In this document: one piece after another, positions 1-64,000 of the stretch | Numbering within the stretch: position 1 is the first letter of the stretch | Layout of the letters: every line of letters starts with the position of its first letter | Assembly: GCA_022711395.1 (NCBI GenBank) | Contig: JAKLFA010000003.1 | Location: 98,509 to 162,508, forward strand | DNA length: 64,000 nt | DNA from: Candidatus Omnitrophota bacterium | GTDB lineage: Bacteria; Omnitrophota; Gorgyraeia; Zapsychrales; JANLHA01 | Direction of reading: 5' to 3' | The notes under the pieces: generated by a model | What the model saw: only the letters and a program-made list of their open reading frames with translations | What the model was told of the DNA's origin: nothing | Database searches by the model: none | Position numbers and translations under genes: made by a program

Positions 1-3000
1 GCTGTTCTTGAGCTTTAGAAAATTCTTCGTTCAAAGACCGGACCTGCCCGATAAGACTATCCTTCTCATTTTTAAGGACCGCCGCCGCCTCGAACGATTC
101 TTTAATTTTATTCTGATAATCCAGGACCTCAGCTTCCAGCGGCTTGCGGGCCTCGGCAAGGCGTTGGGAAAGAAGCTGGTTTTCCTCCGCAAGCCTGGCT
201 TCCAGGCCGGCGATCTTAACAAGCAACGGCTCCTGGGCCTCTTTGATCTTGGCCGGGATCGAAGCCGTGATATTTTGTTTTTCTTCTTCGGCCCGTCGAA
301 CCTGCGCCTGGGCCTCACTACCGGCCTGCGCCACGGCCTGCAGCGACTGTTCTTTGGCCACCTGCAGCTGTTTGGTAAGGTCCGCGACCTGTTGTTCCAG
401 CGACGCCTTGGCCTGGGCGATCAGCTGTTGTTGCTGGTTCTTCTGCTGAACGCCTGCTTCCTTCAATTGCGCGATCTCGTCCTGCAAAGGCTTCTGGGCG
501 TCCGCGACCCTCAAAGCAATGGAGCCCTCCAGGTCTTTGTTCTTCTGCGCCAGATTTTTGTTCTCTTCCATCAAAAAGCTAAGCTGTGTTTTCTGTTCGC
601 TCAACTCCTTGGAAAGGTCCTGCTTTTGCTTTTCTGACCCCTCTGCCGCCGCCTTCAGTTGGCTGACCTGCATCTTAAGGCCGTCGATCTCATTGTTATA
701 AATACCGGCGTCTTTTTCCCACAGCGCTTTGGCCTCGGCGATCCGGGAGGCCGCAGAGCTCTCAGCGTCTTTGTTCTTCTGCGCCAGGTCATCCTTCTCT
801 TTCTTCAAAAGACCGAGCTGCGCTTCCTGCTCGCTCACCTTCCTGGAAAGGCCCTGCTTTTCCTGTTCCAGACCCTGCACGGACGCGCCCAAATCCGCCA
901 ACTGCTGCTTCAACCCGCCGATCTCGCTCTTGTATTGTTTCACCTCATTTTCAAGAGCGGCTCGCGCTGCGGCGACCTTCTCCGCTTCCTGGACCTTTTG
1001 CCGCGCGTTCTCCTCTTTGAACTTCGCGATCTCTTCCCGCAAAGGCTTTTCGGCATCGGCCACCCGCTGCAAAGCGCCGGCTTTTTCTTTCGCCAGGTCT
1101 TCTTTTAATTTCGCCACTTGCGTCTCAAGCGTCCCTTTCGCTTCAGCGACCCTGGCCGCAACGGAACCCTCAAGGCCCTTGTTCTTCTGCGCTAAATCAC
1201 TGTTCTCGCCTTTCAAACGGCTGAGCTGCGCTTCCTGCTCACCCACCTTTCTGGAAAGGTCCTGCTTTTCTTTTTCCAAATTCCCGACGGTCGTGTTCAA
1301 CTGAGCGGCCTGCGCTTTTAACCCTTCGATCTCGGCTTTATAAACGCCGGCCTCTTTTTCATATGGAGCCTTGGCCTGCGCGATCCGCTGCGCTTCCTGT
1401 TCCTTTGACCGGGCCGCCTCTTGTTTGAGCAAGGCGATCTCTTCCCGCAAAGGCTTTTCGGCATCAGCCACCTGCCGCAAAGCGCCGGCTTTCTCTTTCG
1501 CCAGGTCCTCGTTCAATTTCACGACCTGCGCCTCAAGCGGCTTCTTAGCCTCATTGACCTTTTGCGAAACGCTTAACTCAAGGGCGTCTTTTTCCTGAAT
1601 AAGGGCCTGGATCTTTTTCTCAAGGCCGGAACGGAGGCGGTCTGCTTCCGCGGCCGAAGAATCCTTCATGGCCTGCAGCTGATCAATGGTCTTTTTCTGC
1701 TCAACGATCTTTTGCTCTTGATCAGCGGCCCGTTTTTCCGCGGCCAGAACTTTTTCCTGCCAGGCCGTGTTGGCCCGGTCCAGCGTTTCAGGGATCGATG
1801 AACGGAGCGTGGCGATCTCTTTATTCAGCAGACCGATCTTGTCTTCCAACGGGCGGCGGGCTTCAGCGACGGACTGCTCTTGTTTCGCCGCCGCCGACCT
1901 CAGCTCTTCCTGATGTTTGGCCTTAAGTTGTTCCAAGGACGCATTGAGGCCGGCCGTGCTTTCCTGCTGAAGGCGAAGGGCCTCGGCCTTTTGTTTGTCC
2001 AGGTCCTGCTTTTGCGCTGACAGTCTCGATTCCAATTCGCGAACGGTCTTCTCCAAAGACGAACGGGCCTCCTGGACCTTCCTCTCCTGCTCATCCTGCT
2101 TCTTTTTAAGCTGCTCTTCCAACTCCCGGATGCGGGACTGTGACTGAGCCAGGAACTGCCGGTCTTTTTCAGAAGAGGCCTTTAGCGATGACGATTCTTT
2201 TTCCAACGCAGCAACCTGCTCAGCCTTCCGTCGCGAATCCTGCTCGACCCGGGCAAGTTCACGCGTCAATGACTCCACCTTATCAAGCAGCGGGGCCTGG
2301 ACGGATTGGGATTTTTTCTCCGCCCGCTCTTCCGCCATCGAAATCTCTCTGCTCAATTGTGACACCTTCGCGGTCAGCTGCTCACGCTCAGCGCGCATGG
2401 ATTCAACGTTCTTTTCCAACTCCGTCAATTGTTTGTCTTTATCCGCCAAAAGCGCGGTCTGAGTGGCGAAACGGCTTTCCACTTCATGATATTTTTTCTG
2501 CTGTTCGTCCAGCTTGACCTGCCATTCCCCTTCCCTGGCGTCTGTCTCCTCTTTTGCTCTGGCCTGCAGGATCTGTTTTTCCCGCTCCAACTGGGCCAGT
2601 TTTTCTTCCAACGGCTTCACGGCCCGTGAGACCTTGGCCTCTTCGGCGGATCTCAAAAGCTCGATCTCGGATGACATGTTCAAGACCCGCTGCTGCATTT
2701 TTTGACGGATGTCAGCGGCCTCCTGACGGGCCAGAACAAGCTCCTCTTCTCTGGCCTTGATCTGAGCCTCCAGGCCACGGAAAGCGTCTTCCTGTTTCTT
2801 GAGATCTCCCTGAAGCGCCGCCACGGCCGCCTTCTGTTCATTAAGCTGGCCGTCCCGCGAAGAGACCTCTTTTTTCAGCTGCTCGATCTCTTTGGCAAAA
2901 GATTGCCCGGTTTCTTCCACGCGCTGATCAGCAACCTTACGGGCCTTCTCCAGGTCCTTCTCCAATAAGGCGACCTGGTTGACCAGCGGCAGCTTCGCTT

Positions 3001-3469
3001 CCTGAACGCTCTGCTCGTTCTTCGACTGAAGCTTCCCGACCTCTTCCTCAAGGGCCTCGATCTTGTGTTCTAAAATGGTCCTGGCCTGGGAAGAAGACGA
3101 CTGATCGGCCAAAAGCTGACGGACCTGGTTTTCCAGCTCTTCCACGCGCTGCCGCTTGGTTTCGATCGCAGCGGCGATCTCTTCAGCGGCGGCGCTCTTC
3201 TGGCTGAGCTTCTGCTCGATCAGTCCCGCGTCCTTATTGATCTGCTCAAGCCTGAGCTCCGCGGCCTTTAATTTGTTCTGCGTCTCGATCAGGTCGCGCT
3301 CCAGAGCGGATTTTTCTTTGGAAAGCTTGTCATACTTTTCAAGAAGGGTGTCGATCTTCCGGGTCAGCTCTTTGTTCTGCGCCACCGTGTCGACCTGCTG
3401 GGCGAAGCCAAAAGACTGCAACGATAATAAAAGAATAGGAATAAAAATACTAAAACGGAAAGATAACAT
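1..3469 (-). CDS. Giant secreted coiled-coil repeat protein. The N-terminal 1156 codons lie in the window; the C-terminus runs off the window at coordinate 1.
   Basis: ATG at 3469 with a weak AGGT RBS. N-terminus MLSFRFSIFIPILLLSLQSFGFAQQ is signal-peptide-like. Manual translation of the minus strand is continuous to position 1, with heptad-like Ala/Glu/Lys/Gln-rich sequence and internal repeats (for example VAKLKEDLAKEKAGALQRVADAEKPLREEIA twice). The plus-strand ORFs in the track here are low-complexity mirror frames. Confidence 0.7.
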   Translation of the reverse strand, partial: MLSFRFSIFIPILLLSLQSFGFAQQVDTVAQNKELTRKIDTLLEKYDKLSKEKSALERDLIETQNKLKAAELRLEQINKDAGLIEQKLSQKSAAAEEIAAAIETKRQRVEELENQVRQLLADQSSSSQARTILEHKIEALEEEVGKLQSKNEQSVQEAKLPLVNQVALLEKDLEKARKVADQRVEETGQSFAKEIEQLKKEVSSRDGQLNEQKAAVAALQGDLKKQEDAFRGLEAQIKAREEELVLARQEAADIRQKMQQRVLNMSSEIELLRSAEEAKVSRAVKPLEEKLAQLEREKQILQARAKEETDAREGEWQVKLDEQQKKYHEVESRFATQTALLADKDKQLTELEKNVESMRAEREQLTAKVSQLSREISMAEERAEKKSQSVQAPLLDKVESLTRELARVEQDSRRKAEQVAALEKESSSLKASSEKDRQFLAQSQSRIRELEEQLKKKQDEQERKVQEARSSLEKTVRELESRLSAQKQDLDKQKAEALRLQQESTAGLNASLEQLKAKHQEELRSAAAKQEQSVAEARRPLEDKIGLLNKEIATLRSSIPETLDRANTAWQEKVLAAEKRAADQEQKIVEQKKTIDQLQAMKDSSAAEADRLRSGLEKKIQALIQEKDALELSVSQKVNEAKKPLEAQVVKLNEDLAKEKAGALRQVADAEKPLREEIALLKQEAARSKEQEAQRIAQAKAPYEKEAGVYKAEIEGLKAQAAQLNTTVGNLEKEKQDLSRKVGEQEAQLSRLKGENSDLAQKNKGLEGSVAARVAEAKGTLETQVAKLKEDLAKEKAGALQRVADAEKPLREEIAKFKEENARQKVQEAEKVAAARAALENEVKQYKSEIGGLKQQLADLGASVQGLEQEKQGLSRKVSEQEAQLGLLKKEKDDLAQKNKDAESSAASRIAEAKALWEKDAGIYNNEIDGLKMQVSQLKAAAEGSEKQKQDLSKELSEQKTQLSFLMEENKNLAQKNKDLEGSIALRVADAQKPLQDEIAQLKEAGVQQKNQQQQLIAQAKASLEQQVADLTKQLQVAKEQSLQAVAQAGSEAQAQVRRAEEEKQNITASIPAKIKEAQEPLLVKIAGLEARLAEENQLLSQRLAEARKPLEAEVLDYQNKIKESFEAAAVLKNEKDSLIGQVRSLNEEFSKAQEQ

Positions 3470-3574
3470 AATTTACCTTTCTATAGAATTTTTTGAAGAG
3501 TCTGTGTTATTATAATATGAATTTTTTTAGATAAAAATAAAAACCGTTTTTTATTCCGTAAAGGCCTCTCTGTC

Positions 3575-4261
3575 ATGAAAAAATTATGGGCTTCCCTCTT
3601 CGGAGGCGTCAGCATCTCGAACTACATCTCCAAAGAGCTCGAAGTGGGATTCTCCAACTACGGGCCCTCGCTGGGAATAGGCGGGGTCTTTTCCGTCAAG
3701 GACAAACATGAATTCGTCCACAAGATCACCCTTCATGTCGACACCGATGAGGGCCATGATCAGCATGACCTGGAATGGTTCGCCGTGCGGGAACATGATT
3801 TTATCGCCGGTGATTTTTCGGGGATGCACGCCAAATCCCCTTCCAAGTTCATGGTCGTGCCCTTGAACCCCTACACCTACGACCTTGTTTTCGTCGACAA
3901 CACCTGTTACGCGGAAATGAAGCCTTTTCTTCAGGAACTGCGGGCCTACTGGCACATGAGCCCGAAATTCGACCCAAAAATGACCTCCCTGCCGGAACAT
4001 TTCCTTAAAAGGGATGATGTCCTGGAATGTTTCAAGAACATTGAACTCCTCTGTTATTGGCGCCCCGGGCTCTACAATCTTTCCATGAAGGTCTCCGCCG
4101 GCGCGAAATTCGAGGAAGTGGTCTTCGATCACACCTTTGAGCTCAATGAAACGCAGATCCTCAGTTTGAAGGGTAATATCCCCAGGATCGCGGATGACGT
4201 CTGCTGCCGGGGAGCCATCAAATACTCGACCGCCAAGGTCCCTCTTCAACTCCCGGCGTGA
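3575..4261 (+). CDS. Hypothetical protein (228 aa)
   Basis: ORF track. It is transcribed divergently from the coiled-coil gene across an AT-rich promoter region at 3470-3574. Codon usage is GC3-rich like neighbouring genes. The competing antisense ORF 3584..4432 is judged spurious. Confidence 0.5.
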   Translation: MKKLWASLFGGVSISNYISKELEVGFSNYGPSLGIGGVFSVKDKHEFVHKITLHVDTDEGHDQHDLEWFAVREHDFIAGDFSGMHAKSPSKFMVVPLNPYTYDLVFVDNTCYAEMKPFLQELRAYWHMSPKFDPKMTSLPEHFLKRDDVLECFKNIELLCYWRPGLYNLSMKVSAGAKFEEVVFDHTFELNETQILSLKGNIPRIADDVCCRGAIKYSTAKVPLQLPA

Positions 4262-4290
4262 AGCCGCGAGCCTTTTCTGAAAAAAATTTT

Positions 4291-5721
4291 TTACGATTTC
4301 CGCGCTGATCGGGACCGGCCATAGAGGCGCTTGTTCCGGAAGCTGAAGACCGTCATCTGCCAAAGCGTCATTTTGTGGCATCGCATGTAGCGGTAGGCAA
4401 ACGTGACGAGAAAGATCCCGTGATAAAGCCACCTCAGCGGCAGGCGGATCAGGACCTTGACCAGCGGAAAAAGAAAAGGAGCCTTGACCGTCAGATAGAA
4501 CAATTTCTGAAGATTGATGATCTTGTCCATGTCCGGCTGATCGATCACGCTAGCCTCAAAGAACGTCCCCTTGAACTGGCAATCCTGCCCGTCCCCGCTT
4601 TGGGGGCATTTCTTGACATACTCCGCGATCCTGGTCTTGGGATACGGCTGCAGGATCGAACACCAGGGGTAATCCGTCTTGATGCGGATATTCAGCTCCA
4701 CGGTCGAATACGCCTCTTTCAAGGTCTCACCCGGAAGCCCGAGCATATTGTTCGTTAAAAGCCTGATCTTCCTTTCCCGCAAAAGCCGGGCGGCGCGGAT
4801 GATGCTCTCATCGGAAACGTTCTTGTTCAAGAGTTCCTTGCGGAGCCGTTCGTTCCCCGATTCGACGCCCATATTGACCCTGTAACAACCTGCCTCCGCG
4901 AGAAGCCGAGCGGTCTCCTCCGTCACGGTCGTCGCGAACACATTGCAGGCGAAGGGGACCTTGACCCTGGATCTGTATTCCGTCAGGAATTCCGCGAGCC
5001 ACTTTTTGTTGGCGGTAAAGGTGTCATCCTCAAAAACAACAAGCCCCAAAGGATAGCGCTCTTTGACTCGCAGGATCTCCTCGATACAATACGACGGGCT
5101 GTGATATCGCAGGACCCGCCCCTTTCCCTCATAAAGCTCTTTCCACTGGTGGTTATAGCAAAAGCTGCAGTCAAAAACGCATCCCCTGCCCGCCATGAAA
5201 TGTTTGACGGGATTGTCATGAATGAACGGATACTCATCATAATAGAGCGACCGGTCCGGCATCGGCAGCGCGTCCAGATCCTGCACCAGGGGCCGGATCA
5301 GAGCGCGGTCAAAGCGTTGGGACCGCGTAAAAATATTACGCACCCCTTCGCCGCTGCCGCCCTTTTCCAAATCCGAGGCGAGCTCCACCATCGCTTCTTC
5401 GCCTTCGCCGACGCAGATAAAATCAATGCTTTCTTCTTCGATGACATCCGGCATGTAGGTAGGATGCGGGCCTCCCATGACAACCGGGATCCCGTGATCC
5501 TTCTTGATCTGACGGGCGACCTCGATCGCCCAAAGGTGTTCCCCGCTCGTGCTGGAGAACGCGATCAGCCCCGGGCGGAATAAGCCGATGCGCTCCTTGA
5601 AGTCTTCAAAAGAGGACCCGATCCCCACGCTGGCCGTATGCCCCGCCGCTTTCAAGGCGCCGGAGAGGCACATCGTCCCCAGGTGTTCGTGCCAGAAATT
5701 CTGTAAAAAAAGGACGTTCAT
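4291..5721 (-). CDS. B12-binding domain radical SAM protein (class B radical SAM)
   Basis: N-terminal cobalamin-binding-like region (GIPVVMGGPHPT) followed by a radical SAM core with CVFDCSFCYN (CxxxCxxC-type cluster motif) and GVESGNERL. Confidence 0.85.
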   Translation of the reverse strand: MNVLFLQNFWHEHLGTMCLSGALKAAGHTASVGIGSSFEDFKERIGLFRPGLIAFSSTSGEHLWAIEVARQIKKDHGIPVVMGGPHPTYMPDVIEEESIDFICVGEGEEAMVELASDLEKGGSGEGVRNIFTRSQRFDRALIRPLVQDLDALPMPDRSLYYDEYPFIHDNPVKHFMAGRGCVFDCSFCYNHQWKELYEGKGRVLRYHSPSYCIEEILRVKERYPLGLVVFEDDTFTANKKWLAEFLTEYRSRVKVPFACNVFATTVTEETARLLAEAGCYRVNMGVESGNERLRKELLNKNVSDESIIRAARLLRERKIRLLTNNMLGLPGETLKEAYSTVELNIRIKTDYPWCSILQPYPKTRIAEYVKKCPQSGDGQDCQFKGTFFEASVIDQPDMDKIINLQKLFYLTVKAPFLFPLVKVLIRLPLRWLYHGIFLVTFAYRYMRCHKMTLWQMTVFSFRNKRLYGRSRSARKS

Positions 5722-6434
5722 ATCAGGTTTTTTCGTTTCATCTGCCGGAGCCGCAGCACCATCACCAGGGTCTCAAGGAGGGTTATGTAATCAAGCTTTG
5801 TCTTTCCCTGCCGGCGGTCAACGAACACGATCGGGACTTCCCGGATGGAAAATCCCCGCAGGTAGACCTTATAAAGGACCTCCAGAACGATCGAAGGCCC
5901 CGTTGAGATCATGTCATCTAAGTCCAGCGCCTCCAGGACCCTGCTTCGAAAACAGCGGTAACCGCTCGAAACATCCCGGATCCCGATCTTCAGGATACTC
6001 CTGACATAGATCCCGGCGAGCCTGGTGCAGATCTGGCGGTAGAGGCCGCGGTCCATGTCCTTGCCGCCTTTCACAAAACGGGAACCCAGGACCACGTCGC
6101 AGCGGCGGACCTCCTCCAGCAGGATGGGGATGTATTTCGGGTGATGCGAAAAATCCGCGTCCATCTCGATGATCACCTCCGCGCCCTGCGCCATGGCGTA
6201 TTTAAAGCCCTCGATTCCGGCGGAGCCTCTGCCCCTGCGCTTGGTCCGGTGAAGAAGATGCACGCGCGGGTCCGCCTTGGCCATCCGGCGGACGATCTCA
6301 TGGGTCCCGTCGGGTGAATTGTCATCCACCACCAAAACCGACAGCCCTTCGACCCCCAGGTCAAGGACCTCCCGGATCAGGCGTCCGATATTTTCATGTT
6401 CATTGAATGTCGGGACCACCACAAACGCCTTCAT
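5718..6434 (-). CDS. GT2 family glycosyltransferase, polyprenol-phosphate mannose/glucose synthase (Dpm1-like)
   Basis: VVVPTFNEHENI, VVDDNSPDGT and IIEMDADFSHHP are GT2 DXD-type motifs. It overlaps the upstream radical SAM gene by 4 nt (operon). Confidence 0.85.
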   Translation of the reverse strand: MKAFVVVPTFNEHENIGRLIREVLDLGVEGLSVLVVDDNSPDGTHEIVRRMAKADPRVHLLHRTKRRGRGSAGIEGFKYAMAQGAEVIIEMDADFSHHPKYIPILLEEVRRCDVVLGSRFVKGGKDMDRGLYRQICTRLAGIYVRSILKIGIRDVSSGYRCFRSRVLEALDLDDMISTGPSIVLEVLYKVYLRGFSIREVPIVFVDRRQGKTKLDYITLLETLVMVLRLRQMKRKNLI

Positions 6435-7573
6435 ACGCCGTCCCCGTTCTGTTTTAAAAGCGACTCGCAGGCATCATACACATCCCGCGGGGAGATCTCT
6501 TTCATGCAGCGCAGATCATCGCAGCTGGAACGGTAGCATGGAGCGCACGAAACATCCTTGGCCAGCTTGATCCCCCGCCCGTAAAGATCGACCTCGACCG
6601 CGGAGGTGGCCCCGAAAAGGGCCACGACCTTCCGCCTGCGGGCGATGGCGAGGTGCATGGCCAGCGTGTCAGCGGTCACCAGAACGCCGCAGCGGGCCAC
6701 GATCCCGCAAAACAGCCCGACGGGATTTTCCGTGCCGGTATCAACGGCCGCCCTGCCGAGCTTCTTCGCGATCATGGCGTTCAGTTCTTTTTCCTGCGGC
6801 CCGCCGAGGAGCAGGACCTTCGTCCTTTTTGTTCCGGACAAAAGTTTCACCAGTTCGATGAAGGATGCGGCCGGCCACTTTTTGGTCGCAAAGACCTTTC
6901 CGGCGCCGGTATTGATCCCCACGACGCGCTCCCCCGGCCTGATGCCCCATGCCATAAACAAACGGTCCGCTTCCTTCTCGGCCGCGGGGTCTTGTTCATA
7001 AATATACTCGCCGTAAGCTCCGCTAAACCCGCACATCTCAAAAATGATCCGCTGATAGGTCTTCTGGTTCTCCTTGAACTTCAGGGCGTTGTTGAATCCC
7101 AGGCTGAAGGCGTAGCCGCTTTCATCATTGAAATACCCCAGCGCGCCGTAACGGTTCATGCAGAAACCGATCCGCTTGCCGGCCTTCACCTTGTTGGCCA
7201 GCGCTATGGCGACCGGACCCTTATCCAGAGAATAGACCACGTCGAACTCTTCTTCCAGAAGGCAGAACAGCTCATCCGGTTCCGCCGATACCAGGCGGTC
7301 AATATAAGGATTTCTTTCAAGGATCTCGCGCGATTCAAACGAAACGACCCAGGTCACATGGCAGTCCGGATAAAGCTTTTTGATCTCCGGCAGCACGGGG
7401 GTCGTCCTTAACACATCCCCCATCGCGCCGAATTTAATGATCAGGACCCGGGGCCCGAACGTTCTATAATCCACGCACGCTTCCGCGGCGCAGTCAGGAT
7501 GAAATCTGCACGGCTTCTCGCCGATAAAATAACGGCACCCGATCGTCTTGCACTCCATGCTGACCCTCCTCAC
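6431..7573 (-). CDS. Glycosyltransferase family 9 (heptosyltransferase-like) with an N-terminal Cys-rich segment
   Basis: GT9 fold signatures: LIIKFGAMGDVLRTTPVL, and C-terminal VTADTLAMHLA...VALFGAT. It overlaps the downstream gene by 4 nt. Confidence 0.8.
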   Translation of the reverse strand: MRRVSMECKTIGCRYFIGEKPCRFHPDCAAEACVDYRTFGPRVLIIKFGAMGDVLRTTPVLPEIKKLYPDCHVTWVVSFESREILERNPYIDRLVSAEPDELFCLLEEEFDVVYSLDKGPVAIALANKVKAGKRIGFCMNRYGALGYFNDESGYAFSLGFNNALKFKENQKTYQRIIFEMCGFSGAYGEYIYEQDPAAEKEADRLFMAWGIRPGERVVGINTGAGKVFATKKWPAASFIELVKLLSGTKRTKVLLLGGPQEKELNAMIAKKLGRAAVDTGTENPVGLFCGIVARCGVLVTADTLAMHLAIARRRKVVALFGATSAVEVDLYGRGIKLAKDVSCAPCYRSSCDDLRCMKEISPRDVYDACESLLKQNGDGV

Positions 7574-7707
7574 CCATGCTTTATGAAATCCATCCCCATT
7601 GACCTTACCCTGGGGATCGATTTATCCCATATTCTAACAATCTTTCAGCCCAATTCACCAATAAATTTTTTTGAGTTTTAAAACCCTTTTTACCACGAGC
7701 GCCGTGA

Positions 7708-8667
7708 TCATGTCCAGGCGCCGCGGAAATAGTCCCGGTTCTCCAGAAGGATCGACAGGTAATCGCCTTCCAGCTCGATCATGTCCCGGTCCTTCTTGCG
7801 CAGCCATTCCGCCATCCAGCCGAAACGGTTGGCGATGATGAGCTCAATGAAATACCGCCAGCTCACGGGCTGATAAACGCCGGACTCCCGCAGGCGCCTT
7901 AAAAAGGCCCGCACGCATTCAGCGTCCAGCGAACGGGGGTCTTCCATGCCTAAGCATCCCACCATGTTCGCCGCGTCATACAGTTCCGGTTTGGCCCCGC
8001 AAAATTCCCAGTCGATCACCGCCTTGATCCCATCTTCCGACCAGATGATGTTGAGCGGATGATAATCCCCGTGACAAAAAGCCGCGGGCAGGCCGGGATA
8101 CGCGCCCATGAAATCCTCTTTCAAAAAACGAACGGCCGCTTCGACCCTGAACAGATGTTTTGGGTCATGCTCCCGCATGTCCCCGATGATCCCGCGGATG
8201 TAGGACGGCAAAGAGAACACCTCGCTGCCGGCCGCCTCTCCCGCGGCCTTGCCGCAACGATGAAGCGCGATCAAAAAATCCGCCATCACGCCTCCCCGCC
8301 ACTCTTCAAAAGCGTAATCCGGGCGTTTCAGCGCCGCGCCGGTGACGAAAGGCTGAAGCTGCCACCACTTCATCTGATGCTCAACAAGATGCCCGCCGCC
8401 GGCGGCCTTCCGGTACGGAAGGACCTCCTTCAATCCCTGCTCCGCCAAAAGGTCCAGAAATAGCGCGATTTCTTTTTTCCGCTGACAAACACGGGCGGGA
8501 ACGTTTTCCAAGAGATACCGCCTCCCGTCCCGCGCTTCGATGACGGTCCTGAACTCGCTGCGCTCGGGGCTTCCGGCGATCTCAATATCCGGACGCAGGA
8601 CTTTCAGGCCAAGGCCCCAGGACCGCGTCACAAAAGAAAACCGTTCTAAATCATCCATACGCATCAA
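7708..8667 (-). CDS. Phosphotransferase family protein (APH/choline-kinase-like kinase fold)
   Basis: Brenner-type catalytic motif HGDYHPLNIIW and a downstream IDWEF (DxE) motif. Confidence 0.75.
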   Translation of the reverse strand: MMRMDDLERFSFVTRSWGLGLKVLRPDIEIAGSPERSEFRTVIEARDGRRYLLENVPARVCQRKKEIALFLDLLAEQGLKEVLPYRKAAGGGHLVEHQMKWWQLQPFVTGAALKRPDYAFEEWRGGVMADFLIALHRCGKAAGEAAGSEVFSLPSYIRGIIGDMREHDPKHLFRVEAAVRFLKEDFMGAYPGLPAAFCHGDYHPLNIIWSEDGIKAVIDWEFCGAKPELYDAANMVGCLGMEDPRSLDAECVRAFLRRLRESGVYQPVSWRYFIELIIANRFGWMAEWLRKKDRDMIELEGDYLSILLENRDYFRGAWT

Positions 8668-8715
8668 AATTTTTTCCTGAAGGCCGGAAGATCTTTCCGC
8701 TGTGTTTTATCCGGT

Positions 8716-9429
8716 TCACGCGATCACGGAACCGGAAAGCAGTTCCCTCACGCCGTTTTTGTCCTGCACGTAGATCTCCGGCAGGAATTCGATCGACTTG
8801 GGGATCTGCTTTTCGATGACCGCTTTCAGGCGCTGCTGCTGCTGTTCATCCTGACCGTTGAACAGCGGTTCCTGACTGAGGTCGTTCAAGATCAGGATGC
8901 CCGGGTCATGCGCGAACTCAAAATTCTTGATCAGGGCCTTCACCAGAAGGTCCAGAAAGCAGGGTTTGTCCTTAAAAACATCCACCGCGCTCTTGACCGT
9001 GATCTTCCCCCAGTCGACGGCGTTCAAATTCTGCAGGATCCCGTAAACAGAGGAATATTTCACCAGCCGTTTCCCGCCGGGAGGGCACTTTCTGGCGTGG
9101 TTGACCAGGACGCCCGCGATCTCCTGATGGTTGAAGGTCTTGACCTCTTTGTGGATCTCCATCGTCAGAAGCTCGAAGGTGTAGACGCCCCGCACGGCCG
9201 CGGCCGCCTGCGCGACGCTGCGTTTGATCAGGTCCAGAAACGCGTCCCAGATCACCTCTTCGTCCTTACGGATCACGTCCAGCGCCAGGATCTGGCAGGG
9301 CTGGTCTTCATGCACGGCGCGGAATTTTTTGACCTTGTTCTCAAAGCTGCCCTGATAACTGATCTCATCGAACAGAGGCATATGAAGGAACATCCTGGAA
9401 TGCTGGATCCCGCCATCGATAAGGTTCAT
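8716..9429 (-). CDS. Hypothetical protein (237 aa)
   Basis: ORF track. No recognisable motif. Confidence 0.45.
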   Translation of the reverse strand: MNLIDGGIQHSRMFLHMPLFDEISYQGSFENKVKKFRAVHEDQPCQILALDVIRKDEEVIWDAFLDLIKRSVAQAAAAVRGVYTFELLTMEIHKEVKTFNHQEIAGVLVNHARKCPPGGKRLVKYSSVYGILQNLNAVDWGKITVKSAVDVFKDKPCFLDLLVKALIKNFEFAHDPGILILNDLSQEPLFNGQDEQQQQRLKAVIEKQIPKSIEFLPEIYVQDKNGVRELLSGSVIA

Positions 9430-9463
9430 GCTCTTGCCCCCAATGAATAAACACTTCGTTGAA

Positions 9464-9700
9464 TTATGATGATTGATTAAACAAGTTTCTCTGCGTATAC
9501 GCCCCGCCCCCCAGCGCGGCGTTGAGCGCGCGCACGATCTTTCCCTGGATATTGGGCGTGACGCGCTTTCCTTTGCGAGCCTTCTGCAACTGCTTGTGCG
9601 TCAGCTGTTCGCCGGAACATCGCACCAGGTCATCGTTCGTTAATGACCGGCGCTCCATCAGCTCATCAAGCGGCTGTCTTTCCAATCCATCGTTCATCAT
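9464..9700 (-). CDS. Small hypothetical protein (78 aa)
   Basis: ORF track only. No clear RBS. Confidence 0.3.
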   Translation of the reverse strand: MMNDGLERQPLDELMERRSLTNDDLVRCSGEQLTHKQLQKARKGKRVTPNIQGKIVRALNAALGGGAYTQRNLFNQSS

Positions 9701-9726
9701 GACCTAATTGAAAATCGTTGTTCTGT

Positions 9727-10080
9727 TTATTGGACGAGGATCGCTGACTGCGGAGCCACATCGAACGTCCTTTTTAGCGGTTCCTCTGCCGAGGGCGGAT
9801 CAGCGACCGCGCGAGGCTGTTTTCTCACAGGGGCCAGCGGATCGGATTCAAAACCTTCAGCCCGCATCGCCTGAGCCGTATCCACCGCCGGAATGGGCCC
9901 TGTTCTTTTAACTATCCCGTCGGCATGGACCGTCCTCTTGGGCCCGCTCGGGCCCTTGACCTGGCTGGAAATATGATAGTTCAAGAAACCGAACGCCGCC
10001 ATCACCGCGACCGTGACCGAACATGCCAGAACCACCAGACGACCGTTCTTGTTTTCCATCATCAGTCTCCCGCCTTCCAT
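9727..10080 (-). CDS. Small membrane-anchored protein at the distal end of the minor pilin cluster
   Basis: Single N-terminal TM helix (RLVVLACSVTVAVMAAFGFL). It overlaps the PilX-like gene end by 19 nt. Confidence 0.45.
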   Translation of the reverse strand: MEGGRLMMENKNGRLVVLACSVTVAVMAAFGFLNYHISSQVKGPSGPKRTVHADGIVKRTGPIPAVDTAQAMRAEGFESDPLAPVRKQPRAVADPPSAEEPLKRTFDVAPQSAILVQ

Positions 10081-11756
10081 ACCATTTTGTCCGTGATGTC
10101 GTTCGAAAAAGCGACGAACGTGTTCAACGTCGGAAAATAGGGCGGCGCTTCCCCAAACCGCATGCGTTCATCATAAACAAAGTTCCGCCCGTATCCGGAT
10201 GTCGGCTGTCCCGTGGTCCCGTTAAATTGGCCGAAAGCCCCATAGCTGTCCGTGATCGCTCCGCCCAAAAGGGTCGCCGTTCCGCGGGGGGCCCCGCTGT
10301 CATAATTGTCGACCTGAAAGACCCCGTTGGTCGCCAGGACCGTCCCGTGGACCTGGACATTGTTCGGGGCCGAGGTGCCGATCCGCACATCCCCCTGCCA
10401 GGAAATGACCCCCAGCAGGTTCTCGGTCCCCATCGCCGACGGCGCGGAATAATCCGTGTCCCCCGGGGTTCCGACCGCCGGAGTATGATCCTGATATGTC
10501 ACATTATTGGTGATCACAATATCATCGGCGCTGGCGACCGTGACCTTCGAGTTCGCCTGGACCTGGCCGCGAAAGCTCGTGATCTGCCCGTCTACATAGA
10601 CCAGCGTCCCCACGTCATCGACCCCGTCCGGAAGCCCTTCATAAACGCTCGACTGTCCCGTGGCGCTGTCAAAGACGGTCGTCTGGTTGCTGTTCTTGTC
10701 AACCGTGACCCGTTTAAACGCGCCCCCCTGGGTCACCGTGTAGACCGGACGGCTGCTGCCGTCAACGGACATTTCGACCGCCCCATTACCCTTGACGTAA
10801 ATCCCCCCGGTCAATTTTCCACCCTGGCTGGGAACATAGATCCCCTGATTATTGTATTTTTTCTTTCCGGTCGCCTGATCGACCATATTCGCCTGTTTGG
10901 TGGATGAATTCAGGCTGACCGCCGGCACATTCCGGTCGAAATCATCCTGTAAGATGGGGACGTCTTTCGTCCCATTGTGGTCGCTGTTAAGCAAGACCGG
11001 CGATCCATCATTGTAAAAACGCGCGGTTGTTTCCTTTTGGGAGATCGCCTGCTCGAAGGTGCCGCTGGGGTTGAGGGCGAAATTGAAGCGTCCGTTGGTG
11101 TGGACCGGGCCGGCAAAATTGGTCTTATCCGTGAACCACACATGCGTCCCCGAAGGCATGGTCTGCTCATTGGTAAAAAGGGCGTATTTGGCGAAATTGT
11201 CGCGCTGGACCCGGACCGTGAAATCCCCCCGCAGGGTGATCGAGGAGGAGAACGCTCCGGACGTGCCGCTGGCCGTGATCGTGTAGGTGTAGGGAAAATC
11301 CCAGCTGTCCACGCCCACGGAATACGGGTCTTGCTTTTCGGTCATCAGGATCTCGTATTGATACGGTTTGTTGCCGAAGGACCCCCCTCCGTAATACATG
11401 GCCTGCTCACCGTCCTGGGTCAGGACCCCCACATTATTTTCACGGACAGAATAGACCAGCCACCCCAGCCCGTCTTTGGAGGAGACCTTGCTCATGGAAA
11501 AGCTCAAAACCCCGCTGGGGGCGGCCATGGAGATCGTGTCCATCAAAAAATCATTGATCAGCGTGTCGACCTGTTTGAGGGCGACCTGCGCGGCGCCGTT
11601 GGCCGTATAAAAAGCCCTGGTCATTTCCCGGTCCAAAGTGGCCATGTTATTTTCATGCACCGCGGCCAGCAGAAAAAGCCCGGTCAGGCCGAAAACAAAG
11701 AGCAAAAAGAACAAGGCCATGATGATCGCCATTCCCCGTTCGCTGGAAAGTCTCAT
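10062..11756 (-). CDS. Type IV pilus assembly PilX-like protein (PilX_N domain, 564 aa)
   Basis: N-terminus MRLSSERGMAIIMALFFLLFVFGLTGLFLLAA matches the PilX N-terminal motif (RG followed by a hydrophobic helix). An AGGAGG RBS lies upstream. The large Thr/Gly/Asn-rich extracellular domain is adhesin-like. Position is immediately after the PilW-like gene. Confidence 0.7.
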   Translation of the reverse strand: MRLSSERGMAIIMALFFLLFVFGLTGLFLLAAVHENNMATLDREMTRAFYTANGAAQVALKQVDTLINDFLMDTISMAAPSGVLSFSMSKVSSKDGLGWLVYSVRENNVGVLTQDGEQAMYYGGGSFGNKPYQYEILMTEKQDPYSVGVDSWDFPYTYTITASGTSGAFSSSITLRGDFTVRVQRDNFAKYALFTNEQTMPSGTHVWFTDKTNFAGPVHTNGRFNFALNPSGTFEQAISQKETTARFYNDGSPVLLNSDHNGTKDVPILQDDFDRNVPAVSLNSSTKQANMVDQATGKKKYNNQGIYVPSQGGKLTGGIYVKGNGAVEMSVDGSSRPVYTVTQGGAFKRVTVDKNSNQTTVFDSATGQSSVYEGLPDGVDDVGTLVYVDGQITSFRGQVQANSKVTVASADDIVITNNVTYQDHTPAVGTPGDTDYSAPSAMGTENLLGVISWQGDVRIGTSAPNNVQVHGTVLATNGVFQVDNYDSGAPRGTATLLGGAITDSYGAFGQFNGTTGQPTSGYGRNFVYDERMRFGEAPPYFPTLNTFVAFSNDITDKMVWKAGD

Positions 11757-11769
11757 TTTCGCTCCTCCT

Positions 11770-12543
11770 TCAATTACGTAAGATCACATCCAGGCTGTGC
11801 GTCATGGTCACCTCCCGGCCCTGCGAAGCGGTCTGCGACAACTCCGCCGTTAAGCTCACCGAAGACGTGCCCGCGGCCTCCGCCTGAAAATCCTCTATCC
11901 CGTCGGCGACAACGTCCTGCGAGATCAAAGAAAGGTCCTGCCTCAGGACCCTGCGCACGAACGTCCCGCCCGTAACAATGCGGTATTCCACATAACGGTT
12001 CGTATAATCCTGCGGATCGCAGTCCTCACAGTCCCCGATCCAGTCCCCATGCGCCAAATGGCTCTTGACCGCGTTCTCGCTCACGTTGATGGTGTGGGCG
12101 TTCTCAGGATTACCCGGCGGCAAATGGCAGACATCCACTTTGCCGTTATGGTCCGTTGGATACTGCTGCGAACATCCGGATTGCCCCCACTGGAACGGTG
12201 CCCCCCAGGCGTAGACCTCCCCGTCTTCATCCATCGGCTGGACTCCGCAAGGGCAGATCGGGACCGAAAAACGCAAAATATCACTTCCGTTGATGCCGGC
12301 GCCATCCAAAACAAAGACCTGGAAGACCCCGTTTTCGTCGGTGCCGGATTCCTGAAGCTCAGCGGAAACGCGCTGCATCATGCGCCGGAGGCTCTCCTGC
12401 ATGCGGATATTGGAATCCATGACGGTCCAGATGGACTGTCCGGAAATAAAGACCATCGATCCCGCGGCCACGATCACCGAGAACAAAAGCGTCACGATCA
12501 TGACCTCCGCCAATGTAAAACCGCTTCTTGATCCCACCTTCAT
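11770..12543 (-). CDS. Type IV pilus minor pilin, PilW-like (prepilin-type N-terminal cleavage/methylation domain)
   Basis: N-terminus MKVGSRSGFTLAEVMIVTLLFSVIVAAG has the G-F-T-L-A-E prepilin peptidase signature. Confidence 0.75.
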   Translation of the reverse strand: MKVGSRSGFTLAEVMIVTLLFSVIVAAGSMVFISGQSIWTVMDSNIRMQESLRRMMQRVSAELQESGTDENGVFQVFVLDGAGINGSDILRFSVPICPCGVQPMDEDGEVYAWGAPFQWGQSGCSQQYPTDHNGKVDVCHLPPGNPENAHTINVSENAVKSHLAHGDWIGDCEDCDPQDYTNRYVEYRIVTGGTFVRRVLRQDLSLISQDVVADGIEDFQAEAAGTSSVSLTAELSQTASQGREVTMTHSLDVILRN

Positions 12544-12547
12544 CCTC

Positions 12548-13033
12548 CTAGAAATTGGAGACCCGCGTCACCACGGTCACCGGCGAATCCAGCATGCCAT
12601 TACTGTTGGCGTCTTCTCCGCCGTCGAGCTGTCCGTCCAGGTCCTTATCCTCACCCATCACGCGCCCGTTTTTTTCCTTCCAGCACAATGTCGCCGTCAC
12701 GGTCAGCATGTCCGGCTCCGTGTCATCAATATACGTAACGCCCATGGCGTTCAAGCCCGCGGGCGCAAAGGTCACATTGTGGAACGTGTTCTTGATCTGA
12801 TCGAACGGCGTGTTCTCGATCTGCGTGACCTTGCTTTTGATCTCCCGCACCGCTTCGGAAGAATGCCTCGCCAGCTCGCTCAGCTCCACGCATTTGATGA
12901 ACACGTAAATGGTCGCAACGCACACGGGGATCAGGATCAAGACCGCGATCAGGATCTCCGCCAGCGTAAAACCGGTTTTTGTCCGTAGCCTCATCAGACC
13001 TCCCGCCCTGTTGCCTGTTTTAATATCCTTCAT
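12548..13033 (-). CDS. Type IV pilus minor pilin, PilV-like (prepilin-type N-terminal domain)
   Basis: KTGFTLAEILIAVLILIPV prepilin motif. The likely true start is the internal Met at 12994 (MRLRTKTG|FTLAE), giving a short leader. Confidence 0.7.
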   Translation of the reverse strand: MKDIKTGNRAGGLMRLRTKTGFTLAEILIAVLILIPVCVATIYVFIKCVELSELARHSSEAVREIKSKVTQIENTPFDQIKNTFHNVTFAPAGLNAMGVTYIDDTEPDMLTVTATLCWKEKNGRVMGEDKDLDGQLDGGEDANSNGMLDSPVTVVTRVSNF

Positions 13034-13079
13034 AAAATAAAAAGCCCACCTGGATTATAATAAACCATTCCAGATGGGT
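13034..13079 (-). terminator. Intrinsic terminator on the minus strand
   Basis: Minus-strand hairpin CCCAUCUGGA-(loop)-UCCAGGUGGG (9 of 10 bp) followed by CUUUUUAUUUU. Confidence 0.6.
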
Positions 13080-13215
13080 CAAAGTAAAACCCACTTTTCC
13101 TTGGCTGTGGCAGCTGGCTGCCCAGCTCATCCTTCCGGATAAACCCGGGCCCTGTAGCTTTGTGCCCCATCCTTACGAATGGTTTACCTTTGTTCAACAG
13201 CTCGATATATTACTA
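13080..13215 (-). ncRNA. Candidate small structured RNA (possibly SRP/4.5S-like), or a structured 3' UTR of the CoA-binding gene
   Basis: No ORF. The minus-strand sequence contains UCCGGAAGGAUGAGC (GGAA tetraloop context) and AGCCAAGG, resembling the E. coli 4.5S domain IV UCCGGAAGGAAGCAGCCAAGG. It is followed directly by an intrinsic terminator. Confidence 0.3.
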
Positions 13216-13252
13216 AAAAATCCTTCGATTTAAGTATACCATATTTGATCCA

Positions 13253-13612
13253 TCAAAATCTGCCGGTCTTAAGCAGGACCAGGGTGCAGGCGTTGAGCGT
13301 CTCGATGCCTTCTCGCCGCGCCGCTTCTTCCAGCGCAAGGTTCTCGGCCCCGGGATTAAAGATGATCCGGCGAGGCCTTTTTGCAAGGATGCTTTCCGCC
13401 ATGGCATTGGAAATATCCGCGTTCACATAGAGCGTCACCGTGTCGATGGCATCCTGGATCTCTTCCAGAGAAGAAAAAACCGCGATCCCCTGTATGCCTT
13501 TCACTCTTCGATGAACAGGGTAGACCCTGTGGCCGGCGCCCTTTAAAAGCAGGACCGCCTGATAGGAATATCGTTCCGGTTTGTCTGAAGCCCCGATCAC
13601 AGCCACGTTCAT
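13253..13612 (-). CDS. CoA-binding domain protein (YccU-like)
   Basis: MNVAVIGASDKPERYSYQAV is the classic CoA-binding (Rossmann-like) N-terminus. Protein length 119 aa. Confidence 0.75.
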   Translation of the reverse strand: MNVAVIGASDKPERYSYQAVLLLKGAGHRVYPVHRRVKGIQGIAVFSSLEEIQDAIDTVTLYVNADISNAMAESILAKRPRRIIFNPGAENLALEEAARREGIETLNACTLVLLKTGRF

Positions 13613-13616
13613 CAGC

Positions 13617-14192
13617 CTAGTCCTTCAAACGGATCTTCCGTAAAGTCGCGCCTTCAAGACCTGAGCGCAGTTCATCCAAAGCTTTGCGCGCGGTCAAGAT
13701 CCTCGCGCTTTCGTCCGGCTCTTGAGCGACCTTTAAATAACTTTCAAAAAATTCGCGCGCCTGCCCGTCATGTCCGTCGCGGCAATACTGATACGCCAGC
13801 CAGTAATACGGCGGGGCATACGACGGGTTGGCTTCGACCGCCTTCTTGAGATATCCTTCGCCTTGAGGCTCCCCCAGATAGAACAGCGCCAGCCGGTACC
13901 ACGCCATAAAAAGGCCCGGATCCAGCGCGACCGCCTCTTTTAAATGATCGATGGCCCGCTCTTCCTCCCCGAATTCCGCGTAGGTCATTCCCATCGTCAT
14001 ATGGAATTCCGCCGTGCTTCTGCCTTCTTCCCGCATGCGCTGCCACAGGGCCCCTTCGATCTTGCTGAAATCCACCGTTTCCTCGGCGAACGACACCGTG
14101 CTGATCAATGCTCCGATCAGCGCCGCGATCACAAAAATCATCCTCATCGTCTTCACCGCTCTTCCTGGACAAGGGGCAGCGTCCCCCGTCAA
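13617..14192 (-). CDS. Secreted tetratricopeptide-repeat protein
   Basis: Signal peptide (MRMIFVIAALIGALISTVSFA; likely start near 14147). TPR-like W/Y/L-A-Y pattern (AWYRLALFY, YYWLAYQY). Confidence 0.65.
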   Translation of the reverse strand: MTGDAAPCPGRAVKTMRMIFVIAALIGALISTVSFAEETVDFSKIEGALWQRMREEGRSTAEFHMTMGMTYAEFGEEERAIDHLKEAVALDPGLFMAWYRLALFYLGEPQGEGYLKKAVEANPSYAPPYYWLAYQYCRDGHDGQAREFFESYLKVAQEPDESARILTARKALDELRSGLEGATLRKIRLKD

Positions 14193-14197
14193 GTTCC

Positions 14198-14578
14198 CTA
14201 TTTAAAATACGCCATGGCCTGAGCGCTTGCCAGCACGGCGCCCTCCTGATCGGTCACAACGATCCTGTATGTCCCCAGCTTTCTGCTTCTTGAAACAAGT
14301 TCTGCCTCGGCAAAAAGTTCATCCCCGGGCCGGCCGGCCTTGGTGAACTGAATGCCGGCATTGATCCCCAAACCCGGCGTTTCCCCGGAATTGGCGGCCA
14401 GCGCGAAGGCGTAATCCGCCAGTGAAAATATGACCCCGCCGTGAGCCAGGCCTGCGCCGTTTAAAAATTCCGGGCGGACTGCCAGCCGGACTTTCGCGTG
14501 ATCATCTTTTAAAGACACAACCTCGATGCCCAGATAACGGGCGAATGGGTCTTTCAAGGCGGGATTTTCGGCAGCCAT
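14198..14578 (-). CDS. PaaI-family hotdog-fold thioesterase
   Basis: LHGGVIFSLADYAFALAAN hotdog thioesterase core motif. Size 126 aa. Confidence 0.85.
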   Translation of the reverse strand: MAAENPALKDPFARYLGIEVVSLKDDHAKVRLAVRPEFLNGAGLAHGGVIFSLADYAFALAANSGETPGLGINAGIQFTKAGRPGDELFAEAELVSRSRKLGTYRIVVTDQEGAVLASAQAMAYFK

Positions 14579-14598
14579 CTCTCAGCGCTCCTTTGCGG

Positions 14599-15030
14599 TT
14601 ACAAACCCTGAACTTCCTTTTTCCCCAGGACGCGGATGCTGTTTTTGGTCAACACAGCGATCGCCCTGTCGGGATCATCGAAGCGGAAGACCACAATGGC
14701 CTTGTCCGCGTTCTTTTCGCTGAAGGCGTACATGTATTCCAGATTGATATCATTGTCATTCAAGACCTTCAGGACCGCCGCCAGCCCACCGGGCTGATCC
14801 GAGACTTCCACGGCGACAATATCGGTGATCGAAGCCACCAGGCCGTCTTTCTTTAAGGCCTCCAGCGCCTCATCGGGCTTGTTGACGACCATGCGCAGCA
14901 CGCCGAAATCCTCGCTCTCGGCGATCGTCAGGGCCTTAATATCGATCCCCGCGCTTCCCAGGACACGGGCCGCGTCGTAAAGCCGCCCTTTTTTATTTTC
15001 CAAAAACACCGAAAGCTGAGTGACCTTCAT
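14599..15030 (-). CDS. ACT domain-containing protein
   Basis: Two ACT-like halves. The likely start is an internal Met (MKVTQLSVFLENKKGRL) with a GGAG RBS. This protein is commonly encoded downstream of paaK. Confidence 0.7.
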   Translation of the reverse strand: MKVTQLSVFLENKKGRLYDAARVLGSAGIDIKALTIAESEDFGVLRMVVNKPDEALEALKKDGLVASITDIVAVEVSDQPGGLAAVLKVLNDNDINLEYMYAFSEKNADKAIVVFRFDDPDRAIAVLTKNSIRVLGKKEVQGL

Positions 15031-15040
15031 GATCTGCTCC

Positions 15041-16342
15041 TTAAATGGATCGTTTATCAATGACGCGTTTGGCCTTGCCTTCGCTGCGTTCAATGGTCTT
15101 GGGTTCCACCAGGCGGACCTTCACGCCGACGCCCAGGACGGTTTCGATCTCCTTGGCCACGTGCTGTTCAAAACTCTGCAGCTGTTTGACCTCGTCCGAA
15201 AAGAACGACGGCTCCAGTTCGACCAGGACCTCCAGCCGGTCCAGCCCGCTCTTTTCGCGGTCAATGACCAGCTGATAATGCGGCTGGGTGCCTTCAATGG
15301 CCAGAAGGACCTCTTCGATCTGCGACGGGAACACATTGATCCCGCGCACAATGATCATGTCGTCCGTCCTGCCTAAAACCTTACTGATGCGCGGGGACGT
15401 CCGTCCGCAGGCGCACGGAGCATGGTCGATGGTGACAATATCTCTCGTCCGGTAACGGATGAGCGGCATCCCGGCCTTGGTGATCGGGGTCAGGACCAGT
15501 TCCCCCGGGCATCCGCTCGCCAAGGGCTCGAGCGTCTTGGGATCGATCACCTCCGGATAAAAAACATCCGCCGGCACATGCAGCCCCTTTTTCAAATGGC
15601 ATTCACAGGCGACCCCGGGACCGATGATCTCGGAAAGCCCGTAAATATCGATCGCGCTGATGTTCCAGGCCTTCTCGATCTCTTTGCGCATCGCCTCGCT
15701 CCAGGGCTCGGCGCCGAAAATGCCGATCTGCCAGCTGCTTAAGCGGGGATCGACCCCCAGTTCCCTGGCGGTCTCAGCCATGTAGAGCGCATACGACGGC
15801 GTGCAGGCCAGGATCCTGGGTTTAAAATCGTTCATGATCTTCAGCTGCCGTTTGGTCTGGCCCGAGGAGCAGGGGATGACGGTCAGCCCCAGCTTCAAAC
15901 TCCCGTAATGCAGGCCCAGCCCGCCGGTAAAAAGCCCGTAACCGTAAGCGACCTGGATCATGTCCCCGGCTTCTGCCCCGGCGCAGCACAAAGAGCGCGC
16001 GATCACATCCGCCCACAGATCGATATCCTCCCGGGAATATCCGACGACCGTGGGGTTGCCGGTCGTGCCGCTCGACACATGGATCTCCTGGATGGCCTCC
16101 ATCGGTTCAATAAAAAGGCCGAACGGATAATGGTCGCGCAGGTCGTCCTTGACCGTGAACGGGAGCTTGACGATATCGTCGATCGTTTTGATATCAGACG
16201 GCGAAACGCCCGACTCCGCCATCTTCTTCTGATAGAACGGTGATTTCGCATGGATATTGGCGACAAAATTTTTAAGGCGTTCTCCCTGCAGCTCTTTGAG
16301 CTTTGCGTTTGGAAGGCATTCGATGCGTTCATTAAAGATCAT
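15041..16342 (-). CDS. paaK: Phenylacetate-CoA ligase
   Basis: AMP-binding SSGTTGNPT motif and PaaK-type N-terminus (MIFNERIECLPNAKLKELQGERLK). The ORF track extends to 16360, but the second Met fits PaaK homologs. Confidence 0.85.
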   Translation of the reverse strand: MIFNERIECLPNAKLKELQGERLKNFVANIHAKSPFYQKKMAESGVSPSDIKTIDDIVKLPFTVKDDLRDHYPFGLFIEPMEAIQEIHVSSGTTGNPTVVGYSREDIDLWADVIARSLCCAGAEAGDMIQVAYGYGLFTGGLGLHYGSLKLGLTVIPCSSGQTKRQLKIMNDFKPRILACTPSYALYMAETARELGVDPRLSSWQIGIFGAEPWSEAMRKEIEKAWNISAIDIYGLSEIIGPGVACECHLKKGLHVPADVFYPEVIDPKTLEPLASGCPGELVLTPITKAGMPLIRYRTRDIVTIDHAPCACGRTSPRISKVLGRTDDMIIVRGINVFPSQIEEVLLAIEGTQPHYQLVIDREKSGLDRLEVLVELEPSFFSDEVKQLQSFEQHVAKEIETVLGVGVKVRLVEPKTIERSEGKAKRVIDKRSI

Positions 16343-16832
16343 GGCGTTGCCCCTCTTCACGTCCGCTTAAAAAGAATTTCCGGTTCTGCTGCTGCTCTTT
16401 TTTGAATTTTTGGTCCAGGGCCCAAAGCCAGCTTTCTTCCCGGATGTCCAGGAACGCAGACAGAACTCCCAGCATGTAAGTATTCAAAAATAATTTCTTC
16501 TCGCCGACGGCTTTCTGCGCCTTTTCAAGGTACGGAACAAGGTCTTTCCCCTTGGGCTTGACCTCATCTTTGAGCCGGGGATACTCCTGCTTGTGCAGGC
16601 AGACGATCACATCACAGTCGTTCGATAAGGGCAAGGGCGAATGCACCCGTTCGCCGAACCGGACGTAGGACTCGACCGACCCGCCGCGCTGGGCCATGCC
16701 TTTGACCTCGGATTTCTTGACATGATATCCGTCGATCATGGCCGCCAGCGCGCAGACCTCCGCCGCTGTCAGCACCCCCTGTCCGCCGATCCCGTAAAAC
16801 AGAACATTGGTCGTCTTGCGTGTCTTTTTCAT
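16332..16832 (-). CDS. iorB: Indolepyruvate ferredoxin oxidoreductase beta subunit
   Basis: 166 aa. YGIGGQGVLTAAEV is the pyruvate/ketoisovalerate oxidoreductase gamma-like domain. It sits immediately after iorA. Confidence 0.8.
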   Translation of the reverse strand: MKKTRKTTNVLFYGIGGQGVLTAAEVCALAAMIDGYHVKKSEVKGMAQRGGSVESYVRFGERVHSPLPLSNDCDVIVCLHKQEYPRLKDEVKPKGKDLVPYLEKAQKAVGEKKLFLNTYMLGVLSAFLDIREESWLWALDQKFKKEQQQNRKFFLSGREEGQRHDL

Positions 16833-18586
16833 CAGCTCCGGTCCTGCTTTTTCTTTAAGGAGATCGCGTCAAATTTGCAGACCTGTTTGCACAGCCCGCA
16901 TCCGACGCAAAGCGCTTCATTGATCGTGATCATGCCGTCCACCCCTTCAAGGATCGCCGGGCAGTCCAGCATCAGGCATTGGCGGCATTTCTTGCATTTC
17001 TGAGCGTCGATCTCAAAGACCGCGCTGCGCGAGCGGTCCACCATTTTGCAGGGCGCGCGCACAATGATCACCGAAAGCTTGTCCTCAGCCAGCCGCGTTT
17101 TCAGCAAGGCCTGAAACCCGTCCATCTCGTAAGGGTTCAGAACATCGACCTGGTCCGCGCCGGCCGCTCCGCAGAGCTTTTCGATCGAAACCCGCCGTGT
17201 TTCTTTGCCCTGCAGGGTCACCCCTGTCCCGGGGTTCTGCTGCCCGCCGGTCATGGCCGTGATCGCGTTGTCCATGATCACGATGACACCCTTCGCGCCG
17301 TTATACGCGGCGCTGATCAGTCCGTTGATGCCCGTGTGGATGAACGTCGAATCCCCGATCACCGCCACCGCCTTCTCGCCGTCCTGCATCTTGCCCATGC
17401 CTTCAAAAAACGGAATGCTCGCCCCCATGCAGATCTGCGTGTGGAGCGCCGCCAGCGGTTCCAAAGCGCCCAGCGTGTAGCAGCCGATATCGCCGGTGAC
17501 GTAGACCCCGGCTTTTTTGAGCGTGCGGAACGCCGGGCGGTGCGGGCAACCCGGGCACAAAAGCGGGCGCCGGGCCTTGGCCGCCGCGGCCTCGCGCTCC
17601 TTGCCCTTCACGATCGCCTTGACCGCTTGCGGGCTCAGCTCTCCGCAGCGCCAGGACGGCTTTTTCCCGACGGCACGAATGCCTTCCTGTTTGAGTTTCT
17701 CTTCAATGAACGGCTCCAGCTCCTCGATGACATACAGCTTTTCGACCTTGCCCGCGAATGTCTTCATCAGCTTGACCGGGAACGGAAACGGCATGCCCAG
17801 CGTCAAAAAAGACGCGTTGGGAAAAGCCTCTTTGGCATACAGCGCTGCCACCCCGCTGACGATAAACCCGACTTTACGGTCATTGAGTTCTATTCTGTTC
17901 AAAGGCGTCTTCTCGGAAAGATCCTGCAAGGCCATCAGCCGCCGCTCGAGGTCCACATGCCTGGGACGGGCGTGGCCGGGGATCATGACATATTTTTTCG
18001 GGTCTTTTTGAACGGACTTTTTAAGGTTCTCCCGCTTCAAGACGGCGTCAAACGATTCCTTGGTGTGCGAGATGCGCGTGGTCACGCGAAAAAGGACCGG
18101 CACATCGAACTGCTCGCTGATCTTAAACGCCTCGCCGATGAAGGCATAGGCCTCCGATGGGCTCGACGGTTCCAGCAGCGGGACCTTGGCATACGGCGCG
18201 ACACGGCGCGTGTCCTGCTCATTTTGGGAAGAATGCATGCCCGGATCATCCGCCACGACCGCCACAAACCCCGCGTTGACCCCGCTGTAGGCGGTGGTCA
18301 TCAACGGGTCCATCGCCACATTGAGCCCGACGTGTTTGCAGGCTGTCAGGGCCCTGCGGCCCGCGATGCAGGCGCCGAAAGCCGCTTCATAAGCTACTTT
18401 CTCGTTGACGGCCCACTGGGCCTCCAGTTCCGGAAAGGCCCCCATGGTCTCTAAAATTTCAGTCGAAGGCGTGCCCGGATAGGCCGAGGCAAAACAGACC
18501 CCTGCCGCCCTGGCACCCCAGGCCACGGCTTCATTGCCGGACAACAAGACTTTTTGCTGCGTTAATGGCTTATTCATGCGGTTCAA
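16832..18586 (-). CDS. iorA: Indolepyruvate ferredoxin oxidoreductase alpha subunit
   Basis: TPP-binding domains and two 4Fe-4S ferredoxin motifs (CKKCRQCLMLDCP, CVGCGLCKQVC). Length 584 aa. Confidence 0.85.
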   Translation of the reverse strand: MNRMNKPLTQQKVLLSGNEAVAWGARAAGVCFASAYPGTPSTEILETMGAFPELEAQWAVNEKVAYEAAFGACIAGRRALTACKHVGLNVAMDPLMTTAYSGVNAGFVAVVADDPGMHSSQNEQDTRRVAPYAKVPLLEPSSPSEAYAFIGEAFKISEQFDVPVLFRVTTRISHTKESFDAVLKRENLKKSVQKDPKKYVMIPGHARPRHVDLERRLMALQDLSEKTPLNRIELNDRKVGFIVSGVAALYAKEAFPNASFLTLGMPFPFPVKLMKTFAGKVEKLYVIEELEPFIEEKLKQEGIRAVGKKPSWRCGELSPQAVKAIVKGKEREAAAAKARRPLLCPGCPHRPAFRTLKKAGVYVTGDIGCYTLGALEPLAALHTQICMGASIPFFEGMGKMQDGEKAVAVIGDSTFIHTGINGLISAAYNGAKGVIVIMDNAITAMTGGQQNPGTGVTLQGKETRRVSIEKLCGAAGADQVDVLNPYEMDGFQALLKTRLAEDKLSVIIVRAPCKMVDRSRSAVFEIDAQKCKKCRQCLMLDCPAILEGVDGMITINEALCVGCGLCKQVCKFDAISLKKKQDRS

Positions 18587-18652
18587 CTCTTGAAATGCGA
18601 ATTGAATGTTTATTATATCGATTTATCCGCAAAGGACAACTAAAAGATTGTC

Positions 18653-21600
18653 CTAAACAGCCTTCAGGTCCGCGTGATACTCCTGAAGCGCTTTGGGTCC
18701 GATCTTGCCCTTCTTCATGGCTTCGATCCCGGCTACGCTGGCCTGAGCGGCAGCAAGGGACGTCACATACGGCACCTTTTGCTGGATCGCGGTCATGCGG
18801 ATGTAGCTGTCATCCTCTTTGCTTTCTTTGCCCAGCGGCGTGTTAATGACCAGATGGAGTTCGCCGTTTTTGATCGCGTCGGCGATGTTGGGCCGGCCTT
18901 CGCATAATTTTTTGATGCGGGTATTTTTGATCCCGTGCTCATCCAAGAATTGTCCCGTCCCTTCGGTCGCGAAAATATTCAACCCCAAAACGGCGATCTT
19001 TTTGGCGATCGGCAGAAGATGCTTGCGGTCCTTGGGCGCCACGGTCACCAGGACGTTTCCTTCCGTCGGAAGCTTGTAACCGGCGGATTCCTGCGCCTTG
19101 TAGAACGCCCGCCCGAAATCATCCGCCATCCCCATCACCTCTCCGGTCGCCCGCATCTCAGGCCCAAGGACCGGATCGACCTCCGGGAACATATTGAAAG
19201 GAAAGACCGCCTCTTTCACGCCGACATAGGGGATCTTCTTTTTCTTCAGTTCAGGAAAATCCGGCAGCTTTTTCCCCAGCATGATCTCGGTGGCGATCCG
19301 CGCCAACGAAATGCCGGCCACCTTGGAAATGATCGGCACGGTCCTTGAGGCCCGTGGGTTCGCCTCCAGGATATAGACCTTATCGTCGCAGATCGCGAAC
19401 TGAATGTTAATGAGCCCCACAACTTTCAATTCCTTGGCGATGGCCTTGGTGTAGGATTCGATCAGATCGAGATTTTTTTGTGAAATGGTGCGGCTGGGGA
19501 TCGAGCATGCCGAATCTCCGGAATGAACGCCGGCCAGCTCAATGTGCTCCATCACGGAAGCCACAAAGACATCTTCCCCATCGGCGACCGCGTCGACCTC
19601 GGTCTCAATGGCCATGTCCAGAAAACGGTCAATGAGCATCGGATGCTCCGGGCTCACGTTGATCGCCTCCAGCGCGTATTTGGTCAGCGACTCATCGTCA
19701 TAAATGATCTCCATCCCCCGCCCGCCCAGAACATACGACGGACGGACGATCAAAGGGTAGCCGATCCTGCGCGCGATGGCCAGGGCCTGTTCAAGAGAGC
19801 GGGCCGTGTCGCTTTCGGGCTGCGGGATCTTCAGCTCGATCATCTTTTTGCGGAACTGCTCTCTGTCCTCGGCAAAATCAATGCTCTGCGGAGATGTCCC
19901 TATGATCGGAACGCCGTTATTGTGCAGTTCCTGCGCCAAATTGAGCGGCGTCTGCCCGCCGAACTGAACGATCACGCCGTCCGGTTTTTCCTTGTCATAA
20001 ATGTTTAAAACATCCTCGAGCGTCAACGGTTCAAAATACAGTTTGTCCGACGTGTCATAATCCGTCGAAACGGTTTCAGGATTACAGTTGACCATGATCG
20101 ACTCATAACCCAGATCCCTTAAAGCAAACGCCGCATGAACGCAGGTGTAATCGAATTCGATCCCCTGGCCGATGCGGTTGGGGCCGCCGCCTAAGATCAT
20201 GATCTTTTTTCTGGAAGAAACCGGGACCTCATCCGCGATCGTCTTGTAGGTGGAATAATAATAGGCCTTGTCCTTTACGCCGCTTACCGGGACCGCTTCA
20301 TAACGGGCGGTGATCCCCGCGGAAATTCTCCGTTCCCGGACGCCTTTCTCGGTCACGTTAAAAAGCGAGGCCAGATAACGGTCCGAAAAACCGTCCACCT
20401 TGGCCTGAGCGAGTTTCTTGTCCGACAGCTTGGCCCATCCCGTCTTGATCAGATCCTCTTCAAAGTCAACCAGCTCTTTCATCTGCCCGATGAACCATTT
20501 GCCGATAAAGGTCATCGCGTGCAGCTCTTCGATGGACATGCCTTTGCGCAGGGCCTCATACATCAAAAAGATCCGTTCGCTGGAGGGAAACATCAGCCGT
20601 TTCTTAAGCTCCTCCAGCGGAAGCTCCTTAAAGTTCCTGGCGCCCCCCACTCCGTAGCGCTTGGTCTCCAAAGAGCGGATCGACTTGTGAAAGGATTCCT
20701 TGAACGTCTTTCCGATGCTCATGACCTCCCCGACGGCCTTCATCTGGGTCCCCAAAATATCCTTGGCCTGGGCGAACTTTTCAAAAGCCCAGCGCGCGAA
20801 CTTGATGACCACATAATCCCCGCTGGGGGCGTATTTTTCGAGCGTCCCTTCCTTCCAATACGGCATCTCATCCATCGTCCTTCCGGCAGCCAGCTTTGTC
20901 GAAATGCGCGCGATCGGAAATCCCGTGGCCTTCGAAGCCAGCGCGGATGAACGCGACGTGCGCGGGTTGATCTCAATGACGATCAGCCGGTCTGTCTTGG
21001 GATCATGGGCGAACTGGACGTTTGTTCCGCCTACCACGCCGATCGCGTCCACGATCTTGTAAGAAGCTTCCTGCATGCGTTCCTGAAGCTTCTTGGGAAC
21101 GGTCAGCATCGGGGCCGCGCAGAAACTGTCTCCAGTGTGGACGCCCATCGCGTCGATATTCTCGATAAAGCAGACCGTGATCTTCTGGTTTTTTTCATCG
21201 CGCACCACTTCCAGTTCCAGCTCTTCCCATCCGAACACCGACTCTTCCACCAAGACCTGATGAACGAGGCTCGCGGCAAGCCCGCGCTGAACGATCGCGC
21301 GAAGTTCCTCCACATTATAGGCGATCCCGCCGCCTGTCCCGCCCATGGTGTAGGCCGGGCGCAAAACGACCGGATAGCCTAACCGTTCGGCGATGGCTTC
21401 AGCCTCCGCCACCGAGTGCGAAGGCTCGGAGCGGGCCATCTCAATGCCGATCTTGTCCATCGTCGCTTTGAACTCGATCCTGTCCTCGCCGCGCTCGATC
21501 GCGTCCGCCTTGACGCCGATGATCTCAACGCCGTATTTCTGCAATGCCCCGCTTTTATGCAAAGACGAGGTCAGATTCAGCCCCGTCTGCCCGCCGAGGT

Positions 21601-21865
21601 TCGGCAGAACGGCGTCAGGCCGTTCTTTTTCAATGATCGCCGTCACGCTCTCGACGGTCAACGGTTCAATATAAGTCTTATCAGCCGTGCCGGGATCGGT
21701 CATGATCGTGGCCGGATTGGAGTTGACTAAAACGACCTCGTAGCCTTCTTCTTTCAAGGCCCTGCAGGCCTGTGTGCCCGAATAATCGAATTCGCACGCC
21801 TGTCCGATGATGATCGGACCTGATCCGATGATCAGGATCTTGTGGATATCCTTACGTTTTGCCAT
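18653..21865 (-). CDS. carB: Carbamoyl-phosphate synthase large subunit
   Basis: 1070 aa. Duplicated ATP-grasp halves. N-terminus MAKRKDIHKILIIGSGPIIIGQACEFDYSG is canonical CarB. No carA is adjacent. Confidence 0.95.
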   Translation of the reverse strand: MAKRKDIHKILIIGSGPIIIGQACEFDYSGTQACRALKEEGYEVVLVNSNPATIMTDPGTADKTYIEPLTVESVTAIIEKERPDAVLPNLGGQTGLNLTSSLHKSGALQKYGVEIIGVKADAIERGEDRIEFKATMDKIGIEMARSEPSHSVAEAEAIAERLGYPVVLRPAYTMGGTGGGIAYNVEELRAIVQRGLAASLVHQVLVEESVFGWEELELEVVRDEKNQKITVCFIENIDAMGVHTGDSFCAAPMLTVPKKLQERMQEASYKIVDAIGVVGGTNVQFAHDPKTDRLIVIEINPRTSRSSALASKATGFPIARISTKLAAGRTMDEMPYWKEGTLEKYAPSGDYVVIKFARWAFEKFAQAKDILGTQMKAVGEVMSIGKTFKESFHKSIRSLETKRYGVGGARNFKELPLEELKKRLMFPSSERIFLMYEALRKGMSIEELHAMTFIGKWFIGQMKELVDFEEDLIKTGWAKLSDKKLAQAKVDGFSDRYLASLFNVTEKGVRERRISAGITARYEAVPVSGVKDKAYYYSTYKTIADEVPVSSRKKIMILGGGPNRIGQGIEFDYTCVHAAFALRDLGYESIMVNCNPETVSTDYDTSDKLYFEPLTLEDVLNIYDKEKPDGVIVQFGGQTPLNLAQELHNNGVPIIGTSPQSIDFAEDREQFRKKMIELKIPQPESDTARSLEQALAIARRIGYPLIVRPSYVLGGRGMEIIYDDESLTKYALEAINVSPEHPMLIDRFLDMAIETEVDAVADGEDVFVASVMEHIELAGVHSGDSACSIPSRTISQKNLDLIESYTKAIAKELKVVGLINIQFAICDDKVYILEANPRASRTVPIISKVAGISLARIATEIMLGKKLPDFPELKKKKIPYVGVKEAVFPFNMFPEVDPVLGPEMRATGEVMGMADDFGRAFYKAQESAGYKLPTEGNVLVTVAPKDRKHLLPIAKKIAVLGLNIFATEGTGQFLDEHGIKNTRIKKLCEGRPNIADAIKNGELHLVINTPLGKESKEDDSYIRMTAIQQKVPYVTSLAAAQASVAGIEAMKKGKIGPKALQEYHADLKAV

Positions 21866-21886
21866 ACACCCCCCTGTGTCTTTTGG

Positions 21887-22663
21887 TCATGGTCTGTTTG
21901 TTTTGATCTCCTTTTCCTTGCGCTTTGAGCTCTGCCTGCGGGCCACGCACATCCAGTCCCACGGGTAAGGTTCCCGCATCCAGCGAGGCGGGTTTTCATA
22001 TTCCGTGTCCCAGTCATAACGGATCTTCTGAACCTCTTCGACCTCAAAACCAACCAGCCGCAAGAACGAGATCAGCTCTTCCCTCAAATAATGTTTTGTC
22101 AAAACTCCGTCGATCGGAAGCACTCCGTGCCCCTTAAAGAGCGGCTCATGCCCGAAACGCAAAACGCCGCCCGCTCCCTCCCGCAATTTCCATTCGATCA
22201 ATTTATAGGACGCGTAATAATACGATTCCAAAGACGGAACGACCAGGACCAGCAGCCCGCCGGGCTTAAGATGCTCCCGGATGTTCTTAAGCATCTTCAT
22301 CCGCGTCTTCAGCGAAGGCGTGATGACCGAATTGATGGACACCGCGCAATCCGCGGCCGGCAAGGCTGAACTCCTCTTTGCGAGGTCCGCGGCGAAAAAC
22401 TTCACGTTGGCCAGCGACCCGTGACGCTCCTGAGCGACCGTCAGGCATTCTTTGGAAATATCGACCGCGTGCACGGACTTGAAATGTTTCGCGAGCGTCG
22501 CGATCCCGTGGCCGATCCCGCAGCCGCAATCAAGCACGGTCTGGGAACGGAACTCGCCGCGCTCAAAAAAAGACTTCAATGTCCCATCCCGGTCGCCTTC
22601 CCAGACGTTGAAGATCTCCTCTTCATACACACCGGCTTTCCCGTTCCAATACGCCGCGTCCAT
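21887..22663 (-). CDS. Class I SAM-dependent methyltransferase
   Basis: VLDCGCGIGHG motif I; length 258 aa. Confidence 0.8.
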   Translation of the reverse strand: MDAAYWNGKAGVYEEEIFNVWEGDRDGTLKSFFERGEFRSQTVLDCGCGIGHGIATLAKHFKSVHAVDISKECLTVAQERHGSLANVKFFAADLAKRSSALPAADCAVSINSVITPSLKTRMKMLKNIREHLKPGGLLVLVVPSLESYYYASYKLIEWKLREGAGGVLRFGHEPLFKGHGVLPIDGVLTKHYLREELISFLRLVGFEVEEVQKIRYDWDTEYENPPRWMREPYPWDWMCVARRQSSKRKEKEIKTNRP

Positions 22664-22815
22664 CCGCCTCCTCCTGGCATAAAACCCGCTTTAAAAGGAT
22701 ATTGTTATTTTAGCATCCTCATTTCGGGGGCAAAGAAGAATGATAAAAATCATTGTTTAGACCCTCCGGCCAAATTAAAATAAAGGCGGTTCATTGCAAA
22801 GCTGAAAGGATTTCC

Positions 22816-23778
22816 ATGAAGATCTCGATCGTGATCCCCGCTTTTAACGAAGAATCCTCGCTCCCCTTTTTAAAGGGCCGCTTGACAACAACGCTTGCCG
22901 GCCTGCCCATGGAGCGCGAGATCATTGTCGTCAACGACGGCAGCACCGACCGGACAGGCGAGATCGTCAAAGACTGGATCGAACAGGACGCTTCGGTCAT
23001 TCTGATCGAATTGTCCCGGAACTTCGGCCACCAGCAGGCCATCACCGCCGGACTGCATGAATCGACCGGGGACTGCGTGGTCATCCTGGACGCGGACCTG
23101 CAGGATCCGCCTGAAGAGATCCACGCAATGGTCCAAAAATGGAATGAAGGCTGTAAAGTCGTCTTTGCGGAGCGGACCGGCCGGATGGAGCCCATTCACC
23201 GGCGGCTCCTCTTCGCCGCGTTCTACAAATTCTTCCTGCTCCTTTCGGATCTTCCGGTCATCATCCAATCAGGGGTCTTCAGCCTCATGGACCGCGCGGT
23301 CGTCAACCACCTCCTGAACATGAAAGAACGCAACCGTTTCATCCCCGGCATGCAGGGATGGCTGGGATTCAAGACCGCGACCATTTATTATCAACGGCAG
23401 GACCGGTTGACGGGAAGACCGAAACAGAGCCTGAAAAGGCTGACCGCCTACGCGCTCGACGCGGTCTTCAGTTTCAGCTACAAACCTTTACGCTTAAGCT
23501 TTCTGGCCGGCATCATGACCACCGCGTTCTTTTTTGCCTACGGCACCGTGCTTGTCGTCATGCGCCTGCTGAACATCAACGTGGTGCGCGGATTCACGAC
23601 GCCGACAGTGGCGATCTTCTTTATCGGAGGGCTGATGCTCATCAGTAACGGCATCACCGGAGAATACGTGGCCCGCATTTATGATGAGGTCAAAAACCGG
23701 CCCTTGTTTATTCTGTCGCGCAAAGTCTACCGCAACCGCGAAGGAAAACTCATCGAGCAGGAACCGCCGGCGCTTTAA
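22816..23778 (+). CDS. GT2 polyprenyl-phosphate glycosyltransferase (ArnC/GtrB-like) with C-terminal TM helices
   Basis: MKISIVIPAFNEE start with an AAAGGA RBS. VVNDGSTDRT and ILDADLQDPPE motifs. Two C-terminal TM segments. Confidence 0.85.
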   Translation: MKISIVIPAFNEESSLPFLKGRLTTTLAGLPMEREIIVVNDGSTDRTGEIVKDWIEQDASVILIELSRNFGHQQAITAGLHESTGDCVVILDADLQDPPEEIHAMVQKWNEGCKVVFAERTGRMEPIHRRLLFAAFYKFFLLLSDLPVIIQSGVFSLMDRAVVNHLLNMKERNRFIPGMQGWLGFKTATIYYQRQDRLTGRPKQSLKRLTAYALDAVFSFSYKPLRLSFLAGIMTTAFFFAYGTVLVVMRLLNINVVRGFTTPTVAIFFIGGLMLISNGITGEYVARIYDEVKNRPLFILSRKVYRNREGKLIEQEPPAL

Positions 23779-23781
23779 CGT

Positions 23782-25338
23782 TTACGGACGGGCGTCTTCT
23801 TTCTGAAAGACCAGGGCGTTAGGGAACCCTTCTAACACGGCCCCATCGGAATATTGAGGAAAACGGCCAAACACGAACTCCGTTTCCCAGCGCGACCGCT
23901 GAGGAAAAATAATATATTTCATCTGCGCGGGAACAAAATTCGCGAAGTGCTCCGGCTCCGGCGCAAACCCCGCCTTCTTCCAGTCGTTCAGGCCAAAAAT
24001 ACAATGATACGCCTTTCCTTCCGCCAGGATCGTCGATAATGGATTGTTGGGAAAATACGCCCGGCCCGGATTTTTTCTGGCAAACTCATAGGCCAGCACG
24101 TGATCGCTTTGGGCCAGGTCCTGAAAAATTTCCTTAAAATTCCTGACTTCATGAAACCGGGTGATCAAAAGGCCAACGGTCAACAGGCACCACAAAAGCA
24201 CGGCCTTGCGTCTGACGGTGTCCGAATATTTCGTCAAGCCGGCACCGGCGCACTCGCTGAGATTTAAGCACAGCGCGATCGCTAAAAAATACAAAGTCGG
24301 GCTGAAGGCGTTAAGCGCCCCGCCCCACTTGACACGCGTCAAAACCGAGGCCGGGACCAAAAAGACCGCGGCGATCAAATACACCAGCCACGGATGGTCC
24401 TTTATCCATCGCTTCAAAGAAAAAGGCCCCTGCGTGAAACAGGCAGAGTCGTAACTGGCCACCAGCCAGCACCACAGCATCGAGATCCAGAGAAGAAAAG
24501 ATTTTTCAAGCAACTCCCCCGTCACCTCCCAGAGGGCCAGGCCCCGATCGGCCATGATCCAGGGCGTGCGCAGGGGGATCGACACAGTGTTCTGGATCAG
24601 GCCTTGAGAATCCACAAAGGTAACGGTCAGCGCCAACGCCAGGGCTAAAGCGCATAAGCTGCTCAATGCGTAACTCGCGGCCTTTTTAAACCCTTCCGCC
24701 AACCCAAGATAAAAAGGGACCGCAAAAAAAAGCGGCAAGAATGTTTGTTTGGCCATGATCGAAAGCGTCAGAAAAAACACCGAAGCAGCCAAAGACGCCG
24801 TCTGACCTCTTTGCTTTCGCGAACACACAAACCAGCAGGCCAGCGCGCCGAATCCCAACGCCGGAGCATCAGCATGGACGGCAAACGCGGAGTAGGACAG
24901 CGCCCTAGAACTCACGGTCACTAAACAAAAAAGCACAAAACAGCCCGGCGAAGTTAAGTTGAATTTTTTCAGGGCTCCCTTTCCTTGCGGCAAAAAAGGG
25001 AGCGCGGCAGGAAAAAAATACAGAACGGCGCTGATGAGCGCCCCGGCGATAATCACCTGATTGATCGACTCAAACACGAAAGCCGGTATATACACCAACG
25101 GCCCGACGGGTCCATACATCTGGGACAAAACCGGCCCGTCCTGAAAAGGATACATCGGCTCCCCCAGCAGGATCGATCCCGTCCACGCCAGCCGGATCGC
25201 GTTCCAGCAGCCCATCACAAAAAATTCCTTGTTCGGCGAAATCAAAAGCTCCTGAACAACGCACACGCCCACAAACACCGCCGAGTACGCCGCCAATAAA
25301 AAGTAAAAATATGGATCACGCCCGTTCTTCACCATCAT
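23782..25338 (-). CDS. Polytopic membrane protein, putative GT-C fold glycosyltransferase (ArnT/PMT-like)
   Basis: More than 10 predicted TM helices across 518 aa. It is convergent with the ArnC-like GT2 gene. Confidence 0.45.
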   Translation of the reverse strand: MMVKNGRDPYFYFLLAAYSAVFVGVCVVQELLISPNKEFFVMGCWNAIRLAWTGSILLGEPMYPFQDGPVLSQMYGPVGPLVYIPAFVFESINQVIIAGALISAVLYFFPAALPFLPQGKGALKKFNLTSPGCFVLFCLVTVSSRALSYSAFAVHADAPALGFGALACWFVCSRKQRGQTASLAASVFFLTLSIMAKQTFLPLFFAVPFYLGLAEGFKKAASYALSSLCALALALALTVTFVDSQGLIQNTVSIPLRTPWIMADRGLALWEVTGELLEKSFLLWISMLWCWLVASYDSACFTQGPFSLKRWIKDHPWLVYLIAAVFLVPASVLTRVKWGGALNAFSPTLYFLAIALCLNLSECAGAGLTKYSDTVRRKAVLLWCLLTVGLLITRFHEVRNFKEIFQDLAQSDHVLAYEFARKNPGRAYFPNNPLSTILAEGKAYHCIFGLNDWKKAGFAPEPEHFANFVPAQMKYIIFPQRSRWETEFVFGRFPQYSDGAVLEGFPNALVFQKEDARP

Positions 25339-25350
25339 CCAAACGCCCCG

Positions 25351-25788
25351 CTATTCTCCGATATCTTCATTCCACAGCCGGGGATTGCCCCGGATAAAAT
25401 CGTTCATCATCTTCCGGCAGGTCTCATCCTGCAGCACCTCAAGCTCGACCCCGCTGGCGCGCAGGATCTCTTCATCGCCCATGAAGGTCCGGTTCTCTCC
25501 GATCACGACTTTAGGGATCCCGTAAAGCCGTATGGCGCCGGCGCACATCGGGCACGGCGAGAGCGTCGTATACAGCACGCATTCTCTGTAGACCGAAGCC
25601 GGCTGGCGGCCCGCATTCTCAAACGCGGACATCTCCCCGTGCAGGATCACGCTTTCCTCCTGCACGCGCCGGTTGTGGCCGCGGCCGATGATCCTGCCCT
25701 TGTGCACGATCACCGAACCGATCGGGATGCCGCCTTCGGCCAACCCTTTCTTCGCCTCTTCGATCGCTGCCTGCAGATACTGGTCCAT
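25351..25788 (-). CDS. Nucleoside (cytosine/guanine-type) deaminase, CMP/dCMP deaminase zinc-binding family
   Basis: HGEMSA and SPCPMCAGA zinc-binding motifs (H-x-E ... PC-x-x-C). Confidence 0.85.
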   Translation of the reverse strand: MDQYLQAAIEEAKKGLAEGGIPIGSVIVHKGRIIGRGHNRRVQEESVILHGEMSAFENAGRQPASVYRECVLYTTLSPCPMCAGAIRLYGIPKVVIGENRTFMGDEEILRASGVELEVLQDETCRKMMNDFIRGNPRLWNEDIGE

Positions 25789-25825
25789 GTCCGTTTCCTC
25801 CCGAAAGCTTTAAAGGCCGCGCGTC

Positions 25826-26272
25826 TTATTGGATCGCGTGCGACGTGATGTTGTATCCGATCACGATCCCTTTTTTGTTGAAAAAGATATTCGTGATCCG
25901 GATGTCTTTGGAATAGACGTCCACCCCCAGGACCCGGATGGTCCGCTTCGTTTGGATCTCTTTTTCATCAAGCGGCTGAATATAGGTCCAGGCCACATGC
26001 GGCGCCGCGTCCGACCTGAAAGAGCTCGTCAGCCGGTCCAGGAGCGGGATGCTTGAAAGCTGATTTTCAAAACTGGAATCTTCATACCGGGAGATGATCT
26101 GCGGCTCGCCCAAAAGCCTTCTCACATCACCGTCGGAGCTCTTATTGATCTTAAGCCCTGACTCCAGTGCCTGCTTCATGTTCTGGGCTGAGAGGTCGTT
26201 TCTGATCGGCATCGGGGTCGTGCAGCCGGCCAGAACAAAACAGAACCACAGCGTTAAAAAGCGTTTAGTCAT
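25826..26272 (-). CDS. Lipoprotein, hypothetical
   Basis: Signal peptide with lipobox LAGC. Confidence 0.55.
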   Translation of the reverse strand: MTKRFLTLWFCFVLAGCTTPMPIRNDLSAQNMKQALESGLKINKSSDGDVRRLLGEPQIISRYEDSSFENQLSSIPLLDRLTSSFRSDAAPHVAWTYIQPLDEKEIQTKRTIRVLGVDVYSKDIRITNIFFNKKGIVIGYNITSHAIQ

Positions 26273-26660
26273 GGCCTCGCGTTTCCTTATCGTTCATGGA
26301 GGATCTGTTCCTCTTTCCGTTCTTTCGCTTTTCAGTGACCGCGAGCCAGAGCGTCTTTGCGCGCGGCGCGGTCCACTCGACGCGGTGAGAAGTTCCCGCC
26401 GGGATAAAAAAATGGTCCCCCGGCTTTAAGACAACAGGGCGCGCGCGGCCTTTGACCTTCAGCCGGCCCTCCCCTTTGAGCACCATCACCCACTCATCAG
26501 CGGGCTCCTTCAACCAGCGACCCCGCTCCGTCGCCTGCCCCCGCGAAACGATCCGTTCGACCTTGAACGCCGCGCCCTCGGTCAGAAGCTCAAAGACCTC
26601 CCCGTCTTTCGGGTCAGGGGCCTTCGAATAAAAATTTTTCGGGTCCGGTCTTTTTGCCAT
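26265..26660 (-). CDS. Cupin domain protein
   Basis: Cupin motifs (GDHFFIPAGTSHRVEW). Confidence 0.75.
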   Translation of the reverse strand: MAKRPDPKNFYSKAPDPKDGEVFELLTEGAAFKVERIVSRGQATERGRWLKEPADEWVMVLKGEGRLKVKGRARPVVLKPGDHFFIPAGTSHRVEWTAPRAKTLWLAVTEKRKNGKRNRSSMNDKETRGHD

Positions 26661-26771
26661 GGCATGGTCCGCCGTAAACGGTCGCTTCCGTCAAAGAAAA
26701 ACGCGCGCCGCGTTCATGTCTTTTCAAATTATATCTCAAGATCCAGAATAATCCTGCAGAAATTAAAATGA

Positions 26772-29453
26772 TTAGAAGCTGGTGGTATACGGGACGATCG
26801 AAAGAATATCAAAACTGAATCCGGCAAACGCCTCGCCCCCCAGGGTCGTGATCCCTTCTCCGTTTAAGAGCGGACCCGGGATAACGACGGGCTCATCCTG
26901 GCGTTGGATCACGGTCGTCGAACGGTATCCGGTAAAGTCCACACCACCGTATTGTTCGTCCGCCGCCGCGTCCGATGGGGCCTCAGAGGCCAGCACGCTG
27001 CTATTGACCTCTCCCTTGCCGTCCTGTTTCGAAAGGCCGATCCCCAGTTCAGAAGCGACCGCCTTGCGCATCGCGTTCTCAATGGCGACATTGACGGCCC
27101 GCAGCTCCTCGGTGATCAGATCGAGGTATTTCTCATCCACGCCGGACGGATCTTTGTTCTCAGCGATCTCCTTAATGTGCTGCTGCAGCGCCTTAAATTC
27201 CGGCAGGTCCCGGACGGCCTTGTTCTTTAAGGCCTCCGTGACACCGTTAAAGACCGGGATATCGTTGCTGGGCATGCTTAAGCCGAAATGGATGTCCATG
27301 TCCCGCAGGATCGAACGGATGATCCAGAAGCGCTGCTTGGAAGCCAGCTCCCCGCAGATCGTCACCTTTCGGCCCTCCCCGAGGGAAGCCTGCCCGATCA
27401 CGGAAACGACCGCCTGCAGGATCCTGGGATAAATGCTGTCAAAATATTTATTGGCCTTCGGATCGGACCGGTTGACCTGATACAGCTCCGAGGTCAGGTC
27501 ATTGGTCCCGATACTGAAGAACATCAGGTCTTTTTCCTGAAGAAAATCCCCCAAGTTCGTCAACGCTTTTTCGGTCTCGATCATGATGCCCCATTCGACC
27601 GGGAATTTTCCCTTAAGGTCCGCGAATTCCGCCTCCGCCAGCACTTCAGCGATGATGGCCTTGATCGCGCGGATGTCATCGGCGGTCTCCACCATCGGGA
27701 ACATAAAGCGGATATTTTCATACCCCTGATTGCGCAGGTCGATCAAAGCGCGCAGCTGTTCTTTGACGATCTCCCGGCCCATCGCGTCCTCAAGATACAT
27801 CTTGGCCCCTTTAAACGTCACATGAAAAAGCATCGTCGTCTTTTTATCGTCTTTCCAGTCAAAGGCGCGGATCGTCAGAGGCTTTCCGGAAAGCGCGCGC
27901 GCCATGGCGAGCCACCTCTCCCGGTAAAGCATGCGGCCTGGAATATCCGCGTCTTCCAGCTGATTTTCCGAACGGACCAGCCCCAGCCCGCGGGCGAAAT
28001 TCTCATCCGCTTTTTTGGATTCCTTTTCCGTGTCCGCGTTGGCCATGACATACGATCCCGGGTCCCCGCCGTAAACCTTGGCCATGTTGGTCTTTGAGAT
28101 CACATCATCCGGTTTGGTCTGGGCGATCACCGCTGTCGCGTCCACGATCTCGATCTCGGTCTTTCCCTTATCATTGAGCGTGACCGAGACCTCCTGGCCG
28201 TCCTTGATCTCTTTAGGCAGATCCGAGCGGTCCACGATCACCACACCGACCCCGTCGGATGAGGCCAAAAAGACATAATGGGAGGCGAGCGAGCCTTCGG
28301 TCGTGATGATATTGCGCAGGCGGCCCTTAAAATGGTTGTAAAGCGTCCTGTACTGCGACGGCGTCAAAATATTATGGACAAAGAGGTCCACGCCCTGCTC
28401 CACGTCCACGGATGGAAGCTCGATCTCGGCGGAGCGGATGATCGAATGCGCGATCTCCTGCAAAAGCGGCCGGTAGAGCTTGCGTTCGTCCTGGCTTTTC
28501 ATCTTCAATGTTTCGTCGATCGCCTGATTGATGATCCAGCGGTAGCTGTGGGTCGTGTTCTTCTGTCCCTGTTCAGCCGCGGTCTTCATGTTCTCCAACG
28601 CGTCACGGACCCTTGAAACGAACTGATACGAAATATCGGCGGTCATCCGCAGCTGGGATCCGGAAGGAAGGCTTGCCCAGTATTTTTCCGAGGCGGCGAT
28701 ATATTCGTCCGTCTTCGCCTTGGCCCGGGAGATCTCATCCTGCGTGTCGCGCGCGATGACCGAACGCAGCTGCGAAGTGTGCCAATGCCACAGCAAAAGC
28801 CCCTCGCGGTAGATCGTCAGGCTCATATCCTGAAGGTCGGTGAATGTCCGGACCATCTTTTCACCGGTCTTGCTCATCTTGGAAGGATCCATGTTCTCAT
28901 ATTTCTTAAGCTGGTCGACAAAGACCGAGACGAACGCGCTCATGTAGCCGTTTAAGGAAAGGTTCCCCTTGGTCTTCAAGGCCTTGGCCTTGGCCTCATC
29001 AAGCATCATCAGATACGGCATGAGGATCCCCTGCTCCTCCATGCTCGCCGTGTTCATCGAGGCCTCCATCGCCTGATAAAAAAGGTCGTATGTTTTCTCA
29101 AATTTTTCGCGCTGCTCATCCAGGGTCTTCTTGAATTCTTCTTCAGGGATCCCCGGGATGTTCGGCAGCATCTGCGGATTGGAAATGACCGCCTGCACCA
29201 GGTCGTAAACGGTCGTTCCGTCGACCGTTTCCTGCTTCAGCCAGTCCTTATCCTCCTCGCTTACGACGATCGAAAAATGCCCCTCCCCGGCCGGATGCTG
29301 GACGATCTCGCGCAGGGTCTTCTGAAGCTCAGCCTTTTGCGGGCTGTCCTCCTGAAGGCCTTTCATCTGCTGATAGAACTTTCCGATACGGGAATCAGGC
29401 GGAAATTTTTCAAAAAGGTCGAAGGTGAAATTCTCATGGCTGAACGAACGCAA
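26772..29453 (-). CDS. PEP-utilizing enzyme family protein (PtsI/PpsA-like C-terminal TIM barrel plus a divergent phospho-His domain), 893 aa
   Basis: TIM-barrel motifs line up with Enzyme I: LTIRAFDWKDDKK, IRFMFPMVETADDIRAIKAII, WGIMIETEKAL, FFSIGTNDLTSELY, ICGELASK. Upstream, a segment TEGSLASHYVFLASSDGVGVVIV resembles the mobile His domain (GGRTSHAAI...). The N-terminal 350 aa are unassigned. Confidence 0.65.
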   Translation of the reverse strand: MRSFSHENFTFDLFEKFPPDSRIGKFYQQMKGLQEDSPQKAELQKTLREIVQHPAGEGHFSIVVSEEDKDWLKQETVDGTTVYDLVQAVISNPQMLPNIPGIPEEEFKKTLDEQREKFEKTYDLFYQAMEASMNTASMEEQGILMPYLMMLDEAKAKALKTKGNLSLNGYMSAFVSVFVDQLKKYENMDPSKMSKTGEKMVRTFTDLQDMSLTIYREGLLLWHWHTSQLRSVIARDTQDEISRAKAKTDEYIAASEKYWASLPSGSQLRMTADISYQFVSRVRDALENMKTAAEQGQKNTTHSYRWIINQAIDETLKMKSQDERKLYRPLLQEIAHSIIRSAEIELPSVDVEQGVDLFVHNILTPSQYRTLYNHFKGRLRNIITTEGSLASHYVFLASSDGVGVVIVDRSDLPKEIKDGQEVSVTLNDKGKTEIEIVDATAVIAQTKPDDVISKTNMAKVYGGDPGSYVMANADTEKESKKADENFARGLGLVRSENQLEDADIPGRMLYRERWLAMARALSGKPLTIRAFDWKDDKKTTMLFHVTFKGAKMYLEDAMGREIVKEQLRALIDLRNQGYENIRFMFPMVETADDIRAIKAIIAEVLAEAEFADLKGKFPVEWGIMIETEKALTNLGDFLQEKDLMFFSIGTNDLTSELYQVNRSDPKANKYFDSIYPRILQAVVSVIGQASLGEGRKVTICGELASKQRFWIIRSILRDMDIHFGLSMPSNDIPVFNGVTEALKNKAVRDLPEFKALQQHIKEIAENKDPSGVDEKYLDLITEELRAVNVAIENAMRKAVASELGIGLSKQDGKGEVNSSVLASEAPSDAAADEQYGGVDFTGYRSTTVIQRQDEPVVIPGPLLNGEGITTLGGEAFAGFSFDILSIVPYTTSF

Positions 29454-29482
29454 AAGCTCGCAGTCCCGGTGAAGTTCACTGA

Positions 29483-30889
29483 TCAGAGAGCGGATCGCTC
29501 GCGCGCCGTCTTGTTCTCCCTCTTCATCTTGTCCAGGGCCCAGCGCCAGATCGACTCCTGAGCGTAAAGCTCATCGAACATTTCGACCAGATAATCCAGC
29601 CCCATGAGCCGCCCCATAATGTCGACCCGCTTGAGGTCAAAGGCGTCCTTCTGGATCGTGACCGCGGCCCCTGCCCCTAAGACGGGGTCCTTGGCCTCCC
29701 CTAAAATCGCCGCGTTCGTTGCCGAAGGATTTTTGACCGGAGAAAGGCGCACATCCCCCCGGACAGGCCTGCGTCCGGCCACAACGGTCCTGACCGCCGT
29801 GTTGAATTGCGTGAGGGGCATCTGCCGGTCAGCCCTGCTTTCAGACACATTACTGAACTGCGTCCCTCCGGAAAAATACTGACGCGGAATGACCTCGCCG
29901 GTCTCCTCGACCACGTCTTCCTTAATATAGTTATAGGCGCCTTTACGGTAAGATGTGAGATATTGATCATAGATCGCCTGAACCTCGTCCTCTTTTGAAA
30001 CGGCCTCGATCCCGGCGATCTTGCCTCTGTCTCCGTAAGCCTGGGCCACCGCGTTCATCTTCAGCCGGTCCTTGAACCAGCTCGAAAGGATCAGCGCGTG
30101 ATAGATCTGCCGAAGCGGCAGAAAATACGCCCCGTTGTTGACCTCCTCTTCCAAAAGCGGAACGATCACCTCGCGCATCGCCTCGTAAGAATCTTCCCCG
30201 TCGACCGGCACATCCTTGGCGGCTTCATGGTTCTTCCAGGCGAGATAATCCGATTCCAGCATGACCTTCAGACGGGCCTCCGCGATCACGGCACGGTCCT
30301 GTGTTTCATACACGACGGAGTGGTCCGGAACGATCCACACCTTGCTGAAGGTGTATTTGGGGATCTCCTGGCCGCCCATCTGTTCTTTGGCCCTTTTATA
30401 GATCTTGTCCCAGAATTTCTTTCCGACTTCCGTTTCCGGATAGGTCAACGACGCGCTGAGCTGTTTTAAAATATAATCCTGCTTGAGCATGTCCCGGCCC
30501 GTGTCGGTCTGTCCCAGGGTATCGGGAATAATGCGGTTCTGTTCATACGGAGATAAGTTGACCCACAGGTCTTGTTCCGGGATCGCCAGCCCGGCTAAAA
30601 AATAGCGGACCGCTTTTTGAAAGGAGGCGTTCAGATCATCCTGGCTCAGGCTCTCCGCCCCCTGGTCCAGAATAAAGGAAAATTTGAGCGGATCTTCCGG
30701 ATAGGTCTGCAGCCCGATCAGGGCCGGCCCCTGCAAAGGAGCCGAAAGGCTCATGAGCGTTCCGGGTGCGACCATGCCCGCGATATTGAGCGCCCGCGCT
30801 CCCGTTGGCATGGATGTCAGCAGAAAAATAGCTGCCAGAAAGCCATTAATCAGCTTAAAACTTCGATTTTTTGATGAAAAACGTGACAT
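29483..30889 (-). CDS. Secreted hypothetical protein (468 aa) co-transcribed with the PEP-utilizing protein
   Basis: Signal peptide (FLAAIFLLTSMPTGARA). 30-bp gap to the downstream gene. Confidence 0.5.
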   Translation of the reverse strand: MSRFSSKNRSFKLINGFLAAIFLLTSMPTGARALNIAGMVAPGTLMSLSAPLQGPALIGLQTYPEDPLKFSFILDQGAESLSQDDLNASFQKAVRYFLAGLAIPEQDLWVNLSPYEQNRIIPDTLGQTDTGRDMLKQDYILKQLSASLTYPETEVGKKFWDKIYKRAKEQMGGQEIPKYTFSKVWIVPDHSVVYETQDRAVIAEARLKVMLESDYLAWKNHEAAKDVPVDGEDSYEAMREVIVPLLEEEVNNGAYFLPLRQIYHALILSSWFKDRLKMNAVAQAYGDRGKIAGIEAVSKEDEVQAIYDQYLTSYRKGAYNYIKEDVVEETGEVIPRQYFSGGTQFSNVSESRADRQMPLTQFNTAVRTVVAGRRPVRGDVRLSPVKNPSATNAAILGEAKDPVLGAGAAVTIQKDAFDLKRVDIMGRLMGLDYLVEMFDELYAQESIWRWALDKMKRENKTARERSAL

Positions 30890-31035
30890 TTTTTGAATTA
30901 GGGAACGATCCCTTCCTTATAATATTACAAATATACCATATATGATATACAAAAAACAAATCCAAGTGCACAAATCCCAGGCAAACACAGACAACAATCA
31001 TAAAAAAATAATCCGCAAATTCCAAACAATACACA

Positions 31036-31058
31036 ATAAACAACCAACTCAGGGTTGT
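31036..31058 (-). terminator. Possible hairpin terminator after the pilin paralog
   Basis: AACAACC-N6-GGTTGTT inverted repeat immediately after the pilin stop, followed by a U-rich tract on the minus strand. Confidence 0.35.
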
Positions 31059-31511
31059 TTAATGATACTCTTCACATTCGGGAAGTTTGCCGACATACCG
31101 GCCCTGCCCGCACCAGATATAATCTTTGATACCTGACACGATCCAAAACTGGATCCCGTCTTCCGGCAATCCTCCGTCGAGAGTGTTGCGCTTGGCTAAA
31201 ATATATTCCGCCGAATCCGAGATCCAATATTCAAAATGCGCTCCAGGGGCCAGATCCGGATCCTCGATCCCTAAATATTCCCAATCGCTAGCCTGGCCCC
31301 AGCCTTGAGGGCGATCATAACCTCCGGTCATCAAATAATGCCGCTCCAGGGCAGAACGGATCGAGCTGATCTGGACCTGTGCCTCGACAATACGGCTTGT
31401 TTCGACCAGTTTGAAAAGCCTTGGCAGCGCAAGGCTCGTTAACACACCGACAATAACGATCACGATGATCAGCTCTAAAAGAGTGAATCCTTTGCTCCGG
31501 TCCCCTGTCAT
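31059..31511 (-). CDS. Prepilin-type pilin/pseudopilin (GspG-like), paralog 1
   Basis: KGFTLLELIIVIVIVGVLTSLALPRL is the canonical prepilin cleavage/methylation motif. Length 150 aa. Confidence 0.85.
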   Translation of the reverse strand: MTGDRSKGFTLLELIIVIVIVGVLTSLALPRLFKLVETSRIVEAQVQISSIRSALERHYLMTGGYDRPQGWGQASDWEYLGIEDPDLAPGAHFEYWISDSAEYILAKRNTLDGGLPEDGIQFWIVSGIKDYIWCGQGRYVGKLPECEEYH

Positions 31512-31548
31512 TCTGTTTTCTCCAGTCTCATGAGCGGACAGCTCCCTG

Positions 31549-32085
31549 TTAAGCCCCTCTTTCCTCCCACCGGTTCCAGAAAATGCGGGCTGGATCGAAC
31601 TTCTCCTGCGGCCGCTCTTCGCCGGTGGATTGCCCGATAGCGATCACGCAGAACGGAACGATATTGTCCGGCGTTCCCAAAACCCGGCGCACAAAGGCCA
31701 CGCGCTCGTCCCTGGGGCACACCCCGGTCCAGCAGGCGCCCAGGCCCATGGATTCGGCGGCGATCAAAATATTTTCAACAGCCGCGCTGCAGTCCTGGAT
31801 CCAGTAAGGCACTTCCGCCCCGCCGTGCGAAAGGTTGACATCCGCCAGCACAACGATCGCCTGCCCGGCAGAGGCCATCATCTGCGCGTTGGGAAGCCCT
31901 TTCAAAAGCCCGGCGATCACCGAAGCGTCGTCGATGACCACAAAATACCAGCAGCGCTTATTATACGAACACGGCGCGGCCATCCCGGCTCTGACCAGCT
32001 GGGTCAGGTCCTCACGGCTGACCGGCCTGCCCGTGTATTGACGCACGCTTTTGCGGTTTAGAATCGTTTCTATGACGGTGTTCAT
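31549..32085 (-). CDS. Nitroreductase family protein
   Basis: ILNRKSVRQY nitroreductase N-terminal motif. Start chosen at the Met preceded by a GGAGGAG RBS (the ORF track extends to 32100). Confidence 0.8.
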   Translation of the reverse strand: MNTVIETILNRKSVRQYTGRPVSREDLTQLVRAGMAAPCSYNKRCWYFVVIDDASVIAGLLKGLPNAQMMASAGQAIVVLADVNLSHGGAEVPYWIQDCSAAVENILIAAESMGLGACWTGVCPRDERVAFVRRVLGTPDNIVPFCVIAIGQSTGEERPQEKFDPARIFWNRWEERGA

Positions 32086-32148
32086 CGCATTCTCCTCCAT
32101 AATTTGGGGACAGCGCCCTGTTTCAGCAGATACGTCGCTGCCGCCCGT

Positions 32149-32799
32149 CTATTGCTCTCTATCGACTAATTTCGCGCCCAGTTCAAACGCTTTCTGGCAG
32201 TCTTTTGGAAAAATCTCGCGCCGCCGTTTTAATTTCGCCACCGGATCAAAACGCGGCGCGACGATCTTTGAATAATCCTTAAACTGGTAGGTATCAAACG
32301 ATGTCAGCGTCTCACTAAAGCCGAAGATCCTCGCCAGAAGCCCTTCCCTGGCGCCGAAACGCTGAGTGTAGCCGAACTCATCCACCTGATCCGGCGTGAT
32401 CCCCATCGCGTAAATAAATCCGGTCGGGATCTTCTTGGGAAAAAGTGTCGCCGGCGGGTCCGTGTAGGCCAGATACGGAAAAACCAGCCGCTCCAGGAAT
32501 GACTGCATCACTCCGCTGATGTTTCCCAGATAGACCGGCGAGCCCAAAACCAGCGCGTCCGCCTCCTCGATCCTTTTAAAAACGGCCTTGAGGTCATCAT
32601 TCACCACGCAGCGGCCGTAACTTTTGCCGTTTTTTTCCTTGCAGGCGAAACAGCTGGTGCATCCTTTGTAATACAGGTCCCAGAGATGAATAAATTCCGT
32701 TTCGGCCCCCCGGGACGCGGCCCCTTCAAGGGCCTTTTTCAAAAGCGTGGCCGTGTTCCATTCTTTTCTCGGGCTGCCGTTTATAGCGATCACTTTCAT
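32149..32799 (-). CDS. NAD(P)H-dependent FMN reductase / flavodoxin-like fold oxidoreductase
   Basis: MKVIAINGSPRKEWNTA followed by LVLGSPVY. The longer track ORF (to 33006) would overlap the upstream pilin gene, so the internal Met at 32799 was chosen. Confidence 0.75.
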   Translation of the reverse strand: MKVIAINGSPRKEWNTATLLKKALEGAASRGAETEFIHLWDLYYKGCTSCFACKEKNGKSYGRCVVNDDLKAVFKRIEEADALVLGSPVYLGNISGVMQSFLERLVFPYLAYTDPPATLFPKKIPTGFIYAMGITPDQVDEFGYTQRFGAREGLLARIFGFSETLTSFDTYQFKDYSKIVAPRFDPVAKLKRRREIFPKDCQKAFELGAKLVDREQ

Positions 32800-32830
32800 A
32801 AAATCTCTGCCTTTCGCATGTCCTTCTTGA

Positions 32831-33283
32831 TCAATGGTATTCTTCGCACTCCTTGAGCTTGCCGACATACCGGCCCTGCCCGCACCAGATATAATCTTTG
32901 ATGCCCGTCGTGATCCAAAACTGGATCCCGTCTTCCGGCAATCCTCCGTCACGCGCGTTGCGTCTGGCCAAAATATAATGCGCCGAATCATGGATCCAAT
33001 ACTCAAAATGCGCCCCCGGGGCCAGATCCGGATCTTCGATCCCTAAATATTGCCAATCGTTCTCCTGGCCCCAGCCTTGCGGGCGTTCATAACTTCCGGT
33101 CATCAAATAGTGCCGCTCCAGGGCGGAACGGATCGCGCTGATCTGGCCCTGCGCCTCGACAATACGACTTGTTTCGATCACCTTGAAAAGTTTTGGCAAC
33201 GCGATGCTCATTAACACGCCGACAATAACGATCACGATGACAAGCTCTAACAGCGTGAAGCCTTTGTTCAAATGTCTTTTCAT
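32831..33283 (-). CDS. Prepilin-type pilin/pseudopilin (GspG-like), paralog 2
   Basis: NKGFTLLELVIVIVIVGVLMSIALPKL. About 85% amino-acid identity to 31059..31511 across all 150 aa. Confidence 0.85.
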   Translation of the reverse strand: MKRHLNKGFTLLELVIVIVIVGVLMSIALPKLFKVIETSRIVEAQGQISAIRSALERHYLMTGSYERPQGWGQENDWQYLGIEDPDLAPGAHFEYWIHDSAHYILARRNARDGGLPEDGIQFWITTGIKDYIWCGQGRYVGKLKECEEYH

Positions 33284-33397
33284 TGCTCCCTCGTCTTTCC
33301 TCCGTTACTCAACCGCCAACCACACCGTTTTTGTCTTCGGCGAAGTCCTCTCCTCCCGGTGAGTGGGGCGCCCGCCTGAAACGGTCCGCTCGACCCT

Positions 33398-33793
33398 TTA
33401 TTTTTTTCGCATCAGAAAATATCCGACCGTCAAGGCCAGAACGATCGACGCGATCCCGATCAGCGTCAGGCTGTCCACCTCTTTCAAGTCCAGGATAATG
33501 ACCTTCCGCGCGATCGCGATGATCGCCACCGACAGGACCACCTCATAATGCGGATGGCCCTCGGTCAGGTAGGTTTTCATGGTCTCTAACAGTTCGATGC
33601 CGATCACCACCAGCATGATGAACCCGAAGATCTCCAAAAGCTCATTGATGCTCAGAAGCAGCACCGGCGGCTTGATAATGCTTTGAACGATCATCCACCC
33701 GAGGTCCACGGCGGCCAAAAACAAAACCACCGCCATCATGCCCATCAAAGCCATGATCATGACCTTCTCATACTTTTGAAGCAATGCGAACAT
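33398..33793 (-). CDS. Phosphate-starvation-inducible PsiE family membrane protein
   Basis: Four TM helices and a PsiE-like pattern across 131 aa. Confidence 0.65.
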   Translation of the reverse strand: MFALLQKYEKVMIMALMGMMAVVLFLAAVDLGWMIVQSIIKPPVLLLSINELLEIFGFIMLVVIGIELLETMKTYLTEGHPHYEVVLSVAIIAIARKVIILDLKEVDSLTLIGIASIVLALTVGYFLMRKK

Positions 33794-33832
33794 TGTTCTC
33801 CCCCCTCTTCTTATTGCGCTTTTTTGCGCGGA

Positions 33833-34717
33833 TCATCGCGGAACGCACCAGCGGTAACTGTCGATGCACTTCAGCGTGTCTGGCTTAAACCCCGGCGGGC
33901 ATGTTGTTGCCTCAAACGTCTCTCCGGTATCCAGCGCATACGGCCCCTTTTTCATGGCTTCGACTGATGCCAGGCAGCAGTTCACGCTCGCCCTGCTCTT
34001 GCATCCCTCGGCAAGGGCCTGGTAATCCGGCAGGGCCGTTTCATGATGCGCCTGCCCGGCGTCCTGTCCAGCCCCTTGCGCCCTGTCATAAACGCTCTTA
34101 AAAAACTCCGCGTGCTTTGTGTTCGGCTCGATCGAAAAGGGCCGCGCGTGACCCTCATGGATCATGCAGGCGTTTAAAAACCATTCAGCATACTTCCGGC
34201 CGTCCTCATAAACATCATAGATGACGCCGGGAACATGGAGCAGTTTATACTCCCTGACCGTGATATCTTCCCTGAAATACACATACGCCAGCAAACGCCC
34301 ATAATTGTCTTTTTCCTGCTCATCAAACTCGAGCCTCACCTCATCGCCGGGCTTGATCAGCCCCCGCAAGAATTCCGTCGCCTGCTTCGCCCGTTCTACG
34401 TCTTGCGCTGTCCGCTCCCACTTCTTGCCGGCGTTTAAATATGCCGCCTCATCTGCGGTGTAGTCATTCTCCGCGCAATCGATGCCCAAAAGCCGGACGC
34501 GCTCGCCGTTCTCAAGCTGGATCGTGTCGCCGGAGATGACACGCTTGACCTTGATCCTGTTGTGATCATACGCCTTGCCGAAAGGGATGGAGACCTTAAG
34601 CTCCGCGTCCGTGTAAACCTCACCGAAAGCAGGCCCCGCCGATGCCGCGGATATCAAAACCGCGCAGAACCCCATTAACAAAAATCCATAACGCGTTGCT
34701 CCTGACGCCCTGTGCAT
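33833..34717 (-). CDS. Secreted thermonuclease (SNase-like) with a C-terminal Cys-rich domain
   Basis: Signal peptide. VISGDTIQLENGERVRLLGIDCAE is a staphylococcal-nuclease-like motif. C-terminal tail carries about 8 Cys. Confidence 0.75.
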   Translation of the reverse strand: MHRASGATRYGFLLMGFCAVLISAASAGPAFGEVYTDAELKVSIPFGKAYDHNRIKVKRVISGDTIQLENGERVRLLGIDCAENDYTADEAAYLNAGKKWERTAQDVERAKQATEFLRGLIKPGDEVRLEFDEQEKDNYGRLLAYVYFREDITVREYKLLHVPGVIYDVYEDGRKYAEWFLNACMIHEGHARPFSIEPNTKHAEFFKSVYDRAQGAGQDAGQAHHETALPDYQALAEGCKSRASVNCCLASVEAMKKGPYALDTGETFEATTCPPGFKPDTLKCIDSYRWCVPR

Positions 34718-35230
34718 TTATTTCCCCTTTACGCTCTTCGCTTTACGCTTTACGCTGTCTTTAAGCCATTGCCGGTAATACTTTTCATTTTCCTCGGCGG
34801 AACGGCCCGACACATACTTGCGGTAATTCTTCTCCCCCAGTTCCCGGCGGATCGCCTCATCGGGATCGCGGCCGTCCCCGAAGTCGCGGTTCAAAATGAA
34901 CATCACCCGCAGGATCGCTCCGATGGGCCGCGAAAAAAGGTCGGGGTTTTTGCTGCGCGCGATCTCGACCTCATCGACATAAAACGCCGGATCCTTGCGC
35001 ATGATCACCCCGCGCTCTTCCTTAAACATCGCGATGACCCCGGCGACCATCTTGACCTTGTCGTCATAAGACAGCCCGTCCCACACTGCCTCATAGTTCT
35101 GAACGCCCCGCTGAGCATGCGGCTGTCCCGAGGCCGCCTTCGTGTTCTTCTTCGTCTTCGCCTGCGCATTCGCGTTCGTAACGCAGCAGCACATCATCGC
35201 TATCAAACAGATCAGCTTCTTCATATCCAT
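34718..35230 (-). CDS. Secreted hypothetical protein (170 aa)
   Basis: Signal peptide (LICLIAMMCCCVTNANA). Confidence 0.5.
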   Translation of the reverse strand: MDMKKLICLIAMMCCCVTNANAQAKTKKNTKAASGQPHAQRGVQNYEAVWDGLSYDDKVKMVAGVIAMFKEERGVIMRKDPAFYVDEVEIARSKNPDLFSRPIGAILRVMFILNRDFGDGRDPDEAIRRELGEKNYRKYVSGRSAEENEKYYRQWLKDSVKRKAKSVKGK

Positions 35231-35257
35231 CTCACAAATCTTTTAACAGGGCACCAT

Positions 35258-35447
35258 GACACTACGACACTAAAAACCTTAAAACAAGACACTGGGACAC
35301 TACGACACTGTGACACTAAAAACCTTAAAACCCTAGTCACTAAGTACCAATGTCTTAGTGTCTTAGTGCCTTAGTGCCTTAGTGTCTTAGTGCCTTAGTG
35401 CCTTAGTGCCTTAGTGCCTTAGTGCCTTAGTGCCTTAGTGCCTTATT
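35258..35447. repeat. Octamer-repeat palindromic element, copy A
   Basis: Left arm of phased GACACT(A/G)N octamers, then AAAACCTTAAAACC, then a central hairpin CACTAAG-TACCAATGT-CTTAGTG, then a right arm of about 11 CTTAGTG(C/T) octamers. About 70 bp are identical to copy C. Confidence 0.9.
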
Positions 35448-35601
35448 TTATGCCGATCGCCTTCAATATCATCCGCCCGAGCTTCCGCTCACGTCCGGAG
35501 GCGGTCAAAGGGACGCCGATCTTTCTGGAAATTTTTCCCTTCAGGCCCGATATTCCCAGCGCCCGTTTCCACGAAAATGAAAATCCGAAATTCTTTCCCA
35601 T
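35443..35601 (-). CDS. Small basic protein (52 aa), hypothetical
   Basis: Not in the ORF track because it is under 60 aa. ATG at 35601 is preceded by a strong GGAGGGG RBS. Manual translation: MGKNFGFSFSWKRALGISGLKGKISRKIGVPLTASGRERKLGRMILKAIGIK. The stop codon lies inside repeat copy A. Confidence 0.4.
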   Translation of the reverse strand: MGKNFGFSFSWKRALGISGLKGKISRKIGVPLTASGRERKLGRMILKAIGIK

Positions 35602-35611
35602 ATTCCCCTCC

Positions 35612-35785
35612 TAAATCCGAATATACAAATTCCAATACACAAATTCCAAACAATAAACAATTACCAAAAAACAAATCACAAACTTCAAACTGTTGTTGAT
35701 CGTGATGTGTGGTTTGCCTGGTGTTGGGGTGTTGTGTGTTGTTCCTTGCTTGGTATTTGAATTTTGTGTATTGTGATTTCCGCTC
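35612..35785. repeat. Long imperfect CA-rich/GT-rich palindrome (second repeat family)
   Basis: CA-rich arm (acaaattccaatacacaaattccaaacaataaacaa...) followed by a GT-rich near-complement. A related CA-rich segment recurs at 30990-31045. Confidence 0.7.
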
Positions 35786-35786
35786 T

Positions 35787-36230
35787 TTACCCTTTCCGCT
35801 TTAACTCCTCCAGACTTTTCAGTCGAAACCCCAGCTCCCAATACCGGCACTCCACGCGGCTGTTCTCGGTGATCTTAATTTCCGTCTCCGGCGACAGGCT
35901 GATCAGCCCGTGCCAGGTCCCTTTATAGAGAATGACCGGTTTGTCGAGCCGGAAACATTCGATCCGTTTGAAATCTTTTTCCGTCGACACAAAGATCAGC
36001 GCCTCACCCGCAACCGGCTCAAAGGTCTCATCAGAAGCCGGATGACTTTCCATGCGGCCGATGGTCTTGTCGCGCAGGACCAGATACGCCACGCGCCAGC
36101 CGTTTTTTTCAGCCACCGTATGAACGATCCGCCAAAGATTGCGCTTCGTTCCCTTCAGCTCTTTCGACGGGTATTCAATGATCTTGCCGTATTGTTTAAA
36201 ATTTTTTCTGCCCGGTGACTGGATCAGCAT
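35787..36230 (-). CDS. Ureidoglycolate lyase-like cupin protein
   Basis: FKQYGKIIEYPSK parallels the AllA N-terminal F-x-x-Y-G-x-x-I-E motif. The TWHGLISLS region parallels AllA's conserved W-H-H segment. Confidence 0.5.
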   Translation of the reverse strand: MLIQSPGRKNFKQYGKIIEYPSKELKGTKRNLWRIVHTVAEKNGWRVAYLVLRDKTIGRMESHPASDETFEPVAGEALIFVSTEKDFKRIECFRLDKPVILYKGTWHGLISLSPETEIKITENSRVECRYWELGFRLKSLEELKRKG

Positions 36231-36390
36231 CCAATTTTCTTTCCATGTGTCTTGTGCCGTGTGTCCGCTTTAATGTCTTAAAGACGTTGAATGCGGCGTA
36301 TCATTAATAGATCGCGCGAAACGTCCGATCCATCTTCCGCGTCCCAGTATACAATAAAGCGCTTTTGAGCAAAAGCTTTCCGTCTTCCGC

Positions 36391-38031
36391 CTATTTTCTT
36401 CCCTCGATCACGCAGATATGCGTATCTGAATCGGTGTAAACCGCCGAACACGCATCCGCCAGAGCATCCCGCATCGTTTCCCAGGTCGCTGGAAAAAGGA
36501 AGATCTTAACCCGGGCCTGCCCCTTCGGCAATTGCGCCGCCAGCTCCTCGGCCTCATGAAGCTCCGTGATCCTGTAGACCCGCTTCTGCGAATACGCCAG
36601 CGCCTCAGGCGGAAGGTCGGTGATCTCAAAATCGAACGATAAACACAGATCATGATACGCGGCGTTCCTTTTGACGAGCTCTCCCACCCTTTTATACTGA
36701 TCATCATCCTCCCCGAAAAACCGTTCGTAACAGAACGCTGTCCTGAAAAAAACTCCGCCCGAAAGAAGAACAAAAAAACTCAGCAGGAACGCCAGATCAA
36801 GCATCTTTCTCCGCCGCATTTCCGGGGCCCGTGTGAAATAAACGACCGGAAATATCCCGAAGGGGATCAAAGAAAAACTCAGGGCCCACTTGAGCGCCGC
36901 GAAGTCATGGATCATCGAATGCTGCTGAAAGACCAGCCCCTGAAGAACACAGGGCAGAACGGTCAGCAGGACCAGATAAACAGCTGTTCCTGCGAGGCCC
37001 CGTTCACGCGCCGGTGTTTTGCCGCGCCCCTTTTCAAACGCGCCATACAAAAACACCATCACCACCGCCGCCACCGTCGACAAGGTCAGGACCAGGCCGT
37101 AACCGTCCACGATGTGCCCGGCAAGATAGTGTTCCAAAAATCCGGGGAAGATGCCCTTCCATCCGACGCCGGACCTCCAGAAGAACGTCTTAAGCAGCCG
37201 GCCGAGGGCACCTGCGGAAAAAATCTGATACGCGTAAATCCCGATGCCCGCAAGAGCGGGGGCCACGAACGTTCGCGCGCTCACGGCGATCTGCCGGACA
37301 CGGCCGGATGCGTCCTTTGAAAAAAACAGCACCCTCAGGACAGCCGCGACCGCGATCACAAAAACAAACAGCCAATCCGTCAGCACGCCCAGGAAAACGG
37401 TCCCGCCCAGCAGGAGGCGGTCAGCGGACTTCAGCGTTCTGTTCAGATAATATTTCATTTCCAGATAAACAAAGATGACAAAAAACAGCATGACCGCCTG
37501 GTCCGCGAAAAAAACATTCTGATGCCAATACAATGTCGGAGGAGTGAACAGATACACCAGCGAAGGCGCCGCGGAAAAGGCAATATTGCCGGGGCTCACG
37601 GCCTTCACGCCGTCGATGATCATGAGCATCAAAGCAAACAGCATCCACGCGATCGCCAGGTGGTTTGCGAGGTTGTAGGCCTGATACAGCCTGATCAGGT
37701 CCTGGATGCCGAAGGCCTTCGCGATCAGGAACGCCGGGATGAACGCTCCGGGAGGATAAGAGACATACGGATCCCTCAGGGCAAGACCGCTGAATTCGAT
37801 CGAATCCGGGTTAAGGACATGCATGAACTTCAGCTTGAACGCGCCGTCGTTAAGCCAATTACGCGTCACGCACACAGAATGCGCCGTCAGCCATTCGTGA
37901 TGGGGCCCCAAAGGCCGGGCGAACCATTTCTGACGAAGAACAACGGAATACATGAAGCACACCCCGATCAGCACAAAGCACAGGGCGGTTATGGCCTTTT
38001 GCCGGTTTATCCCGGATGCGCGCTCTTGCAT
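36391..38031 (-). CDS. Polytopic membrane protein, putative GT-C-type glycosyltransferase
   Basis: More than 10 TM helices plus a C-terminal soluble domain. Sits directly upstream of the FAD-dependent Glf-like gene. Confidence 0.4.
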   Translation of the reverse strand: MQERASGINRQKAITALCFVLIGVCFMYSVVLRQKWFARPLGPHHEWLTAHSVCVTRNWLNDGAFKLKFMHVLNPDSIEFSGLALRDPYVSYPPGAFIPAFLIAKAFGIQDLIRLYQAYNLANHLAIAWMLFALMLMIIDGVKAVSPGNIAFSAAPSLVYLFTPPTLYWHQNVFFADQAVMLFFVIFVYLEMKYYLNRTLKSADRLLLGGTVFLGVLTDWLFVFVIAVAAVLRVLFFSKDASGRVRQIAVSARTFVAPALAGIGIYAYQIFSAGALGRLLKTFFWRSGVGWKGIFPGFLEHYLAGHIVDGYGLVLTLSTVAAVVMVFLYGAFEKGRGKTPARERGLAGTAVYLVLLTVLPCVLQGLVFQQHSMIHDFAALKWALSFSLIPFGIFPVVYFTRAPEMRRRKMLDLAFLLSFFVLLSGGVFFRTAFCYERFFGEDDDQYKRVGELVKRNAAYHDLCLSFDFEITDLPPEALAYSQKRVYRITELHEAEELAAQLPKGQARVKIFLFPATWETMRDALADACSAVYTDSDTHICVIEGRK

Positions 38032-38034
38032 GGT

Positions 38035-39471
38035 CTAGCTTTCTCCCTCCCGCATCTCATGATAAACATCGTCGGCGTTGACCTTCCACAGGTCATAGGG
38101 AGCGCCCGGGAGCCGCAGATAATTGCGCGCCGCCAGGATCCCCGTCATGATCGAATGGTCCTGATTGTTGTATTTGTGCATTCCGCCGCGGCCGATCGCT
38201 GAGAAGTTGGAAAATTCATCGATCCTGGACTTCAGCACGTCATAATGGCCTTCAAACCCGACATAGCTGGCCGGATACGCCTGCGCCTCCCGCACGACCC
38301 AGGACCGTTTGACCGACCGGCCCTGCACAAAGCCCAGCAGCTTTAACTCGTCGACCGCGAGCCTTTCCAGCGCCTCATCCGTCTCGTTCCAAAGGCCCTC
38401 GTTCTGGAAGACAAAATATTCCACGCCCAGCGCGCTCGTGCCGGGATGATCGACCATCGCTTTAGAAAAATTGCCGTAATTGACCAGCCGCGCCATGCGC
38501 ACGTCCGGAGAATGAATGTAGATCCACTGGTCCGGGAACAGGCCCTCCCCTTCCAGAAGCAGGTTCACCGTGATGTGATCACGGTATCGCAGCGCCTTCA
38601 CCGCTTCCTGCACGCGGGTCGGCTCTTGGGGGTCCAGCATGCTGAAAAAACCCTTCAGCGGAATGCTGCTGAAAAAATGCCGCGCGGTAATGTTCATGCG
38701 CTCTGAACCGTCGAGGCAGACATCGACGGACTTGATCGTTGCGCCCTCCCGGCGGATCCCGGTAACGGCCGCCTTCAGCAGAACCTCTGCGCCCCCGGAT
38801 TCGATCCTGCGGCGCAGCGCTTCATACATCTGACCCGACCCCAGGACCGGATAATGGAATTCTTCCACCAGGCTTCTGACATGGTTGTCTTTCTTTTTCA
38901 GGATGGCCTTTTTTAAGATCTGCAGCACGCTGAGATCTTTGATCCGCTGCTCGGCCCACTGCGCGCTGATCTGGTCACACGGCCGGCCCCAGACCTTCTC
39001 GGTATAGGTCTTGAAAAACGCGCTGTAAAGAGCGCGCCCGAACTTCTGGACCACCCAATCCTCGAAGGTGTCCGGCTTTTTTGGGGGGGCCAATTTCGAC
39101 GCGACGAAGGAAGCGATCACCTTCAGCGATTCAACCGGGCCGAGTTTCAGCAGGACGTCCACAGGTTTGATGGGGTAATGAAAAAATTTTTTGTTATACA
39201 AAATGCGCGTAAGACGTGAAACCGGAATGAAATCAGGCCCCAGGGTCTCTTTCCACAACGCCTCGATCTCGGGATTGCGGGTAAAAAAACGATGCGGCCC
39301 GATATCGAACCGCGCGCCTTCATGGACTTCGGTCCGGGCAAGGCCTCCGACGATGTGATTGCGGTCGACGATGATCGTGTCCTTCACGCCGTGTTTGGCC
39401 AGCTCCGCGGCCGCTCCCAGCCCCGCCGGTCCCGCGCCCAGGATACAACATTCGCAAGACTTAAAGATCAT
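38035..39471 (-). CDS. FAD-dependent oxidoreductase (UDP-galactopyranose mutase-like)
   Basis: ILGAGPAGLGAAAELAKHG dinucleotide-binding motif; length 478 aa. Confidence 0.8.
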   Translation of the reverse strand: MIFKSCECCILGAGPAGLGAAAELAKHGVKDTIIVDRNHIVGGLARTEVHEGARFDIGPHRFFTRNPEIEALWKETLGPDFIPVSRLTRILYNKKFFHYPIKPVDVLLKLGPVESLKVIASFVASKLAPPKKPDTFEDWVVQKFGRALYSAFFKTYTEKVWGRPCDQISAQWAEQRIKDLSVLQILKKAILKKKDNHVRSLVEEFHYPVLGSGQMYEALRRRIESGGAEVLLKAAVTGIRREGATIKSVDVCLDGSERMNITARHFFSSIPLKGFFSMLDPQEPTRVQEAVKALRYRDHITVNLLLEGEGLFPDQWIYIHSPDVRMARLVNYGNFSKAMVDHPGTSALGVEYFVFQNEGLWNETDEALERLAVDELKLLGFVQGRSVKRSWVVREAQAYPASYVGFEGHYDVLKSRIDEFSNFSAIGRGGMHKYNNQDHSIMTGILAARNYLRLPGAPYDLWKVNADDVYHEMREGES

Positions 39472-39517
39472 CCGACATTCTCCATTTTGATACAGGGGCC
39501 GATACAGGCCCGGCGCC

Positions 39518-39772
39518 CTATCTCTTCAACATTCCCTTTATGATCATGCTGATGGCAAAACAGATCAACGCAATGAATATCACGGCCGGCCACGCGAACG
39601 GGCTCAAGAACGCCCTGGCGATCCAATCCAGGACGGTGCACGAATAGGGCTCGCCAAAATGATTCACACATGTGCCGAAAAACATGAAACCATTTTTCGG
39701 TATCCACCACATCAATTGGATACCCGTTATAGCTGCCAATGTGAGAGCGGCTGTTAATACTAACACGAACAT
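39518..39772 (-). CDS. Small membrane protein (84 aa)
   Basis: Two TM helices. GGAGGG RBS upstream. Confidence 0.5.
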   Translation of the reverse strand: MFVLVLTAALTLAAITGIQLMWWIPKNGFMFFGTCVNHFGEPYSCTVLDWIARAFLSPFAWPAVIFIALICFAISMIIKGMLKR

Positions 39773-39824
39773 GCTCTACCCTCCGTCTTCCATTTTCCGT
39801 TTTCTATCTTTCCTCTTCCCTCTT

Positions 39825-40430
39825 CTATTTTTCCTTAAAAGATGTCATGTGCCTTATCAGCTGTATATCTTCCAAAACAAAATTCCCCAGGTCCGCCGCG
39901 AGGGTCGCGATGCCCATCGAATGCTGATCATAAAGCCGGTAGGCCTTGCCGATCTTCTGAAGATCTGTCCGGTAAATGACCTTCACCCTGACCGCCTGGA
40001 TCTTATGAACGCTCGGCCTGCCGTCAAAGTTGCAGAAAAAACAGGACCCCGTCGGGATCACAAACAGAAAAAAATCCTCATCCCCGTATTTTTTGGTGAA
40101 GAACTCGGCTTTTAATTTGATCTTCAAATCCGCCTGGTCTTTGGAGGCGGCGAGCGTATAACCGGCGTCCTGAAGTTGAGCGGGCAAGACCTCATTGAGG
40201 ATATCGCATTGCTCTTGTGCGGATTTAAACAACGGTCCGCCGCAGCCTTTGAGCTCCCAATAAACCGACCGGATGTCCTTAGACGATGCGATCGTGGCAT
40301 CCTTCCCGATGCGATCCTCGGCCTGGAATGTGTAGGTGGCGCAGCTGTTATAAACCAACAGGCTCATCATCGCCAGCACCAGCGGCGACCAGATCAAATA
40401 TTTTTTCACCTTCATCGCTTTACGCTCCAC
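39825..40430 (-). CDS. Lipoprotein, hypothetical
   Basis: Signal peptide plus lipobox (LLVYNSC). Confidence 0.55.
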   Translation of the reverse strand: MERKAMKVKKYLIWSPLVLAMMSLLVYNSCATYTFQAEDRIGKDATIASSKDIRSVYWELKGCGGPLFKSAQEQCDILNEVLPAQLQDAGYTLAASKDQADLKIKLKAEFFTKKYGDEDFFLFVIPTGSCFFCNFDGRPSVHKIQAVRVKVIYRTDLQKIGKAYRLYDQHSMGIATLAADLGNFVLEDIQLIRHMTSFKEK

Positions 40431-40445
40431 ATTTCCATTGTGTTT

Positions 40446-40622
40446 TAATAAGACACTACGACACTATGACACTGAGACACTAAAAACCTTTAAACAAGAC
40501 ACTGTGACACTACGACACTCAGACACTAAAACCCTTAAAACCAGGAAACCAAAAATCTTTTTTCTTTTCACTTTTCACGTTTTCACGTTCATAGTGCCTT
40601 AGTGTCACAGTGTCTTATTTTA
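40446..40622. repeat. Octamer-repeat palindromic element, copy B
   Basis: Terminal inverted repeats AATAAGACACT/AGTGTCTTATT. Two blocks of GACACTNN octamers, each followed by AAAACCTTTAAAC-like spacers, plus an internal TTTTCAC(G) x3 tandem. Confidence 0.85.
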
Positions 40623-40643
40623 ATTAGGCCGCTGCCCCCGATT

Positions 40644-41441
40644 TTATATAATATCAAGAATCCGTTGAATTTGAGGAACGCCGTACTCTGCCCTTCCAGT
40701 AACAACTTTTAAATTCGGCAGCACTTCACACTGACCAAAACTATGAGTATGGCCGCACAATACCGTCATCTCAATCATAGGATGTTTTTCCATAAAATTC
40801 TTCAAGACATTTCCGACAACTTTACAAGAAAAAAACGGCAACCAATCATCTCCTGAAATTTGACCTTCATGCCAAGTCGCTTCTTTAAATGGCGGGACAT
40901 GAGTCAAAACAATGATCCTGTTATGCTTCTTTACTGCAAGAGGAAGAACCCGTCTAAAATGTTCTGCCGCTTCATTAGCCAATTCCTGAATAGCACTTAA
41001 ACGCAGGGTCCGATCCCTCGTCTTCAATTCATCGATCAAATAAAAATCATTCAGTTCTACAGAACTACGGTAAAAATCTCCAAACCGTCCATCAGCCCAG
41101 GAATCATGCCCGATCAAAACCGTGTGAGTCGATAAGCTTACAGAGTCGACTGCATTTAACCAAATTAAATTCTCAGAATTTTTTACCAGATCAGCAACCA
41201 TTGATCGGGTTCCCTTGATCGATCCCTCATAATAATCATGGTTACCAAGAACAAAATAGATCGGTCGCTTTAAAACAGATTCCGCATGCTTAAGATAATC
41301 AATGATCTTATCGGCTTCGCCAATATCTCCCGAAACAAAAAAACAATCAACCGTTTCCTCAGATACCAGCAACAGGAACTCTTCCAGTTGATCGTGTTTT
41401 AAAAAATTCAAATGAATATCTGTTAACCAAGCCGCATTCAT
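40644..41441 (-). CDS. Metallophosphoesterase (calcineurin-like)
   Basis: DIHLN, GDIGE, GNHDYY and GHTH motifs. AT-rich codon usage marks it as part of the foreign island. Confidence 0.8.
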   Translation of the reverse strand: MNAAWLTDIHLNFLKHDQLEEFLLLVSEETVDCFFVSGDIGEADKIIDYLKHAESVLKRPIYFVLGNHDYYEGSIKGTRSMVADLVKNSENLIWLNAVDSVSLSTHTVLIGHDSWADGRFGDFYRSSVELNDFYLIDELKTRDRTLRLSAIQELANEAAEHFRRVLPLAVKKHNRIIVLTHVPPFKEATWHEGQISGDDWLPFFSCKVVGNVLKNFMEKHPMIEMTVLCGHTHSFGQCEVLPNLKVVTGRAEYGVPQIQRILDII

Positions 41442-41493
41442 TTTTATTAAAATCCCGCCCTCATGTACGTAAAAAGCTCTCCAGCCGTCTCTT

Positions 41494-42285
41494 CTATGTT
41501 AATTGTGCGATCAATTCTTGAAACCGTTCAAAAATATCCGTCCTTAAATCATCAATAAATACATCCGGTCCATTTTCTTTTTCAACCATCAAACAACCGG
41601 GGCTTGAATTACGCTTAAAATATTTTTTCAAATTCTTTGCCGCTTGCGGCAACTCACCCCTTTTATAATATTGATGAAACTCTTTCAAAATAACATCAAG
41701 GTCGGGAGCATAGCGCAATATAAAGTAGATATAAAAAAGATCTTTCGCTTGTTTTAATTCGTCCTCACGCTCAACAAACACCGCTGATTTATGATAAATA
41801 AAAGCTGAGGGTCTAGGACATAATAAAGAATGGGTTTTATCTCTTCGTGCATCTTTGACGCTGACTGGCGCTGAATGACTCAATAAGAAATCGAAGTCGG
41901 GAAGTTTGTTAAGGCTCATTTGAACCCCAACGAGTTTTTCGACATTCTCTACCGGAATATCCGTCGAACTGATAAAGTCAATGCGAACTTTCCCGCTCTT
42001 AAATAAAACAACCGGATACATCCGATTCATATCTAGATGGCGTTCAGTATAATCAAAGTCCGACAAAATCTGAAAGATGGTTTTCTTATGAACTCGCGGC
42101 TTCTTTGGGCTCACACCAAAATCAATATCCAATGTTGTAACCGGGTTAACAGTAAAATTTTTCCAGATAAAGCGGGGATAAACATACGCCAACCATCCCC
42201 CAACAAGCGTAAGCTCACCGAGATATTCATTCAAATCATCAAGCACACAAAAAAATAAATCTTCTGACTCCATATTATTGGCCAA
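41494..42285 (-). CDS. Nucleotidyltransferase-fold protein, AbiEii-like toxin candidate
   Basis: LTLVGGWLAYVY...R...TLDIDF is an NTase-fold G-G...D-x-D pattern. It overlaps the upstream partner gene by 11 nt. Confidence 0.45.
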   Translation of the reverse strand: MANNMESEDLFFCVLDDLNEYLGELTLVGGWLAYVYPRFIWKNFTVNPVTTLDIDFGVSPKKPRVHKKTIFQILSDFDYTERHLDMNRMYPVVLFKSGKVRIDFISSTDIPVENVEKLVGVQMSLNKLPDFDFLLSHSAPVSVKDARRDKTHSLLCPRPSAFIYHKSAVFVEREDELKQAKDLFYIYFILRYAPDLDVILKEFHQYYKRGELPQAAKNLKKYFKRNSSPGCLMVEKENGPDVFIDDLRTDIFERFQELIAQLT

Positions 42286-42958
42286 GGGTTTTTCCTTCCT
42301 GTTCCAGCTTTTCTTTTAAGAACTCCGACTGCTCTCTCCCCCTGGGCTGAAAATGATATAAATCTAAAAATAACTGCAAATTGGAAACAACAGAATATCC
42401 TTCGATCTTTTGACTGTTTGCAAAAGTGCTTGTTTTATAATACGGCTCAATAAAATGCACATTTCCCCCGGAAACAAGCTCTTTCAAATCAAGTTTCTGC
42501 CGGACATTAAGAATATCCTTATCCCAGTTATCCGTTCTCAAATAAATGTATACTTGATCTGTTTTCACATAAGACGTTAATAAATTAGCACCTGAATGAA
42601 GCGTCAGCGCATAGGTATGATTATTAAGAACGGCTTTCATTTTTTTCAATATATCTTGGTCGTGAGTGTAATACGTCTTGACTGTATTAAGCTCAAACTT
42701 ATAAAATTGCGTCCATTCTTTGATAAGCTTGTCAGGGTAAGTCAACACTGTATGACTCTCTGGTCCTTTTTTGATACGCTCCGCATATCCCTTTTGAGCG
42801 ATGATCTCTAAAACCTGCTGTGTTAATCCGAGACTAACCCCTTCAGGCCCGTTGAAATCTCGCACGACCCATTTGCGATCAGGCTCTTGAAGCATCTTCC
42901 TAAGAATTAATGTCGCCTTATCAGCAAATATGTTCTTTTTATATGTCTTTTTGTTCAT
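42275..42958 (-). CDS. wHTH regulator, AbiEi-like antitoxin candidate
   Basis: Likely start MNKKTYKK at 42958, with a wHTH-like N-terminus (ATLILRKMLQEPDRKWVVRDF...GVSLGLTQQVLEII). Nested operator palindromes lie immediately upstream. Confidence 0.4.
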   Translation of the reverse strand: MNKKTYKKNIFADKATLILRKMLQEPDRKWVVRDFNGPEGVSLGLTQQVLEIIAQKGYAERIKKGPESHTVLTYPDKLIKEWTQFYKFELNTVKTYYTHDQDILKKMKAVLNNHTYALTLHSGANLLTSYVKTDQVYIYLRTDNWDKDILNVRQKLDLKELVSGGNVHFIEPYYKTSTFANSQKIEGYSVVSNLQLFLDLYHFQPRGREQSEFLKEKLEQEGKTLGQ

Positions 42959-43018
42959 AATGTTCACCAATCTATCAATGTTCACTCTTTAGTGAACAAT
43001 ATATAATATATGAACATT
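42959..43018. promoter_or_regulatory. Operator-like nested inverted repeats
   Basis: Half-sites TGTTCAC at 42961 and 42979, and GTGAACA/TGAACAT at 42992 and 43011. TGTTCAC-TCTTTA-GTGAACA is a perfect 7-bp IR. TATAAT-like sequences fall between the sites. Confidence 0.55.
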
Positions 43019-43022
43019 AATG

Positions 43023-43184
43023 TCAAGCGCTCTGGACATACTCACCGTTCTGCTCTTCCTGCACGATGCGCCGGCCCGTTTCCCAGGCAAACCTGACCTG
43101 CGCCTCCCGCGCGTTGGTGTACAGAGCGGAAATATCCTCGACGAGTTTTTGGAACCTGTTTTTAGCTGGAAGGTTGGTGGGCAT
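43023..43184 (-). pseudogene. Truncated N-terminal remnant of a DUF1016 (YhcG-like PDDEXK nuclease) gene
   Basis: A GC-rich 162-bp segment inside the AT-rich island. It encodes MPTNLPAKNRFQKLVEDISALYTNAREAQVRFAWETGRRIVQEEQNGEYVQSA, matching the conserved DUF1016 N-terminus (..NxxLvxLYWxIGrxI..eq.G). It stops abruptly at the AT-rich operator sequence. Confidence 0.5.
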
Positions 43185-43201
43185 GGGCGGTCACCTGTTA
43201 T

Positions 43202-44404
43202 TTACGAATATGTTTCCTTTGTAAAACGCCAATCATATCCATAAGCTTTTTTACGATACCCATATCCTGTTGTACATGGTTTGCGCAAACAAACAGAACT
43301 AATTGATGAAACACAGTTCGTATTTTTAACTTTGCCTTTTTCTACTAGCCACTTTGCCGCCTCATGCTGGCTTGAAAATACTTTCAAAATATTCCCCGAC
43401 TGCAAATCAATCATACAAACTTCTTTACTTGTTTTCGCTGCAGCAGCTTTAGCTCTTTTTTGTGCATTTGCTTGCGCTTCTTGAGAATGTTTATTCTTCC
43501 ATTCTTTTAATGATGCTTTACGCTTTTCATTAGCTTTTTGGCTTGTACGCGAACTTATTAGCTTTTCCTGCCAAGCCTTATATTTTTCTGGGTTTTCTTT
43601 AGCCCACTTTTTAAAGCCAGCTTTTCGTTTTGCTTGGCATTCAAGAGTTTTAATTTTTTCGTGACTTTTCTTTTTTGCTTCAGCATATTCCTTGGGGTTT
43701 TCCTCTCTCCACCTTACAATACGCTTACTAAACATTTCACGATATTTTTCTGAGCTCATGACTTCTTTTATTCTTCGACTACGCGCGCGAAGTTCTGGTG
43801 TATCACCCGATCGAAAAGCTTTTTTGGATGCTTCAAGCATCGGTTTAAACTGCTCAGGATGATTTTTTATATACTCACGTTTCTTTTCGCTTGTTTCTGC
43901 GATGGATGGATGCTTAGTTGTTCCACCGCCGCCAGCAACAAGATTAAGGCATTTTTCATCAGACAAAAGGTCTTTATCGACAATAGTCGCTTCAAGTTGT
44001 TCTGCTTCCTCAGCGGTCTCACATTTTGCGATATAATAACGCGCAAATCGATCTTTATATTTTTTAAACTTATTTACAAATTTTAGTCCAGATCCTTGAT
44101 ATCGTTTTAATTGAGACCATGTGGGCCGATTAGCTTTACCAATATAATATTCGCCGCTTTCCCAGTTTATTTGAATATAAATTACTCTATAATAACCATC
44201 ACTTTCATTTCGTTTACGAACAAGTTCACTTGGGGTTAAAACATCAAACCAACGGTTTTTTATTGCAATACGCTGTTTATTGAAACCCCATTTTGCTGAA
44301 TTACGTTTTGAATCAAAAAAAGCGGACAGATTGTCATCCAAAGACAATTCAGCCGGATTAAATTCCTGCCAAACTCTGATATTTTCATTAATTGTTATTA
44401 TCAT
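43202..44404 (-). CDS. GIY-YIG homing-endonuclease-like protein with a C-terminal IENR1/NUMOD-like DNA-binding repeat
   Basis: N-terminal YYRVIYIQINWESGEYYIGKA (GIY...YIG). Lys/Glu-rich linker. C-terminal KVFSSQHEAAKWLVEKG...TTGYGYRKKAYGYDWRF matches the intron-encoded nuclease repeat pattern (F-x-S-x-x-EAA...G-Y-x-W-x-F). Confidence 0.6.
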   Translation of the reverse strand: MIITINENIRVWQEFNPAELSLDDNLSAFFDSKRNSAKWGFNKQRIAIKNRWFDVLTPSELVRKRNESDGYYRVIYIQINWESGEYYIGKANRPTWSQLKRYQGSGLKFVNKFKKYKDRFARYYIAKCETAEEAEQLEATIVDKDLLSDEKCLNLVAGGGGTTKHPSIAETSEKKREYIKNHPEQFKPMLEASKKAFRSGDTPELRARSRRIKEVMSSEKYREMFSKRIVRWREENPKEYAEAKKKSHEKIKTLECQAKRKAGFKKWAKENPEKYKAWQEKLISSRTSQKANEKRKASLKEWKNKHSQEAQANAQKRAKAAAAKTSKEVCMIDLQSGNILKVFSSQHEAAKWLVEKGKVKNTNCVSSISSVCLRKPCTTGYGYRKKAYGYDWRFTKETYS

Positions 44405-44574
44405 GCTTTAATTGAAATAAAAGTGACGCGCACATTTATTGACTCATTTAAAAAAGGTGTACGTCACGCGTCCCGTTTATTATTTATTCATTTTATCTCG
44501 TGGCTCCGGATTCTTCTGCATAAGCCCATTGAATTCGTCTGCAGTCTTACAGACCAATTTTTTTACCCTTCATT

Positions 44575-46239
44575 TTATTGCTTACACCAAGCGGCGATGG
44601 TATTAATATTCTTCTTTATTGCCGCAGAGATTTGATCATCGCCAAGCCCATCAATTTTAATTAAGACACTGCTTGCCTTATGATCAGCATTCCGAAAAAT
44701 TCCAAGTTCTTCTTCAAATGATTTATCGAATACCGCTAAAGCATCCTCCATAATCCAAGAACACGGTCTTTTGTTATCAGACTCGTCTTTCTTTCTACCA
44801 TCTAGGTCAAAAACGGTAAAATATGGTATTCCAAAGGCTTTGCATAATAGCTGGTAATATGGGATCTTCGACTTCCCATTTGCACTGATAATGGTCACGT
44901 CACAAAGACTTTTATTAATCTTATTAGCCAAAACCGGCATTCCATATTTCTCAGCGGGTCCTTCAACAATTAAACATTTACGGGCAAAGAATATTTGATT
45001 ATCCTCACGAAAGAATACTGTTTTATGCTGATGAAATTTTTTAATCTCATCGAGGTGCTCCGACACTTCCTTGTTTTCTATAACCTCATTCAGCTTTTCT
45101 GCCTCCGGCGTATTCTTAAAATCTCTGTTGAACCGACTTATTGAATCCCAATTGGCGATACTTATAAAACAATCCGATTGCGTTGTGTAAACTATTTGAG
45201 ATGATGATTTTTGAAATTCCTTGAACAATCTCGACTGCAATTGAGGATGCAAATGAAGTTCCGGCTCATCTATAAGAAATACTATTTCCCCTCTCGAAAG
45301 ACTACTAATAATCTCTAATAAAAAATAAGCCAATAAAATGGAGATACCGGAACCGAGGTTTTTCTGGTCAATTTGATTCGACCCATCGCGTAATGAGAAA
45401 AAAGATTTTAAAAACGGCTGTTCGATATCCAATAAACTCAGCTCTAGATTTTCGCACTCAATACCAACAAAATCTTTTAGCTTCTCTCCTAGCGGCCGCA
45501 TAATGCGGTCATTTTTTGGATCAATCACAGTGGCGATAACCTGGCTGTAAAAATCTTCCCACTTCTGCACGATATCCACCTGAACCCATTTATTCCTGTA
45601 TCGCCAGTTTAAATCCTTTATTATTTTACTCAAAAGCGTATTAAAACCGGTACTTGCTTCACTTTCTCTGTCACGATCAAAATAAAATATGTTTGGATAA
45701 TTTATGAATTCATTCTGCAGTGATAACCTTTGCTGTGTGAACTTAAAGACAGAGTTAGCTGTTTTACGCGGAGATTCATATCCTTGATCAGTCTTAAGCA
45801 CTTTATCTGGGATTTTGGTTGATAGCGCATCTAAATAAATGCACTGAAGCTCCTCTTTAGAGTTATACAAAATTGGTACAGCATATTTCTCTGTCACGAA
45901 CGGATCAGACAATGCTTTTCCTCCCGCGGCCTGTTTTCTTCTATGCGCTGAAAACACGACGCTTCGACACAAAATATCCTGAGTGGTATACCCATCGGGT
46001 ATCTTACACAAAAAGGGCTTATCGAAATATACTGTTATCCCCAAATCTCCTTCGTCGCTATTATTGAAATCTTGCTCAGTGATATATGCATATCCTGATG
46101 AAGTTGCTAAATTAATAGCTTCTAAAATCGTGGTTTTGCCACAACCGTTTTCTCCAATTAAGGCATGACATTTTTGAAAATCGACATCAACTTTCTTAAA
46201 ACATCGAAAATTATTTATTTCTATTCTAGATATTGCCAT
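44575..46239 (-). CDS. OLD-family ATP-dependent endonuclease (ABC ATPase plus Toprim), apparently stand-alone (class 1-like)
   Basis: Walker A GENGCGKTT. ABC signature and Walker B region (VFLIDEPELHLHP). C-terminal Toprim (LIVEGPAEKYG ... FTVFDLDGRKK). Confidence 0.8.
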   Translation of the reverse strand: MAISRIEINNFRCFKKVDVDFQKCHALIGENGCGKTTILEAINLATSSGYAYITEQDFNNSDEGDLGITVYFDKPFLCKIPDGYTTQDILCRSVVFSAHRRKQAAGGKALSDPFVTEKYAVPILYNSKEELQCIYLDALSTKIPDKVLKTDQGYESPRKTANSVFKFTQQRLSLQNEFINYPNIFYFDRDRESEASTGFNTLLSKIIKDLNWRYRNKWVQVDIVQKWEDFYSQVIATVIDPKNDRIMRPLGEKLKDFVGIECENLELSLLDIEQPFLKSFFSLRDGSNQIDQKNLGSGISILLAYFLLEIISSLSRGEIVFLIDEPELHLHPQLQSRLFKEFQKSSSQIVYTTQSDCFISIANWDSISRFNRDFKNTPEAEKLNEVIENKEVSEHLDEIKKFHQHKTVFFREDNQIFFARKCLIVEGPAEKYGMPVLANKINKSLCDVTIISANGKSKIPYYQLLCKAFGIPYFTVFDLDGRKKDESDNKRPCSWIMEDALAVFDKSFEEELGIFRNADHKASSVLIKIDGLGDDQISAAIKKNINTIAAWCKQ

Positions 46240-46301
46240 TACGCCCTCTTATTATTGAACTTATAAAAATAAAGGCAACGGACACATTTGCTACGTTCCC
46301 T

Positions 46302-46652
46302 TTATGGCCGCTTTTCCATCCTGCCTTTGACCAGCTTGGCCGGATACTTCCTGGCGTTCTTCTTTATCTTCCTGAGGACCGCCTTTTCCAGGTCGATCCC
46401 GTATAGGCCGCAAAACCCCATCAAATAAATGGCCACATCCGCGACCTCATCCTCGATCTCAAATTTTTTGCGTTTGTCTTTCAAGATCTGAGCCGCCTCT
46501 TCAGCCGAATTCGTCCACTGGAAATGCTCCATGAGCTCCGCCGCTTCGATAGACAGGGACATGCTCAAATTTTTTGGGGTATGGAATTTTTCCCAATCCC
46601 GTTCTTTAACGAATTTTTTTATTTTATCCTGGATCAAAGATATTTCATTCAT
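46302..46652 (-). CDS. MazG-like nucleotide pyrophosphohydrolase
   Basis: EAAELMEHFQW and EIEDEVADVAIYLM match the MazG EExxE/D motifs. Start taken at the Met with a GGGGGAA RBS (the track ORF extends to 46712). Confidence 0.8.
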   Translation of the reverse strand: MNEISLIQDKIKKFVKERDWEKFHTPKNLSMSLSIEAAELMEHFQWTNSAEEAAQILKDKRKKFEIEDEVADVAIYLMGFCGLYGIDLEKAVLRKIKKNARKYPAKLVKGRMEKRP

Positions 46653-46776
46653 GCAATTCCCCCGATCAGAAAATAATAAAGGCCAGGGAGCTCCTGGCCA
46701 CAATACAGTCATTACGTTTTTTATATCTCAACTTTAAAAAAGCGTCCGTCATGTTTTTTGTTTTTTCCTATTTTTT

Positions 46777-47916
46777 TTAGGAATCATATTCACTCTTAAA
46801 ACTCCCTAGAGAATGCGTATTAATTTTATAAACAGACTCTTCTATTTTATAAATAATAACATTATCAGAATTAAATTCCTGCAGATGGCTTAATGTTGCA
46901 ACCTGACCCGGAACCAATTGAAGTTTTTTTCTTAAAATCCAATTCCCCAATTCTTTATTGGGATCGCTCATTAAAGCTTTACATCCCTGCTGACAAACCT
47001 TTGCTGTCATTTCCCTCCCATCATCTGTAATAAGCTTAAACTTCTGGTCTTTCGGCGGGAAAAAGCCGGGCTTCACCTGATGGATAATCTGTGGAATCGG
47101 AATATAAACTTCATCCGGATGACGAGACCGTCCGCCCGCATTCCATTGGTTAAGGCCGGATTTCAATGAGACTTTTCCTGTTCTTGTACTGTAAAGAGGC
47201 AGAATCACATAATCTGTTTTCTTGATAAGACTGCGATCTACAGTATCCGGCTCACTAAGTTCATCAAGGGCTGCATTTAAAAGCGCCTTGTTTAAAAACC
47301 CGTTAATTTCTACAGCATCAAAATATTGCGCATAACTAAAATCCATAAGAAGAACACTCTTGGATATATTGAATGTATATTTAAAATACTTATCTTCAAA
47401 AGCCACTGACCCCCGTTTTTTTTCGATCCCTCTAATTGAAGGAAGATCAATAGGGATCATAGGACACTCTGCGATATATATTTTCCCTACATCCCGAACA
47501 ACATAATGATAAACGGTGTTTTTAAGGCCGTACGCCTTTACCGTTTCTTCTATCCGCTGATTCCTATATAAAGCAACCTGCTTTATTAAATGATCATCAT
47601 TTGTTAAATCTAATGGGAACTTCGCGCGGTTGTTAAACTCAGCCACTTTTTCTGTCCCGCGCATTGCTGGTTTTGCCAAAAAAGTTTTTACGCCTATCCC
47701 ATCTGTGATCTTAACAGCATCAACCGAAACATCTTTTCGGGTTTCGTCAGAGGCTTCAAAGGCTTTGCAGAAAATTTTTTCAACAACCCGATAAGGCAGA
47801 TACGGTTTTGTATTTCCGCTGAATATTGGACTAAGCTGAGCTGTGCCTAATATAAGCTGTTTGTATTTTTTTCTCTGAGGGGATGATTGTTTAGGATAAA
47901 AGGGGTCAAAAAACAT
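46777..47916 (-). CDS. Putative type II restriction endonuclease (partner of the adjacent C5-methyltransferase)
   Basis: 379 aa with no methyltransferase motifs. Position is immediately downstream of the dcm-like and vsr genes in the same orientation. AT-rich. Confidence 0.5.
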   Translation of the reverse strand: MFFDPFYPKQSSPQRKKYKQLILGTAQLSPIFSGNTKPYLPYRVVEKIFCKAFEASDETRKDVSVDAVKITDGIGVKTFLAKPAMRGTEKVAEFNNRAKFPLDLTNDDHLIKQVALYRNQRIEETVKAYGLKNTVYHYVVRDVGKIYIAECPMIPIDLPSIRGIEKKRGSVAFEDKYFKYTFNISKSVLLMDFSYAQYFDAVEINGFLNKALLNAALDELSEPDTVDRSLIKKTDYVILPLYSTRTGKVSLKSGLNQWNAGGRSRHPDEVYIPIPQIIHQVKPGFFPPKDQKFKLITDDGREMTAKVCQQGCKALMSDPNKELGNWILRKKLQLVPGQVATLSHLQEFNSDNVIIYKIEESVYKINTHSLGSFKSEYDS

Positions 47917-47950
47917 TATCCAGCTGTTCTTTCCATTAGAGCGTTCTGCT

Positions 47951-49012
47951 TCATCCTGCAGCCGGCTCTAATACATTTTGAACTCGATAGGATCCGGCAG
48001 CATTCTGATATTTCATATCTAAAGCAATCCTAATCTTTTCCGCGATACGGCGTATTACAGGAACACTCACAGAATTTCCCATCTGCTTATAAAGATGCGC
48101 TGAGGCTATATCGGGAAGACGAAAATCATCGTCAAACCCCTGCAGGCGGGCACATTCACGCGGAGTCAGCTTGCGAATGCCGTAATTATCACGGACAAGC
48201 GGAACATTATGGCCTCCGGTTCCCATATTTGCTGTCAAAGTCGGGCATACTCCGCTTTTATTCTCCCGAAGATAAACCCTCCGCCACTGATAAACAGTAT
48301 TCTTAGATTTCATCTGTTCATTCAGAACTTTATAAAAACCGCATTTCTCAGTATAGTAATATTTTCTGTCAACTTTCTTTTGTTCTAAAATGTCTCGACG
48401 GACCGTTTTTGTTAATTCACTCTTTTGAGGAAAAGAAAAATTATCAGAACAACTCCCGTCTCCTCTTACCCATGCAGATTCGTCTTGAAAACCGACAATA
48501 TAAATTCTTTCTCTGGTCTGCGGAATATTGCCGTACTCCATTGTATTAAGAACTTTCGGAATAAAAGAATAGCCCGTATCTTTAATTGTTTCTTCCATCA
48601 CGCGGAATGTTCTGCCGTTGTCATGGGCAATAAGATTTTTGACATTTTCTAAAAGAAATGCTTTCGGCTTAAGACTTGTAATTATTTTCATCGTTTCAAA
48701 AAACAAATTACCCCTGGAGTCTTCAAATCCCTTTCTGTAACCGGCAATAGAGAATGCCTGACATGGAAAACCGGAGGTAATAACATCCGTCTTATCAAGA
48801 AAGCTCATCTTCTGATTAACCAAATCATGAACATCGTCTGGAAAGAATTTATGGGAAAAATTGGATTCGTAAGTGATCTTTGCATTCTTATCAAATTCAT
48901 TTGCCCATAAAAGCTGAAAACCTGCCTGTTCAAAGCCTCGGCAGATCCCGCCTATTCCTGCAAATAAACTTCCGACCGTATACTTTGCTTTTTTTACCAT
49001 GTTATGATTCAT
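47951..49012 (-). CDS. dcm: DNA (cytosine-5)-methyltransferase
   Basis: Motif I FAGIGG, motif IV PCQAFS, motif VI ENV. Confidence 0.9.
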   Translation of the reverse strand: MNHNMVKKAKYTVGSLFAGIGGICRGFEQAGFQLLWANEFDKNAKITYESNFSHKFFPDDVHDLVNQKMSFLDKTDVITSGFPCQAFSIAGYRKGFEDSRGNLFFETMKIITSLKPKAFLLENVKNLIAHDNGRTFRVMEETIKDTGYSFIPKVLNTMEYGNIPQTRERIYIVGFQDESAWVRGDGSCSDNFSFPQKSELTKTVRRDILEQKKVDRKYYYTEKCGFYKVLNEQMKSKNTVYQWRRVYLRENKSGVCPTLTANMGTGGHNVPLVRDNYGIRKLTPRECARLQGFDDDFRLPDIASAHLYKQMGNSVSVPVIRRIAEKIRIALDMKYQNAAGSYRVQNVLEPAAG

Positions 49013-49070
49013 TTCAATCCTCCATTTTAAGGGGGAAATTTAAGGAATGAGGATTGAAGCATGTTACCAC

Positions 49071-49505
49071 TCATATGTGTGGAATGTCAATACTTTTCTT
49101 TTCTTCAAACAACGGCTTTAATTTAGAAAAAACTTTTAATTCCTTTTTTACTTCACACTCCCAAACTGTAATAATACGCCAACCATCTTTTTTTAACGCT
49201 CGTTTATTTATTTTATCGCGTTCTAAATTTCTTTCAAGTTTCGGAACCCAATATTTTTTATTTGTTTTTGGTACATTTGCCCGGCGGCATCCTTTATGGC
49301 AATGCCAAAAACATCCGTGAACAAAAACTACAGTTTTATATTTAGGAAGAACTATATCCGGCTTCCCGGGAAGACTTTTTACATGAAGCCCGAATCTAAA
49401 TCCCACCCTATGAAGAATACTTCTAACTATCTTTTCGGGCTTCGTATCCGCGGCCCGTATGCGGGACATATTCCAGCTTCTTTTTTCTCCGCTCAAATGG
49501 TCCAT
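49071..49505 (-). CDS. vsr: Very short patch repair endonuclease
   Basis: SWNMSRIRAADTKPE N-terminus. FVHGCFWHCH zinc motif. Length 144 aa. Confidence 0.9.
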   Translation of the reverse strand: MDHLSGEKRSWNMSRIRAADTKPEKIVRSILHRVGFRFGLHVKSLPGKPDIVLPKYKTVVFVHGCFWHCHKGCRRANVPKTNKKYWVPKLERNLERDKINKRALKKDGWRIITVWECEVKKELKVFSKLKPLFEEKKSIDIPHI

Positions 49506-49620
49506 ATGTCAGTTCATCACTAATATTTTCTGTATGATTATACCATTAACAAACTGCTGTAAAATCGTTTATTCTTTATTTCGAGATGTCTGCCATATTA
49601 AATTCATCAGATTTTTCCTG

Positions 49621-51207
49621 TCACCAATCAATCGGAAAGTAGTCTTTGAGGAATTTGCCGCACCAGTGTTTGCCCGTGAGGATGCCGCTAAAGAACGGAT
49701 CGCACACCCGCGCCGCGCCGTCCACAATGTCCAAGGGCGGCTGAAAATCATGCTGCTCCTGCTTAAACGCTGCCAGGGCGGCCGGATCTTCGTCCGTCAC
49801 CCAGCCGGTATCGACCGCGTTCATGTAGATGCCGTGCCCGGCCAACTCTGCCGCGGCCGTGTGCGTCAGCATGTTGAGCGCGGCCTTGGCCATGTTGGTG
49901 TGGGGATGGCGTTCGCTTTTTTTAAAACGCAAAAACTTCCCCTCCATGGCCGACACATTGACGATGTGTTTCTGCCCCGTCACGTCGCGCTTCATCATCG
50001 GGATGAGCCGGTTGCACAAGACAAACGGCGCGATCGCGTTCACCAGCTGAAGCTCGAGCATCTCAGCGGTCGGAACTTCGCCGAGCTTTAGCCGCCAGCT
50101 GTTGGTCGCACGCAAATCCACCTGCTGAAGATCCGCGTCGAGCTTTCCGCTGGGGAAAACTTCCTGAGTGTTCAGCGCATGATCATACGCGTAGGGGATC
50201 TGCGAGAGTGCGGCGGATGCGCGCAACCCTATCCCCGGCGTTCGGCCCGTCCAGCTGACCGGCAGGCCTTTCTCTGAGCTGAGGGCGTCTTTTGAAAAAG
50301 ACGCGAGCCTTTGCTTGCATTCTTCAAAATCATCCATCAACGAAAGCGCCTCGATCGGAATTTCAAAATGCGCCTTCGCTTCATTGGCCATCAGGTGTTT
50401 ATAAAACCCCGGCGGGCGCCTCACGGTCTGGGCCGCGTTGTTGATCAAAATATCCAGGCGGTCATATTTTTGTTCCACAAAAGAACAGAAGATCTCCACG
50501 CTCGGTGTATGCCGCAAGTCCAGCCCGTAGATGTGCAAACGGCTTTTCCAGTTTTCAAAATCCTCTTCTTTGGAATACCTGAGCGCCGAATCCACCGGAA
50601 AGCGTGTGGTGGCGATGACCCTCGCTCCGGCGCGCAGCATCATGAGCGTCGCCTGATATCCGATCTTTAAACGCGAGCCAGTGATGAGCGCGACCCGCCC
50701 CTCAAGAGAGGCGGTCTGAAAGCGTTTTTGATAATTCAACTCTGCGCACGACGGGCACATGGAGTCATAAAAAAAGTGGAGTTTGGTGTACTCGGCCTTG
50801 CAGACATAACAGTTGCGGGCGGATTTCAGCTCTGGTGGTGGCGCCTTCGGGGGCTGCGGCTCCTCCGGCGTTTGCGGGTCGTGGGCCTGCGCCTCTTCAA
50901 ACGCAATTTGTTTGGGCGCGCTGAACACTTTGGCCTCGCGCGCTTTGCGGATGCCTGTGTTGGCGCGGGCCATGCGTTCGTGCGTGCGGGTGCGCTGGCG
51001 TTTGGCTTTGCGGATCTCGCGTTTGCGCGCGACGATCTCATCGCCGTTGGGCTGCGCGAGCCTCCCTGCGGCTTTCAAAAGCTGGATGCGTTCTTTTTCA
51101 GATAATTGAGCGAGCTTGGAGCTGTCTTCAACTAAACCTTCAAGGATCGAAATGCATTCCGCGATTCGTTCAGGTGATGGAGTGATCGGATTTTTTGGGG
51201 TGGTCAT
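49621..51207 (-). CDS. SDR-family oxidoreductase with an N-terminal charged/zinc-ribbon extension
   Basis: [25 protein letters not shown] Rossmann motif and NNAAQ. N-terminal CYVCK...CPSC. Confidence 0.75.
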
Positions 51208-51239
51208 AGGGGAAGATTATAGCATGACTTTTAACAAAA

Positions 51240-51370
51240 GACACTAGGACACTACGGCACTACGACACTAAAAACCTTAAAACCCTAGTCACTAAGTACC
51301 AATGTCTTAGTGTCTTAGTGCCTTAGTGCCTTAGTGCCTTAGTGCCTTAGTGTCTTAGTGCCTTAGTGTA
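51240..51370. repeat. Octamer-repeat palindromic element, copy C
   Basis: AGACACTAGGACACTACGGCACTACGACACTAAAAACCTTAAAACC, then a hairpin with loop TACCAATGT, then 8 CTTAGTG(C/T) octamers. It overlaps the last codons of the STAS-like gene. Confidence 0.9.
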
Positions 51371-51716
51371 ACAGCCATTCCAACGCATCGGCCCGATCGC
51401 GAAAACTGTGGACGTTAGCGCCCCGGTTGACCGAGATGTTTTCAGCGAATCGCATATTTTGTTCAAGCGTGTCAAGGAAGGCGACTTTCAGATCGCCGAA
51501 ATGCGTCTTTGAATGGGACCCCAGCTCTGCCTTATCCAGTTCTGGGATGGAGCCTTTCAGATGTGTCAGATCAATGAGGATCTTATTTTTGCCGCGGGCG
51601 CGGGCCTCCTCCGCCGCGGTCTGCCCGCTTTCCAGAAACCGCTCAAAAGAATATTTGCCCTCCAAGATCACCTCTAAATAAAGTTCTTCCTCAATGGTTG
51701 TCACCTTGAAACTCAT
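51363..51716 (-). CDS. STAS/SpoIIAA-like domain protein (DUF4325-like), hypothetical
   Basis: 117 aa with a KILIDLTHL core. Bracketed by repeat copies C and D. Confidence 0.45.
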   Translation of the reverse strand: MSFKVTTIEEELYLEVILEGKYSFERFLESGQTAAEEARARGKNKILIDLTHLKGSIPELDKAELGSHSKTHFGDLKVAFLDTLEQNMRFAENISVNRGANVHSFRDRADALEWLLH

Positions 51717-51786
51717 AGAGCATGCCCCCTGTTGTTGGAATAGAAAATATTATAAAACATGAAGCGCGGAAGGTAAAGCATTTAAC

Positions 51787-51954
51787 TAAGACACTGAGAC
51801 ACTACGACACTGAAAACCTTCAAACAGGACACCCTGACAATACGGCACTAGGGCACTAAAATCTTAAAAACATTAAAACCAAACAGTCAAAAAAAAGGCA
51901 CCAAGAGCTTCCAATGTCTTGGTGCCTTAGTGCCTTAGTGTCACAGTGCCTTAA
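51787..51954. repeat. Octamer-repeat palindromic element, copy D (more diverged)
   Basis: TAAGACACTGAGACACTACGACACTGAAAACCTTCAAAC ..., a central perfect hairpin GGCACCAAG-AGCTTCCAATGT-CTTGGTGCC, then CTTAGTGC octamers. Confidence 0.85.
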
Positions 51955-51961
51955 TTAGCGC

Positions 51962-52516
51962 CTATTTATTTTTTTTCCGTAAAAACGCGCCGGCCAGTCC
52001 GGTCGAAAAAAGCAGCATCGTCGCCGGTTCGGGGACCGCGTTAGGAGCAGTAACATCTCCGATCGTGACCCGGTAACTGTTCAAAGAAAGAGCGCCTAAC
52101 AAACGCGTGTGATTGGGATCATCAACGCTCCAATAATTCAACTGAGGATCGGAATTGGATGTGTAAATACCATCCGGCAAAATGTCATATCCCGGCGCAT
52201 TGGCAAGACCAAGCCCCATAGGAATCAGGGTCGTTCCACTATAGACCCCCCAATAACTTCCCATGTTATAATCTATTCTTACAGCCGGAGAATATTCCCC
52301 GTTCAAAAGCGGATAACCATTCGATTGCCCCCCCGCCAACTCATCCCCGTCAGAAATAACCGTGAACGGAAGCCATACCCGGTAAGCCCCGGATTCAGCT
52401 ATATCCGTATAGGTCACATTCGGGTCCGTCCCCCAAAACCATGTCAGCGCAAAAGCATCGGACGCCAGGATAAGCGTCACAGTCAGAACTACGGTTAAAA
52501 TTATTCCTTTTTTCAT
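51962..52516 (-). CDS. PEP-CTERM sorting-domain protein
   Basis: Signal peptide. C-terminal VPEPATMLLFSTGLAGAFLRKKNK. Confidence 0.85.
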   Translation of the reverse strand: MKKGIILTVVLTVTLILASDAFALTWFWGTDPNVTYTDIAESGAYRVWLPFTVISDGDELAGGQSNGYPLLNGEYSPAVRIDYNMGSYWGVYSGTTLIPMGLGLANAPGYDILPDGIYTSNSDPQLNYWSVDDPNHTRLLGALSLNSYRVTIGDVTAPNAVPEPATMLLFSTGLAGAFLRKKNK

Positions 52517-52546
52517 TTTCCCCTCTTTCTATTTTTGACTTTCCCT

Positions 52547-53188
52547 CTACGCTTTACGCTTTCGCTTTTTTAGCGCCATACCCGTCAGCCCCGCGCCGAA
52601 CAAAAGCATCGTCGCCGGTTCCGGAACTGCCGATGTCCCGTCCCCCCGGACAGTAAGATCATCAATAAAAACTTCGCTTCTGCTCGTTATGTCGGACACC
52701 TTTAGACTTATTTTTGAAATAACACTATCGATATTAAAACTCAACTCCCGGTATGTGGAATCTGCCACCCCGGAATTGACAGGGTTTTTACTAAAAACAT
52801 ACCCCGCCGAAGGATCGGGATCAAAAGCAACTCCATCCAGATAGATAAATCCCTGCGATCCCCAGTTTCCGAATAATTCGATGTCTTTAAATGATAGCAT
52901 CGAGACATACGTCGGCTCATCGAAATCAATGTTCAAAATTGTTTCATAACTCGAAAAACAGCTTGCACCGCAGGTCGAACGGCCAAAACCAAACGCCTTG
53001 GTGCTGCCAAAAACAGTTTGATCAACGATGCCTGGATCAGAAGAAAAACTTCCCGCTGAAGAAAATGAAGCTCGTGGATCCAGAACACCATCTTCAAAAT
53101 TTTCAGAAAATATGACAAGCGCAAACGCATCGGACGCCAACATAAGCGTCACAGCCAGAACCGCAGTTAAAATTATGCCTTTTTTCAT
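52547..53188 (-). CDS. PEP-CTERM sorting-domain protein
   Basis: Signal peptide identical in style to its neighbour (MKKGIILTAVLAVTLMLASDAFA). C-terminal [26 protein letters not shown]. Confidence 0.85.
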   Translation of the reverse strand: MKKGIILTAVLAVTLMLASDAFALVIFSENFEDGVLDPRASFSSAGSFSSDPGIVDQTVFGSTKAFGFGRSTCGASCFSSYETILNIDFDEPTYVSMLSFKDIELFGNWGSQGFIYLDGVAFDPDPSAGYVFSKNPVNSGVADSTYRELSFNIDSVISKISLKVSDITSRSEVFIDDLTVRGDGTSAVPEPATMLLFGAGLTGMALKKRKRKA

Positions 53189-53248
53189 TTCGCCTCTCTT
53201 TCTATTTTTGACTTTCCCTCTACACTTTACGCTTTACCCTTCGCAAGC

Positions 53249-53830
53249 TCAGGACTCCCTGCGGTCGCTCTTTCTGAAAGCCATACCTGTTAATCCAACG
53301 CCAAAAAGCAGCATCGTCGCCGGCTCAGGGACCGCGTTGCTACCATTTCGGCTTTCGTATTCAACAATATAGCCGGAGACATTCCCGGGAGAATTGTAAT
53401 CTCCGATATCATTCCACCCTCCGCCCGCCGGATGAAACTGAAGATAATCTTCCGTAACGTTGCCGTAAGCGCCGTCATTGGGCTCTTCGCTCCTCCAAGC
53501 CGTATAATCCCATGTCTCTCCTGTTACCCATGTCCACACGCCTTCTGTTTCCATGTCTGTTCCGCCTAACAAATAACCATCAAGATTTCCAAAGGTTGTC
53601 TTCAGCCAGGTTTCTTCGGCAGAACTGGTTAACGTGGCAAGATGGCCTGAAAATCCAAGATACGTTGACTCCGACGCGGCTTTATTTGCATCGGTCCAAT
53701 AATAGAATCCGGACACGAGATCATAGTAATTCCCATTGCCCAGCCATTGTATCGGCATTGCGAATGAGGGCTTGGTCGCAACTAAACTCATGCAGATAAT
53801 GCTAAAGGTGATCGTTGCTATTTTTTTCAT
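53249..53830 (-). CDS. PEP-CTERM protein with a C-type lectin-like domain
   Basis: The WTDA...GHLATLTS...GGTDMETEGVWTW...EPND...WNDIGDY pattern parallels the CTLD fold. C-terminal VPEPATMLLFGVGLTGMAFRK. Confidence 0.7.
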   Translation of the reverse strand: MKKIATITFSIICMSLVATKPSFAMPIQWLGNGNYYDLVSGFYYWTDANKAASESTYLGFSGHLATLTSSAEETWLKTTFGNLDGYLLGGTDMETEGVWTWVTGETWDYTAWRSEEPNDGAYGNVTEDYLQFHPAGGGWNDIGDYNSPGNVSGYIVEYESRNGSNAVPEPATMLLFGVGLTGMAFRKSDRRES

Positions 53831-53863
53831 TCTTTTCCCTTTTTTAAATTAGGTAGTTATGAT

Positions 53864-54460
53864 TTAAACTTTTCGCCTTCTTAATGCTAATCCCGTCAAG
53901 CCTGCGCCAAAAAGCACCATCGTCGCCGGCTCAGGGACCGCGTTGGTCTGCGCGCCTGCTGCCGTGCCCCAAAGCTCGATCTCAGACATGCCGGACCAGT
54001 GCGAACCGCCGACAATCTCATGCTTGGCATATCGGATATCGATCCCCGCGATGCCGAAATCCAGAAAATACTGCGAATCAGTCGGATCCGCGGATTCATC
54101 CACAAAAATTCCCGATGCGCGCAGCGTCCAGTCGTTTCCGTTGGTTCCCGTATAAAAATTATAAATATTGGTATACCCGGCATACATCCCGTCATTGTCA
54201 TCCCAAAACCCGTAGATCTGATTGACGTTTTGGACCGATCCCAGATCCAGCATCACCCAATTCGGGCTTGTGGGAGATCCGTGGTCGCCAGCATTCCAGA
54301 TCGTTGAATAACTTCCATCGTTCACATTGGCAGGCACCATCGTGGAATACGAACTGTTGGCTGTCGCGCTTGCCGAAAGCGCCAAATTAGTCAATGCCTG
54401 CGCTTGAGCCGGCATCAGACAAAAAACCATCACCATCGCAACAAATAATTTCTTCAGCAT
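53864..54460 (-). CDS. PEP-CTERM protein with a discoidin/F5-8 type C-like domain
   Basis: Start at MLKKLF with an [22 protein letters not shown]...[13 protein letters not shown]...NWVMLDLG motif. C-terminal [24 protein letters not shown]. Confidence 0.7.
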
Positions 54461-54713
54461 GTTCCCCCCTCTTTTTAAAAAACAAACTGGCTGACAGCCC
54501 TCCAATCAGGCTGTCCCTGTTGATTAAAAACCGATTTGACACTTAGATTCTAATAAAGAAGCAATTTCCAAGCCAAAATTCATGGAAATTTAAAATATTT
54601 TATAAATTAAGCAACAGCGCCCTGATGATGAAAAAAACGGAAGAATTAGGAATCCTCCAGCAACAGGAACCCTGCTTATTGTATTCAAAAAAATTAACAT
54701 CCATGATGAAAAT

Positions 54714-54763
54714 AGGGGACAGCGACCTGATTCATTAATTCATTAATTAGGGCGCTGTCCCCT
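54714..54763. promoter_or_regulatory. 15-bp inverted repeat (operator or attenuator-like) upstream of the MFS transporter, with a TACAAT -10 box at 54773-54778
   Basis: AGGGGACAGCGACCT-N20 (AT-rich)-AGGGCGCTGTCCCCT. A third half-site-like copy ACAGCGCCCT lies at 54614-54623. Confidence 0.45.
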
Positions 54764-54816
54764 ATTTAGTGCTACAATATCCCTCCATATCCACCTCTTG
54801 GACAAGGTGTTAAATT

Positions 54817-56103
54817 ATGCATAATATCGGAAACATCTTTCGCGCGCTGCGCAACAAAAACTACCGCCTCTTCTTCTGCGGGCAGAGCGTCTCTTTGATC
54901 GGGACCTGGATGCAATCGATCGCCATCAGCTGGCTGGCCTACCGGATGAGCAATTCCATTTTTGTGCTGGGCCTTGTGGGCTTCGCCCTGCAGATCCCGA
55001 CGTTCGTGCTCTCGCCTTTGGCCGGGATCGCCGCCGACCGCCACGACCGTCACCGGCTGTTGATCGTGACCCAGGCGCTGTCGATGCTGCAGGCGCTCAT
55101 CCTCGCCGCCCTGGTCATGAGCAATGTCATCACCATCTGGCAGATCGTAGTCTTAAGTATCTTTTTAGGAACGGTCAACGCCTTTGATATCCCGATCCGG
55201 CAGGCTTTTCTTCTGGAAATGATCGACAACAAAGAGGACCTGGGCAATGCCGTGGCCCTCAATTCATCCATGGTCAACATGGCCCGGCTCATCGGCCCGT
55301 CGATCGCAGGGTTTCTGATCGCCATGGTCGGCGAAGGGGTCTGCTTTTTGATCAACGGCATCAGTTATGTGGCGGTCTTAAGCTCACTGTTTATGATGCG
55401 CGTCAAAAAACGCGAGCCCGCGGTCCACACCGCGGACATTTTGACCCGGATCAAAGAAGGGGTCGTCTACGCCTATAATTTTGTGCCGATCCGGATCCTG
55501 TTATCGACGCTGGGGCTGATCAGCCTGGTGGGCGGCGGGCTGCAGACACTGATGCCGGTCTTTGCCCGGGAAATTTTCCGCGGAGGGCCGCAGACCTTAG
55601 GGGTCCTCATGGCGGCGACTGGGCTGGGCGCTTTGAGCGGAGCGGTCTTTCTGGCGAGCCGTGACACGGTCTTAGGGATGGGGCGGCTGATCGGCAGGGT
55701 CACGATCGTTTTCGGCCTGTGCATCATCGCCTTCTCGGTCTCGAACATCCTCGCGCTGTCTCTGGTTCTGCTTTTTGTCGCCGGGTTCAGCATGATGGTG
55801 CATATGGCCTCCAGCAACACGCTTTTGCAGCTTATTACCGAAGAGGACAAGCGCGGGCGGGTGATGAGTTTTTATACCATGGCCTTCATGGGAACGGTCC
55901 CCATCGGAAGCATTGCCGCCGGAAGCCTCGCGGCGCGCTCCAACGTGCACATTGTGCTGTTCGGCTGCGGAATCCTCTGCCTCGTTGCCTCCGCGCTCTT
56001 TTGGAAAAAACTCCCGGTCCTTAGAGAACAGATCCGTCCGATCTACGCCGAAAAAGGCATCATTCCGCAGGTGGCCAAAGGGATCGGGCAAGTGACGACC
56101 TAG
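54817..56103 (+). CDS. MFS transporter (EntS/MFS_3-like exporter)
   Basis: 12 TM helices; length 428 aa. Confidence 0.85.
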   Translation: MHNIGNIFRALRNKNYRLFFCGQSVSLIGTWMQSIAISWLAYRMSNSIFVLGLVGFALQIPTFVLSPLAGIAADRHDRHRLLIVTQALSMLQALILAALVMSNVITIWQIVVLSIFLGTVNAFDIPIRQAFLLEMIDNKEDLGNAVALNSSMVNMARLIGPSIAGFLIAMVGEGVCFLINGISYVAVLSSLFMMRVKKREPAVHTADILTRIKEGVVYAYNFVPIRILLSTLGLISLVGGGLQTLMPVFAREIFRGGPQTLGVLMAATGLGALSGAVFLASRDTVLGMGRLIGRVTIVFGLCIIAFSVSNILALSLVLLFVAGFSMMVHMASSNTLLQLITEEDKRGRVMSFYTMAFMGTVPIGSIAAGSLAARSNVHIVLFGCGILCLVASALFWKKLPVLREQIRPIYAEKGIIPQVAKGIGQVTT

Positions 56104-59100
56104 CGCCTCAGTGCCGCGGCGATCCATTCCTTCGCCCGCAGCAAGACCCAAAAGACCACCGGCACGAACAAAAAGGTGAACAGGACCGAGGCCAACATCC
56201 CGCCGATCATGACCCCCGACATGGATTTTTTGTAGGGAACAAGGGTGAATAATTGCGGAACAACGCCCAGGATGATCGCGATCGACGTCATCAAAACCGC
56301 CTTGAACTTCACGCTTACGCCCAGCCAAAGCGCCTCTTTGATATCCACGCCTTCTTTCATCTTCTGGACCGTGTAATCCAGAACCAGGATCGCGTTGTTG
56401 ACGACCAGCCCCACCAGCATGACCATGCCCATCATGGCCATCATGTCGATGCTCATCCCCTGAAAGAATAAGACCACATACACCCCGACGAAGGACATCG
56501 CCACCGAAAAGATAATGGCCAGAGGTATCAAAAACGAATTCAGGATCGCCGCCAGCAGCATGTAGGTCAGGATAACGGCCAGGATAAAGGCCTTGCCGAT
56601 CTCAGCGCCGGACTCTTCCTGATGTTCGGAATCCCCGGAATAACGGTAGCCGTATCCTTCCGGAAGGTCCATTTTTTGTTTTACCAGCCTGTCGATCTCA
56701 GCGGCCGCGACACCCAAAGACCCTTTGGAAAGGTCCCCGTCCAGCGAAATGACCCGATCCCGGTCGCGGTGCTTGATCGCCGGCAGGGCGATGCTGTCTT
56801 TCAGCGTTCCGAACTGCGTGATGGGAAACATCCCCTTAAGCGTGATGATATCGATGGCGCGCACATCATCAAAATCCCGTTTGTATTCGTCGGCCAGTTC
56901 CACATTAATGTCATAATCCTCGCCGGACTCTTTATACGTGTTGGTGTCATCCCCGAAAACGGCGGTCCGCAGGATGTTGCCGACCCGCGCCGGCGAGACC
57001 CCGTAATTGTTGACCGCTTCCTGGTCAGGGATGAATTTCATTTCTTTCTTGGGCTTCTTATACGAGGAGACCACCGAGCGAAAATACCCGGTCTCTTCCA
57101 TGACCGCCTTCATCTGCTGCGAAAGCCGGATCATCTCATCATAATCTTTCCCGTAAAAATTGATCTGGACGTCCGCTTCAGCGTCCCACCCCCGGCTCAT
57201 GCGGACCTCCATGTCCGGGATCCGCGAGACGAACGGGATCAGCTCATTGATGATATCCATGTCGCTGCGCTTGCGCTTTTCGGCGTCGGTCAGGTTGATG
57301 GTCATGTCGATATTCTCAACGCCGTTGTTGCCGACGCGCGTCAGATAGGAGGATACCTCCGGGATCGCGGAGACGCGCCGCTCGATTTTTTTGGCCGCCT
57401 CCAGGCTGCGGTCGATGGTGGAGCCCTGAGGCAACGACGCCTTCACATAGATCTTGTCCGTGTCCGATTTGGGCATAAAATCCGACCCCAGATACGGAAT
57501 ATAGATACGCGACGACATAAACACCAGAAGCGCCGCCAGAAGCGTCCATTTCCAATATTTAAAAGTGGCCTCAAAGACATGGCCGTATTCCTTTTTGATG
57601 AATTCAAGGATGCGGTCGGTCTGTTCCACCAGCCAGTAGAACGGCCTTGAAAAACGATGGCGCCTGCCCTCGCCTTTCGCCGAGCCCAAAACCAGCGCGC
57701 AAAGCATCGGCGTGAGCGTGAAGGACGCCAGAAGCGAAAAGACCGTCGCGTAAATGACCGTCAGGCCGAACGGCCGGAAGAACTGCCCGACAATGCCGCC
57801 CATGGAGGCGATCGGCGTAAACACAACAAGGTTCGTTCCCGTCGAAGCCAAAACCGCGATCAGGACCTCTTCGGTCCCTTTGATCGCCGCGTTATGGGGC
57901 TCTTCGCCCTTTTTCAGGTGGACCAGGATGCTTTCGATAATGACGATGGCGTTAGCGATCAGCGTCCCCAGGGCTGTGGCCATGGCCAACAGCGTGATGA
58001 TATTGATCGTGAAGCCCGACATGCCCATCAAGGCGAAGGTCGAGACGATCGAGGTGGGGATGATCACCGCCGAAATGAAGGTGATGCGGAAATTTCCCGT
58101 GAACAAGAACAAAAGCGCGATCGTGTAAAGGATGCCGACGATGATGTTTTCCTGCGTGGACTTGACCTCATCGATGATGGAGGTCGTGTTGTCGCTTGCG
58201 ATCTGAAGCTCGACCCCTTGCGGCAAAAAACCCTGGAACTGCTTAAAGCGCTTCTTGAACTGCTTGAAAATATTGATCGCGTTGCCGTCGGAGACCTTCA
58301 TCACCGAAAGGCCGACCACGTTCTTTCCGTTAAAGCGGGCGATCGAATCCGCCTTTTTAAAGCTGTCGGTGACCGTGGCCACCTCGCTTAATTTCAGCGT
58401 CCGCCCGTCCGATGTCGTGATCTGCAGGTCCTTGATCTCATCCGCCTCCTCAAACTCCCCCACGAAACGGACGCTCAGCGAATTGTCCCCTTTTTCCAGA
58501 AGCCCGCCCGGGATGTTGGTGTTGCGGTTGCTGATGGCATCCACGATGTCCGTGATCGTCAGGTAATACTGTTTCATCAGCATGGGGTCGGCCTTGATGT
58601 TGATCTGGCGTTCTTTGCCGCCGTAGATATCCACATTGGCGACCCCTTCCAGCGAAGAAAGCCTCTGCCGGAACCTCTTGTCCGCGAACTCATACAGGTC
58701 GCGCTCGCTGACCGTGTCGCTGACAAGGACCAGTTCCATGACCGGCGTCAACAGGGGGTCGAACTTCTCAATGATCGGCTTTTCAATGTCCTGCGGAAGG
58801 TCGTTCAGGATCGCCTCGACCTTGTCCTTGACCTCGATGGATTTGACGTTCACGTCGGCCGAAAGCAGGAATTCAATGTAGACATATCCGAGATTGTCAT
58901 AGGATTCGCTGCGGATCTTCTTGATCTCCGAAAGCTCTGAGACCGCGTCCTCGATCTTGTCGATGACCAGGGTCTCCACCTCCAGAGGCGTGGCCCCCGG
59001 ATACTGGATGGTCACCGTGACGATCGGAAAGTCGACCGAAGGGAATTCTTCGATGTTAAGGGTAAAATAGGCCGCGATCCCCAAAACCACAAAGACCATG

Positions 59101-59147
59101 ACGAACATGATCGTGGTCACCGGATGCCTGACAAAAAAACGGATCAT
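56100..59147 (-). CDS. RND efflux transporter permease (AcrB/HAE1 family)
   Basis: 1015 aa with canonical 12-TM RND topology. N-terminus MIRFFVRHPVTTIMFVMVFVVLGIAAY. Confidence 0.9.
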   Translation of the reverse strand: MIRFFVRHPVTTIMFVMVFVVLGIAAYFTLNIEEFPSVDFPIVTVTIQYPGATPLEVETLVIDKIEDAVSELSEIKKIRSESYDNLGYVYIEFLLSADVNVKSIEVKDKVEAILNDLPQDIEKPIIEKFDPLLTPVMELVLVSDTVSERDLYEFADKRFRQRLSSLEGVANVDIYGGKERQINIKADPMLMKQYYLTITDIVDAISNRNTNIPGGLLEKGDNSLSVRFVGEFEEADEIKDLQITTSDGRTLKLSEVATVTDSFKKADSIARFNGKNVVGLSVMKVSDGNAINIFKQFKKRFKQFQGFLPQGVELQIASDNTTSIIDEVKSTQENIIVGILYTIALLFLFTGNFRITFISAVIIPTSIVSTFALMGMSGFTINIITLLAMATALGTLIANAIVIIESILVHLKKGEEPHNAAIKGTEEVLIAVLASTGTNLVVFTPIASMGGIVGQFFRPFGLTVIYATVFSLLASFTLTPMLCALVLGSAKGEGRRHRFSRPFYWLVEQTDRILEFIKKEYGHVFEATFKYWKWTLLAALLVFMSSRIYIPYLGSDFMPKSDTDKIYVKASLPQGSTIDRSLEAAKKIERRVSAIPEVSSYLTRVGNNGVENIDMTINLTDAEKRKRSDMDIINELIPFVSRIPDMEVRMSRGWDAEADVQINFYGKDYDEMIRLSQQMKAVMEETGYFRSVVSSYKKPKKEMKFIPDQEAVNNYGVSPARVGNILRTAVFGDDTNTYKESGEDYDINVELADEYKRDFDDVRAIDIITLKGMFPITQFGTLKDSIALPAIKHRDRDRVISLDGDLSKGSLGVAAAEIDRLVKQKMDLPEGYGYRYSGDSEHQEESGAEIGKAFILAVILTYMLLAAILNSFLIPLAIIFSVAMSFVGVYVVLFFQGMSIDMMAMMGMVMLVGLVVNNAILVLDYTVQKMKEGVDIKEALWLGVSVKFKAVLMTSIAIILGVVPQLFTLVPYKKSMSGVMIGGMLASVLFTFLFVPVVFWVLLRAKEWIAAALRR

Positions 59148-59150
59148 AGA

Positions 59151-59852
59151 TCATTCCTTATTTTGAACGATATTCACAGGGTCATTGTTTTTCAAGAAGG
59201 TCTGGCCGGCGGTCACAAAAAGGTCGCCCTCCTTGAGGCCTTCGGTCACGATCGCGCCGTAGCCGTTGCGCTGATCGACTGTGACCTCCACCTGCCGCGC
59301 ACGGCCGTTTTCGATGCGCCACCCGTAATAATGCTCCCCGGCCGCGTCCAGGCTTTCCACGGGGACATTGATGGCGCTTTTGATCGTCTCATAATGAACG
59401 CGGGCAACGGCCATCTTCGCCTCCTGCTCGATCGCGCGTTCGAATCTCACGCGGACCCGATACATCCCGTTGGCCATGTCCGGCTCTTCAGCGACCAAAA
59501 GCACCTTGCCCGGGACCGGATCCCCGGCCTCCAGCCGTCCGTCCTGGCGCACCCAATACAGGTCCTGCCCTTGCGATAATTTCTGCTGGACCGATTTTGA
59601 AACAAACCCCTCGTAGAGCAGATCCTCTCCGGTGGCGAGGACCGTGATCTTCAAATACTGTTTAACATCCCTGCGGGAAAGTTTCTGCGCCTCGACCGGT
59701 TTTCCCTGGCGCGCCCACTCATCGACCGTGCTGATGATGCTCGCCTGCCGGCGGGAGGTGATCAGCAGCTGCTGGATCTTGACCGCCAGCGCGTAGACGG
59801 CGATGATGAGGATGTAGCCCCAAAGACGTTTGGATCTCCATTGAATGTTCAT
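59151..59852 (-). CDS. RND efflux periplasmic adaptor (membrane fusion protein)
   Basis: Start MNIQWRSKRLW... Its ATG overlaps the TolC stop (ATGA). It lies between the TolC-like and RND genes. Confidence 0.75.
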   Translation of the reverse strand: MNIQWRSKRLWGYILIIAVYALAVKIQQLLITSRRQASIISTVDEWARQGKPVEAQKLSRRDVKQYLKITVLATGEDLLYEGFVSKSVQQKLSQGQDLYWVRQDGRLEAGDPVPGKVLLVAEEPDMANGMYRVRVRFERAIEQEAKMAVARVHYETIKSAINVPVESLDAAGEHYYGWRIENGRARQVEVTVDQRNGYGAIVTEGLKEGDLFVTAGQTFLKNNDPVNIVQNKE

Positions 59853-61177
59853 AACAGGTCTTTCCTGAGCGTTAACTGTTCGATCCTGGCGAGCATGACA
59901 CAAATATTATAAATGGTCCTCTCGCGGTTTAAGCGCTGCTGCGTGAGCTGAAGCTCCGCGTCATTTAAGTCCGTCAGGGTCGCCGATCCGGTCTTAAAAA
60001 AATCCTGCGTCAGATGAAAAGACTCCTCGGCAAGCCGGACCGCTTCATTGTTCGCCCCCAGCGTCTTGATCAGATCGTGGTATGAGGCGATCGCCTGGTC
60101 CAGTGCCAGGCCGAACTGCTCCTGCGCCTTGCGAAGGCCGAGCTCAGAATCCCTCTTCTGGATGCGCGCCGCCTGCAGATCGCCTTTTAAGAACCCTCCG
60201 GTCCAGATCGGGACGGAGACCTTGACCCCGACGGAGCCGTAATCATCCATGTTCGGCCCGTATGGATCCGGGTCCTGATCGTCCCCTTTATGGTTCCAGG
60301 TGGCGAAGCTTGAGACCTCCGGCAAGAACGAGGCCTTTTTCGCGTGAACAAGGTCCTCCCGAAGCTCCACCTCTTTGGACAGGGCCTTTAAAGCCGGCTC
60401 ATTGACGTTCATCGCCTCCAGCATCGCCGCCCCGTCGATCGCTTGATATTCCCTCTCAAATTCGTCGCTTAAAAGAACGTCCGCGGAAGACTCCATCCCG
60501 ATCATGACCTTGAATTCTTGATACGCCGTGTGCCGCGTCTTTTCGGCGTCATTGACCAAAGGCTGGCGCGCGGCCACGTCCGCGCTGGCTTTTAAGAAAT
60601 CCCGCCGGGACACCCGGCCTGAAGCGGAGCGGTCTTCCAGGATCCGCTTATTGTCTTCAGCGTTATGCAGCGACTTCAGCAGGATGTCATAACTGTGGTC
60701 GGCCAGTTTCACGCTGAAATAGCTGACCTTAGCGTTGTAGATCACCGCCTGCCTCATGGCCTCTTCGTTGAAGCGGGCGACATCCATATATTTGTCCTGC
60801 GCGTTGATCGCGGCGCGCACCTTGCCGAAGGACCACAAAAGCTGATCGAGCGAAACGCCCACGTCCGAAAAATAATCCTGCGTGCCCTGCGCCGCGCCCG
60901 GATATTCAAAATTGTGCGTGACCTTGCCGGTGCCCGTGATCTGCGGATAGAGCGCGGATTTTTCTTTCTTGTAATCCGCCCGGCTTTTCTCGACGCTATT
61001 GCGGCTGATCAAAAGGTCCTCGCTCGACTCCAGGGCCTTTTCAATGGCTGTGCTCAGATCGATCTTCACGGCCTCTTTCGCTGCGGCCTGCCCGGCGCGG
61101 ACCGGAAAACACGCGCTCAACAGCCCGAACAGTAAAAAAAACCCGCCGGCCCATATGTTCGAAGGCATTCTGTTCAT
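59849..61177 (-). CDS. TolC-family outer membrane efflux protein
   Basis: Signal peptide. Two coiled-coil/beta repeats typical of outer-membrane factor proteins. Length 442 aa. Confidence 0.85.
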   Translation of the reverse strand: MNRMPSNIWAGGFFLLFGLLSACFPVRAGQAAAKEAVKIDLSTAIEKALESSEDLLISRNSVEKSRADYKKEKSALYPQITGTGKVTHNFEYPGAAQGTQDYFSDVGVSLDQLLWSFGKVRAAINAQDKYMDVARFNEEAMRQAVIYNAKVSYFSVKLADHSYDILLKSLHNAEDNKRILEDRSASGRVSRRDFLKASADVAARQPLVNDAEKTRHTAYQEFKVMIGMESSADVLLSDEFEREYQAIDGAAMLEAMNVNEPALKALSKEVELREDLVHAKKASFLPEVSSFATWNHKGDDQDPDPYGPNMDDYGSVGVKVSVPIWTGGFLKGDLQAARIQKRDSELGLRKAQEQFGLALDQAIASYHDLIKTLGANNEAVRLAEESFHLTQDFFKTGSATLTDLNDAELQLTQQRLNRERTIYNICVMLARIEQLTLRKDLL

Positions 61178-61178
61178 A

Positions 61179-61838
61179 TCATTTCGCTCCTATGGCTTTA
61201 TATAAAAAGGACAGCTGCTCCTGATAACGGCCGTTGATGCTGGCGAAATCCTCGATCTTGATCGTTAAGGCGATGCCGATGGCGATCGACATCAAAGCGA
61301 ACATCACCTGTTCGACATCCAAAGCAGGATCGATCTCATGGCCGTTCTGGGCCTCCTTGATCAACGCCGCAAAAAGGTCCTCCAAAAGGCCGATCCCCAC
61401 GTCCCCGATCCCGGGGCAGTCCGGATAAGCGTATTCTTTTTCCAAAGGCGACAGGGCCAAGGCCTCAGGCCTGCGCTGCTCACCGGTAAAGATCGAGATC
61501 ATTTCATAGAACAGATACGGCGGCTGCAGCTCAACCGAGATCAGCTCAAAGACATATTGGATCAGCTACCAGGGGCTCAGCTCGCTTTTTTTCCGGTTGA
61601 TCTCCCAGGCGATCTTCACGCTGACCAGGCTTTTGTAATAATAAACGACATCCACCTTCTGGGGGAAATAATTGTAGAATGTCCCTTCCGAGACCTCCAC
61701 GCTTTCGCAGACTTCCTTAATAGAGATATTGGCAAACCGCGTTGTCTTGAGCCGGGACATAAAGGCCTGCATCAGAGAGACTTTGGTTTTGACGAATTTT
61801 TTTTCACGAAGGGAATAATCCTGTTCGGCTGGGATCAT
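61179..61838 (-). pseudogene. TetR/AcrR-family transcriptional regulator interrupted by an in-frame TAG (amber) codon at 61566-61568
   Basis: AGGAG RBS and an ATG at 61838. The N-terminal HTH (KTKVSLMQAFMSRLKTTRFANISIKEVCESVEVSEGTFYNYFPQK) is in ORF 61566..61985. The C-terminal ligand domain is in ORF 61179..61502. Both are in the SAME frame (66 nt between the TAG and the downstream ATG), so this is a nonsense codon, not a frameshift. Confidence 0.7.
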
Positions 61839-61971
61839 GACTTCTCCTTTAATGTTGCTCAAAGTATAGACCACTTTAATTCTATAGTCAACTATAAATT
61901 TGTCTCTAAAAAAGACATTCCCCAAAAAGTGTGCTAAACTAAAGGCCGGTTTTTTCAAAAGGAGGTCCCTT

Positions 61972-63015
61972 ATGCCTACAGTCAAAGCTTACGGAGTTTC
62001 TCATTCGACAGAACCCCTCAAACCATTAACGATCGAGCGCCGCGAAACCGGCGAGCATGATGTGACGATCGACATCGCCTATTGCGGCATCTGCCACAGC
62101 GACATCCATCAGGCCCGCAACGAATGGGGCAATTCGATCTATCCGATGGTCCCGGGCCACGAGATCGTCGGCACCGTTTCAGCCGTCGGAAAAAAGGTCA
62201 AGCGCTTGAAACCCGGCGACAAGGTCGGCGTGGGCTGCCTGGTCGATTCCTGCGGCGAATGCCCGGACTGCAAAGAAGGTTTAGAACAGTTCTGCGTGCG
62301 GCCGGTCTTTACCTACAACAGCATGGAGAAGGACGGCAAAACGATCGCCCACGGCGGTTATTCCAAAGCGATCGTGGTGCGCGAGGATTTTGTCCTGCGC
62401 ATCCCCAAGAACCTTCCCATGGAAGCGGCTGCCCCTCTTTTGTGCGCCGGCATCACGACCTATTCCCCTTTGCGCCACTGGGGCGCCGGCCCGGGCAAGA
62501 AGATCGCCGTCATCGGCCTGGGCGGCCTGGGGCACATGGCGGTCAAGCTTGCCAGCGCCATGAAAGCCGAGGTCACGGTCTTAAGCCGCACGCTAAAGAA
62601 AAAGGACGATGCCATCCGGCTGGGCGCCCATTATGTTTACGCCACCGGTGACCCCGCGACCTTTGAAAAATTGGGCCGCCATTTTGACCTGATCATCAAC
62701 ACCGTTTCGGCCAAGCTGGACTGGGGACAGTATCTGGGACTTCTTAAACGGGATGGCGCCATGGTCCTTCTGGGGGTCCCTCCCGAAGCGCCGCAGGTCC
62801 ACGCCTTCCCGCTGATCATGGGCCGCCGCAGCCTGGCCGGGTCTTTGATCGGCGGCATCGCAGAGACCCAGGAGATGCTGGACTTCTGCGGGAAGCACAA
62901 CATCGCGGCCGATATCGAGCTCATCCCGATCCAGAAGGTCAACGAGGCCTACGAACGGGTGATGAAGGCGGACGTCAAATACCGCTTTGTGATCGACATG
63001 AAATCATTGAGTTGA
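61972..63015 (+). CDS. NAD(P)-dependent zinc-type alcohol dehydrogenase (YahK/cinnamyl-ADH family)
   Basis: GGAGG RBS. GHEIVG and GICHSD zinc motifs. [10 protein letters not shown] cofactor motif. Confidence 0.9.
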
Positions 63016-63029
63016 AAAACAGAACAATA

Positions 63030-63066
63030 AAAAAGGCTTCTCAAAATATTTGAGAAGCCTTTTTAA
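63030..63066. terminator. Bidirectional intrinsic terminator
   Basis: GGCTTCTCA-aaatatt-TGAGAAGCC perfect 9-bp stem, flanked by an A-run upstream and a T-run downstream. It lies between the convergent ADH (+) and PEP-CTERM (-) genes. Confidence 0.8.
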
Positions 63067-63083
63067 ATCCTCTTTTTTTATCT

Positions 63084-63923
63084 TTATCTCTGGCTTTTTC
63101 GCTTTCTTAACGCCATGCCCGTCAACCCCGCACCGAACAAAGCGATCGTCGCCGGCTCCGGAACAGCATTGGCTGTTTCGCCGATCAGCGTTGGATACTG
63201 ACGCAGAACAAGCGAGTTATAAACCTCAAGCCGCGCCAACTCCTCTTCTGTAAATTCCAGATAATCCGGAACATCCAGAGCAAAGATCGCGTAGATCGGC
63301 TCTTCGGTCTCAGGGTCCATCGTGTATTCGAAACCCTCGAACAGGATATTATCGTCCGAATGCACGGACGCGCTGGCGATCTCTTCGATCCATGGCGGGG
63401 TCCACTCTTCTGATTCCTCATCCGCATAGGCCCATCGAAACAGCGTCGGCGTCATGTCCTGGTCCGGCGCGTCAAAATCCAGCCCCGGAAACAGGTCCGC
63501 CACCCCGCTGTCTGAAAGCGAAACATACCCCACGCCCTCACCCCACAATCCCAGCTCGATCTCATACCCGCGCCAGGTTTCATTGGAATAATTATAGATC
63601 TCTTCCACGAACAGATATTCGTTCGTTCCGCCGGATGGCTCAAGCCCGAAATAAATATCGATCGGGTCCATGGTCTCGAAATATTTTCCGATAGAGATCG
63701 CGTTATAGCTCTCGGGCACCACCTCTGACCCCAAAAACACATTCAAAGCCTGTTCGTTGGTCATGGGATCATTGTCATTGTTTTCACCATTGACGTAATC
63801 ATCGATATAATCGATCCCTCCGCTGGCATCCCACACAGAAAAATAACCCGCGAAGGACTCGGACGCGGTAAACATGATGACAAAAACCGGCAAAATCATG
63901 GCAATGGACAATCTTTTCAACAT
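63084..63923 (-). CDS. PEP-CTERM sorting-domain protein, acidic (279 aa)
   Basis: Signal peptide. C-terminal [26 protein letters not shown]. Confidence 0.85.
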   Translation of the reverse strand: MLKRLSIAMILPVFVIMFTASESFAGYFSVWDASGGIDYIDDYVNGENNDNDPMTNEQALNVFLGSEVVPESYNAISIGKYFETMDPIDIYFGLEPSGGTNEYLFVEEIYNYSNETWRGYEIELGLWGEGVGYVSLSDSGVADLFPGLDFDAPDQDMTPTLFRWAYADEESEEWTPPWIEEIASASVHSDDNILFEGFEYTMDPETEEPIYAIFALDVPDYLEFTEEELARLEVYNSLVLRQYPTLIGETANAVPEPATIALFGAGLTGMALRKRKSQR

Positions 63924-64000
63924 TTTCCCCTCTCCTTAAGCTGAATTGTAAAATTGTATTGGGAAAGTATAAACGATGTGCTCCGCCGGTGTCAATGGGA

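Follow-up and report, generated by a model that had tools for sequence, protein, structure and literature searches.

The window, a stretch of 64,000 nucleotides from an uncultured Candidatus Omnitrophota clade, contains four palindromic elements of 130-190 bp, A to D, in a cluster spanning 17 kb (Table 1). The elements exist at the positions given in the original prediction. All of them (4/4) lie between co-directional minus-strand genes, each starting directly at the upstream stop codon or no more than about 20 nt away. As predicted, elements overlap the stop codons of both the SpoIIAA/STAS-like gene and the 52-aa ORF; the TAA of the former falls in the first 5' octamer of C. The 52-aa basic microprotein has 96 homologs of 59-100% identity, named from several phyla, and GACAC-type units follow the stop codon of its gene in three genomes (the window, L265, and L274). 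Element B sits at the edge of an AT-rich island, as predicted, and also at a synteny breakpoint. The start of the lipoprotein gene downstream of B was set by its ortholog, and homolog lengths suggest that the SDR gene downstream of C starts at its second ATG. Several unrelated low-complexity palindromes are observed in the same intergenic regions, including I1 (35627-35779).

Table 1. Coordinates of the four elements and associated features in the window.
Feature	Position	Strand	Description
Element A	35258..35447	(-)	Between 52-aa ORF stop (35443-35445) and gene for 168/170-aa secreted protein (ATG 35224/35230)
A 5' arm (gene orientation)	35354..35445	(-)	11.5 tandem GGCACUAA/GACACUAA octamers
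A small central hairpin	35337..35360	(-)	CACUAAG-ACAUUGGUA-CUUAGUG; inside the 73-bp exact A/C match
A 3' side	35258..35333	(-)	Two modules, each a U-rich spacer (GUUUUAAGGUUUUU) then NNAGUGUC octamers
52-aa basic microprotein gene	35443..35601	(-)	Conserved; stop adjoins A
Element B	40446..40622	(-)	Between metallophosphoesterase stop (40644) and lipoprotein start (40415)
Element C	51240..51370	(-)	SpoIIAA/STAS-like stop (51363-51365) inside; SDR gene downstream
Extended -10-like TGCTATAAT	51216..51224	(-)	Directly 3' of C, upstream of SDR gene; read from sequence
Element D	51787..51954	(-)	Between PEP-CTERM gene stop (51962) and SpoIIAA-like gene start (51716)
D central intrinsic terminator	51889..51926	(-)	GGCACCAAGA / UCUUGGUGCC stem then U8
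Sigma-70-like promoter TTTACC-17-TATAAT	51749..51777	(-)	For SpoIIAA-like gene, just 3' of D; promoter scan
U-tracts (about)	35272-35287, 51228-51239, 51889-51896		Window positions

The four elements are homologous and share their building blocks: GRCACTNN octamers in phase, a spacer that is conserved, and a hairpin at the centre, from which B deviates. The GRCACT core is invariant while the 2-nt linker varies. With at most one mismatch, GACACTNNGACACT has 27 matches in the window against 0.13 expected, and 27/27 are inside the four loci. The spacer AAAACCTNAAA is likewise confined to the elements in the window, and a profile HMM of the conserved half of the element matched the four loci and nothing else there. 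The elements are not CRISPR arrays, as the original prediction noted; unique spacers are absent and the arms are complementary. The predicted architecture of octamer arms, spacer, and central hairpin stands, with three corrections. The neighbouring genes are all encoded on the minus strand, so that, read in gene orientation, the 5' arm is the homogeneous (GGCACUAA)n array and the 3' arm is the side with GACACTNN and the spacer. The "spacer" itself falls into octamer register (GUUUUAAG GUUUUUAG). B does not have the conserved central hairpin.

The elements differ in how these blocks are combined. In A, Tandem Repeats Finder (TRF) reports CTTAGTGC with period 8, 11.5 copies, and 96% match for the 5' arm, against 6 units on the 3' side. 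The second spacer of A occupies the U-tract position after a 125-nt hairpin (49 pairs, -49.7 kcal/mol). C consists of eight 5' octamers (TRF: CTTAGTGC x7.9), an A-type central hairpin at 51289-51312, and one spacer+octamer module followed by UUUUGUU; its hairpin (115 nt, 47 pairs, -52.1 kcal/mol) closes at the U-rich tail. The identical core of A and C, predicted as about 70 bp, is an exact match of 73 bp starting from 35312 and 51264. The central hairpin that they share is weak when taken alone (-13.6 kcal/mol, z -2.2 in A). D has about 4.5 5' octamers, a canonical terminator whose stem stops at the U-tract (-18.7 kcal/mol, z -4.7), and two degenerate spacer+octamer modules. In B, three 5' octamers are followed by a divergent centre, where AACGUGAA-type (AACGTGAA-type) repeats stand in place of the hairpin, and by two spacer+octamer modules (8 units) that form a 46-bp higher-order repeat. 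A simple test found no stem ending at a U-tract in B.

An assembly artefact, raised earlier as a possible explanation, is contradicted by independent assemblies in which A, C, and D are reproduced base for base. A is identical in four of them: the window contig (JGI 3300010429), ERZ27257480, 3300025902, and, as far as its contig reaches, ERZ795054. For C and D, three assemblies agree exactly. The Rfam search matched no family, returning only sub-threshold generic miRNA-hairpin matches.

Folding of each copy, a check proposed with the original prediction, showed that RNA in gene sense folds better than the antisense in all four elements. For A, the values are -94.3 kcal/mol (z -7.9) in sense and -64.5 in antisense. 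The sense strand gains 14-28 kcal/mol in stability over the antisense in the four elements of the window, in the D-site element of L253, and in the heptamer element of L254; across this set, G.U pairs number 8-15 in sense and 1-4 in antisense. The minus strand of the window is G-rich, and replication-strand mutation bias could therefore yield this G.U asymmetry without selection. Transition mismatches between the arms comprise 44 of the sense-wobble and 19 of the antisense-wobble kind, counts that are not independent events because arrays are homogenised. The duplexes are 48-82 pairs in size.

Members at orthologous sites are present in relatives. In L265, with 80% identity in the flanking protein, the element that follows the 52-aa gene is the ortholog of A, a symmetric palindrome of 4+4 units that has both spacers. 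At the D site, the window, L253, and L254 all have a terminator hairpin with a U-tract, built from three different stems (-18.7, -20.6, and -25.1 kcal/mol; z -4.7 to -7.0). The promoter block downstream of D is conserved in L253 and L254 and marks the 3' boundary of the element. In L253 a long hairpin closes right before a U-rich tract, as in A and C (115-150 nt overall). In L254 the same arm-terminator-arm layout is made from unrelated GCGTARA heptamers (340 nt, -167 kcal/mol). Its 5' heptamers run on from the tail codons of the PEP-CTERM gene, which leaves the 3' arm as the derived, inverted copy. Structure is conserved at orthologous sites although the sequence is replaced, and judging from the heptamer site, base pairing probably counts more than the sequence of the unit. 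C is missing from its orthologous site in both L253 and L254. One family member of L254 (4985-5095) is opposite in orientation to the neighbouring genes, and L265 has a single-armed array (1090-1180). The about 80 kb of the contig that were covered contained only the four copies, all within 17 kb. Tandem-unit hairpins are observed in other phyla too, for example an rpsB-tsf intergenic hairpin with a U-tract in a Melainabacteria MAG.

C and D are each followed closely by a promoter-like sequence. For lack of a -35 match, TGCTATAAT went uncalled in the promoter scan; as an extended -10-like element it may serve as the promoter for the SDR gene. For A and B, no recognisable promoter was found before the downstream RBS and start codon, which follow within about 30 nt. 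Thus, these two are not full terminators unless a promoter is hidden in the 3' module.

Of the three proposals originally made, the evidence most favours a long RNA hairpin or attenuator: the sense strand folds better than the antisense, terminator-type hairpins with U-tracts are on the sense strand, and structure is kept at orthologous sites. We put at about even the chance that the elements are lineage-specific modular intergenic hairpins, cotranscribed with the upstream gene and acting mainly as intrinsic terminators or attenuators and 3'-end hairpins. In the gene-sense RNA, the 5' array would begin at the stop codon and be followed by the central hairpin, which in D would be the canonical terminator with U8, and then by one or two 3' modules of U-rich spacer and complementary octamers. 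Each newly transcribed 3' module would zip to the 5' array and give a longer single hairpin, again followed by a U-rich tract. The outcome would be a nested, fail-safe terminator, and the imperfect 50-80-bp duplex of the read-through RNA would be a plausible RNase III or exonuclease-blocking site. The arms are probably labile: slippage of 7-8-nt units may lengthen or shorten them, the 46-bp module may be duplicated, inverted duplication may occur around the terminator core, and copies may swap sequence via recombination rather than transposition.

Should the central terminator of D be efficient, few RNAs would carry the 3' arm of D together with its 5' arm, and the complementarity of the arms would call for another explanation. 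It is conceivable, if unlikely, that only the small central terminators are functional and that the octamer or heptamer arms, having no role themselves, are a mutational by-product of neutral slippage and hairpin-templated inverted duplication that this lineage tolerates. The unmatched arm lengths of A and B fit such an origin, as do the free variation in unit number among relatives, different unit families at the same site, single-armed arrays, the coding origin of the heptamer 5' arm, and the unrelated palindromes such as I1. On the other hand, complementarity, including that of the spacer, survives species-level divergence, G.U pairs are biased to the sense strand, U-rich tracts are precisely where the long hairpins end, and the paired type persists at orthologous sites, as in Xanthomonas (PMC4692102). 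An intercistronic double-stranded RNA element with a mismatch every 8 bp, either an RNase III processing site or a translational/attenuation switch, would uncouple cistrons and control the secreted-protein and lipoprotein genes behind A and B. The duplex sizes would suit it, A and B are in apparent operons ~30 nt before the next RBS with no promoter, and a precedent is reported for Haemophilus, where an SSR occurs with a 5'-UTR element targeted by RNase III (PMC12721329). This is quite improbable, as putative promoters of their own follow C and D and array length is stable across same-strain samples, giving no hint of phase variation; the only differences of L006 and L270 are at contig ends.

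A transposition-competent MITE, another of the original proposals, is not supported, and a non-autonomous element of the MITE or REPIN type, mobilised in trans by a transposase recognising the octamer inverted repeats, is very improbable. In its favour are the terminal inverted repeats that the element has by construction, the 73 identical bp in A and C although they are 16 kb apart, an inverted member at a non-orthologous site in a relative, the absence of C in L253 and L254, and the position of B. The TTTTAAT strings predicted beside B are present, but they are not a clean target-site duplication because they overlap the inverted repeat of B and the 3' copy matches the element's own spacer-like end (CTTGTTAAAAG vs CTTGTTTTAAGG). 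Of the TTAAAA copies, the 3' one belongs to that spacer-like end, and the 5' one is partly coding sequence, which is also conserved at sites followed by other elements. No clean empty site turned up; the alternative alleles bear other hairpins, and A and D persist and diverge in place. Pfam searches of the main ORFs and precomputed annotations of overlapping loci, together giving partial coverage, revealed no transposase in the window, and no plasmid or phage match was found. The RAYT-like gene of L274 is flanked by ATAGGGGACAGCGCCCTAATTA, the REP-like repeat of the clade, and not by octamer elements. Multimerising proteins that bind arrays include MetJ on 8-bp met boxes, omega on heptads, and ParG on 4+4-bp boxes. 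A DNA-level array (GGCACTAA)n for such a regulator, in line with the third original proposal of a protein reading 8-nt units and exemplified by a ribbon-helix-helix protein with one hexamer bound per 8 bp in either orientation, direct or inverted, agrees with the invariant core and variable linker, the presence of both direct and inverted arrays, single-armed arrays in a relative, and positions just upstream of genes. It is the least probable reading, since unrelated heptamers build the same architecture at an orthologous site; moreover, the spacer is complementary between arms as well, the strand asymmetry is of the G.U type, there is no linked regulator gene, and the arrays start in or at stop codons, not around promoters.

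The preferred reading as modular terminator-like hairpins can be compared with known systems. As in Rho-independent (intrinsic) terminators, including bidirectional ones with A- and U-tracts, D and the equivalent sites in relatives contain the textbook hairpin and U-tract, A and C have long hairpins ending at U-rich tracts, and the 5' flank is A-rich and the 3' flank U-rich; however, the stems of the elements are 5-10 times longer than usual, nested or modular, with periodic mismatches and tandem units. Like MITEs, the elements are small, non-coding, and bounded by inverted repeats, but the sequence covered showed no target-site duplication, transposase, dispersed copies, or empty sites. Eukaryotic Foldback elements have long inverted termini of short tandem repeats with variable length, like the arms here. 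REP/BIME (REPIN) sequences are also extragenic palindromes at gene 3' ends, mosaics of short motifs with terminator or mRNA-stabiliser roles, whereas REPs are high-copy, RAYT-linked single hairpins of 20-40 nt; in this clade their role is taken by ATAGGGGACAGCGCCCTAATTA, and the octamer elements do not flank the RAYT-like gene.

The novelty of the architecture had been overstated, as tandem 7-nt repeats arranged in inverted pairs next to stop codons in Xanthomonas (PMC4692102) and STRR hairpins in cyanobacteria (PMC2670836) precede it. STRR tandem heptamers form intergenic hairpins, e.g., at hupS-hupL, belong to lineage-specific families, and have proposed roles in transcript stability or termination (PMC2670836). 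They share with A-D the tandem short units making hairpins between genes, but have period 7 instead of 8, are high-copy and genome-wide, show no sequence similarity, and have no described spacer-and-core architecture. The GGGAATC heptamers of Xanthomonas, about 185 dispersed copies per genome (Rehm et al. 2015, PMC4692102), resemble the elements in their 7-8-nt tandem units, typically in at least 4 copies, their intergenic position between aligned ORFs, their frequent inverted pairs with stem-loop potential, and lengths that vary between related genomes while the type is kept. In contrast, A-D belong to a different phylum, are seen as four clustered copies, have period 8 with a variable 2-nt linker, and add a conserved spacer, a central hairpin or terminator, and 46-bp higher-order modules. 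Their units are not G-rich and so have no G-quadruplex potential, unlike GGGAATC. The elements of this Omnitrophota clade are most likely a local variant of the short-tandem-repeat hairpins known from cyanobacteria and Xanthomonas.

The four palindromic elements (A to D) are all intergenic and 130-190 bp in size, and they are built from tandem units of period 8 with 3-11.5 units per arm. In gene orientation (sense, the strand of the neighboring minus-strand genes), the elements read 5'-(GGCACUAA)n - small hairpin or terminator - [GUUUUAAGGUUUUU-(NNAGUGUC)3-4] x1-2 - 3', and UAAGG is present in every 5' unit. TRF detected CTTAGTGC x11.5 in A (96% match) and x7.9 in C, and a 46-bp higher-order repeat in B. 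It also detected a third unit family, AACGTGAA/TTTTCACG, in the center of B (40565-40589); the same units directly precede the SDR gene in L253 (9985-10010), a locus from a relative whose SDR is 91% identical. Every copy is palindromic by construction, and the terminal inverted repeats of B are AATAAGACACT and AGTGTCTTATT.

The four loci are as originally predicted. A search of the window with GACACTNNGACACT at up to one mismatch gave 27 matches against 0.13 expected, all within these loci, and a profile HMM of the conserved half found no fifth copy in the window and 16 kb of extra flanking contig. Both results bear out the four-copy family, whose members all lie inside 17 kb of the ~80 kb read from the 538-kb contig. 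This metagenomic contig (JGI 3300010429) belongs to Candidatus Omnitrophota; one protein of the window shares 100% identity with a protein named from an Omnitrophota MAG, and the nearest SDR homologs bear that name too. Across the window, the spacer AAAACCTNAAA occurs inside the elements only. The identical core of about 70 bp proposed for A and C is an exact match of 73 bp. The elements are not assembly artifacts, a concern raised at the outset, because independent assemblies give the same sequence, four of them for A and three for C and D. Short-read contigs frequently end inside the elements. Element C possibly has ~4 octamers instead of 8 in the 3300010356 population (L006 1291-1323), and A possibly has one additional GGCACTAA in ERZ761563 (L270 1-110); both are at contig ends and may be assembly effects. 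Phase variation was rejected: unit arrays are the same across samples of one strain, and these two differences, the sole ones, are unreliable.

Coordinates of the elements and associated features (window positions unless a locus is named)
Feature	Position	Strand	Remarks
Element A	35258-35447		upstream: conserved 52-aa ORF; downstream: secreted 168-aa protein
Element B	40446-40622		upstream: metallophosphoesterase, last gene of AT-rich defense island; downstream: lipoprotein
Element C	51240-51370		upstream: SpoIIAA-like gene, TAA inside first octamer; downstream: SDR gene
Element D	51787-51954		upstream: PEP-CTERM gene; downstream: SpoIIAA-like gene
AT-rich defense-type island	40644-49505		36-44% GC
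52-aa basic microprotein ORF	35443-35601	-	96 homologs, 59-100% identity
GCGTARA heptamer arrays	52545-52559, 53218-53239, 34720-34755	-	overlap Lys/Arg-rich C-terminal codons and stops of PEP-CTERM and secreted-protein genes
ATAGGGGACAGCGCCCTAATTA copies	32106-32125; 54710-54767		the latter an inverted pair
c-di-GMP-I riboswitch aptamer	13106-13198	-	Rfam 55.6 bits, above gathering score
Hairpin loci in other phyla	L012 5490-5602; L089 6945-7001; L032 5978-6094; L072, L085, L121

The genes beside all four elements are on the minus strand. Overlap of elements with stop codons had been claimed for two copies, and C indeed includes the stop of the SpoIIAA-like gene and A abuts that of the 52-aa ORF; in B and D the stop precedes the element by 15-20 nt. 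The predicted position of B at the border of the AT-rich island was also confirmed, and the B site is a synteny breakpoint as well. The island encodes the metallophosphoesterase, AbiEii/AbiEi, a 400-aa unknown protein, an OLD-family ATPase-TOPRIM protein, a MazG-like protein, an NgoFVII-type restriction enzyme, a Dcm methylase, and Vsr. In relatives, the SDR gene is followed by a Fic gene, in a place equivalent to the island of the window. In L254, from an 87% identical relative, a ~33-bp direct repeat of the SDR 3' end (3412-3444 and 4826-4860) brackets the Fic island in an attL/attR-like manner, which suggests site-specific integration into the SDR gene end. No duplicated SDR 3' end was found at the far side of the island of the window.

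The 52-aa ORF matches no Pfam or NCBIfam family. With homologs named from Omnitrophota, Deltaproteobacteria, Rickettsiales, and Flavobacteriales, it is, judged by its conservation, a real, strongly and widely conserved microprotein. It was rejected as the cognate binding protein of A, since it is also present in element-free genomes and no specific link is indicated. Upstream of it lies a low-complexity palindrome (35627-35779) with 57-nt arms, 70% complementary, in which the 5' arm is rich in A/C, the 3' arm in G/U, and the tandem units measure 7/14 nt. Tracts of this type also surround the terminator in the heptamer element of L254.

Several features of the elements resemble transcription terminators. 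The center of D, GGCACCAAGA...UCUUGGUGCC, has the textbook form: a 10-12-bp stem followed by U8 (-18.7 kcal/mol, z -4.7), that is, a G+C hairpin with a U-tract on the transcribed strand after a stop codon. A long-hairpin form of the same arrangement is seen in A, C, and the D element of L253, where a hairpin of 115-150 nt closes exactly before a U-rich tract; this tract is the second spacer in A and UUUUGUU in C. In B, a simple stem-to-U-tract test found no hairpin with a U-tract. The promoter scan called TTTACC-17-TATAAT downstream of the terminator of D, and an extended -10-like TGCTATAAT follows C. TTGTTT-17-TAGTGT inside the 3' module is a candidate weak promoter not called by the scan. 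In A and B, a ribosome-binding site and a start codon follow within ~30 nt and no promoter is called; these two elements would therefore act at most as attenuators.

The original prediction listed RNA folding of each copy as a check, and gene-sense RNA folds far better than antisense RNA. For A, the values are -94.3 and -64.5 kcal/mol, respectively, and the sense RNA is more stable by 14-28 kcal/mol in six of the seven family members. Sense folds better because G.U pairs, 8-15 per member, form on this strand; the G-richness of the minus strand is a caveat on this bias. Transition mismatches between the arms comprise 44 sense-wobble and 19 antisense-wobble cases, which are not independent events because arrays homogenize. 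One relative's copy (L254 4985-5095) is oriented opposite to its neighboring genes, a further caveat on the strand bias.

Orthologous sites in relatives show which parts of the architecture are kept. At the D site, the arm / terminator with U-tract / arm layout is retained in three related genomes and the terminator stem is swapped. L253 keeps a GRCACT-type element with another stem (-20.6 kcal/mol). In L254/L255, the same architecture is made of GCGTARA heptamers with A/C-rich and G/U-rich tracts, so that the repeat unit itself is changed from octamer to heptamer in one of the three genomes. The L254 terminator has a third stem (-25.1 kcal/mol), and its complete hairpin spans 340 nt (-167 kcal/mol). 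In L254, the Lys/Arg codons at the tail of the PEP-CTERM gene lead into the 5' heptamers. As these begin inside the upstream gene, the 3' arm must be a secondary inverted copy. Single-armed heptamer arrays likewise end PEP-CTERM genes in the window, and it is from such arrays that the heptamer-armed palindromes of relatives seem to be made.

In L265, with 80% identity in the flanking protein, A is kept as a symmetric palindrome in the order of 4 units, spacer AAAACUUUAAAC, center, GUUUUAGGUUUU, and 4 units, and the B site has only a half-element on the sense strand. A 70%-identical relative has neither the 52-aa gene nor A. More distant genomes also carry the 52-aa gene. Downstream of it, L274 has two GACAC units and a weak hairpin with a U7 tract (-5.3 kcal/mol, z -0.2), L276 has a heptamer-armed hairpin with a U-tract, and L273 has no element. 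C is missing in L253 and L254, where its site is taken by other hairpins or the Fic gene.

The best explanation, at about even chances, is that the elements are lineage-specific modular terminator/attenuator hairpins, whose arms would change through slippage, duplication of modules, and inverted duplication. The arms would zip around the central hairpin as a nested "telescoping terminator". The swaps of stem and unit at the D site point to base pairing around a terminator and an origin by inverted duplication, rather than to a sequence-specific ligand. It is unlikely that the arms are only a neutral by-product, and distinctly unlikely that the elements are RNase III or regulatory sites. An array bound by a protein is highly improbable, with the D-site swaps favoring base pairing over such a ligand. 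A long shot is that the phased octamers are a code read by a multimerizing factor whose binding would compete with the hairpin; on DNA this could be an RHH-like protein, and on RNA a repeat protein or a ribosome-like SD/anti-SD interaction. The elements would then be tunable switches on secreted-protein and lipoprotein genes rather than passive terminators, with the unit number as gain.

The MITE reading included in the original prediction is not convincing, and we regard it as very improbable. Terminal inverted repeats are present, but a target-site duplication, an empty site, and a transposase were not found. The element flanks have only 4-6 nt A/T-rich strings common to both sides. These are not target-site duplications, because the 3' string "TTAAAA" can be aligned to the spacer within the element; the string on the 5' side belongs to the coding end of the 52-aa gene and is conserved also where a different hairpin comes next. 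L253 and L254 offer no clean empty site for C, and no Y1 transposase gene was found in annotations and ORF searches of the window. As predicted, the elements are also distinct from typical REP/BIME: they are 130-190 bp, low-copy in the window, and made of tandem units, in contrast to high-copy palindromes of 20-40 nt. A separate REP-like palindrome of ~22 nt, ATAGGGGACAGCGCCCTAATTA, occurs in L274 at 2221, 2291, and 3007, around a RAYT-like gene (2345-3004) that is not flanked by octamer elements. The best NCBIfam match of this gene is "REP-associated tyrosine transposase" NF047646 (57 bits, below the 80-bit cutoff). By sequence, ATAGGGGACAGCGCCCTAATTA and the Y1 gene look like a REP/RAYT system in Omnitrophota.

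Other known classes do not fit. In Rfam, no family reached the gathering threshold, and generic miRNA-precursor models alone were hit (22-35 bits against thresholds of 87-100). In CRISPR arrays, direct repeats of 24-48 nt alternate with unique spacers about as long; here, as already recognized, the 8-nt units are contiguous, unique spacers are absent, and the arms are mutually complementary. Integron attC sites were rejected, as RYYYAAC ... GTTRRRY and the inverse core are absent. The element ends resemble GTTRRRY just loosely (GTTAAAT in D, GTTAAAA in A and C), no integrase is among the Pfam annotations, and the inter-copy spacing of 0.4-10 kb, including multi-gene blocks, counts against cassettes. 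A sigma-54 promoter (TGGCAC in GGCACT units) was rejected by inspection for wrong spacing. BLAST of element A against plasmids and phages gave no match, and a metagenome scan with a degenerate spacer pattern gave chance matches only, none with neighboring octamers. Viral scans returned no family member, just one coding chance match and, in phage contigs, (GGCACTAA)n arrays that are unrelated. The latter (IMG/VR L278-L283) are perfect (GGCACTAA)4-13 arrays in unrelated phages with no inverted partner, some adjoining iteron-like (GCCTTTCATT)n and (GGGCAGAGTTA)n arrays.

The Omnitrophota family is an informative natural experiment on repeat-armed hairpins. If the telescoping terminator holds, it would account for an entire class of neglected repeats and provide a source of strong modular insulators for synthetic biology. 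In practice, the elements interrupt short-read assemblies, and one sits at a synteny breakpoint and island border.

Tandem-repeat-armed hairpins, such as cyanobacterial STRR and the Xanthomonas pairs, have been known for decades, and to our knowledge no function has been agreed. The elements share with them intergenic tandem units of 6-9 nt (here 8) in at least 3-4 copies, two convergent arrays close together and capable of forming a stem-loop, and a location between aligned ORFs, at the stop codon or overlapping it. In Xanthomonas, arrays of the heptamer GGGAATC are located between aligned ORFs, at stop codons or across them; each genome has ~70-75 convergent inverted heptamer pairs, and array length differs between species (PMC4692102). 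For the intergenic hairpins formed by cyanobacterial STRR heptamers, a role in stabilizing or terminating transcripts has been proposed (PMC2670836). Our scan of a genome collection used GRCACTNNGRCACTNNGRCACT, a pattern too general, with ~140 chance matches expected in 596 Gb. The matches listed did not include the source genome. Among them, octamer-armed intergenic hairpins were found in Chloroflexales (GGCACTGA x3 vs TCAGTGCC x11), Melainabacteria (in the rpsB-tsf spacer, with a U-tract), Myxococcales, Nitrospinota, Bacteroidales, and Gemmatimonadales. Homology with these is not implied, because the common hexamer is imposed by the search pattern. The Omnitrophota octamer family is a variant of the already described short-tandem-repeat hairpins, not a wholly new class.

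Follow-up and report, generated by a model that had tools for sequence, protein, structure and literature searches.

The question raised by this locus is whether an AT-rich stretch of approximately 9 kb was acquired horizontally as a defence island and, if so, whether it came in as one piece. The window we analyzed is a stretch of 64,000 nt from a Candidatus Omnitrophota bacterium. GC content is 0.385 at positions 40623 to 49620, compared to 0.545 in the remainder of the window. The GC profile, which the original prediction set as a check, is not uniform: per 500 nt, it drops to 0.33 to 0.44 from approximately 40500 to 49500, between a left flank at 0.55 to 0.59 (38000 to 39500) and a right flank at 0.51 to 0.61 (49500 to 51000). 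The contrast of about 40% with about 60% GC that had been claimed holds for the AT-rich break itself, but the figure for the flanks was too high (about 55 to 57%). GC3 is 0.25 to 0.40 for eight genes, encoding a metallophosphoesterase, a nucleotidyltransferase (NTase), an AbiEi-type regulator, a GIY-YIG nuclease, an OLD nuclease, a restriction enzyme (REase), a methyltransferase (MTase), and Vsr; longer host genes have a GC3 of 0.68 to 0.79. Codon-usage log-likelihood ratios range from -54 to -227 for these eight cargo genes and from +18 to +64 for host control genes, and both GC and GC3 change sharply at the two island edges. The nine island ORFs lie tightly packed on the minus strand, at the coordinates previously given; their co-orientation is real, but it is no hallmark of an island because nearly all flanking host genes share that strand. 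In all five assemblies of the organism, the island is identical. Searches with Pfam, PADLOC, NCBIfam, or PHROGs recovered each gene identification of the original prediction, and the defence content was confirmed, including by PADLOC search. The segment is a chromosomal defence island, or defence-gene hotspot, which is a known kind of feature with a few unusual parts.

The proposal that the island encodes only mobile or defence functions did not hold, as two pieces within it show host codon usage. One is a MazG-like nucleotide pyrophosphohydrolase gene (46302 to 46652, minus strand; 116 aa; PF12643, 4.6e-14), with a host-like codon log-likelihood ratio (+15.9) and a GC3 of 0.62 overall, comprising 0.70 in codons 23 to 116 and 0.32 in the AT-rich first 22 codons. 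MazG homologues (44 to 62% identity) lie near an SDR homologue in 14 related loci, directly upstream of it in 12 of them. This synteny argument is imperfect, because the gene here lies downstream of SDR and begins with 22 AT-rich codons. Judging from these sequence features, it is probably native, and it separates the blocks that we call A and B; its predicted identity stands, but its codon usage and recurrent SDR neighbour speak against its being island cargo. The other piece is a 5' stub, 53 codons long, of a PDDEXK nuclease gene of yhcG/DUF1016 type (43023 to 43184, minus strand), correctly predicted to be a GC-rich host remnant. It aligns to the N-terminus of Salmonella YhcG (residues 4 to 58; BLASTP, 2e-8), a protein matching PF17761 and PF06250; the stub alone has no Pfam match. 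Its GC3 is 0.70 and its codon log-likelihood ratio is host-like (+16.8). When plasmids were searched with the stub by tblastn, 24 records matched, and among the 15 matches listed, 9 coincide with genes bearing the annotation "PDDEXK nuclease domain-containing protein"; two that we inspected start at most 9 nt from the beginning of a PDDEXK nuclease gene. The stub is a remnant of the original locus.

Both boundaries are where they had been placed. The left edge of the AT-rich DNA is an octamer-repeat palindromic intergenic element of host type (40446 to 40622, unstranded), consisting of (GACACTNN)n, a spacer, and (CTTAGTGC)n, with repeat families D1/D2 and inverted repeats I1/I2. This 8-nt periodic inverted array is real, with 31 pattern matches in the window and 0 in shuffles, and TRF also reports a period of 8. 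Three further homologous copies occupy host intergenic spacers, and the predicted fold is a long hairpin (-57.6 kcal/mol, z -5.45). At the right edge, an AT-rich non-coding spacer (49506 to 49620, unstranded; GC 0.287) separates the SDR stop codon from vsr, with promoter-like sites on the minus strand at 49624 to 49595 and 49563 to 49534.

Block A (46653 to 49620) is a putative Type II restriction-modification (R-M) cassette, in which a C5-methyltransferase would mark host DNA, a B3-domain restriction enzyme would cut incoming unmarked DNA, and Vsr would repair T:G mismatches arising from 5-methylcytosine deamination. All three identities were as predicted. The NgoFVII-type REase (46777 to 47916, minus strand) matches PF20731 (RE_NgoFVII_C, 2.4e-18) and, over its full length, the PADLOC REase_II profile PDLC03479 (3.5e-75). 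Its full-length identity is 38 to 40% to plasmid genes that carry the annotation "NgoFVII family restriction endonuclease", and none of the near-invariant positions in an alignment of 59 sequences is altered in it. Neither an HxK phospholipase-D motif nor a PF09565 match was detected in its N-terminal half, and phmmer with the REase found no match to R.NgoAVII, BfiI, or another solved structure. The observed/expected ratio of GCSGC in host DNA is 0.91, i.e., the site is not depleted. The C5 cytosine MTase (47951 to 49012, minus strand; PF00145, DNA_methylase, 6.8e-89; TIGR00675, 1.6e-96) has M.HhaI as its best solved relative (2e-55), and the motifs FxGxG, PCQ, ENV, QxRxR, and GNSV can be read by eye from its translation. 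It is 56% and 53% identical, variable region included, to MTases beside homologous REases on Priestia and Finegoldia plasmids, respectively; the MTase co-varies with the REase family and by this comparison is the cognate of the REase. The Vsr very-short-patch repair endonuclease (49071 to 49505, minus strand; PF03852, 1.9e-29) scores 151 bits against TIGR00632, for which the cut-off is 97.85, and a vsr gene is likewise found with the homologous R-M system of the Priestia plasmid, where M, R, and Vsr are all present. Block A thus resembles NgoFVII/NgoAVII/BfiI-type systems in the 38 to 40% identity of its enzyme, the 53 to 56% identity of the cognate C5 MTase, and the adjacent Vsr, but it has no N.NgoAVII or H.CglI-type ATPase subunit and no C-protein gene. 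Gene order is Vsr-M-R here and M-C-R-Vsr in the cassette of the Priestia megaterium plasmid NZ_CP065336.

Block B (43185 to 46301) would represent two independent single-gene cassettes. The OLD-family nuclease gene (44575 to 46239, minus strand), identified as predicted by its ATPase (AAA_15, 2.4e-28) and Toprim (OLD-like_TOPRIM, 7.4e-16) matches, is class-1-like and would degrade phage or damaged DNA. The PADLOC GajA and Old profiles both match at about 1e-36; among solved structures, the best relative is 6p74, a class 1 OLD from Thermus (2e-27, compared to 1e-5 for GajA). Walker A, Walker B, and Toprim acidic motifs were read by eye from the translation. Similar to class 1 OLD proteins (P2 Old; Thermus scotoductus OLD, PDB 6P74), the ABC ATPase and Toprim are joined in one 554-aa protein, without a helicase, reverse transcriptase, or AriB partner. 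Class 1 OLD genes have been described as single genes away from other defence genes (PMC10568477), whereas this one is part of a defence island, and its nearest relatives come immediately after R-M operons. The gene's DNA is 89% identical to a copy on an unrelated contig (L172), with the identity stopping at the ORF ends. Homologues are found downstream of other R-M systems in L172 to L176, so blocks A and B could be functionally linked.

The second gene of block B is a free-standing GIY-YIG nuclease gene (43202 to 44404, minus strand; 400 aa), and the predicted homing-endonuclease likeness was recovered weakly (PF01541 at 5e-4, below cut-off; PADLOC HEase at 8e-6; phrog endonuclease). In the protein, a catalytic domain resembling that of I-TevI is followed by helical repeats rich in K and E and then by a C-terminal domain in which four cysteines are conserved; structural comparison matches the fold to 1mk0, the catalytic domain of I-TevI (TMt 0.63), but not significantly (Foldseek E 0.82). 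It shares with the phage homing endonucleases I-TevI, Seg proteins, and F-LimXI a GIY-YIG core with conserved Tyr, Gly, Arg, Glu, and Asn, a linker followed by a probable DNA-binding C-terminal domain, and insertion as a single ORF between genes. It differs from them in its 400-aa length with a long K/E-rich region and in the distribution of its family, which occurs in bacterial chromosomes of several phyla. This family comprises at least 571 proteins, the best 120 at 73 to 87% identity; none was found in the plasmid collection, and only remote matches in the phage collection. At the DNA level, the gene shares 78 to 86% identity with its counterparts from Syntrophorhabdaceae, Legionella, and a marine bacterium, and this identity is confined to the ORF; gene GC is 0.35 to 0.37 in every host examined, and dN/dS is 0.16 to 0.25. 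One copy stands alone among housekeeping genes (L168), the Legionella copy lies within an integrative element carrying an integrase and a primase (L167), and others lie in a marine defence-like region (L169 to L171). There is no evident homing target. By these comparisons, the gene behaves as an ORF-sized mobile cassette, and it would pass from one phylum to another as an ORF without accompanying sequence.

Block C (40623 to 43022) is a putative AbiE-like toxin-antitoxin (abortive-infection) operon. Its regulator, a putative antitoxin of AbiEi_2 type (42275 to 42958, minus strand; PF09952, 2.3e-9), would neutralise a MenT/AbiEii-like NTase, the putative toxin (41494 to 42285, minus strand; alternative ATG start at 42273), whose gene it overlaps or abuts. 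The predicted AbiEi/AbiEii-like pair stands as to the regulator and the NTase fold, which is nearest to TglT, MenT1, and MenT4 (MenT/AbiEii toxins), but by sequence the NTase belongs to PF12281 (GSU2403/NTP_transf_8 family) and not to AbiEii PF08843. The operator palindromes that had been noted are present in the putative promoter/operator region (42952 to 43026, minus strand), at the junction of block C and the yhcG stub. It holds the best sigma-70-like match of the island (TTGACA-17-TATATT, 43026 to 42998); 5 of the window's 48 TGTTCA/TGAACA hexamers fall within 70 nt before the regulator gene, including GTTCAC-N6-GTGAAC, and through these repeats AbiEi_2 would repress its own promoter. The block is therefore like AbiE/MenAT type IV systems (AbiEi with a DUF1814 NTase) in that its regulator and NTase genes form a bicistronic operon and overlap or abut, and in having an AbiEi-family N-terminal partner, repeated inverted motifs in the promoter, and a TglT/MenT1/MenT4-like NTase fold. 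It differs from them in the NTase sequence family and in the metallophosphoesterase gene that follows in the same orientation. This last gene of block C (40644 to 41441, minus strand; 265 aa; GC3 0.35) encodes a calcineurin-like enzyme (PF00149, 2.9e-12; phrog_1649). AbiEi_2 and NTase are paired in every context examined, by themselves in L177, L178, and L179 and followed by metallophosphoesterase and AEP-helicase genes in the P0246 contigs. Where the NTase is 71% identical, the contigs run AbiEi_2, NTase, 265-aa Metallophos gene, AEP-helicase, and in L102 the gene for a 67%-identical metallophosphoesterase shows translational coupling with an AEP-TOTE/helicase gene encoding 801 aa. The AEP-helicase gene, its usual neighbour, is absent from the island; reading the metallophosphoesterase as an orphan draws on three other contexts only. 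Its predicted identity stands, but not an independent function, as it travels with the AbiEi_2-NTase pair; by analogy with an unrelated AbiEii-Metallophos pair in L173, it may be a true third component of the operon.

How these blocks came together was claimed to be a mosaic or stepwise process, which the data favour in that the two host-codon pieces split the region into three AT-rich blocks. We consider it likely that this is a defence hotspot in which AT-rich foreign DNA entered at three places around two leftover host genes. The original locus probably ran SDR, MazG-like gene, yhcG-type gene, octamer element, and lipoprotein gene; foreign DNA would have entered it as blocks A, B, and C, and insertion of the metallophosphoesterase, or a later deletion, would have removed the remaining yhcG and the AEP-helicase gene. 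How many insertions there were, and in which order, is read from composition only, because no close relative was recovered in which the site is empty or filled in part; the best one (L085, 88% SDR identity) ends inside the SDR gene. Genes of each block (OLD, GIY-YIG, AbiEi_2-NTase, and M/R/Vsr) have relatives in contexts of their own.

Arrival of the whole 9 kb in one event, as a pre-assembled island with the MazG-like gene and yhcG stub derived from the donor, would account for the tight, co-oriented packing, the invariance among the five assemblies, and the AT-rich start of the MazG-like gene. OLD relatives usually adjoin R-M systems, and in L173 OLD shares a locus with both an R-M system and an AbiEii-metallophosphoesterase pair; therefore, similar combinations do travel together. 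We nevertheless regard a single event as unlikely, given that the embedded segments have host rather than cargo codon usage, that MazG recurs beside SDR in relatives, and that homology to other loci stops at single-ORF boundaries and never covers two island genes. Those host-composition segments also count against the region being the decayed remains of the cargo end of an integrative element, either a phage satellite or a recombinase-bearing primase-helicase island, whose integration module has been lost. So does the lack, in or beside the island, of any integrase, recombinase, or primase and of any tRNA gene or flanking direct repeat. This history, which we find quite improbable, gains something from the primase-helicase and DUF5659 genes that adjoin OLD homologues in L172 and partly in L173, the serine recombinase in L172, the Legionella element carrying GIY-YIG, and the expected AEP-helicase gene being cut off at the left edge. 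That the AT-richness is intrinsic to native genes, through expression-level or amino-acid bias and with no horizontal transfer, is scarcely credible: a PEP-CTERM cluster in the window also deviates (GC 0.45 to 0.51), but GC3 falls by about 0.35, rather than GC1 and GC2 alone, and the genes are of the kinds usually seen in defence islands. Intrinsic bias is further contradicted because the DNA identity of the GIY-YIG gene crosses phyla. The predicted horizontal acquisition is shown directly for OLD and GIY-YIG, because their DNA is 78 to 89% identical to copies in unrelated genomes and contexts.

With three insertions into a host locus as the preferred reading, the segment shares with other defence islands the clustering of unrelated anti-phage systems (R-M, OLD, and an AbiE-like module), atypical composition, and systems that recur elsewhere in other combinations; we infer an anti-phage effect of its genes. 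It differs from them in having no integrase, tRNA gene, or repeat boundary, in being apparently interrupted by two host-composition remnants, and in a left edge that adjoins a lineage-specific octamer-repeat element. Its most unusual component is the GIY-YIG gene family, 73 to 87% identical across phyla.

In sliding windows, GC content was 0.33 to 0.44 from approximately 40500 to 49500, compared to 0.55 to 0.59 in the left flank and 0.51 to 0.61 in the right flank. The segment 40623-49620 as a whole had a GC content of 0.385 versus 0.545 for the remainder of the window, and at 1-kb resolution, nowhere else in these 64 kb did GC stay below 0.45 over nine kilobases. The composition is thus not uniform, in agreement with the original prediction of an AT-rich, horizontally acquired defense island. 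The island is filled by nine ORFs of 116 to 554 codons, all on the minus strand, and its sequence is 100% identical across five independent assemblies. Every gene identification in the prediction was reproduced by searches with Pfam, PADLOC, NCBIfam, and PHROGs. A PADLOC search for recognized defense systems returned clustered matches to the REase_II, MTase_II, Vsr, GajA/Old, and HEase families. The shared orientation of the genes, which had also been put forward, is real, but it carries no weight because almost all flanking host genes are on the same strand.

We retain the proposal of a horizontally acquired defense island with a stepwise history. The feature as a whole, with its deviating composition and its cluster of several recognized defense systems, is of a known kind, an ordinary defense island. 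Its main value is as a clean example of piecemeal assembly, with single-ORF cassettes lying between surviving host genes, in the poorly studied phylum Omnitrophota and without a recombinase or tRNA target. The parts worth pursuing are the GIY-YIG gene family and the tie of the island's OLD clade to restriction-modification (R-M) systems.

We compared codon usage using the log-likelihood ratio of a host model against an island model, calculated with leave-one-out. Eight cargo genes scored -54 to -227, while a MazG-like gene (46302-46652, minus strand) scored +15.9 and a short, 53-codon ORF (43023-43184) scored +16.8; small host control genes scored +18 to +64. Third-position GC (GC3) followed the same division, with 0.25 to 0.40 for the eight genes, 0.62 for the MazG-like gene, 0.70 for the short ORF, and 0.68 to 0.79 for longer host genes. 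The description of the island as purely mobile or defensive in content therefore holds for the eight AT-rich cargo genes but not for the MazG-like gene, which is probably native given its host codon usage and its association with the SDR gene, a GC-rich host gene to the right of the island.

The MazG-like protein matches PF12643 (4.6e-14; 52.9 bits against a cutoff of 27). Homologs with 44 to 62% identity are present in 14 of approximately 160 loci fetched with the SDR protein (L061, L012, L039, L040, L042, L047, L052, L060, L062, L109, L111, L125, L147, and L025), mostly labeled as Omnitrophota or "Planctomycetales" MAGs. The homolog is directly upstream of, and co-oriented with, a 520-aa SDR homolog in 12 of these loci; the exceptions are L012 and L025, where the two genes are separated by approximately 1.5 kb and 9 kb, respectively. 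MazG-like and SDR genes form a conserved pair. Their arrangement differs in the window, where the MazG-like gene lies 3 kb downstream of the SDR gene rather than upstream of it. Codons 1 to 22 of the MazG-like gene have a GC3 of 0.32 versus 0.70 for codons 23 to 116, and the junction of the neighboring foreign DNA (block A, below) may reach into this 5' portion. A GC-rich, terminator-like hairpin (GGCCAGGAGCTCCCTGGCC, then a T-rich run, 46699-46681) is located just upstream of the MazG-like gene in the region 46587-46712, which may be a recombination junction of block A.

The short ORF aligned to residues 4 to 58 of Salmonella YhcG (BLASTP 2e-8), in which DUF1016_N and YhcG_C domains are present. 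Nine of the 15 tblastn plasmid matches listed for this ORF fall within genes annotated as "PDDEXK nuclease domain-containing protein," and the two that we inspected start no more than 9 nt from the start of such a gene. A Pfam search with the 53-codon ORF alone gave no match. Because of the alignment to the YhcG N terminus and the plasmid matches at PDDEXK gene starts, we interpret this ORF as the 5' stub of a yhcG-type gene, which, together with its host-like GC3, bears out the predicted DUF1016 remnant. The simplest reading is that the MazG-like gene and the yhcG stub are leftovers of the native locus. These two host-like remnants delimit three blocks, A (46653-49620), B (43185-46301), and C (40623-43022), and the island has the appearance of a patchwork, with three foreign blocks separated by two pieces left from the host.

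Both edges of the island lie where they had been predicted. On the left, the AT-rich DNA abuts a 177-nt element (40446-40622) made of inverted arrays of 8-nt repeats, 21 nt from the stop codon of the last cargo gene, a metallophosphoesterase. Four homologous copies of this element occur in host intergenic spacers of the window (35250-35445, 40446-40622, 51231-51370, and 51773-51961), with the layout (GACACTNN)n, AAAACCTTAAAAC, spacer, (CTTAGTGC)n. Over 138 nt, two of the copies share 94% identity, and a long hairpin is the predicted fold of the element (z -5.45). Neither the matching spacer of metagenome contig L085, an 88% relative, nor any other fetched locus contains it. Possible identities are a MITE-like or REP-like element, a terminator, and an array of sites bound by protein. 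On the right, the edge is an AT-rich, noncoding spacer that begins at the stop codon of the SDR gene.

In contrast to genomic and defense islands that have an integrase, a tRNA target, and flanking direct repeats, the island lacks all three: no tRNA gene was found in the window, no recombinase or integrase domain in any island gene, and no convincing direct repeat flanking the island. Rfam detected no RNA family within it. We did not recover an empty site by scanning species-representative genomes and metagenome contigs for the SDR gene. The closest SDR relatives have 72% identity among the genomes and 88% among the contigs, the latter on L085, which ends inside the SDR gene. When the SDR and amine-oxidase proteins were looked up by exact match, every contig returned carried the island, as do all same-species assemblies.

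Block A encodes a restriction enzyme (46777-47916), a C5 methyltransferase (47951-49012), and Vsr (49071-49505), all on the minus strand. The methyltransferase has a C5-MTase domain that scores above the curated cutoff (PF00145, 6.8e-89, 298.9 bits; TIGR00675, 323.9 bits), its FxGxG, PCQ, ENV, QxRxR, and GNSV motifs are all visible, and its nearest solved relative is M.HhaI (2e-55). Vsr matches PF03852 (1.9e-29, 101.7 bits) and, above the cutoff, TIGR00632 (151 bits against 97.85). The gene adjoining the methyltransferase matches the PADLOC REase_II model PDLC03479 (3.5e-75) and RE_NgoFVII_C (PF20731, 2.4e-18, residues 244 to 358). This restriction enzyme belongs to a family of 899 clusters at 50% identity (E < 1e-3) and retains every residue that is nearly invariant in an alignment of 59 sequences; no relative was found in IMG/VR. 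A His-to-Ala change at position 81, seen in a three-sequence alignment, was dismissed, as this position is not conserved among the 59 homologs.

Over its full length, the restriction enzyme is 38 to 40% identical to plasmid genes annotated as "NgoFVII family restriction endonuclease" or "PLD domain-containing." A Priestia megaterium plasmid carries the homolog within a cassette of M, C-protein, R, and Vsr genes, and a Finegoldia plasmid carries it within an R-M pair. The neighboring methyltransferases are 56% (Priestia) and 53% (Finegoldia) identical to the window methyltransferase over the whole length, and the Priestia Vsr is 38% identical to the window Vsr. Because of these homologous plasmid cassettes, we consider the methyltransferase, restriction enzyme, and Vsr genes to be a recurrent unit.

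Only the annotation of the plasmid homologs supplies the labels "PLD domain" and "NgoFVII family." The ATP-dependent endonuclease R.NgoAVII has, at its N terminus, a PLD nuclease domain whose HxK active site is H104/K106, and, like R.CglI, it needs an ATPase subunit (PMC4267654). The curated model matches the window enzyme in its C-terminal, B3-like domain only; the N-terminal half has no Pfam match, and the protein has no match among PDB sequences even at an E value of 10. No obvious HxK motif is formed by the residues that the family conserves (D62, D66, K77, E93, H137, and E150). Unlike the NgoAVII and CglI systems, block A has no separate N or H ATPase/helicase subunit gene, and no DEAD or helicase-like gene was found in or beside it. 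Since no HxK motif was recognized, no solved structure matched, and no ATPase subunit is encoded, we do not claim membership in the NgoAVII type. In a palindrome-avoidance screen of the host DNA, GCSGC, GCGC, GGCC, and CCGG were not depleted. In the host part of the window (1-40622 and 49621-64000), GTAC was observed 9 times versus 47 expected (O/E 0.19), a deficit that might reflect a restriction system specific for GTAC at another place in the genome, and GATC was over-represented (O/E 1.36).

Block B contains an OLD nuclease gene (44575-46239, minus strand) whose product has an AAA_15 domain at residues 1 to 358 (2.4e-28) and an OLD-like Toprim domain at residues 417 to 480 (7.4e-16), matches the PADLOC models GajA and Old (both approximately 1e-36), and retains both Walker motifs (A and B) along with the acidic residues of the Toprim domain. 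It resembles the class 1 Thermus OLD structure 6p74 (2e-27) far more closely than GajA (1e-5), and the island has no helicase, reverse transcriptase, or AriB gene to accompany it. Judged by partner content, the gene is class 1, or class-1-like. Gabija, a class 2 OLD system, was rejected as there is no adjacent GajB UvrD-like helicase gene in the island, and PARIS and retron systems (classes 4 and 3) were rejected given the fused Toprim domain and the absence from the island of a reverse transcriptase gene and of any Rfam RNA family. The gene was also considered as one half of a two-gene system. Pairing it with the adjacent GIY-YIG gene is contradicted by the contexts of that family, none of which contained an OLD gene among those examined, and pairing it with the MazG-like gene is contradicted by the host composition of the latter and by homology to contig L172 that begins 9 nt upstream of the OLD ATG.

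Class 1 OLD genes have been described as single genes that are not near other defense genes (PMC10568477). The window gene likewise has no partner but, unlike in that description, sits in a defense island. Close homologs lie directly downstream of an R-M system in all three other contexts examined. The L172 homolog (8001-9665; 93% identity) follows a Type I system, the L173/L174 homolog (L173 8001-9662; 82%) follows a Type III-like methylase and helicase pair after a 3-nt gap, and the L175/L176 homolog (L175 6001-7659; 61%) overlaps the hsdM gene of a Type I system by 4 nt. At the DNA level, the window gene and the L172 copy are 89% identical over a stretch that opens 9 nt ahead of the ATG and ends at the stop codon. 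Because an R-M system is upstream in all four contexts, our second and weaker lead is that this OLD clade acts as an accessory to R-M systems; its repeated occurrence after R-M operons contrasts with the isolated class 1 genes of PMC10568477. Both L172 and L173 have, in addition, DUF5659 and primase-helicase genes; a serine recombinase gene is present on L172.

The second gene in block B (43202-44404, minus strand) encodes a putative GIY-YIG protein that scores below the Pfam cutoff (5e-4; 20.7 bits against 22.6) and matches PADLOC HEase (8e-6) and a PHROG endonuclease (2e-5). The GIY, YIG, Arg, Glu, and Asn positions and four C-terminal cysteines are invariant among 32 family members. An AlphaFold model of moderate quality (pLDDT 65) had one sensible fold match, the I-TevI catalytic domain (TMt 0.63), which was not significant (Foldseek E 0.82). 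Relatives number at least 571; among the top 120, identity is 73 to 87% and length approximately 400 aa, and the sources are Omnitrophota, Syntrophorhabdaceae, three Legionella species, Chlorobium, and marine samples. All source names seen were "hypothetical protein" or "GIY-YIG domain-containing protein." Such high conservation across phyla makes the family notable.

DNA identity between the window gene and other copies is 78 to 86% and restricted to the ORF. The gene has a GC content of 0.35 to 0.37 and a GC3 of 0.23 to 0.26 whether the host flanks have a GC content of 0.34 or 0.50, and dN/dS is 0.16 to 0.25 at a dS of 0.44 to 0.94. Given the ORF-confined identity, host-independent GC, and low dN/dS, we interpret it as a gene that encodes a functional protein and has been transferred between phyla. 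Its contexts vary: a copy in Legionella sainthelensi is inside an element with integrase and primase genes, a copy in a Syntrophorhabdaceae MAG (L168) is a lone insertion between radical-SAM and GAPDH genes, and a copy on a marine contig is in a region with DUF4145 and a Type ISP enzyme. In L168 (7001-8272), the family ATG is changed to ATC, and the ORF is read from an upstream ATG that adds 7 residues.

GIY-YIG homing endonucleases home into a cognate allele, an intron, or a defined target site; for the window gene, no cognate target was shown, and the four contexts, intergenic and in unrelated loci, have no flanking similarity. The plasmid collection contained no match to the gene. Only remote GIY-YIG domain matches were found in the phage collection, including Dickeya phage F-LimXI (7e-4, 32% domain identity), and IMG/VR contained one full-length relative (45% identity). 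One possibility is that the gene, as a free-standing, homing-endonuclease-like element, invades chromosomes with neither an intron nor a phage as its vehicle; another is that it constitutes a new single-gene defense system. We suggest only tentatively, and with considerable doubt, that the 400-aa genes are an uncharacterized family of ORF-sized selfish or defensive nuclease genes spreading between bacterial phyla.

Block C, also on the minus strand, consists of an AbiEi-type regulator (42275-42958; AbiEi_2, PF09952, 2.3e-9, 38.2 bits against a cutoff of 21), a nucleotidyltransferase (NTase; 41494-42285; NTP_transf_8, PF12281, 3.1e-12), and a metallophosphoesterase (40644-41441; Metallophos, 2.9e-12) with DxH, GD, GNHD, and GHxH motifs. 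The AbiEi_2 and NTase genes overlap or abut, and they occur as a pair alone in three comparison loci (L177, L178, and L179). As in AbiE type IV toxin-antitoxin systems, the pair is bicistronic with the AbiEi-family regulator upstream. The predicted AbiEi/AbiEii-like pair therefore stands as to the regulator and the pairing, but by sequence the NTase is outside the AbiEii family (DUF1814/PF08843) and is AbiEii-like in fold only. One NTase homolog is named "GSU2403 family" in its source; the family profile matched no solved structure by sequence, and the plasmid collection contained no match to the NTase. MenT/AbiEii-type toxins are reported to modify tRNA acceptor ends (PMC7450476 and PMC10435456). 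By analogy, the window NTase most likely works like these toxins, though its sequence places it outside their family.

The top sigma-70-like match in the island, TTGACA-17-TATATT at 43026-42998, is upstream of AbiEi_2. Five of the 48 TGTTCA/TGAACA hexamers in the window fall within the same 70 nt, including GTTCAC-N6-GTGAAC, and overlap this promoter-like site, which agrees with the operator-like palindromes of the original prediction at the level of predicted sites. AbiE operons are known to be autoregulated through inverted repeats (PMC7319586), and the hexamer cluster, a putative operator, fits such autoregulation.

The metallophosphoesterase belongs with an AbiE-like/AEP-helicase neighborhood rather than having an independent function. 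On the P0246 contigs, which carry the closest NTase (71% identity), the gene order is AbiEi_2, NTase, a 265-aa Metallophos protein, likened to the window protein by domain and length and not by sequence identity, and an 805-aa AEP-TOTE/helicase protein. On contig L102, a 67%-identical metallophosphoesterase gene is translationally coupled to a gene for an 801-aa AEP-TOTE/helicase protein and to an AbiEi_4-like gene. On L173, an unrelated AbiEii (PF08843) gene overlaps a different Metallophos gene. A TOTE-type AEP conflict system was rejected for the island: the AEP-TOTE primase/helicase effector gene, which is beside the metallophosphoesterase homolog in L102 and the Metallophos gene in the P0246 contigs, is absent from the window. 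The metallophosphoesterase gene is either the orphan half of a metallophosphoesterase and AEP-helicase pair or a true third gene of AbiE-like operons.

A GSU2403-family NTase with a MenT-like fold, in a pair with AbiEi_2, recurs with a metallophosphoesterase and an AEP-helicase. The recurrent cluster (L102 52-3832 and the P0246 contigs) comprises a protein of approximately 800 aa with AEP-TOTE primase and SF2 helicase domains, a 265-aa metallophosphoesterase, and an AbiEi-type protein, and it may be an undescribed conflict system. On the P0246 contigs, it adjoins an RNA-repair-like set of kinase, phosphoesterase, and RNA-ligase genes.

Composition is also atypical in a second segment, immediately past the SDR gene (51962-54505; GC 0.45 to 0.51). 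There, four genes for PEP-CTERM proteins lie in tandem, and two of them additionally encode F5/8 type C or C-type lectin domains. In codon usage, three of the four are nearer to the island than to the host, and the fourth (53864-54505) is approximately neutral. Elsewhere in the window, we detected a full-length c-di-GMP-I riboswitch aptamer at 13106-13198 on the minus strand (Rfam RF01051, 55.6 bits).

Follow-up and report, generated by a model that had tools for sequence, protein, structure and literature searches.

A stretch of 64,000 nucleotides (64 kb, hereafter the window) carries, within a low-GC defence island, an intact gene whose 400-aa product is predicted to be a GIY-YIG endonuclease with the modular layout of I-TevI/Seg enzymes. 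It is followed by what appears, judging from its similarities, to be the real 5′ end of a DUF1016/YhcG nuclease gene, i.e., a ribosome-binding site and 53 codons. Taken as a whole, the explanation that we favour, with moderate confidence, is that the former is a cargo nuclease and the latter a stump in a mosaic island. This stump is a by-product of the mosaic growth of the island, and not the target of the nuclease. The features concerned are the following:

40440-49600, no strand assigned: low-GC defence island of about 9 kb (38.5% GC versus 54.6% in the rest of the window)
41494-42985, minus strand: AbiE-like pair forming a low-GC block, with an AbiEi_2 regulator (42275-42985) and an NTP_transf_8 nucleotidyltransferase (41494-42285)
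42998-43026, minus strand: promoter-like site of the AbiE-like module, TTGACA-17-TATATT (11/12 sigma-70-like match)
43023-43184, minus strand: 53-codon putative remnant of a DUF1016/YhcG (PADLOC PDC-S02) nuclease gene, from profiles and tblastn
43027-43196, minus strand: GC-rich patch of host-like composition (58.8% GC), holding the AGGTGA ribosome-binding site and the stump
43202-44404, minus strand: intact 400-aa GIY-YIG homing-endonuclease-like gene, from its open reading frame, domain matches and homologues
44575-46239, minus strand: OLD/GajA-like ATPase-TOPRIM nuclease, the upstream neighbour, from profile matches

The island also holds a metallophosphatase, a MazG-like gene, an NgoFVII-like restriction enzyme, a C5 methylase and Vsr.

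The 400-aa open reading frame contains both motifs quoted in the preliminary description of this DNA, YRVIYIQINWESGEYYIGKA and EAAKWL...GYGYRKKAYGYDWRF, and the free-standing character that was attributed to the gene is borne out. The Pfam GIY-YIG profile matches residues 74-144 with 20.7 bits (E 5e-4), the gathering score being 22.6; the PADLOC "HEase" model, the only one of that collection to match the protein, does so at E 8.4e-6, and a PHROG endonuclease family at E 2.2e-5. In tblastn searches against phages, the GIY-YIG domain is 31.7% identical to phage F-LimXI and 34.7% to SegD. Furthermore, Foldseek returned 56 matches at E≤1e-3 among viral models, headed by phage homing, Seg and intron endonucleases. 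The AF2 model of the whole protein is mediocre (pLDDT 66.7, pTM 0.34) and gave no Foldseek match in the PDB at E≤0.001; a sequence search of the PDB with the family profile returned nothing relevant. From the N-terminus, a family-specific domain is followed by the GIY-YIG domain, a Gly hinge, a helical array with a 35-aa period and one IENR1/NUMOD1-type module:

44195-44404, minus strand: N-terminal domain, aa 1-70, predicted to be beta-rich, from family conservation and AF2
43925-44191, minus strand: predicted GIY-YIG catalytic domain, aa 72-160, from Pfam and invariant residues
43430-43903, minus strand: Lys/Glu-rich helical repeat array, aa 168-325, putatively a divergent NUMOD3-like one, from AF2 and collinearity with the relative P0241
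43220-43423, minus strand: putative C-terminal IENR1/NUMOD1-type module, aa 328-395, from its match to the repeats of P0203

In the N-terminal domain, residues N8, W12, F15, P17, R45, I46, W52 and F53 are invariant in 24 family members, and AF2 predicts strands at 2-4, 9-13, 44-48 and 51-54 and a helix at 58-67. This domain has no match in any library searched, and the relatives P0241 and F-LimXI are alignable only from residue 72 onward. In the catalytic domain, which terminates in a GGGG hinge, the VIY (74-76) and YYIG (86-89) motifs, together with R93/R101, E138 and N154, are all invariant in the same 24 members.

The relative P0241, a GIY-YIG protein carrying five Pfam NUMOD3 motifs (E 2.5e-27), is collinear with residues 72-394 of the 400-aa protein (E 9e-18). 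The Lys/Glu-rich array, for which AF2 predicts nine helices and in which W-x3-NPE-x-Y motifs recur 35 aa apart (at 232, 267 and 302), occupies the place of those five motifs, so that it would most likely be an array of DNA-tracking repeats and not a spacer. The preliminary description had seen in this region an unusual Lys/Glu linker; the composition stands, and a mere linker is less likely, the region being conserved like the rest of the protein and lying at the NUMOD3 position. The C-terminal module, with four invariant cysteines (C330, C364, C372 and C377), is of the type present as four tandem copies in P0203, a protein with a Pfam NUMOD1 match, and a family member, P0128, shows a weak NUMOD1 match at the same position. 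Direct Pfam NUMOD3 or NUMOD1 matches occur in relatives only and not in the 400-aa protein, whose NUMOD3/IENR1 architecture was established by transitive homology via P0241 and P0203. Together with the viral Foldseek matches, these two proteins uphold the combination of GIY-YIG and IENR1-type parts, as in I-TevI/Seg enzymes, that had been proposed.

The protein resembles I-TevI, SegA-G and F-LimXI of T4-like phages in having a GIY-YIG domain whose catalytic residues are all present, a flexible hinge, a free-standing gene and a C-terminal modular region composed of repeats at the NUMOD3 position and an IENR1/NUMOD1-type module. It differs from the I-TevI/Seg enzymes in its extra conserved 70-aa N-terminal domain and in repeats that are too diverged for Pfam NUMOD3; whereas I-TevI has a zinc finger in its linker, the window family has its four invariant cysteines in the C-terminal module. 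Moreover, the family resides in the chromosomes of bacteria from many phyla, not in phage genomes, and without a conserved insertion site. A literature search found no published description of it, and the protein, as yet uncharacterised, belongs to an enzyme type already known. A different likeness is that to PD-T4-3, a single-gene GIY-YIG defence nuclease, the window gene being likewise a stand-alone GIY-YIG gene in a defence island; PD-T4-3 (9u75) is among the weak Foldseek matches in the PDB (E 1.7, not significant).

The 400-aa protein has 571 homologues, of which the best 120 are 73-87% identical to it and represent, among other groups, Omnitrophota, Legionella, Chlorobium and Syntrophorhabdaceae; genome contigs contribute 29 further loci from about ten phyla. 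The clusters P0124-P0133 are more distant, with 39-48% identity. Across many phyla the family is tightly conserved (70-87% identity), with a median dN/dS of 0.135, and dS between the window copy and copies in unrelated genomic contexts is 0.29-0.49. The GC content of the gene is 34-43% in close members and at most 48% in copies of 50% identity, versus up to 62% in the host flanks, and at several loci the low-GC patch is the open reading frame alone; the window gene has 36.3% GC and a GC3 of 0.25. The flanks are unrelated between loci right up to the open reading frame, and in about 30 loci with unrelated insertion contexts no single conserved insertion site, in an intron or between conserved genes, was found. 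For instance, a solo copy (L016) lies between citrate synthase and a thioesterase gene, with tyrS and anmK also among its neighbours, while others stand beside QatABCD-like genes (KAP NTPase, QatB and TatD, at L040) or beside a large N6-methylase/Eco57I/Type_ISP_C restriction-modification protein (L003); L036 and L037 are decayed internal fragments of the gene, and L041-L044 are loci of Legionella pneumophila. Neighbour scans of the family loci revealed no constant partner gene. The family moves between phyla as a nearly bare open reading frame, into variable regions and defence islands, and without a fixed partner.

In at least three lineages (loci L003, L016 and L039) an imperfect-palindrome, attC-type hairpin closed by AAC/GTT lies just 3′ of the stop codon of the family gene, and at L003 similar sites also follow the next two open reading frames. 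The real R boxes here pair over 4-5 bases only, and a detector set to 6 complementary bases out of 7 therefore missed them; a relaxed, single-hairpin detector found sites at 2 of 28 family loci versus 1 of 315 controls, and L016 was confirmed separately by sequence match. A recognisable attC is present at about 3 of the 28 loci, the window copy not being among them, and integron-type transfer is therefore not demonstrable as the general vehicle. The stop codon of the window gene is followed by the DUF1016 stump and not by an AAC...GTT-closed hairpin, and similarity between the window copy and the cassette copies begins ~6 nt ahead of the ATG and ceases ~7 nt beyond the stop; the window copy is trimmed to its open reading frame, with both cassette ends lost. 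As a candidate cryptic attC, the GC-rich patch was rejected: its sole inverted repeat (43028-43038/43118-43128) is without AAC/GTT boxes, and its similarity to DUF1016 coding sequence is specific. Like integron gene cassettes, which are promoterless open reading frames with an attC and which exist also as solo cassettes, the family gene is an ORF-sized unit that carries an attC-type hairpin at three loci; unlike them, it has no recognisable attC in the window and at most loci, and no integron integrase was seen beside any copy, nor an integrase and attI platform in the window island. The integrase at L003 has an Arm-DNA-binding domain and is of phage type.

As for the 53-codon open reading frame, it begins 17 nt past the GIY-YIG stop codon, with a ribosome-binding site of its own (AGGTGA) 6 nt ahead of the ATG. 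It has 56.8% GC within the low-GC island, and its GC3 of 0.72 is close to that of a host gene (0.73) and not to that of the GIY-YIG gene (0.25). That this GC-rich frame represents a truncated DUF1016 gene, as had been suggested, is supported by similarity that is weak but specific. Pfam and NCBIfam profiles do not match it; nine PADLOC PDC-S02 profiles do, at E 5e-4 to 7e-3, and PDC-S02 corresponds to DUF1016/YhcG, as shown by the match of E. coli YhcG to it (1.7e-134). When three full-length DUF1016 proteins were compared with the window by tblastn, they matched only 43041-43184 (E 1e-4 to 1e-2), the stump aligning to their residues 1-56 from the start codon, with an internal 8-aa deletion in the conserved core; of the about 137 positions of the DUF1016_N profile, it covers the first ~50 residues minus this deletion. 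A DUF1016-like match at 35805-35927, weak and inside a 147-aa open reading frame, was dismissed as chance. Of 24 weak plasmid matches to the stump, nearly all those that carry an annotation are named "PDDEXK nuclease domain-containing protein" or yhcG, and the similarity is N-terminal. Although it resembles the DUF1016/YhcG PD-(D/E)XK nucleases from the initiator Met onward, it differs from them in its length, its deletion and the absence of YhcG_C from the window, and would be a remnant and not a member of that group.

The stump ends abruptly at the AbiE-like module, as previously described: its TGA falls within the TTGACA -35 hexamer of the AbiEi_2 promoter, which marks the truncation junction, and the AbiEi_2 gene beyond it has 37.8% GC. 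The gene had been thought to be disrupted by inserted mobile DNA. Disruption is upheld, and a simple insertion is not, since the three full-length proteins found no second segment in the 64 kb, the YhcG_C nuclease domain included, so that the event indicated is one of replacement or deletion where the gene meets the AbiE block. The low-GC AbiE-like block took the place of the 3′ part of the DUF1016 gene; the remaining 85% of the latter would have been lost at the border with this AT-rich block, the -35 hexamer providing the stop codon. The GIY-YIG gene is not the cause of the truncation, for it adjoins the intact 5′ end of the stump, including the ribosome-binding site. The composition of the 170-bp GC-rich patch suggests that the DUF1016 gene was once resident in this genome. 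The island is bordered by an amino-oxidase gene at 38035-39471 on one side and an adh_short gene at 49621-51207 on the other. Among metagenome contigs reached through the flanking host amino-oxidase gene, no syntenic intact DUF1016 gene was found; the relatives are at most 57% identical and lie on short contigs, only one of them (L050) sharing a further gene, and none having DUF1016, island genes or the other flank.

The main alternative for the GIY-YIG gene is that of a classical selfish, free-standing homing endonuclease, spreading by cutting and repair copying, whose homing site is or was the DUF1016 gene or the stretch immediately before it; we hold this to be possible, though a good deal less probable than a cargo nuclease. 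The closest annotated relatives are all phage homing endonucleases, several genomes carry the gene as an ORF-sized, low-GC insertion between housekeeping genes, and the decayed fragments are what an invasion-decay cycle of homing genes predicts. Against this stand the unrelated contexts and flanks of about 30 loci, the lack of any full-length copy in 50,697 phage records or 72,556 plasmid records, and the attC sites of three lineages, which represent a route of mobility independent of the nuclease. Moreover, the flanks of 34 other family loci, examined up to 6-8 kb, contain no DUF1016 gene, intact or fragmentary, which leaves the earlier idea that the fragment marks the homing site unsupported; DUF1016/YhcG is likewise not included in the 25 most frequent Pfam families among 140 neighbouring open reading frames.

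The 53-codon frame might in turn be a genuine small gene, e.g., a regulator or inhibitor derived from the first two DUF1016_N helices and co-transcribed with the GIY-YIG gene, which we judge improbable. Its open frame, its ribosome-binding site, its closeness to the GIY-YIG stop codon and the absence of a detected intrinsic terminator between the two would agree with this, as would its identity in contigs of several samples; however, those contigs belong to the same population and carry the identical island, and identical copies were found only there. A homologue search with the 53-aa sequence recovered only itself, no other of 5.8 billion proteins sharing enough words with it, and the frame is present at 0 of the 34 other GIY-YIG loci; the deletion in the conserved core and the stop codon inside a neighbour's promoter also argue for a stump. 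More improbable still is a two-gene system in which the GIY-YIG gene would partner either the OLD/GajA-like nuclease (Gabija-like, a nuclease standing where GajB, a helicase, is expected) or the AbiE-like module. The gene lies 170 bp downstream of the OLD gene on the same strand, with no consensus promoter or terminator between them on the minus strand, and both are predicted nucleases in one defence island. Nevertheless, tblastn with OLD, MazG, the restriction enzyme, the methylase, AbiEi, the nucleotidyltransferase and the metallophosphatase gave no match at the other family loci, where neighbour scans also lack a recurrent partner; since none of the OLD, AbiE, MazG and restriction-modification genes recurs there, none is taken to be a partner of the GIY-YIG gene.

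Returning to the cargo nuclease, its C-terminal modules would, by analogy with I-TevI, bind a long, asymmetric DNA site as an anchor, and cleavage would take place some way from it, by the tethered catalytic domain. The gene spreads as a near-bare open reading frame, sometimes with an attC, into variable regions and defence islands, and selection would have retained it as a stand-alone cargo. Context and purifying selection suggest that the nuclease most probably acts on incoming DNA, in exclusion or defence, rather than homing to one fixed site, although purifying selection is equally expected of an actively spreading selfish element. A more specific proposal, which we put forward only tentatively, is that the family constitutes a nuclease for exclusion or defence, encoded by one gene on the chassis of a homing endonuclease and spread as an integron-type cassette or bare open reading frame, whose repeat array and N-terminal domain would recognise foreign DNA and not a homing site.

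An enzyme of the homing-endonuclease type is seen to behave as cargo of bacterial chromosomes. Its conservation, at 70-87% identity, reaches from Legionella to Omnitrophota; some copies have the form of an integron-type cassette, and defence systems are often nearby. If it targets invading DNA, it would be a compact, single-gene addition to the defence repertoire and an example of the reuse of a selfish-element nuclease architecture. The DUF1016 stump, for its part, is a small and clear record of island building, in which incoming blocks overwrite resident genes, and the 53-aa product, entered for this genome as a "hypothetical protein", is to be treated as a pseudogene fragment. Just downstream of the AbiE-like promoter, there are inverted repeats around GTTCAC/GTGAAC.

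The 400-aa GIY-YIG gene lies in a low-GC island (about 40.4-49.6 kb; 38.5% GC vs 54.6% elsewhere in the window, which averages about 55%) whose genes are all carried by the minus strand. They are, in gene order:

46777-49500, minus strand: Vsr mismatch endonuclease, then C5 cytosine methylase, then NgoFVII-like restriction enzyme
46302-46712, minus strand: MazG-like gene
44575-46239, minus strand: OLD/GajA-like ATPase-TOPRIM nuclease (PADLOC GajA 6e-37, Old 4e-36)
43202-44404, minus strand: 400-aa GIY-YIG gene
43023-43184, minus strand: 53-codon ORF
40644-42985, minus strand: AbiEi_2 regulator, NTP_transf_8 nucleotidyltransferase and calcineurin-like metallophosphatase, consecutively

The unchanged island is also present in contigs of several samples, and the 400-aa protein has an identical database entry from a Candidatus Omnitrophota genome. 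The first three genes form a complete type II restriction-modification module, in which the NgoFVII-like enzyme carries a B3-like DNA-binding domain. The OLD/GajA-like gene, adjoined by the MazG-like gene and by no GajB-type helicase, may be a stand-alone OLD system. As for the AbiE-like row, its nucleotidyltransferase belongs to NTP_transf_8, whereas the usual family is AbiEii, and PADLOC called no known system there.

Both ORFs of the preliminary description, together with the motifs quoted in it, were confirmed at their coordinates. The GIY-YIG assignment of the larger one is based on a Pfam match just below the cut-off (20.7 vs 22.6 bits), on matches to the PADLOC 'HEase' profile (E 8.4e-6) and to a PHROG endonuclease family (E 2.2e-5), and on a Foldseek comparison with viral models that gave 56 matches at E<=1e-3, with homing, Seg and intron endonucleases of phages at the top. 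Furthermore, the catalytic set (Y76, Y86/Y87/G89, R93, R101, E138 and N154) is invariant across 24 aligned family members, so the enzyme looks active as judged from conservation. Although the AF2 model is of mediocre quality (pLDDT 66.7, pTM 0.34), its secondary structure is clear:

residues 1-67: beta-rich N-terminal domain
residues 73-141: GIY-YIG core
after the core: disordered GGGG hinge
residues 168-325: nine helices
after the helices: beta-beta-alpha C-terminal module

P0241, a 316-aa relative with Pfam GIY-YIG and five NUMOD3 motifs, can be aligned collinearly over residues 72-394 (E 9e-18), and the Lys/Glu-rich "linker", previously regarded as unusual, therefore occupies the position of the NUMOD3 repeats. 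This region repeats with a period of 35 residues, marked by W-x3-NPE-x-Y at positions 232, 267 and 302, and is as conserved in the family alignment as the remaining protein. In turn, the C-terminal module corresponds to four tandemly repeated units of P0203, which combines GIY-YIG with a Pfam NUMOD1 match, and this transitive homology bears out the IENR1 reading of the C-terminus; the domain reading proposed beforehand holds. Four invariant cysteines of the module (C330, C364, C372 and C377) suggest a putative metal site. These relatives lack any equivalent of the 70-aa N-terminal domain, which also has no library match. In I-TevI, C-terminal modules bind a long asymmetric site and a tethered catalytic domain cuts at a distance. 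By analogy, the C-terminal modules of the 400-aa enzyme would bind such a site, and its tethered catalytic domain would then cut distantly.

Among modular GIY-YIG endonucleases, the gene is an uncharacterised member with a somewhat unusual lifestyle. Homologues of the protein number 571; the top 120 share 73-87% identity with it, are about 400 aa long and come from Omnitrophota, Syntrophorhabdaceae, Chlorobium, several Legionella species and others. An exhaustive search of cluster representatives gave 799 matches at E<=1e-3 and just 30 at E<=1e-30; the full-length architecture therefore defines a narrow family inside a wider GIY-YIG endonuclease set. Genome contigs added 29 loci, from Elusimicrobiota, Micavibrio, Bdellovibrionales, Methylotenera, Rhodocyclaceae, Bacillota, Falkowbacteria, Verrucomicrobiota and others. 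Irrespective of the host, GC is 34-43% in close members and at most 48% in 50%-identity copies; at five loci (L002, L012, L014, L022 and L029) the low-GC patch is the ORF alone, and flanks are unrelated until about 20 nt before the ATG and directly past the stop. Compared with copies in unrelated genomic contexts, the window copy has a dS of just 0.29-0.49, and the family median dN/dS is 0.135, values that indicate recent transfer with purifying selection.

Part of this spread has a recognisable vehicle. Within about 10 nt past the stop codon, three loci (L003, L016 and L039) carry a 46-65 nt imperfect palindrome closed by AAC...GTT, with the bulged-stem shape of integron attC sites; L039 keeps the stem with a different loop. 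In L003, a marine TARA contig, the next two ORFs are followed by similar sites as well; the three hairpins (9210-9268, 9985-10055 and 10775-10835), behind consecutive small ORFs, constitute a cassette array. It adjoins an IS110 element as well as a large N6-methylase/Eco57I/Type_ISP_C protein, with no integron integrase in the examined stretch. At L016 a solo copy lies between the genes of citrate synthase and a thioesterase, with no integrase nearby. Moreover, the sequence GTTAGAG, common to L003, L016 and L022, precedes the ATG by about 17 nt, which is the expected place of a cassette boundary (G|TT). A strict single-hairpin attC detector was positive at 2 of 28 loci vs 1 of 315 control windows, missing L016 solely because an ORF call ran through its site. 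Altogether, the attC sites, the solo copy and the shared GTTAGAG lead to the conclusion that integron-type transfer explains some of the spread; most loci, the window included, have no recognisable attC.

In the window, similarity to the cassette copies runs from about 6 nt before the ATG to about 7 nt past the stop (shared AATAACA). Where attC starts in L039 and L003, a 170-bp patch starts here, containing an AGGTGA ribosome-binding site and the 53 codons, with 58.8% GC and a GC3 of 0.72 (0.73 in a host gene, 0.25 in the GIY-YIG gene). Pfam does not recognise the short ORF. Its identification as a DUF1016 remnant held up: it is matched by nine profiles (E 5e-4 to 7e-3) of PADLOC PDC-S02, which is the DUF1016/YhcG family (E. 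coli YhcG matches it at 1.7e-134), and three full-length DUF1016 proteins (Pfam DUF1016_N + YhcG_C) match, in the whole window, 43041-43184 only (E 1e-4 to 1e-2). Their residues 1-56 are the aligned part, and the stump shows a gap of 8 aa there. Its weak plasmid matches are almost all N-termini of annotated PDDEXK/yhcG genes.

The suggested disruption by the mobile gene is not supported, since the GIY-YIG gene adjoins the undamaged 5' end of the stump and did not truncate it. No further DUF1016 segment exists in the 64 kb, so the event was a replacement or deletion at the AbiE junction rather than a clean insertion; there, the TTGACA of an 11/12 promoter match for the AbiE-like module encloses the stop codon (TGA) of the stump. 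The stump's host-like composition suggests that a resident DUF1016 gene was overwritten while low-GC blocks built up on both sides, and that the stump is its leftover. A synteny search for the resident gene found no close relatives.

The family has no recurrent neighbour, and the window island genes are absent from its other loci; 140 neighbouring ORFs include integrases and IS elements, scattered defence genes and plain housekeeping genes. Some copies adjoin known defence genes, namely QatABCD-like ones at L040 and the large N6-methylase/Eco57I/Type_ISP_C protein at L003. DUF1016, intact or fragmentary, occurs at 0 of 34 other loci (flanks up to 6-8 kb) and is not among the commonest neighbour families, which leaves the stump without support as a homing site. 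No full-length copy exists in 50,697 phage records, where matches are limited to residues 72-229 and to SegD- and F-LimXI-type proteins, and no copy of any kind in 72,556 plasmid records. As for the role of the enzyme, we favour a cargo nuclease kept by selection and probably acting on incoming DNA: the gene can be packaged as a cassette, is frequent in defence islands, is under strong purifying selection, is missing from phages and plasmids and has no conserved insertion site. Classical selfish homing is a reading roughly half as probable: the characterised relatives are all phage homing enzymes, ORF-only insertions occur between housekeeping genes, and two internal decayed fragments exist.

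These fragments (L036, 349-534, and L037, 6001-6131) retain only the last 45-60 residues of the family protein, lie away from contig ends, and are decayed copies in a Bdellovibrionaceae and an Oscillospiraceae genome. At L016 and L035 (one Methylotenera genome) and L027 and L038 (one Chromatiales genome), gene parts lie at contig ends of the same assembly, suggesting that the assembly broke at or inside the gene, which would be expected if the sequence occurs in several contexts or strains. The F-LimXI locus of Dickeya phage LIMEstone1 (HE600015.1, 144332-145927), annotated "putative homing endonuclease F-LimXI", encodes a fusion in which an N-terminal GIY-YIG-like region precedes a 5-hmdU DNA kinase domain at the C-terminus (Pfam HMUD2, E 3.5e-160).

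Finally, arrays of 8-bp tandem units (about GACACTAA/GG), each a plus-strand run followed by a minus-strand run, occupy 35259-35441, 40453-40621, 51241-51369 and 51783-51941, and ACACTAAGACACT has 40 matches in the window (<=2 mismatches) vs 0.42 expected. The array at 40453-40621 lies exactly at the island's low-coordinate GC boundary, and the three others at edges of lower-GC patches.
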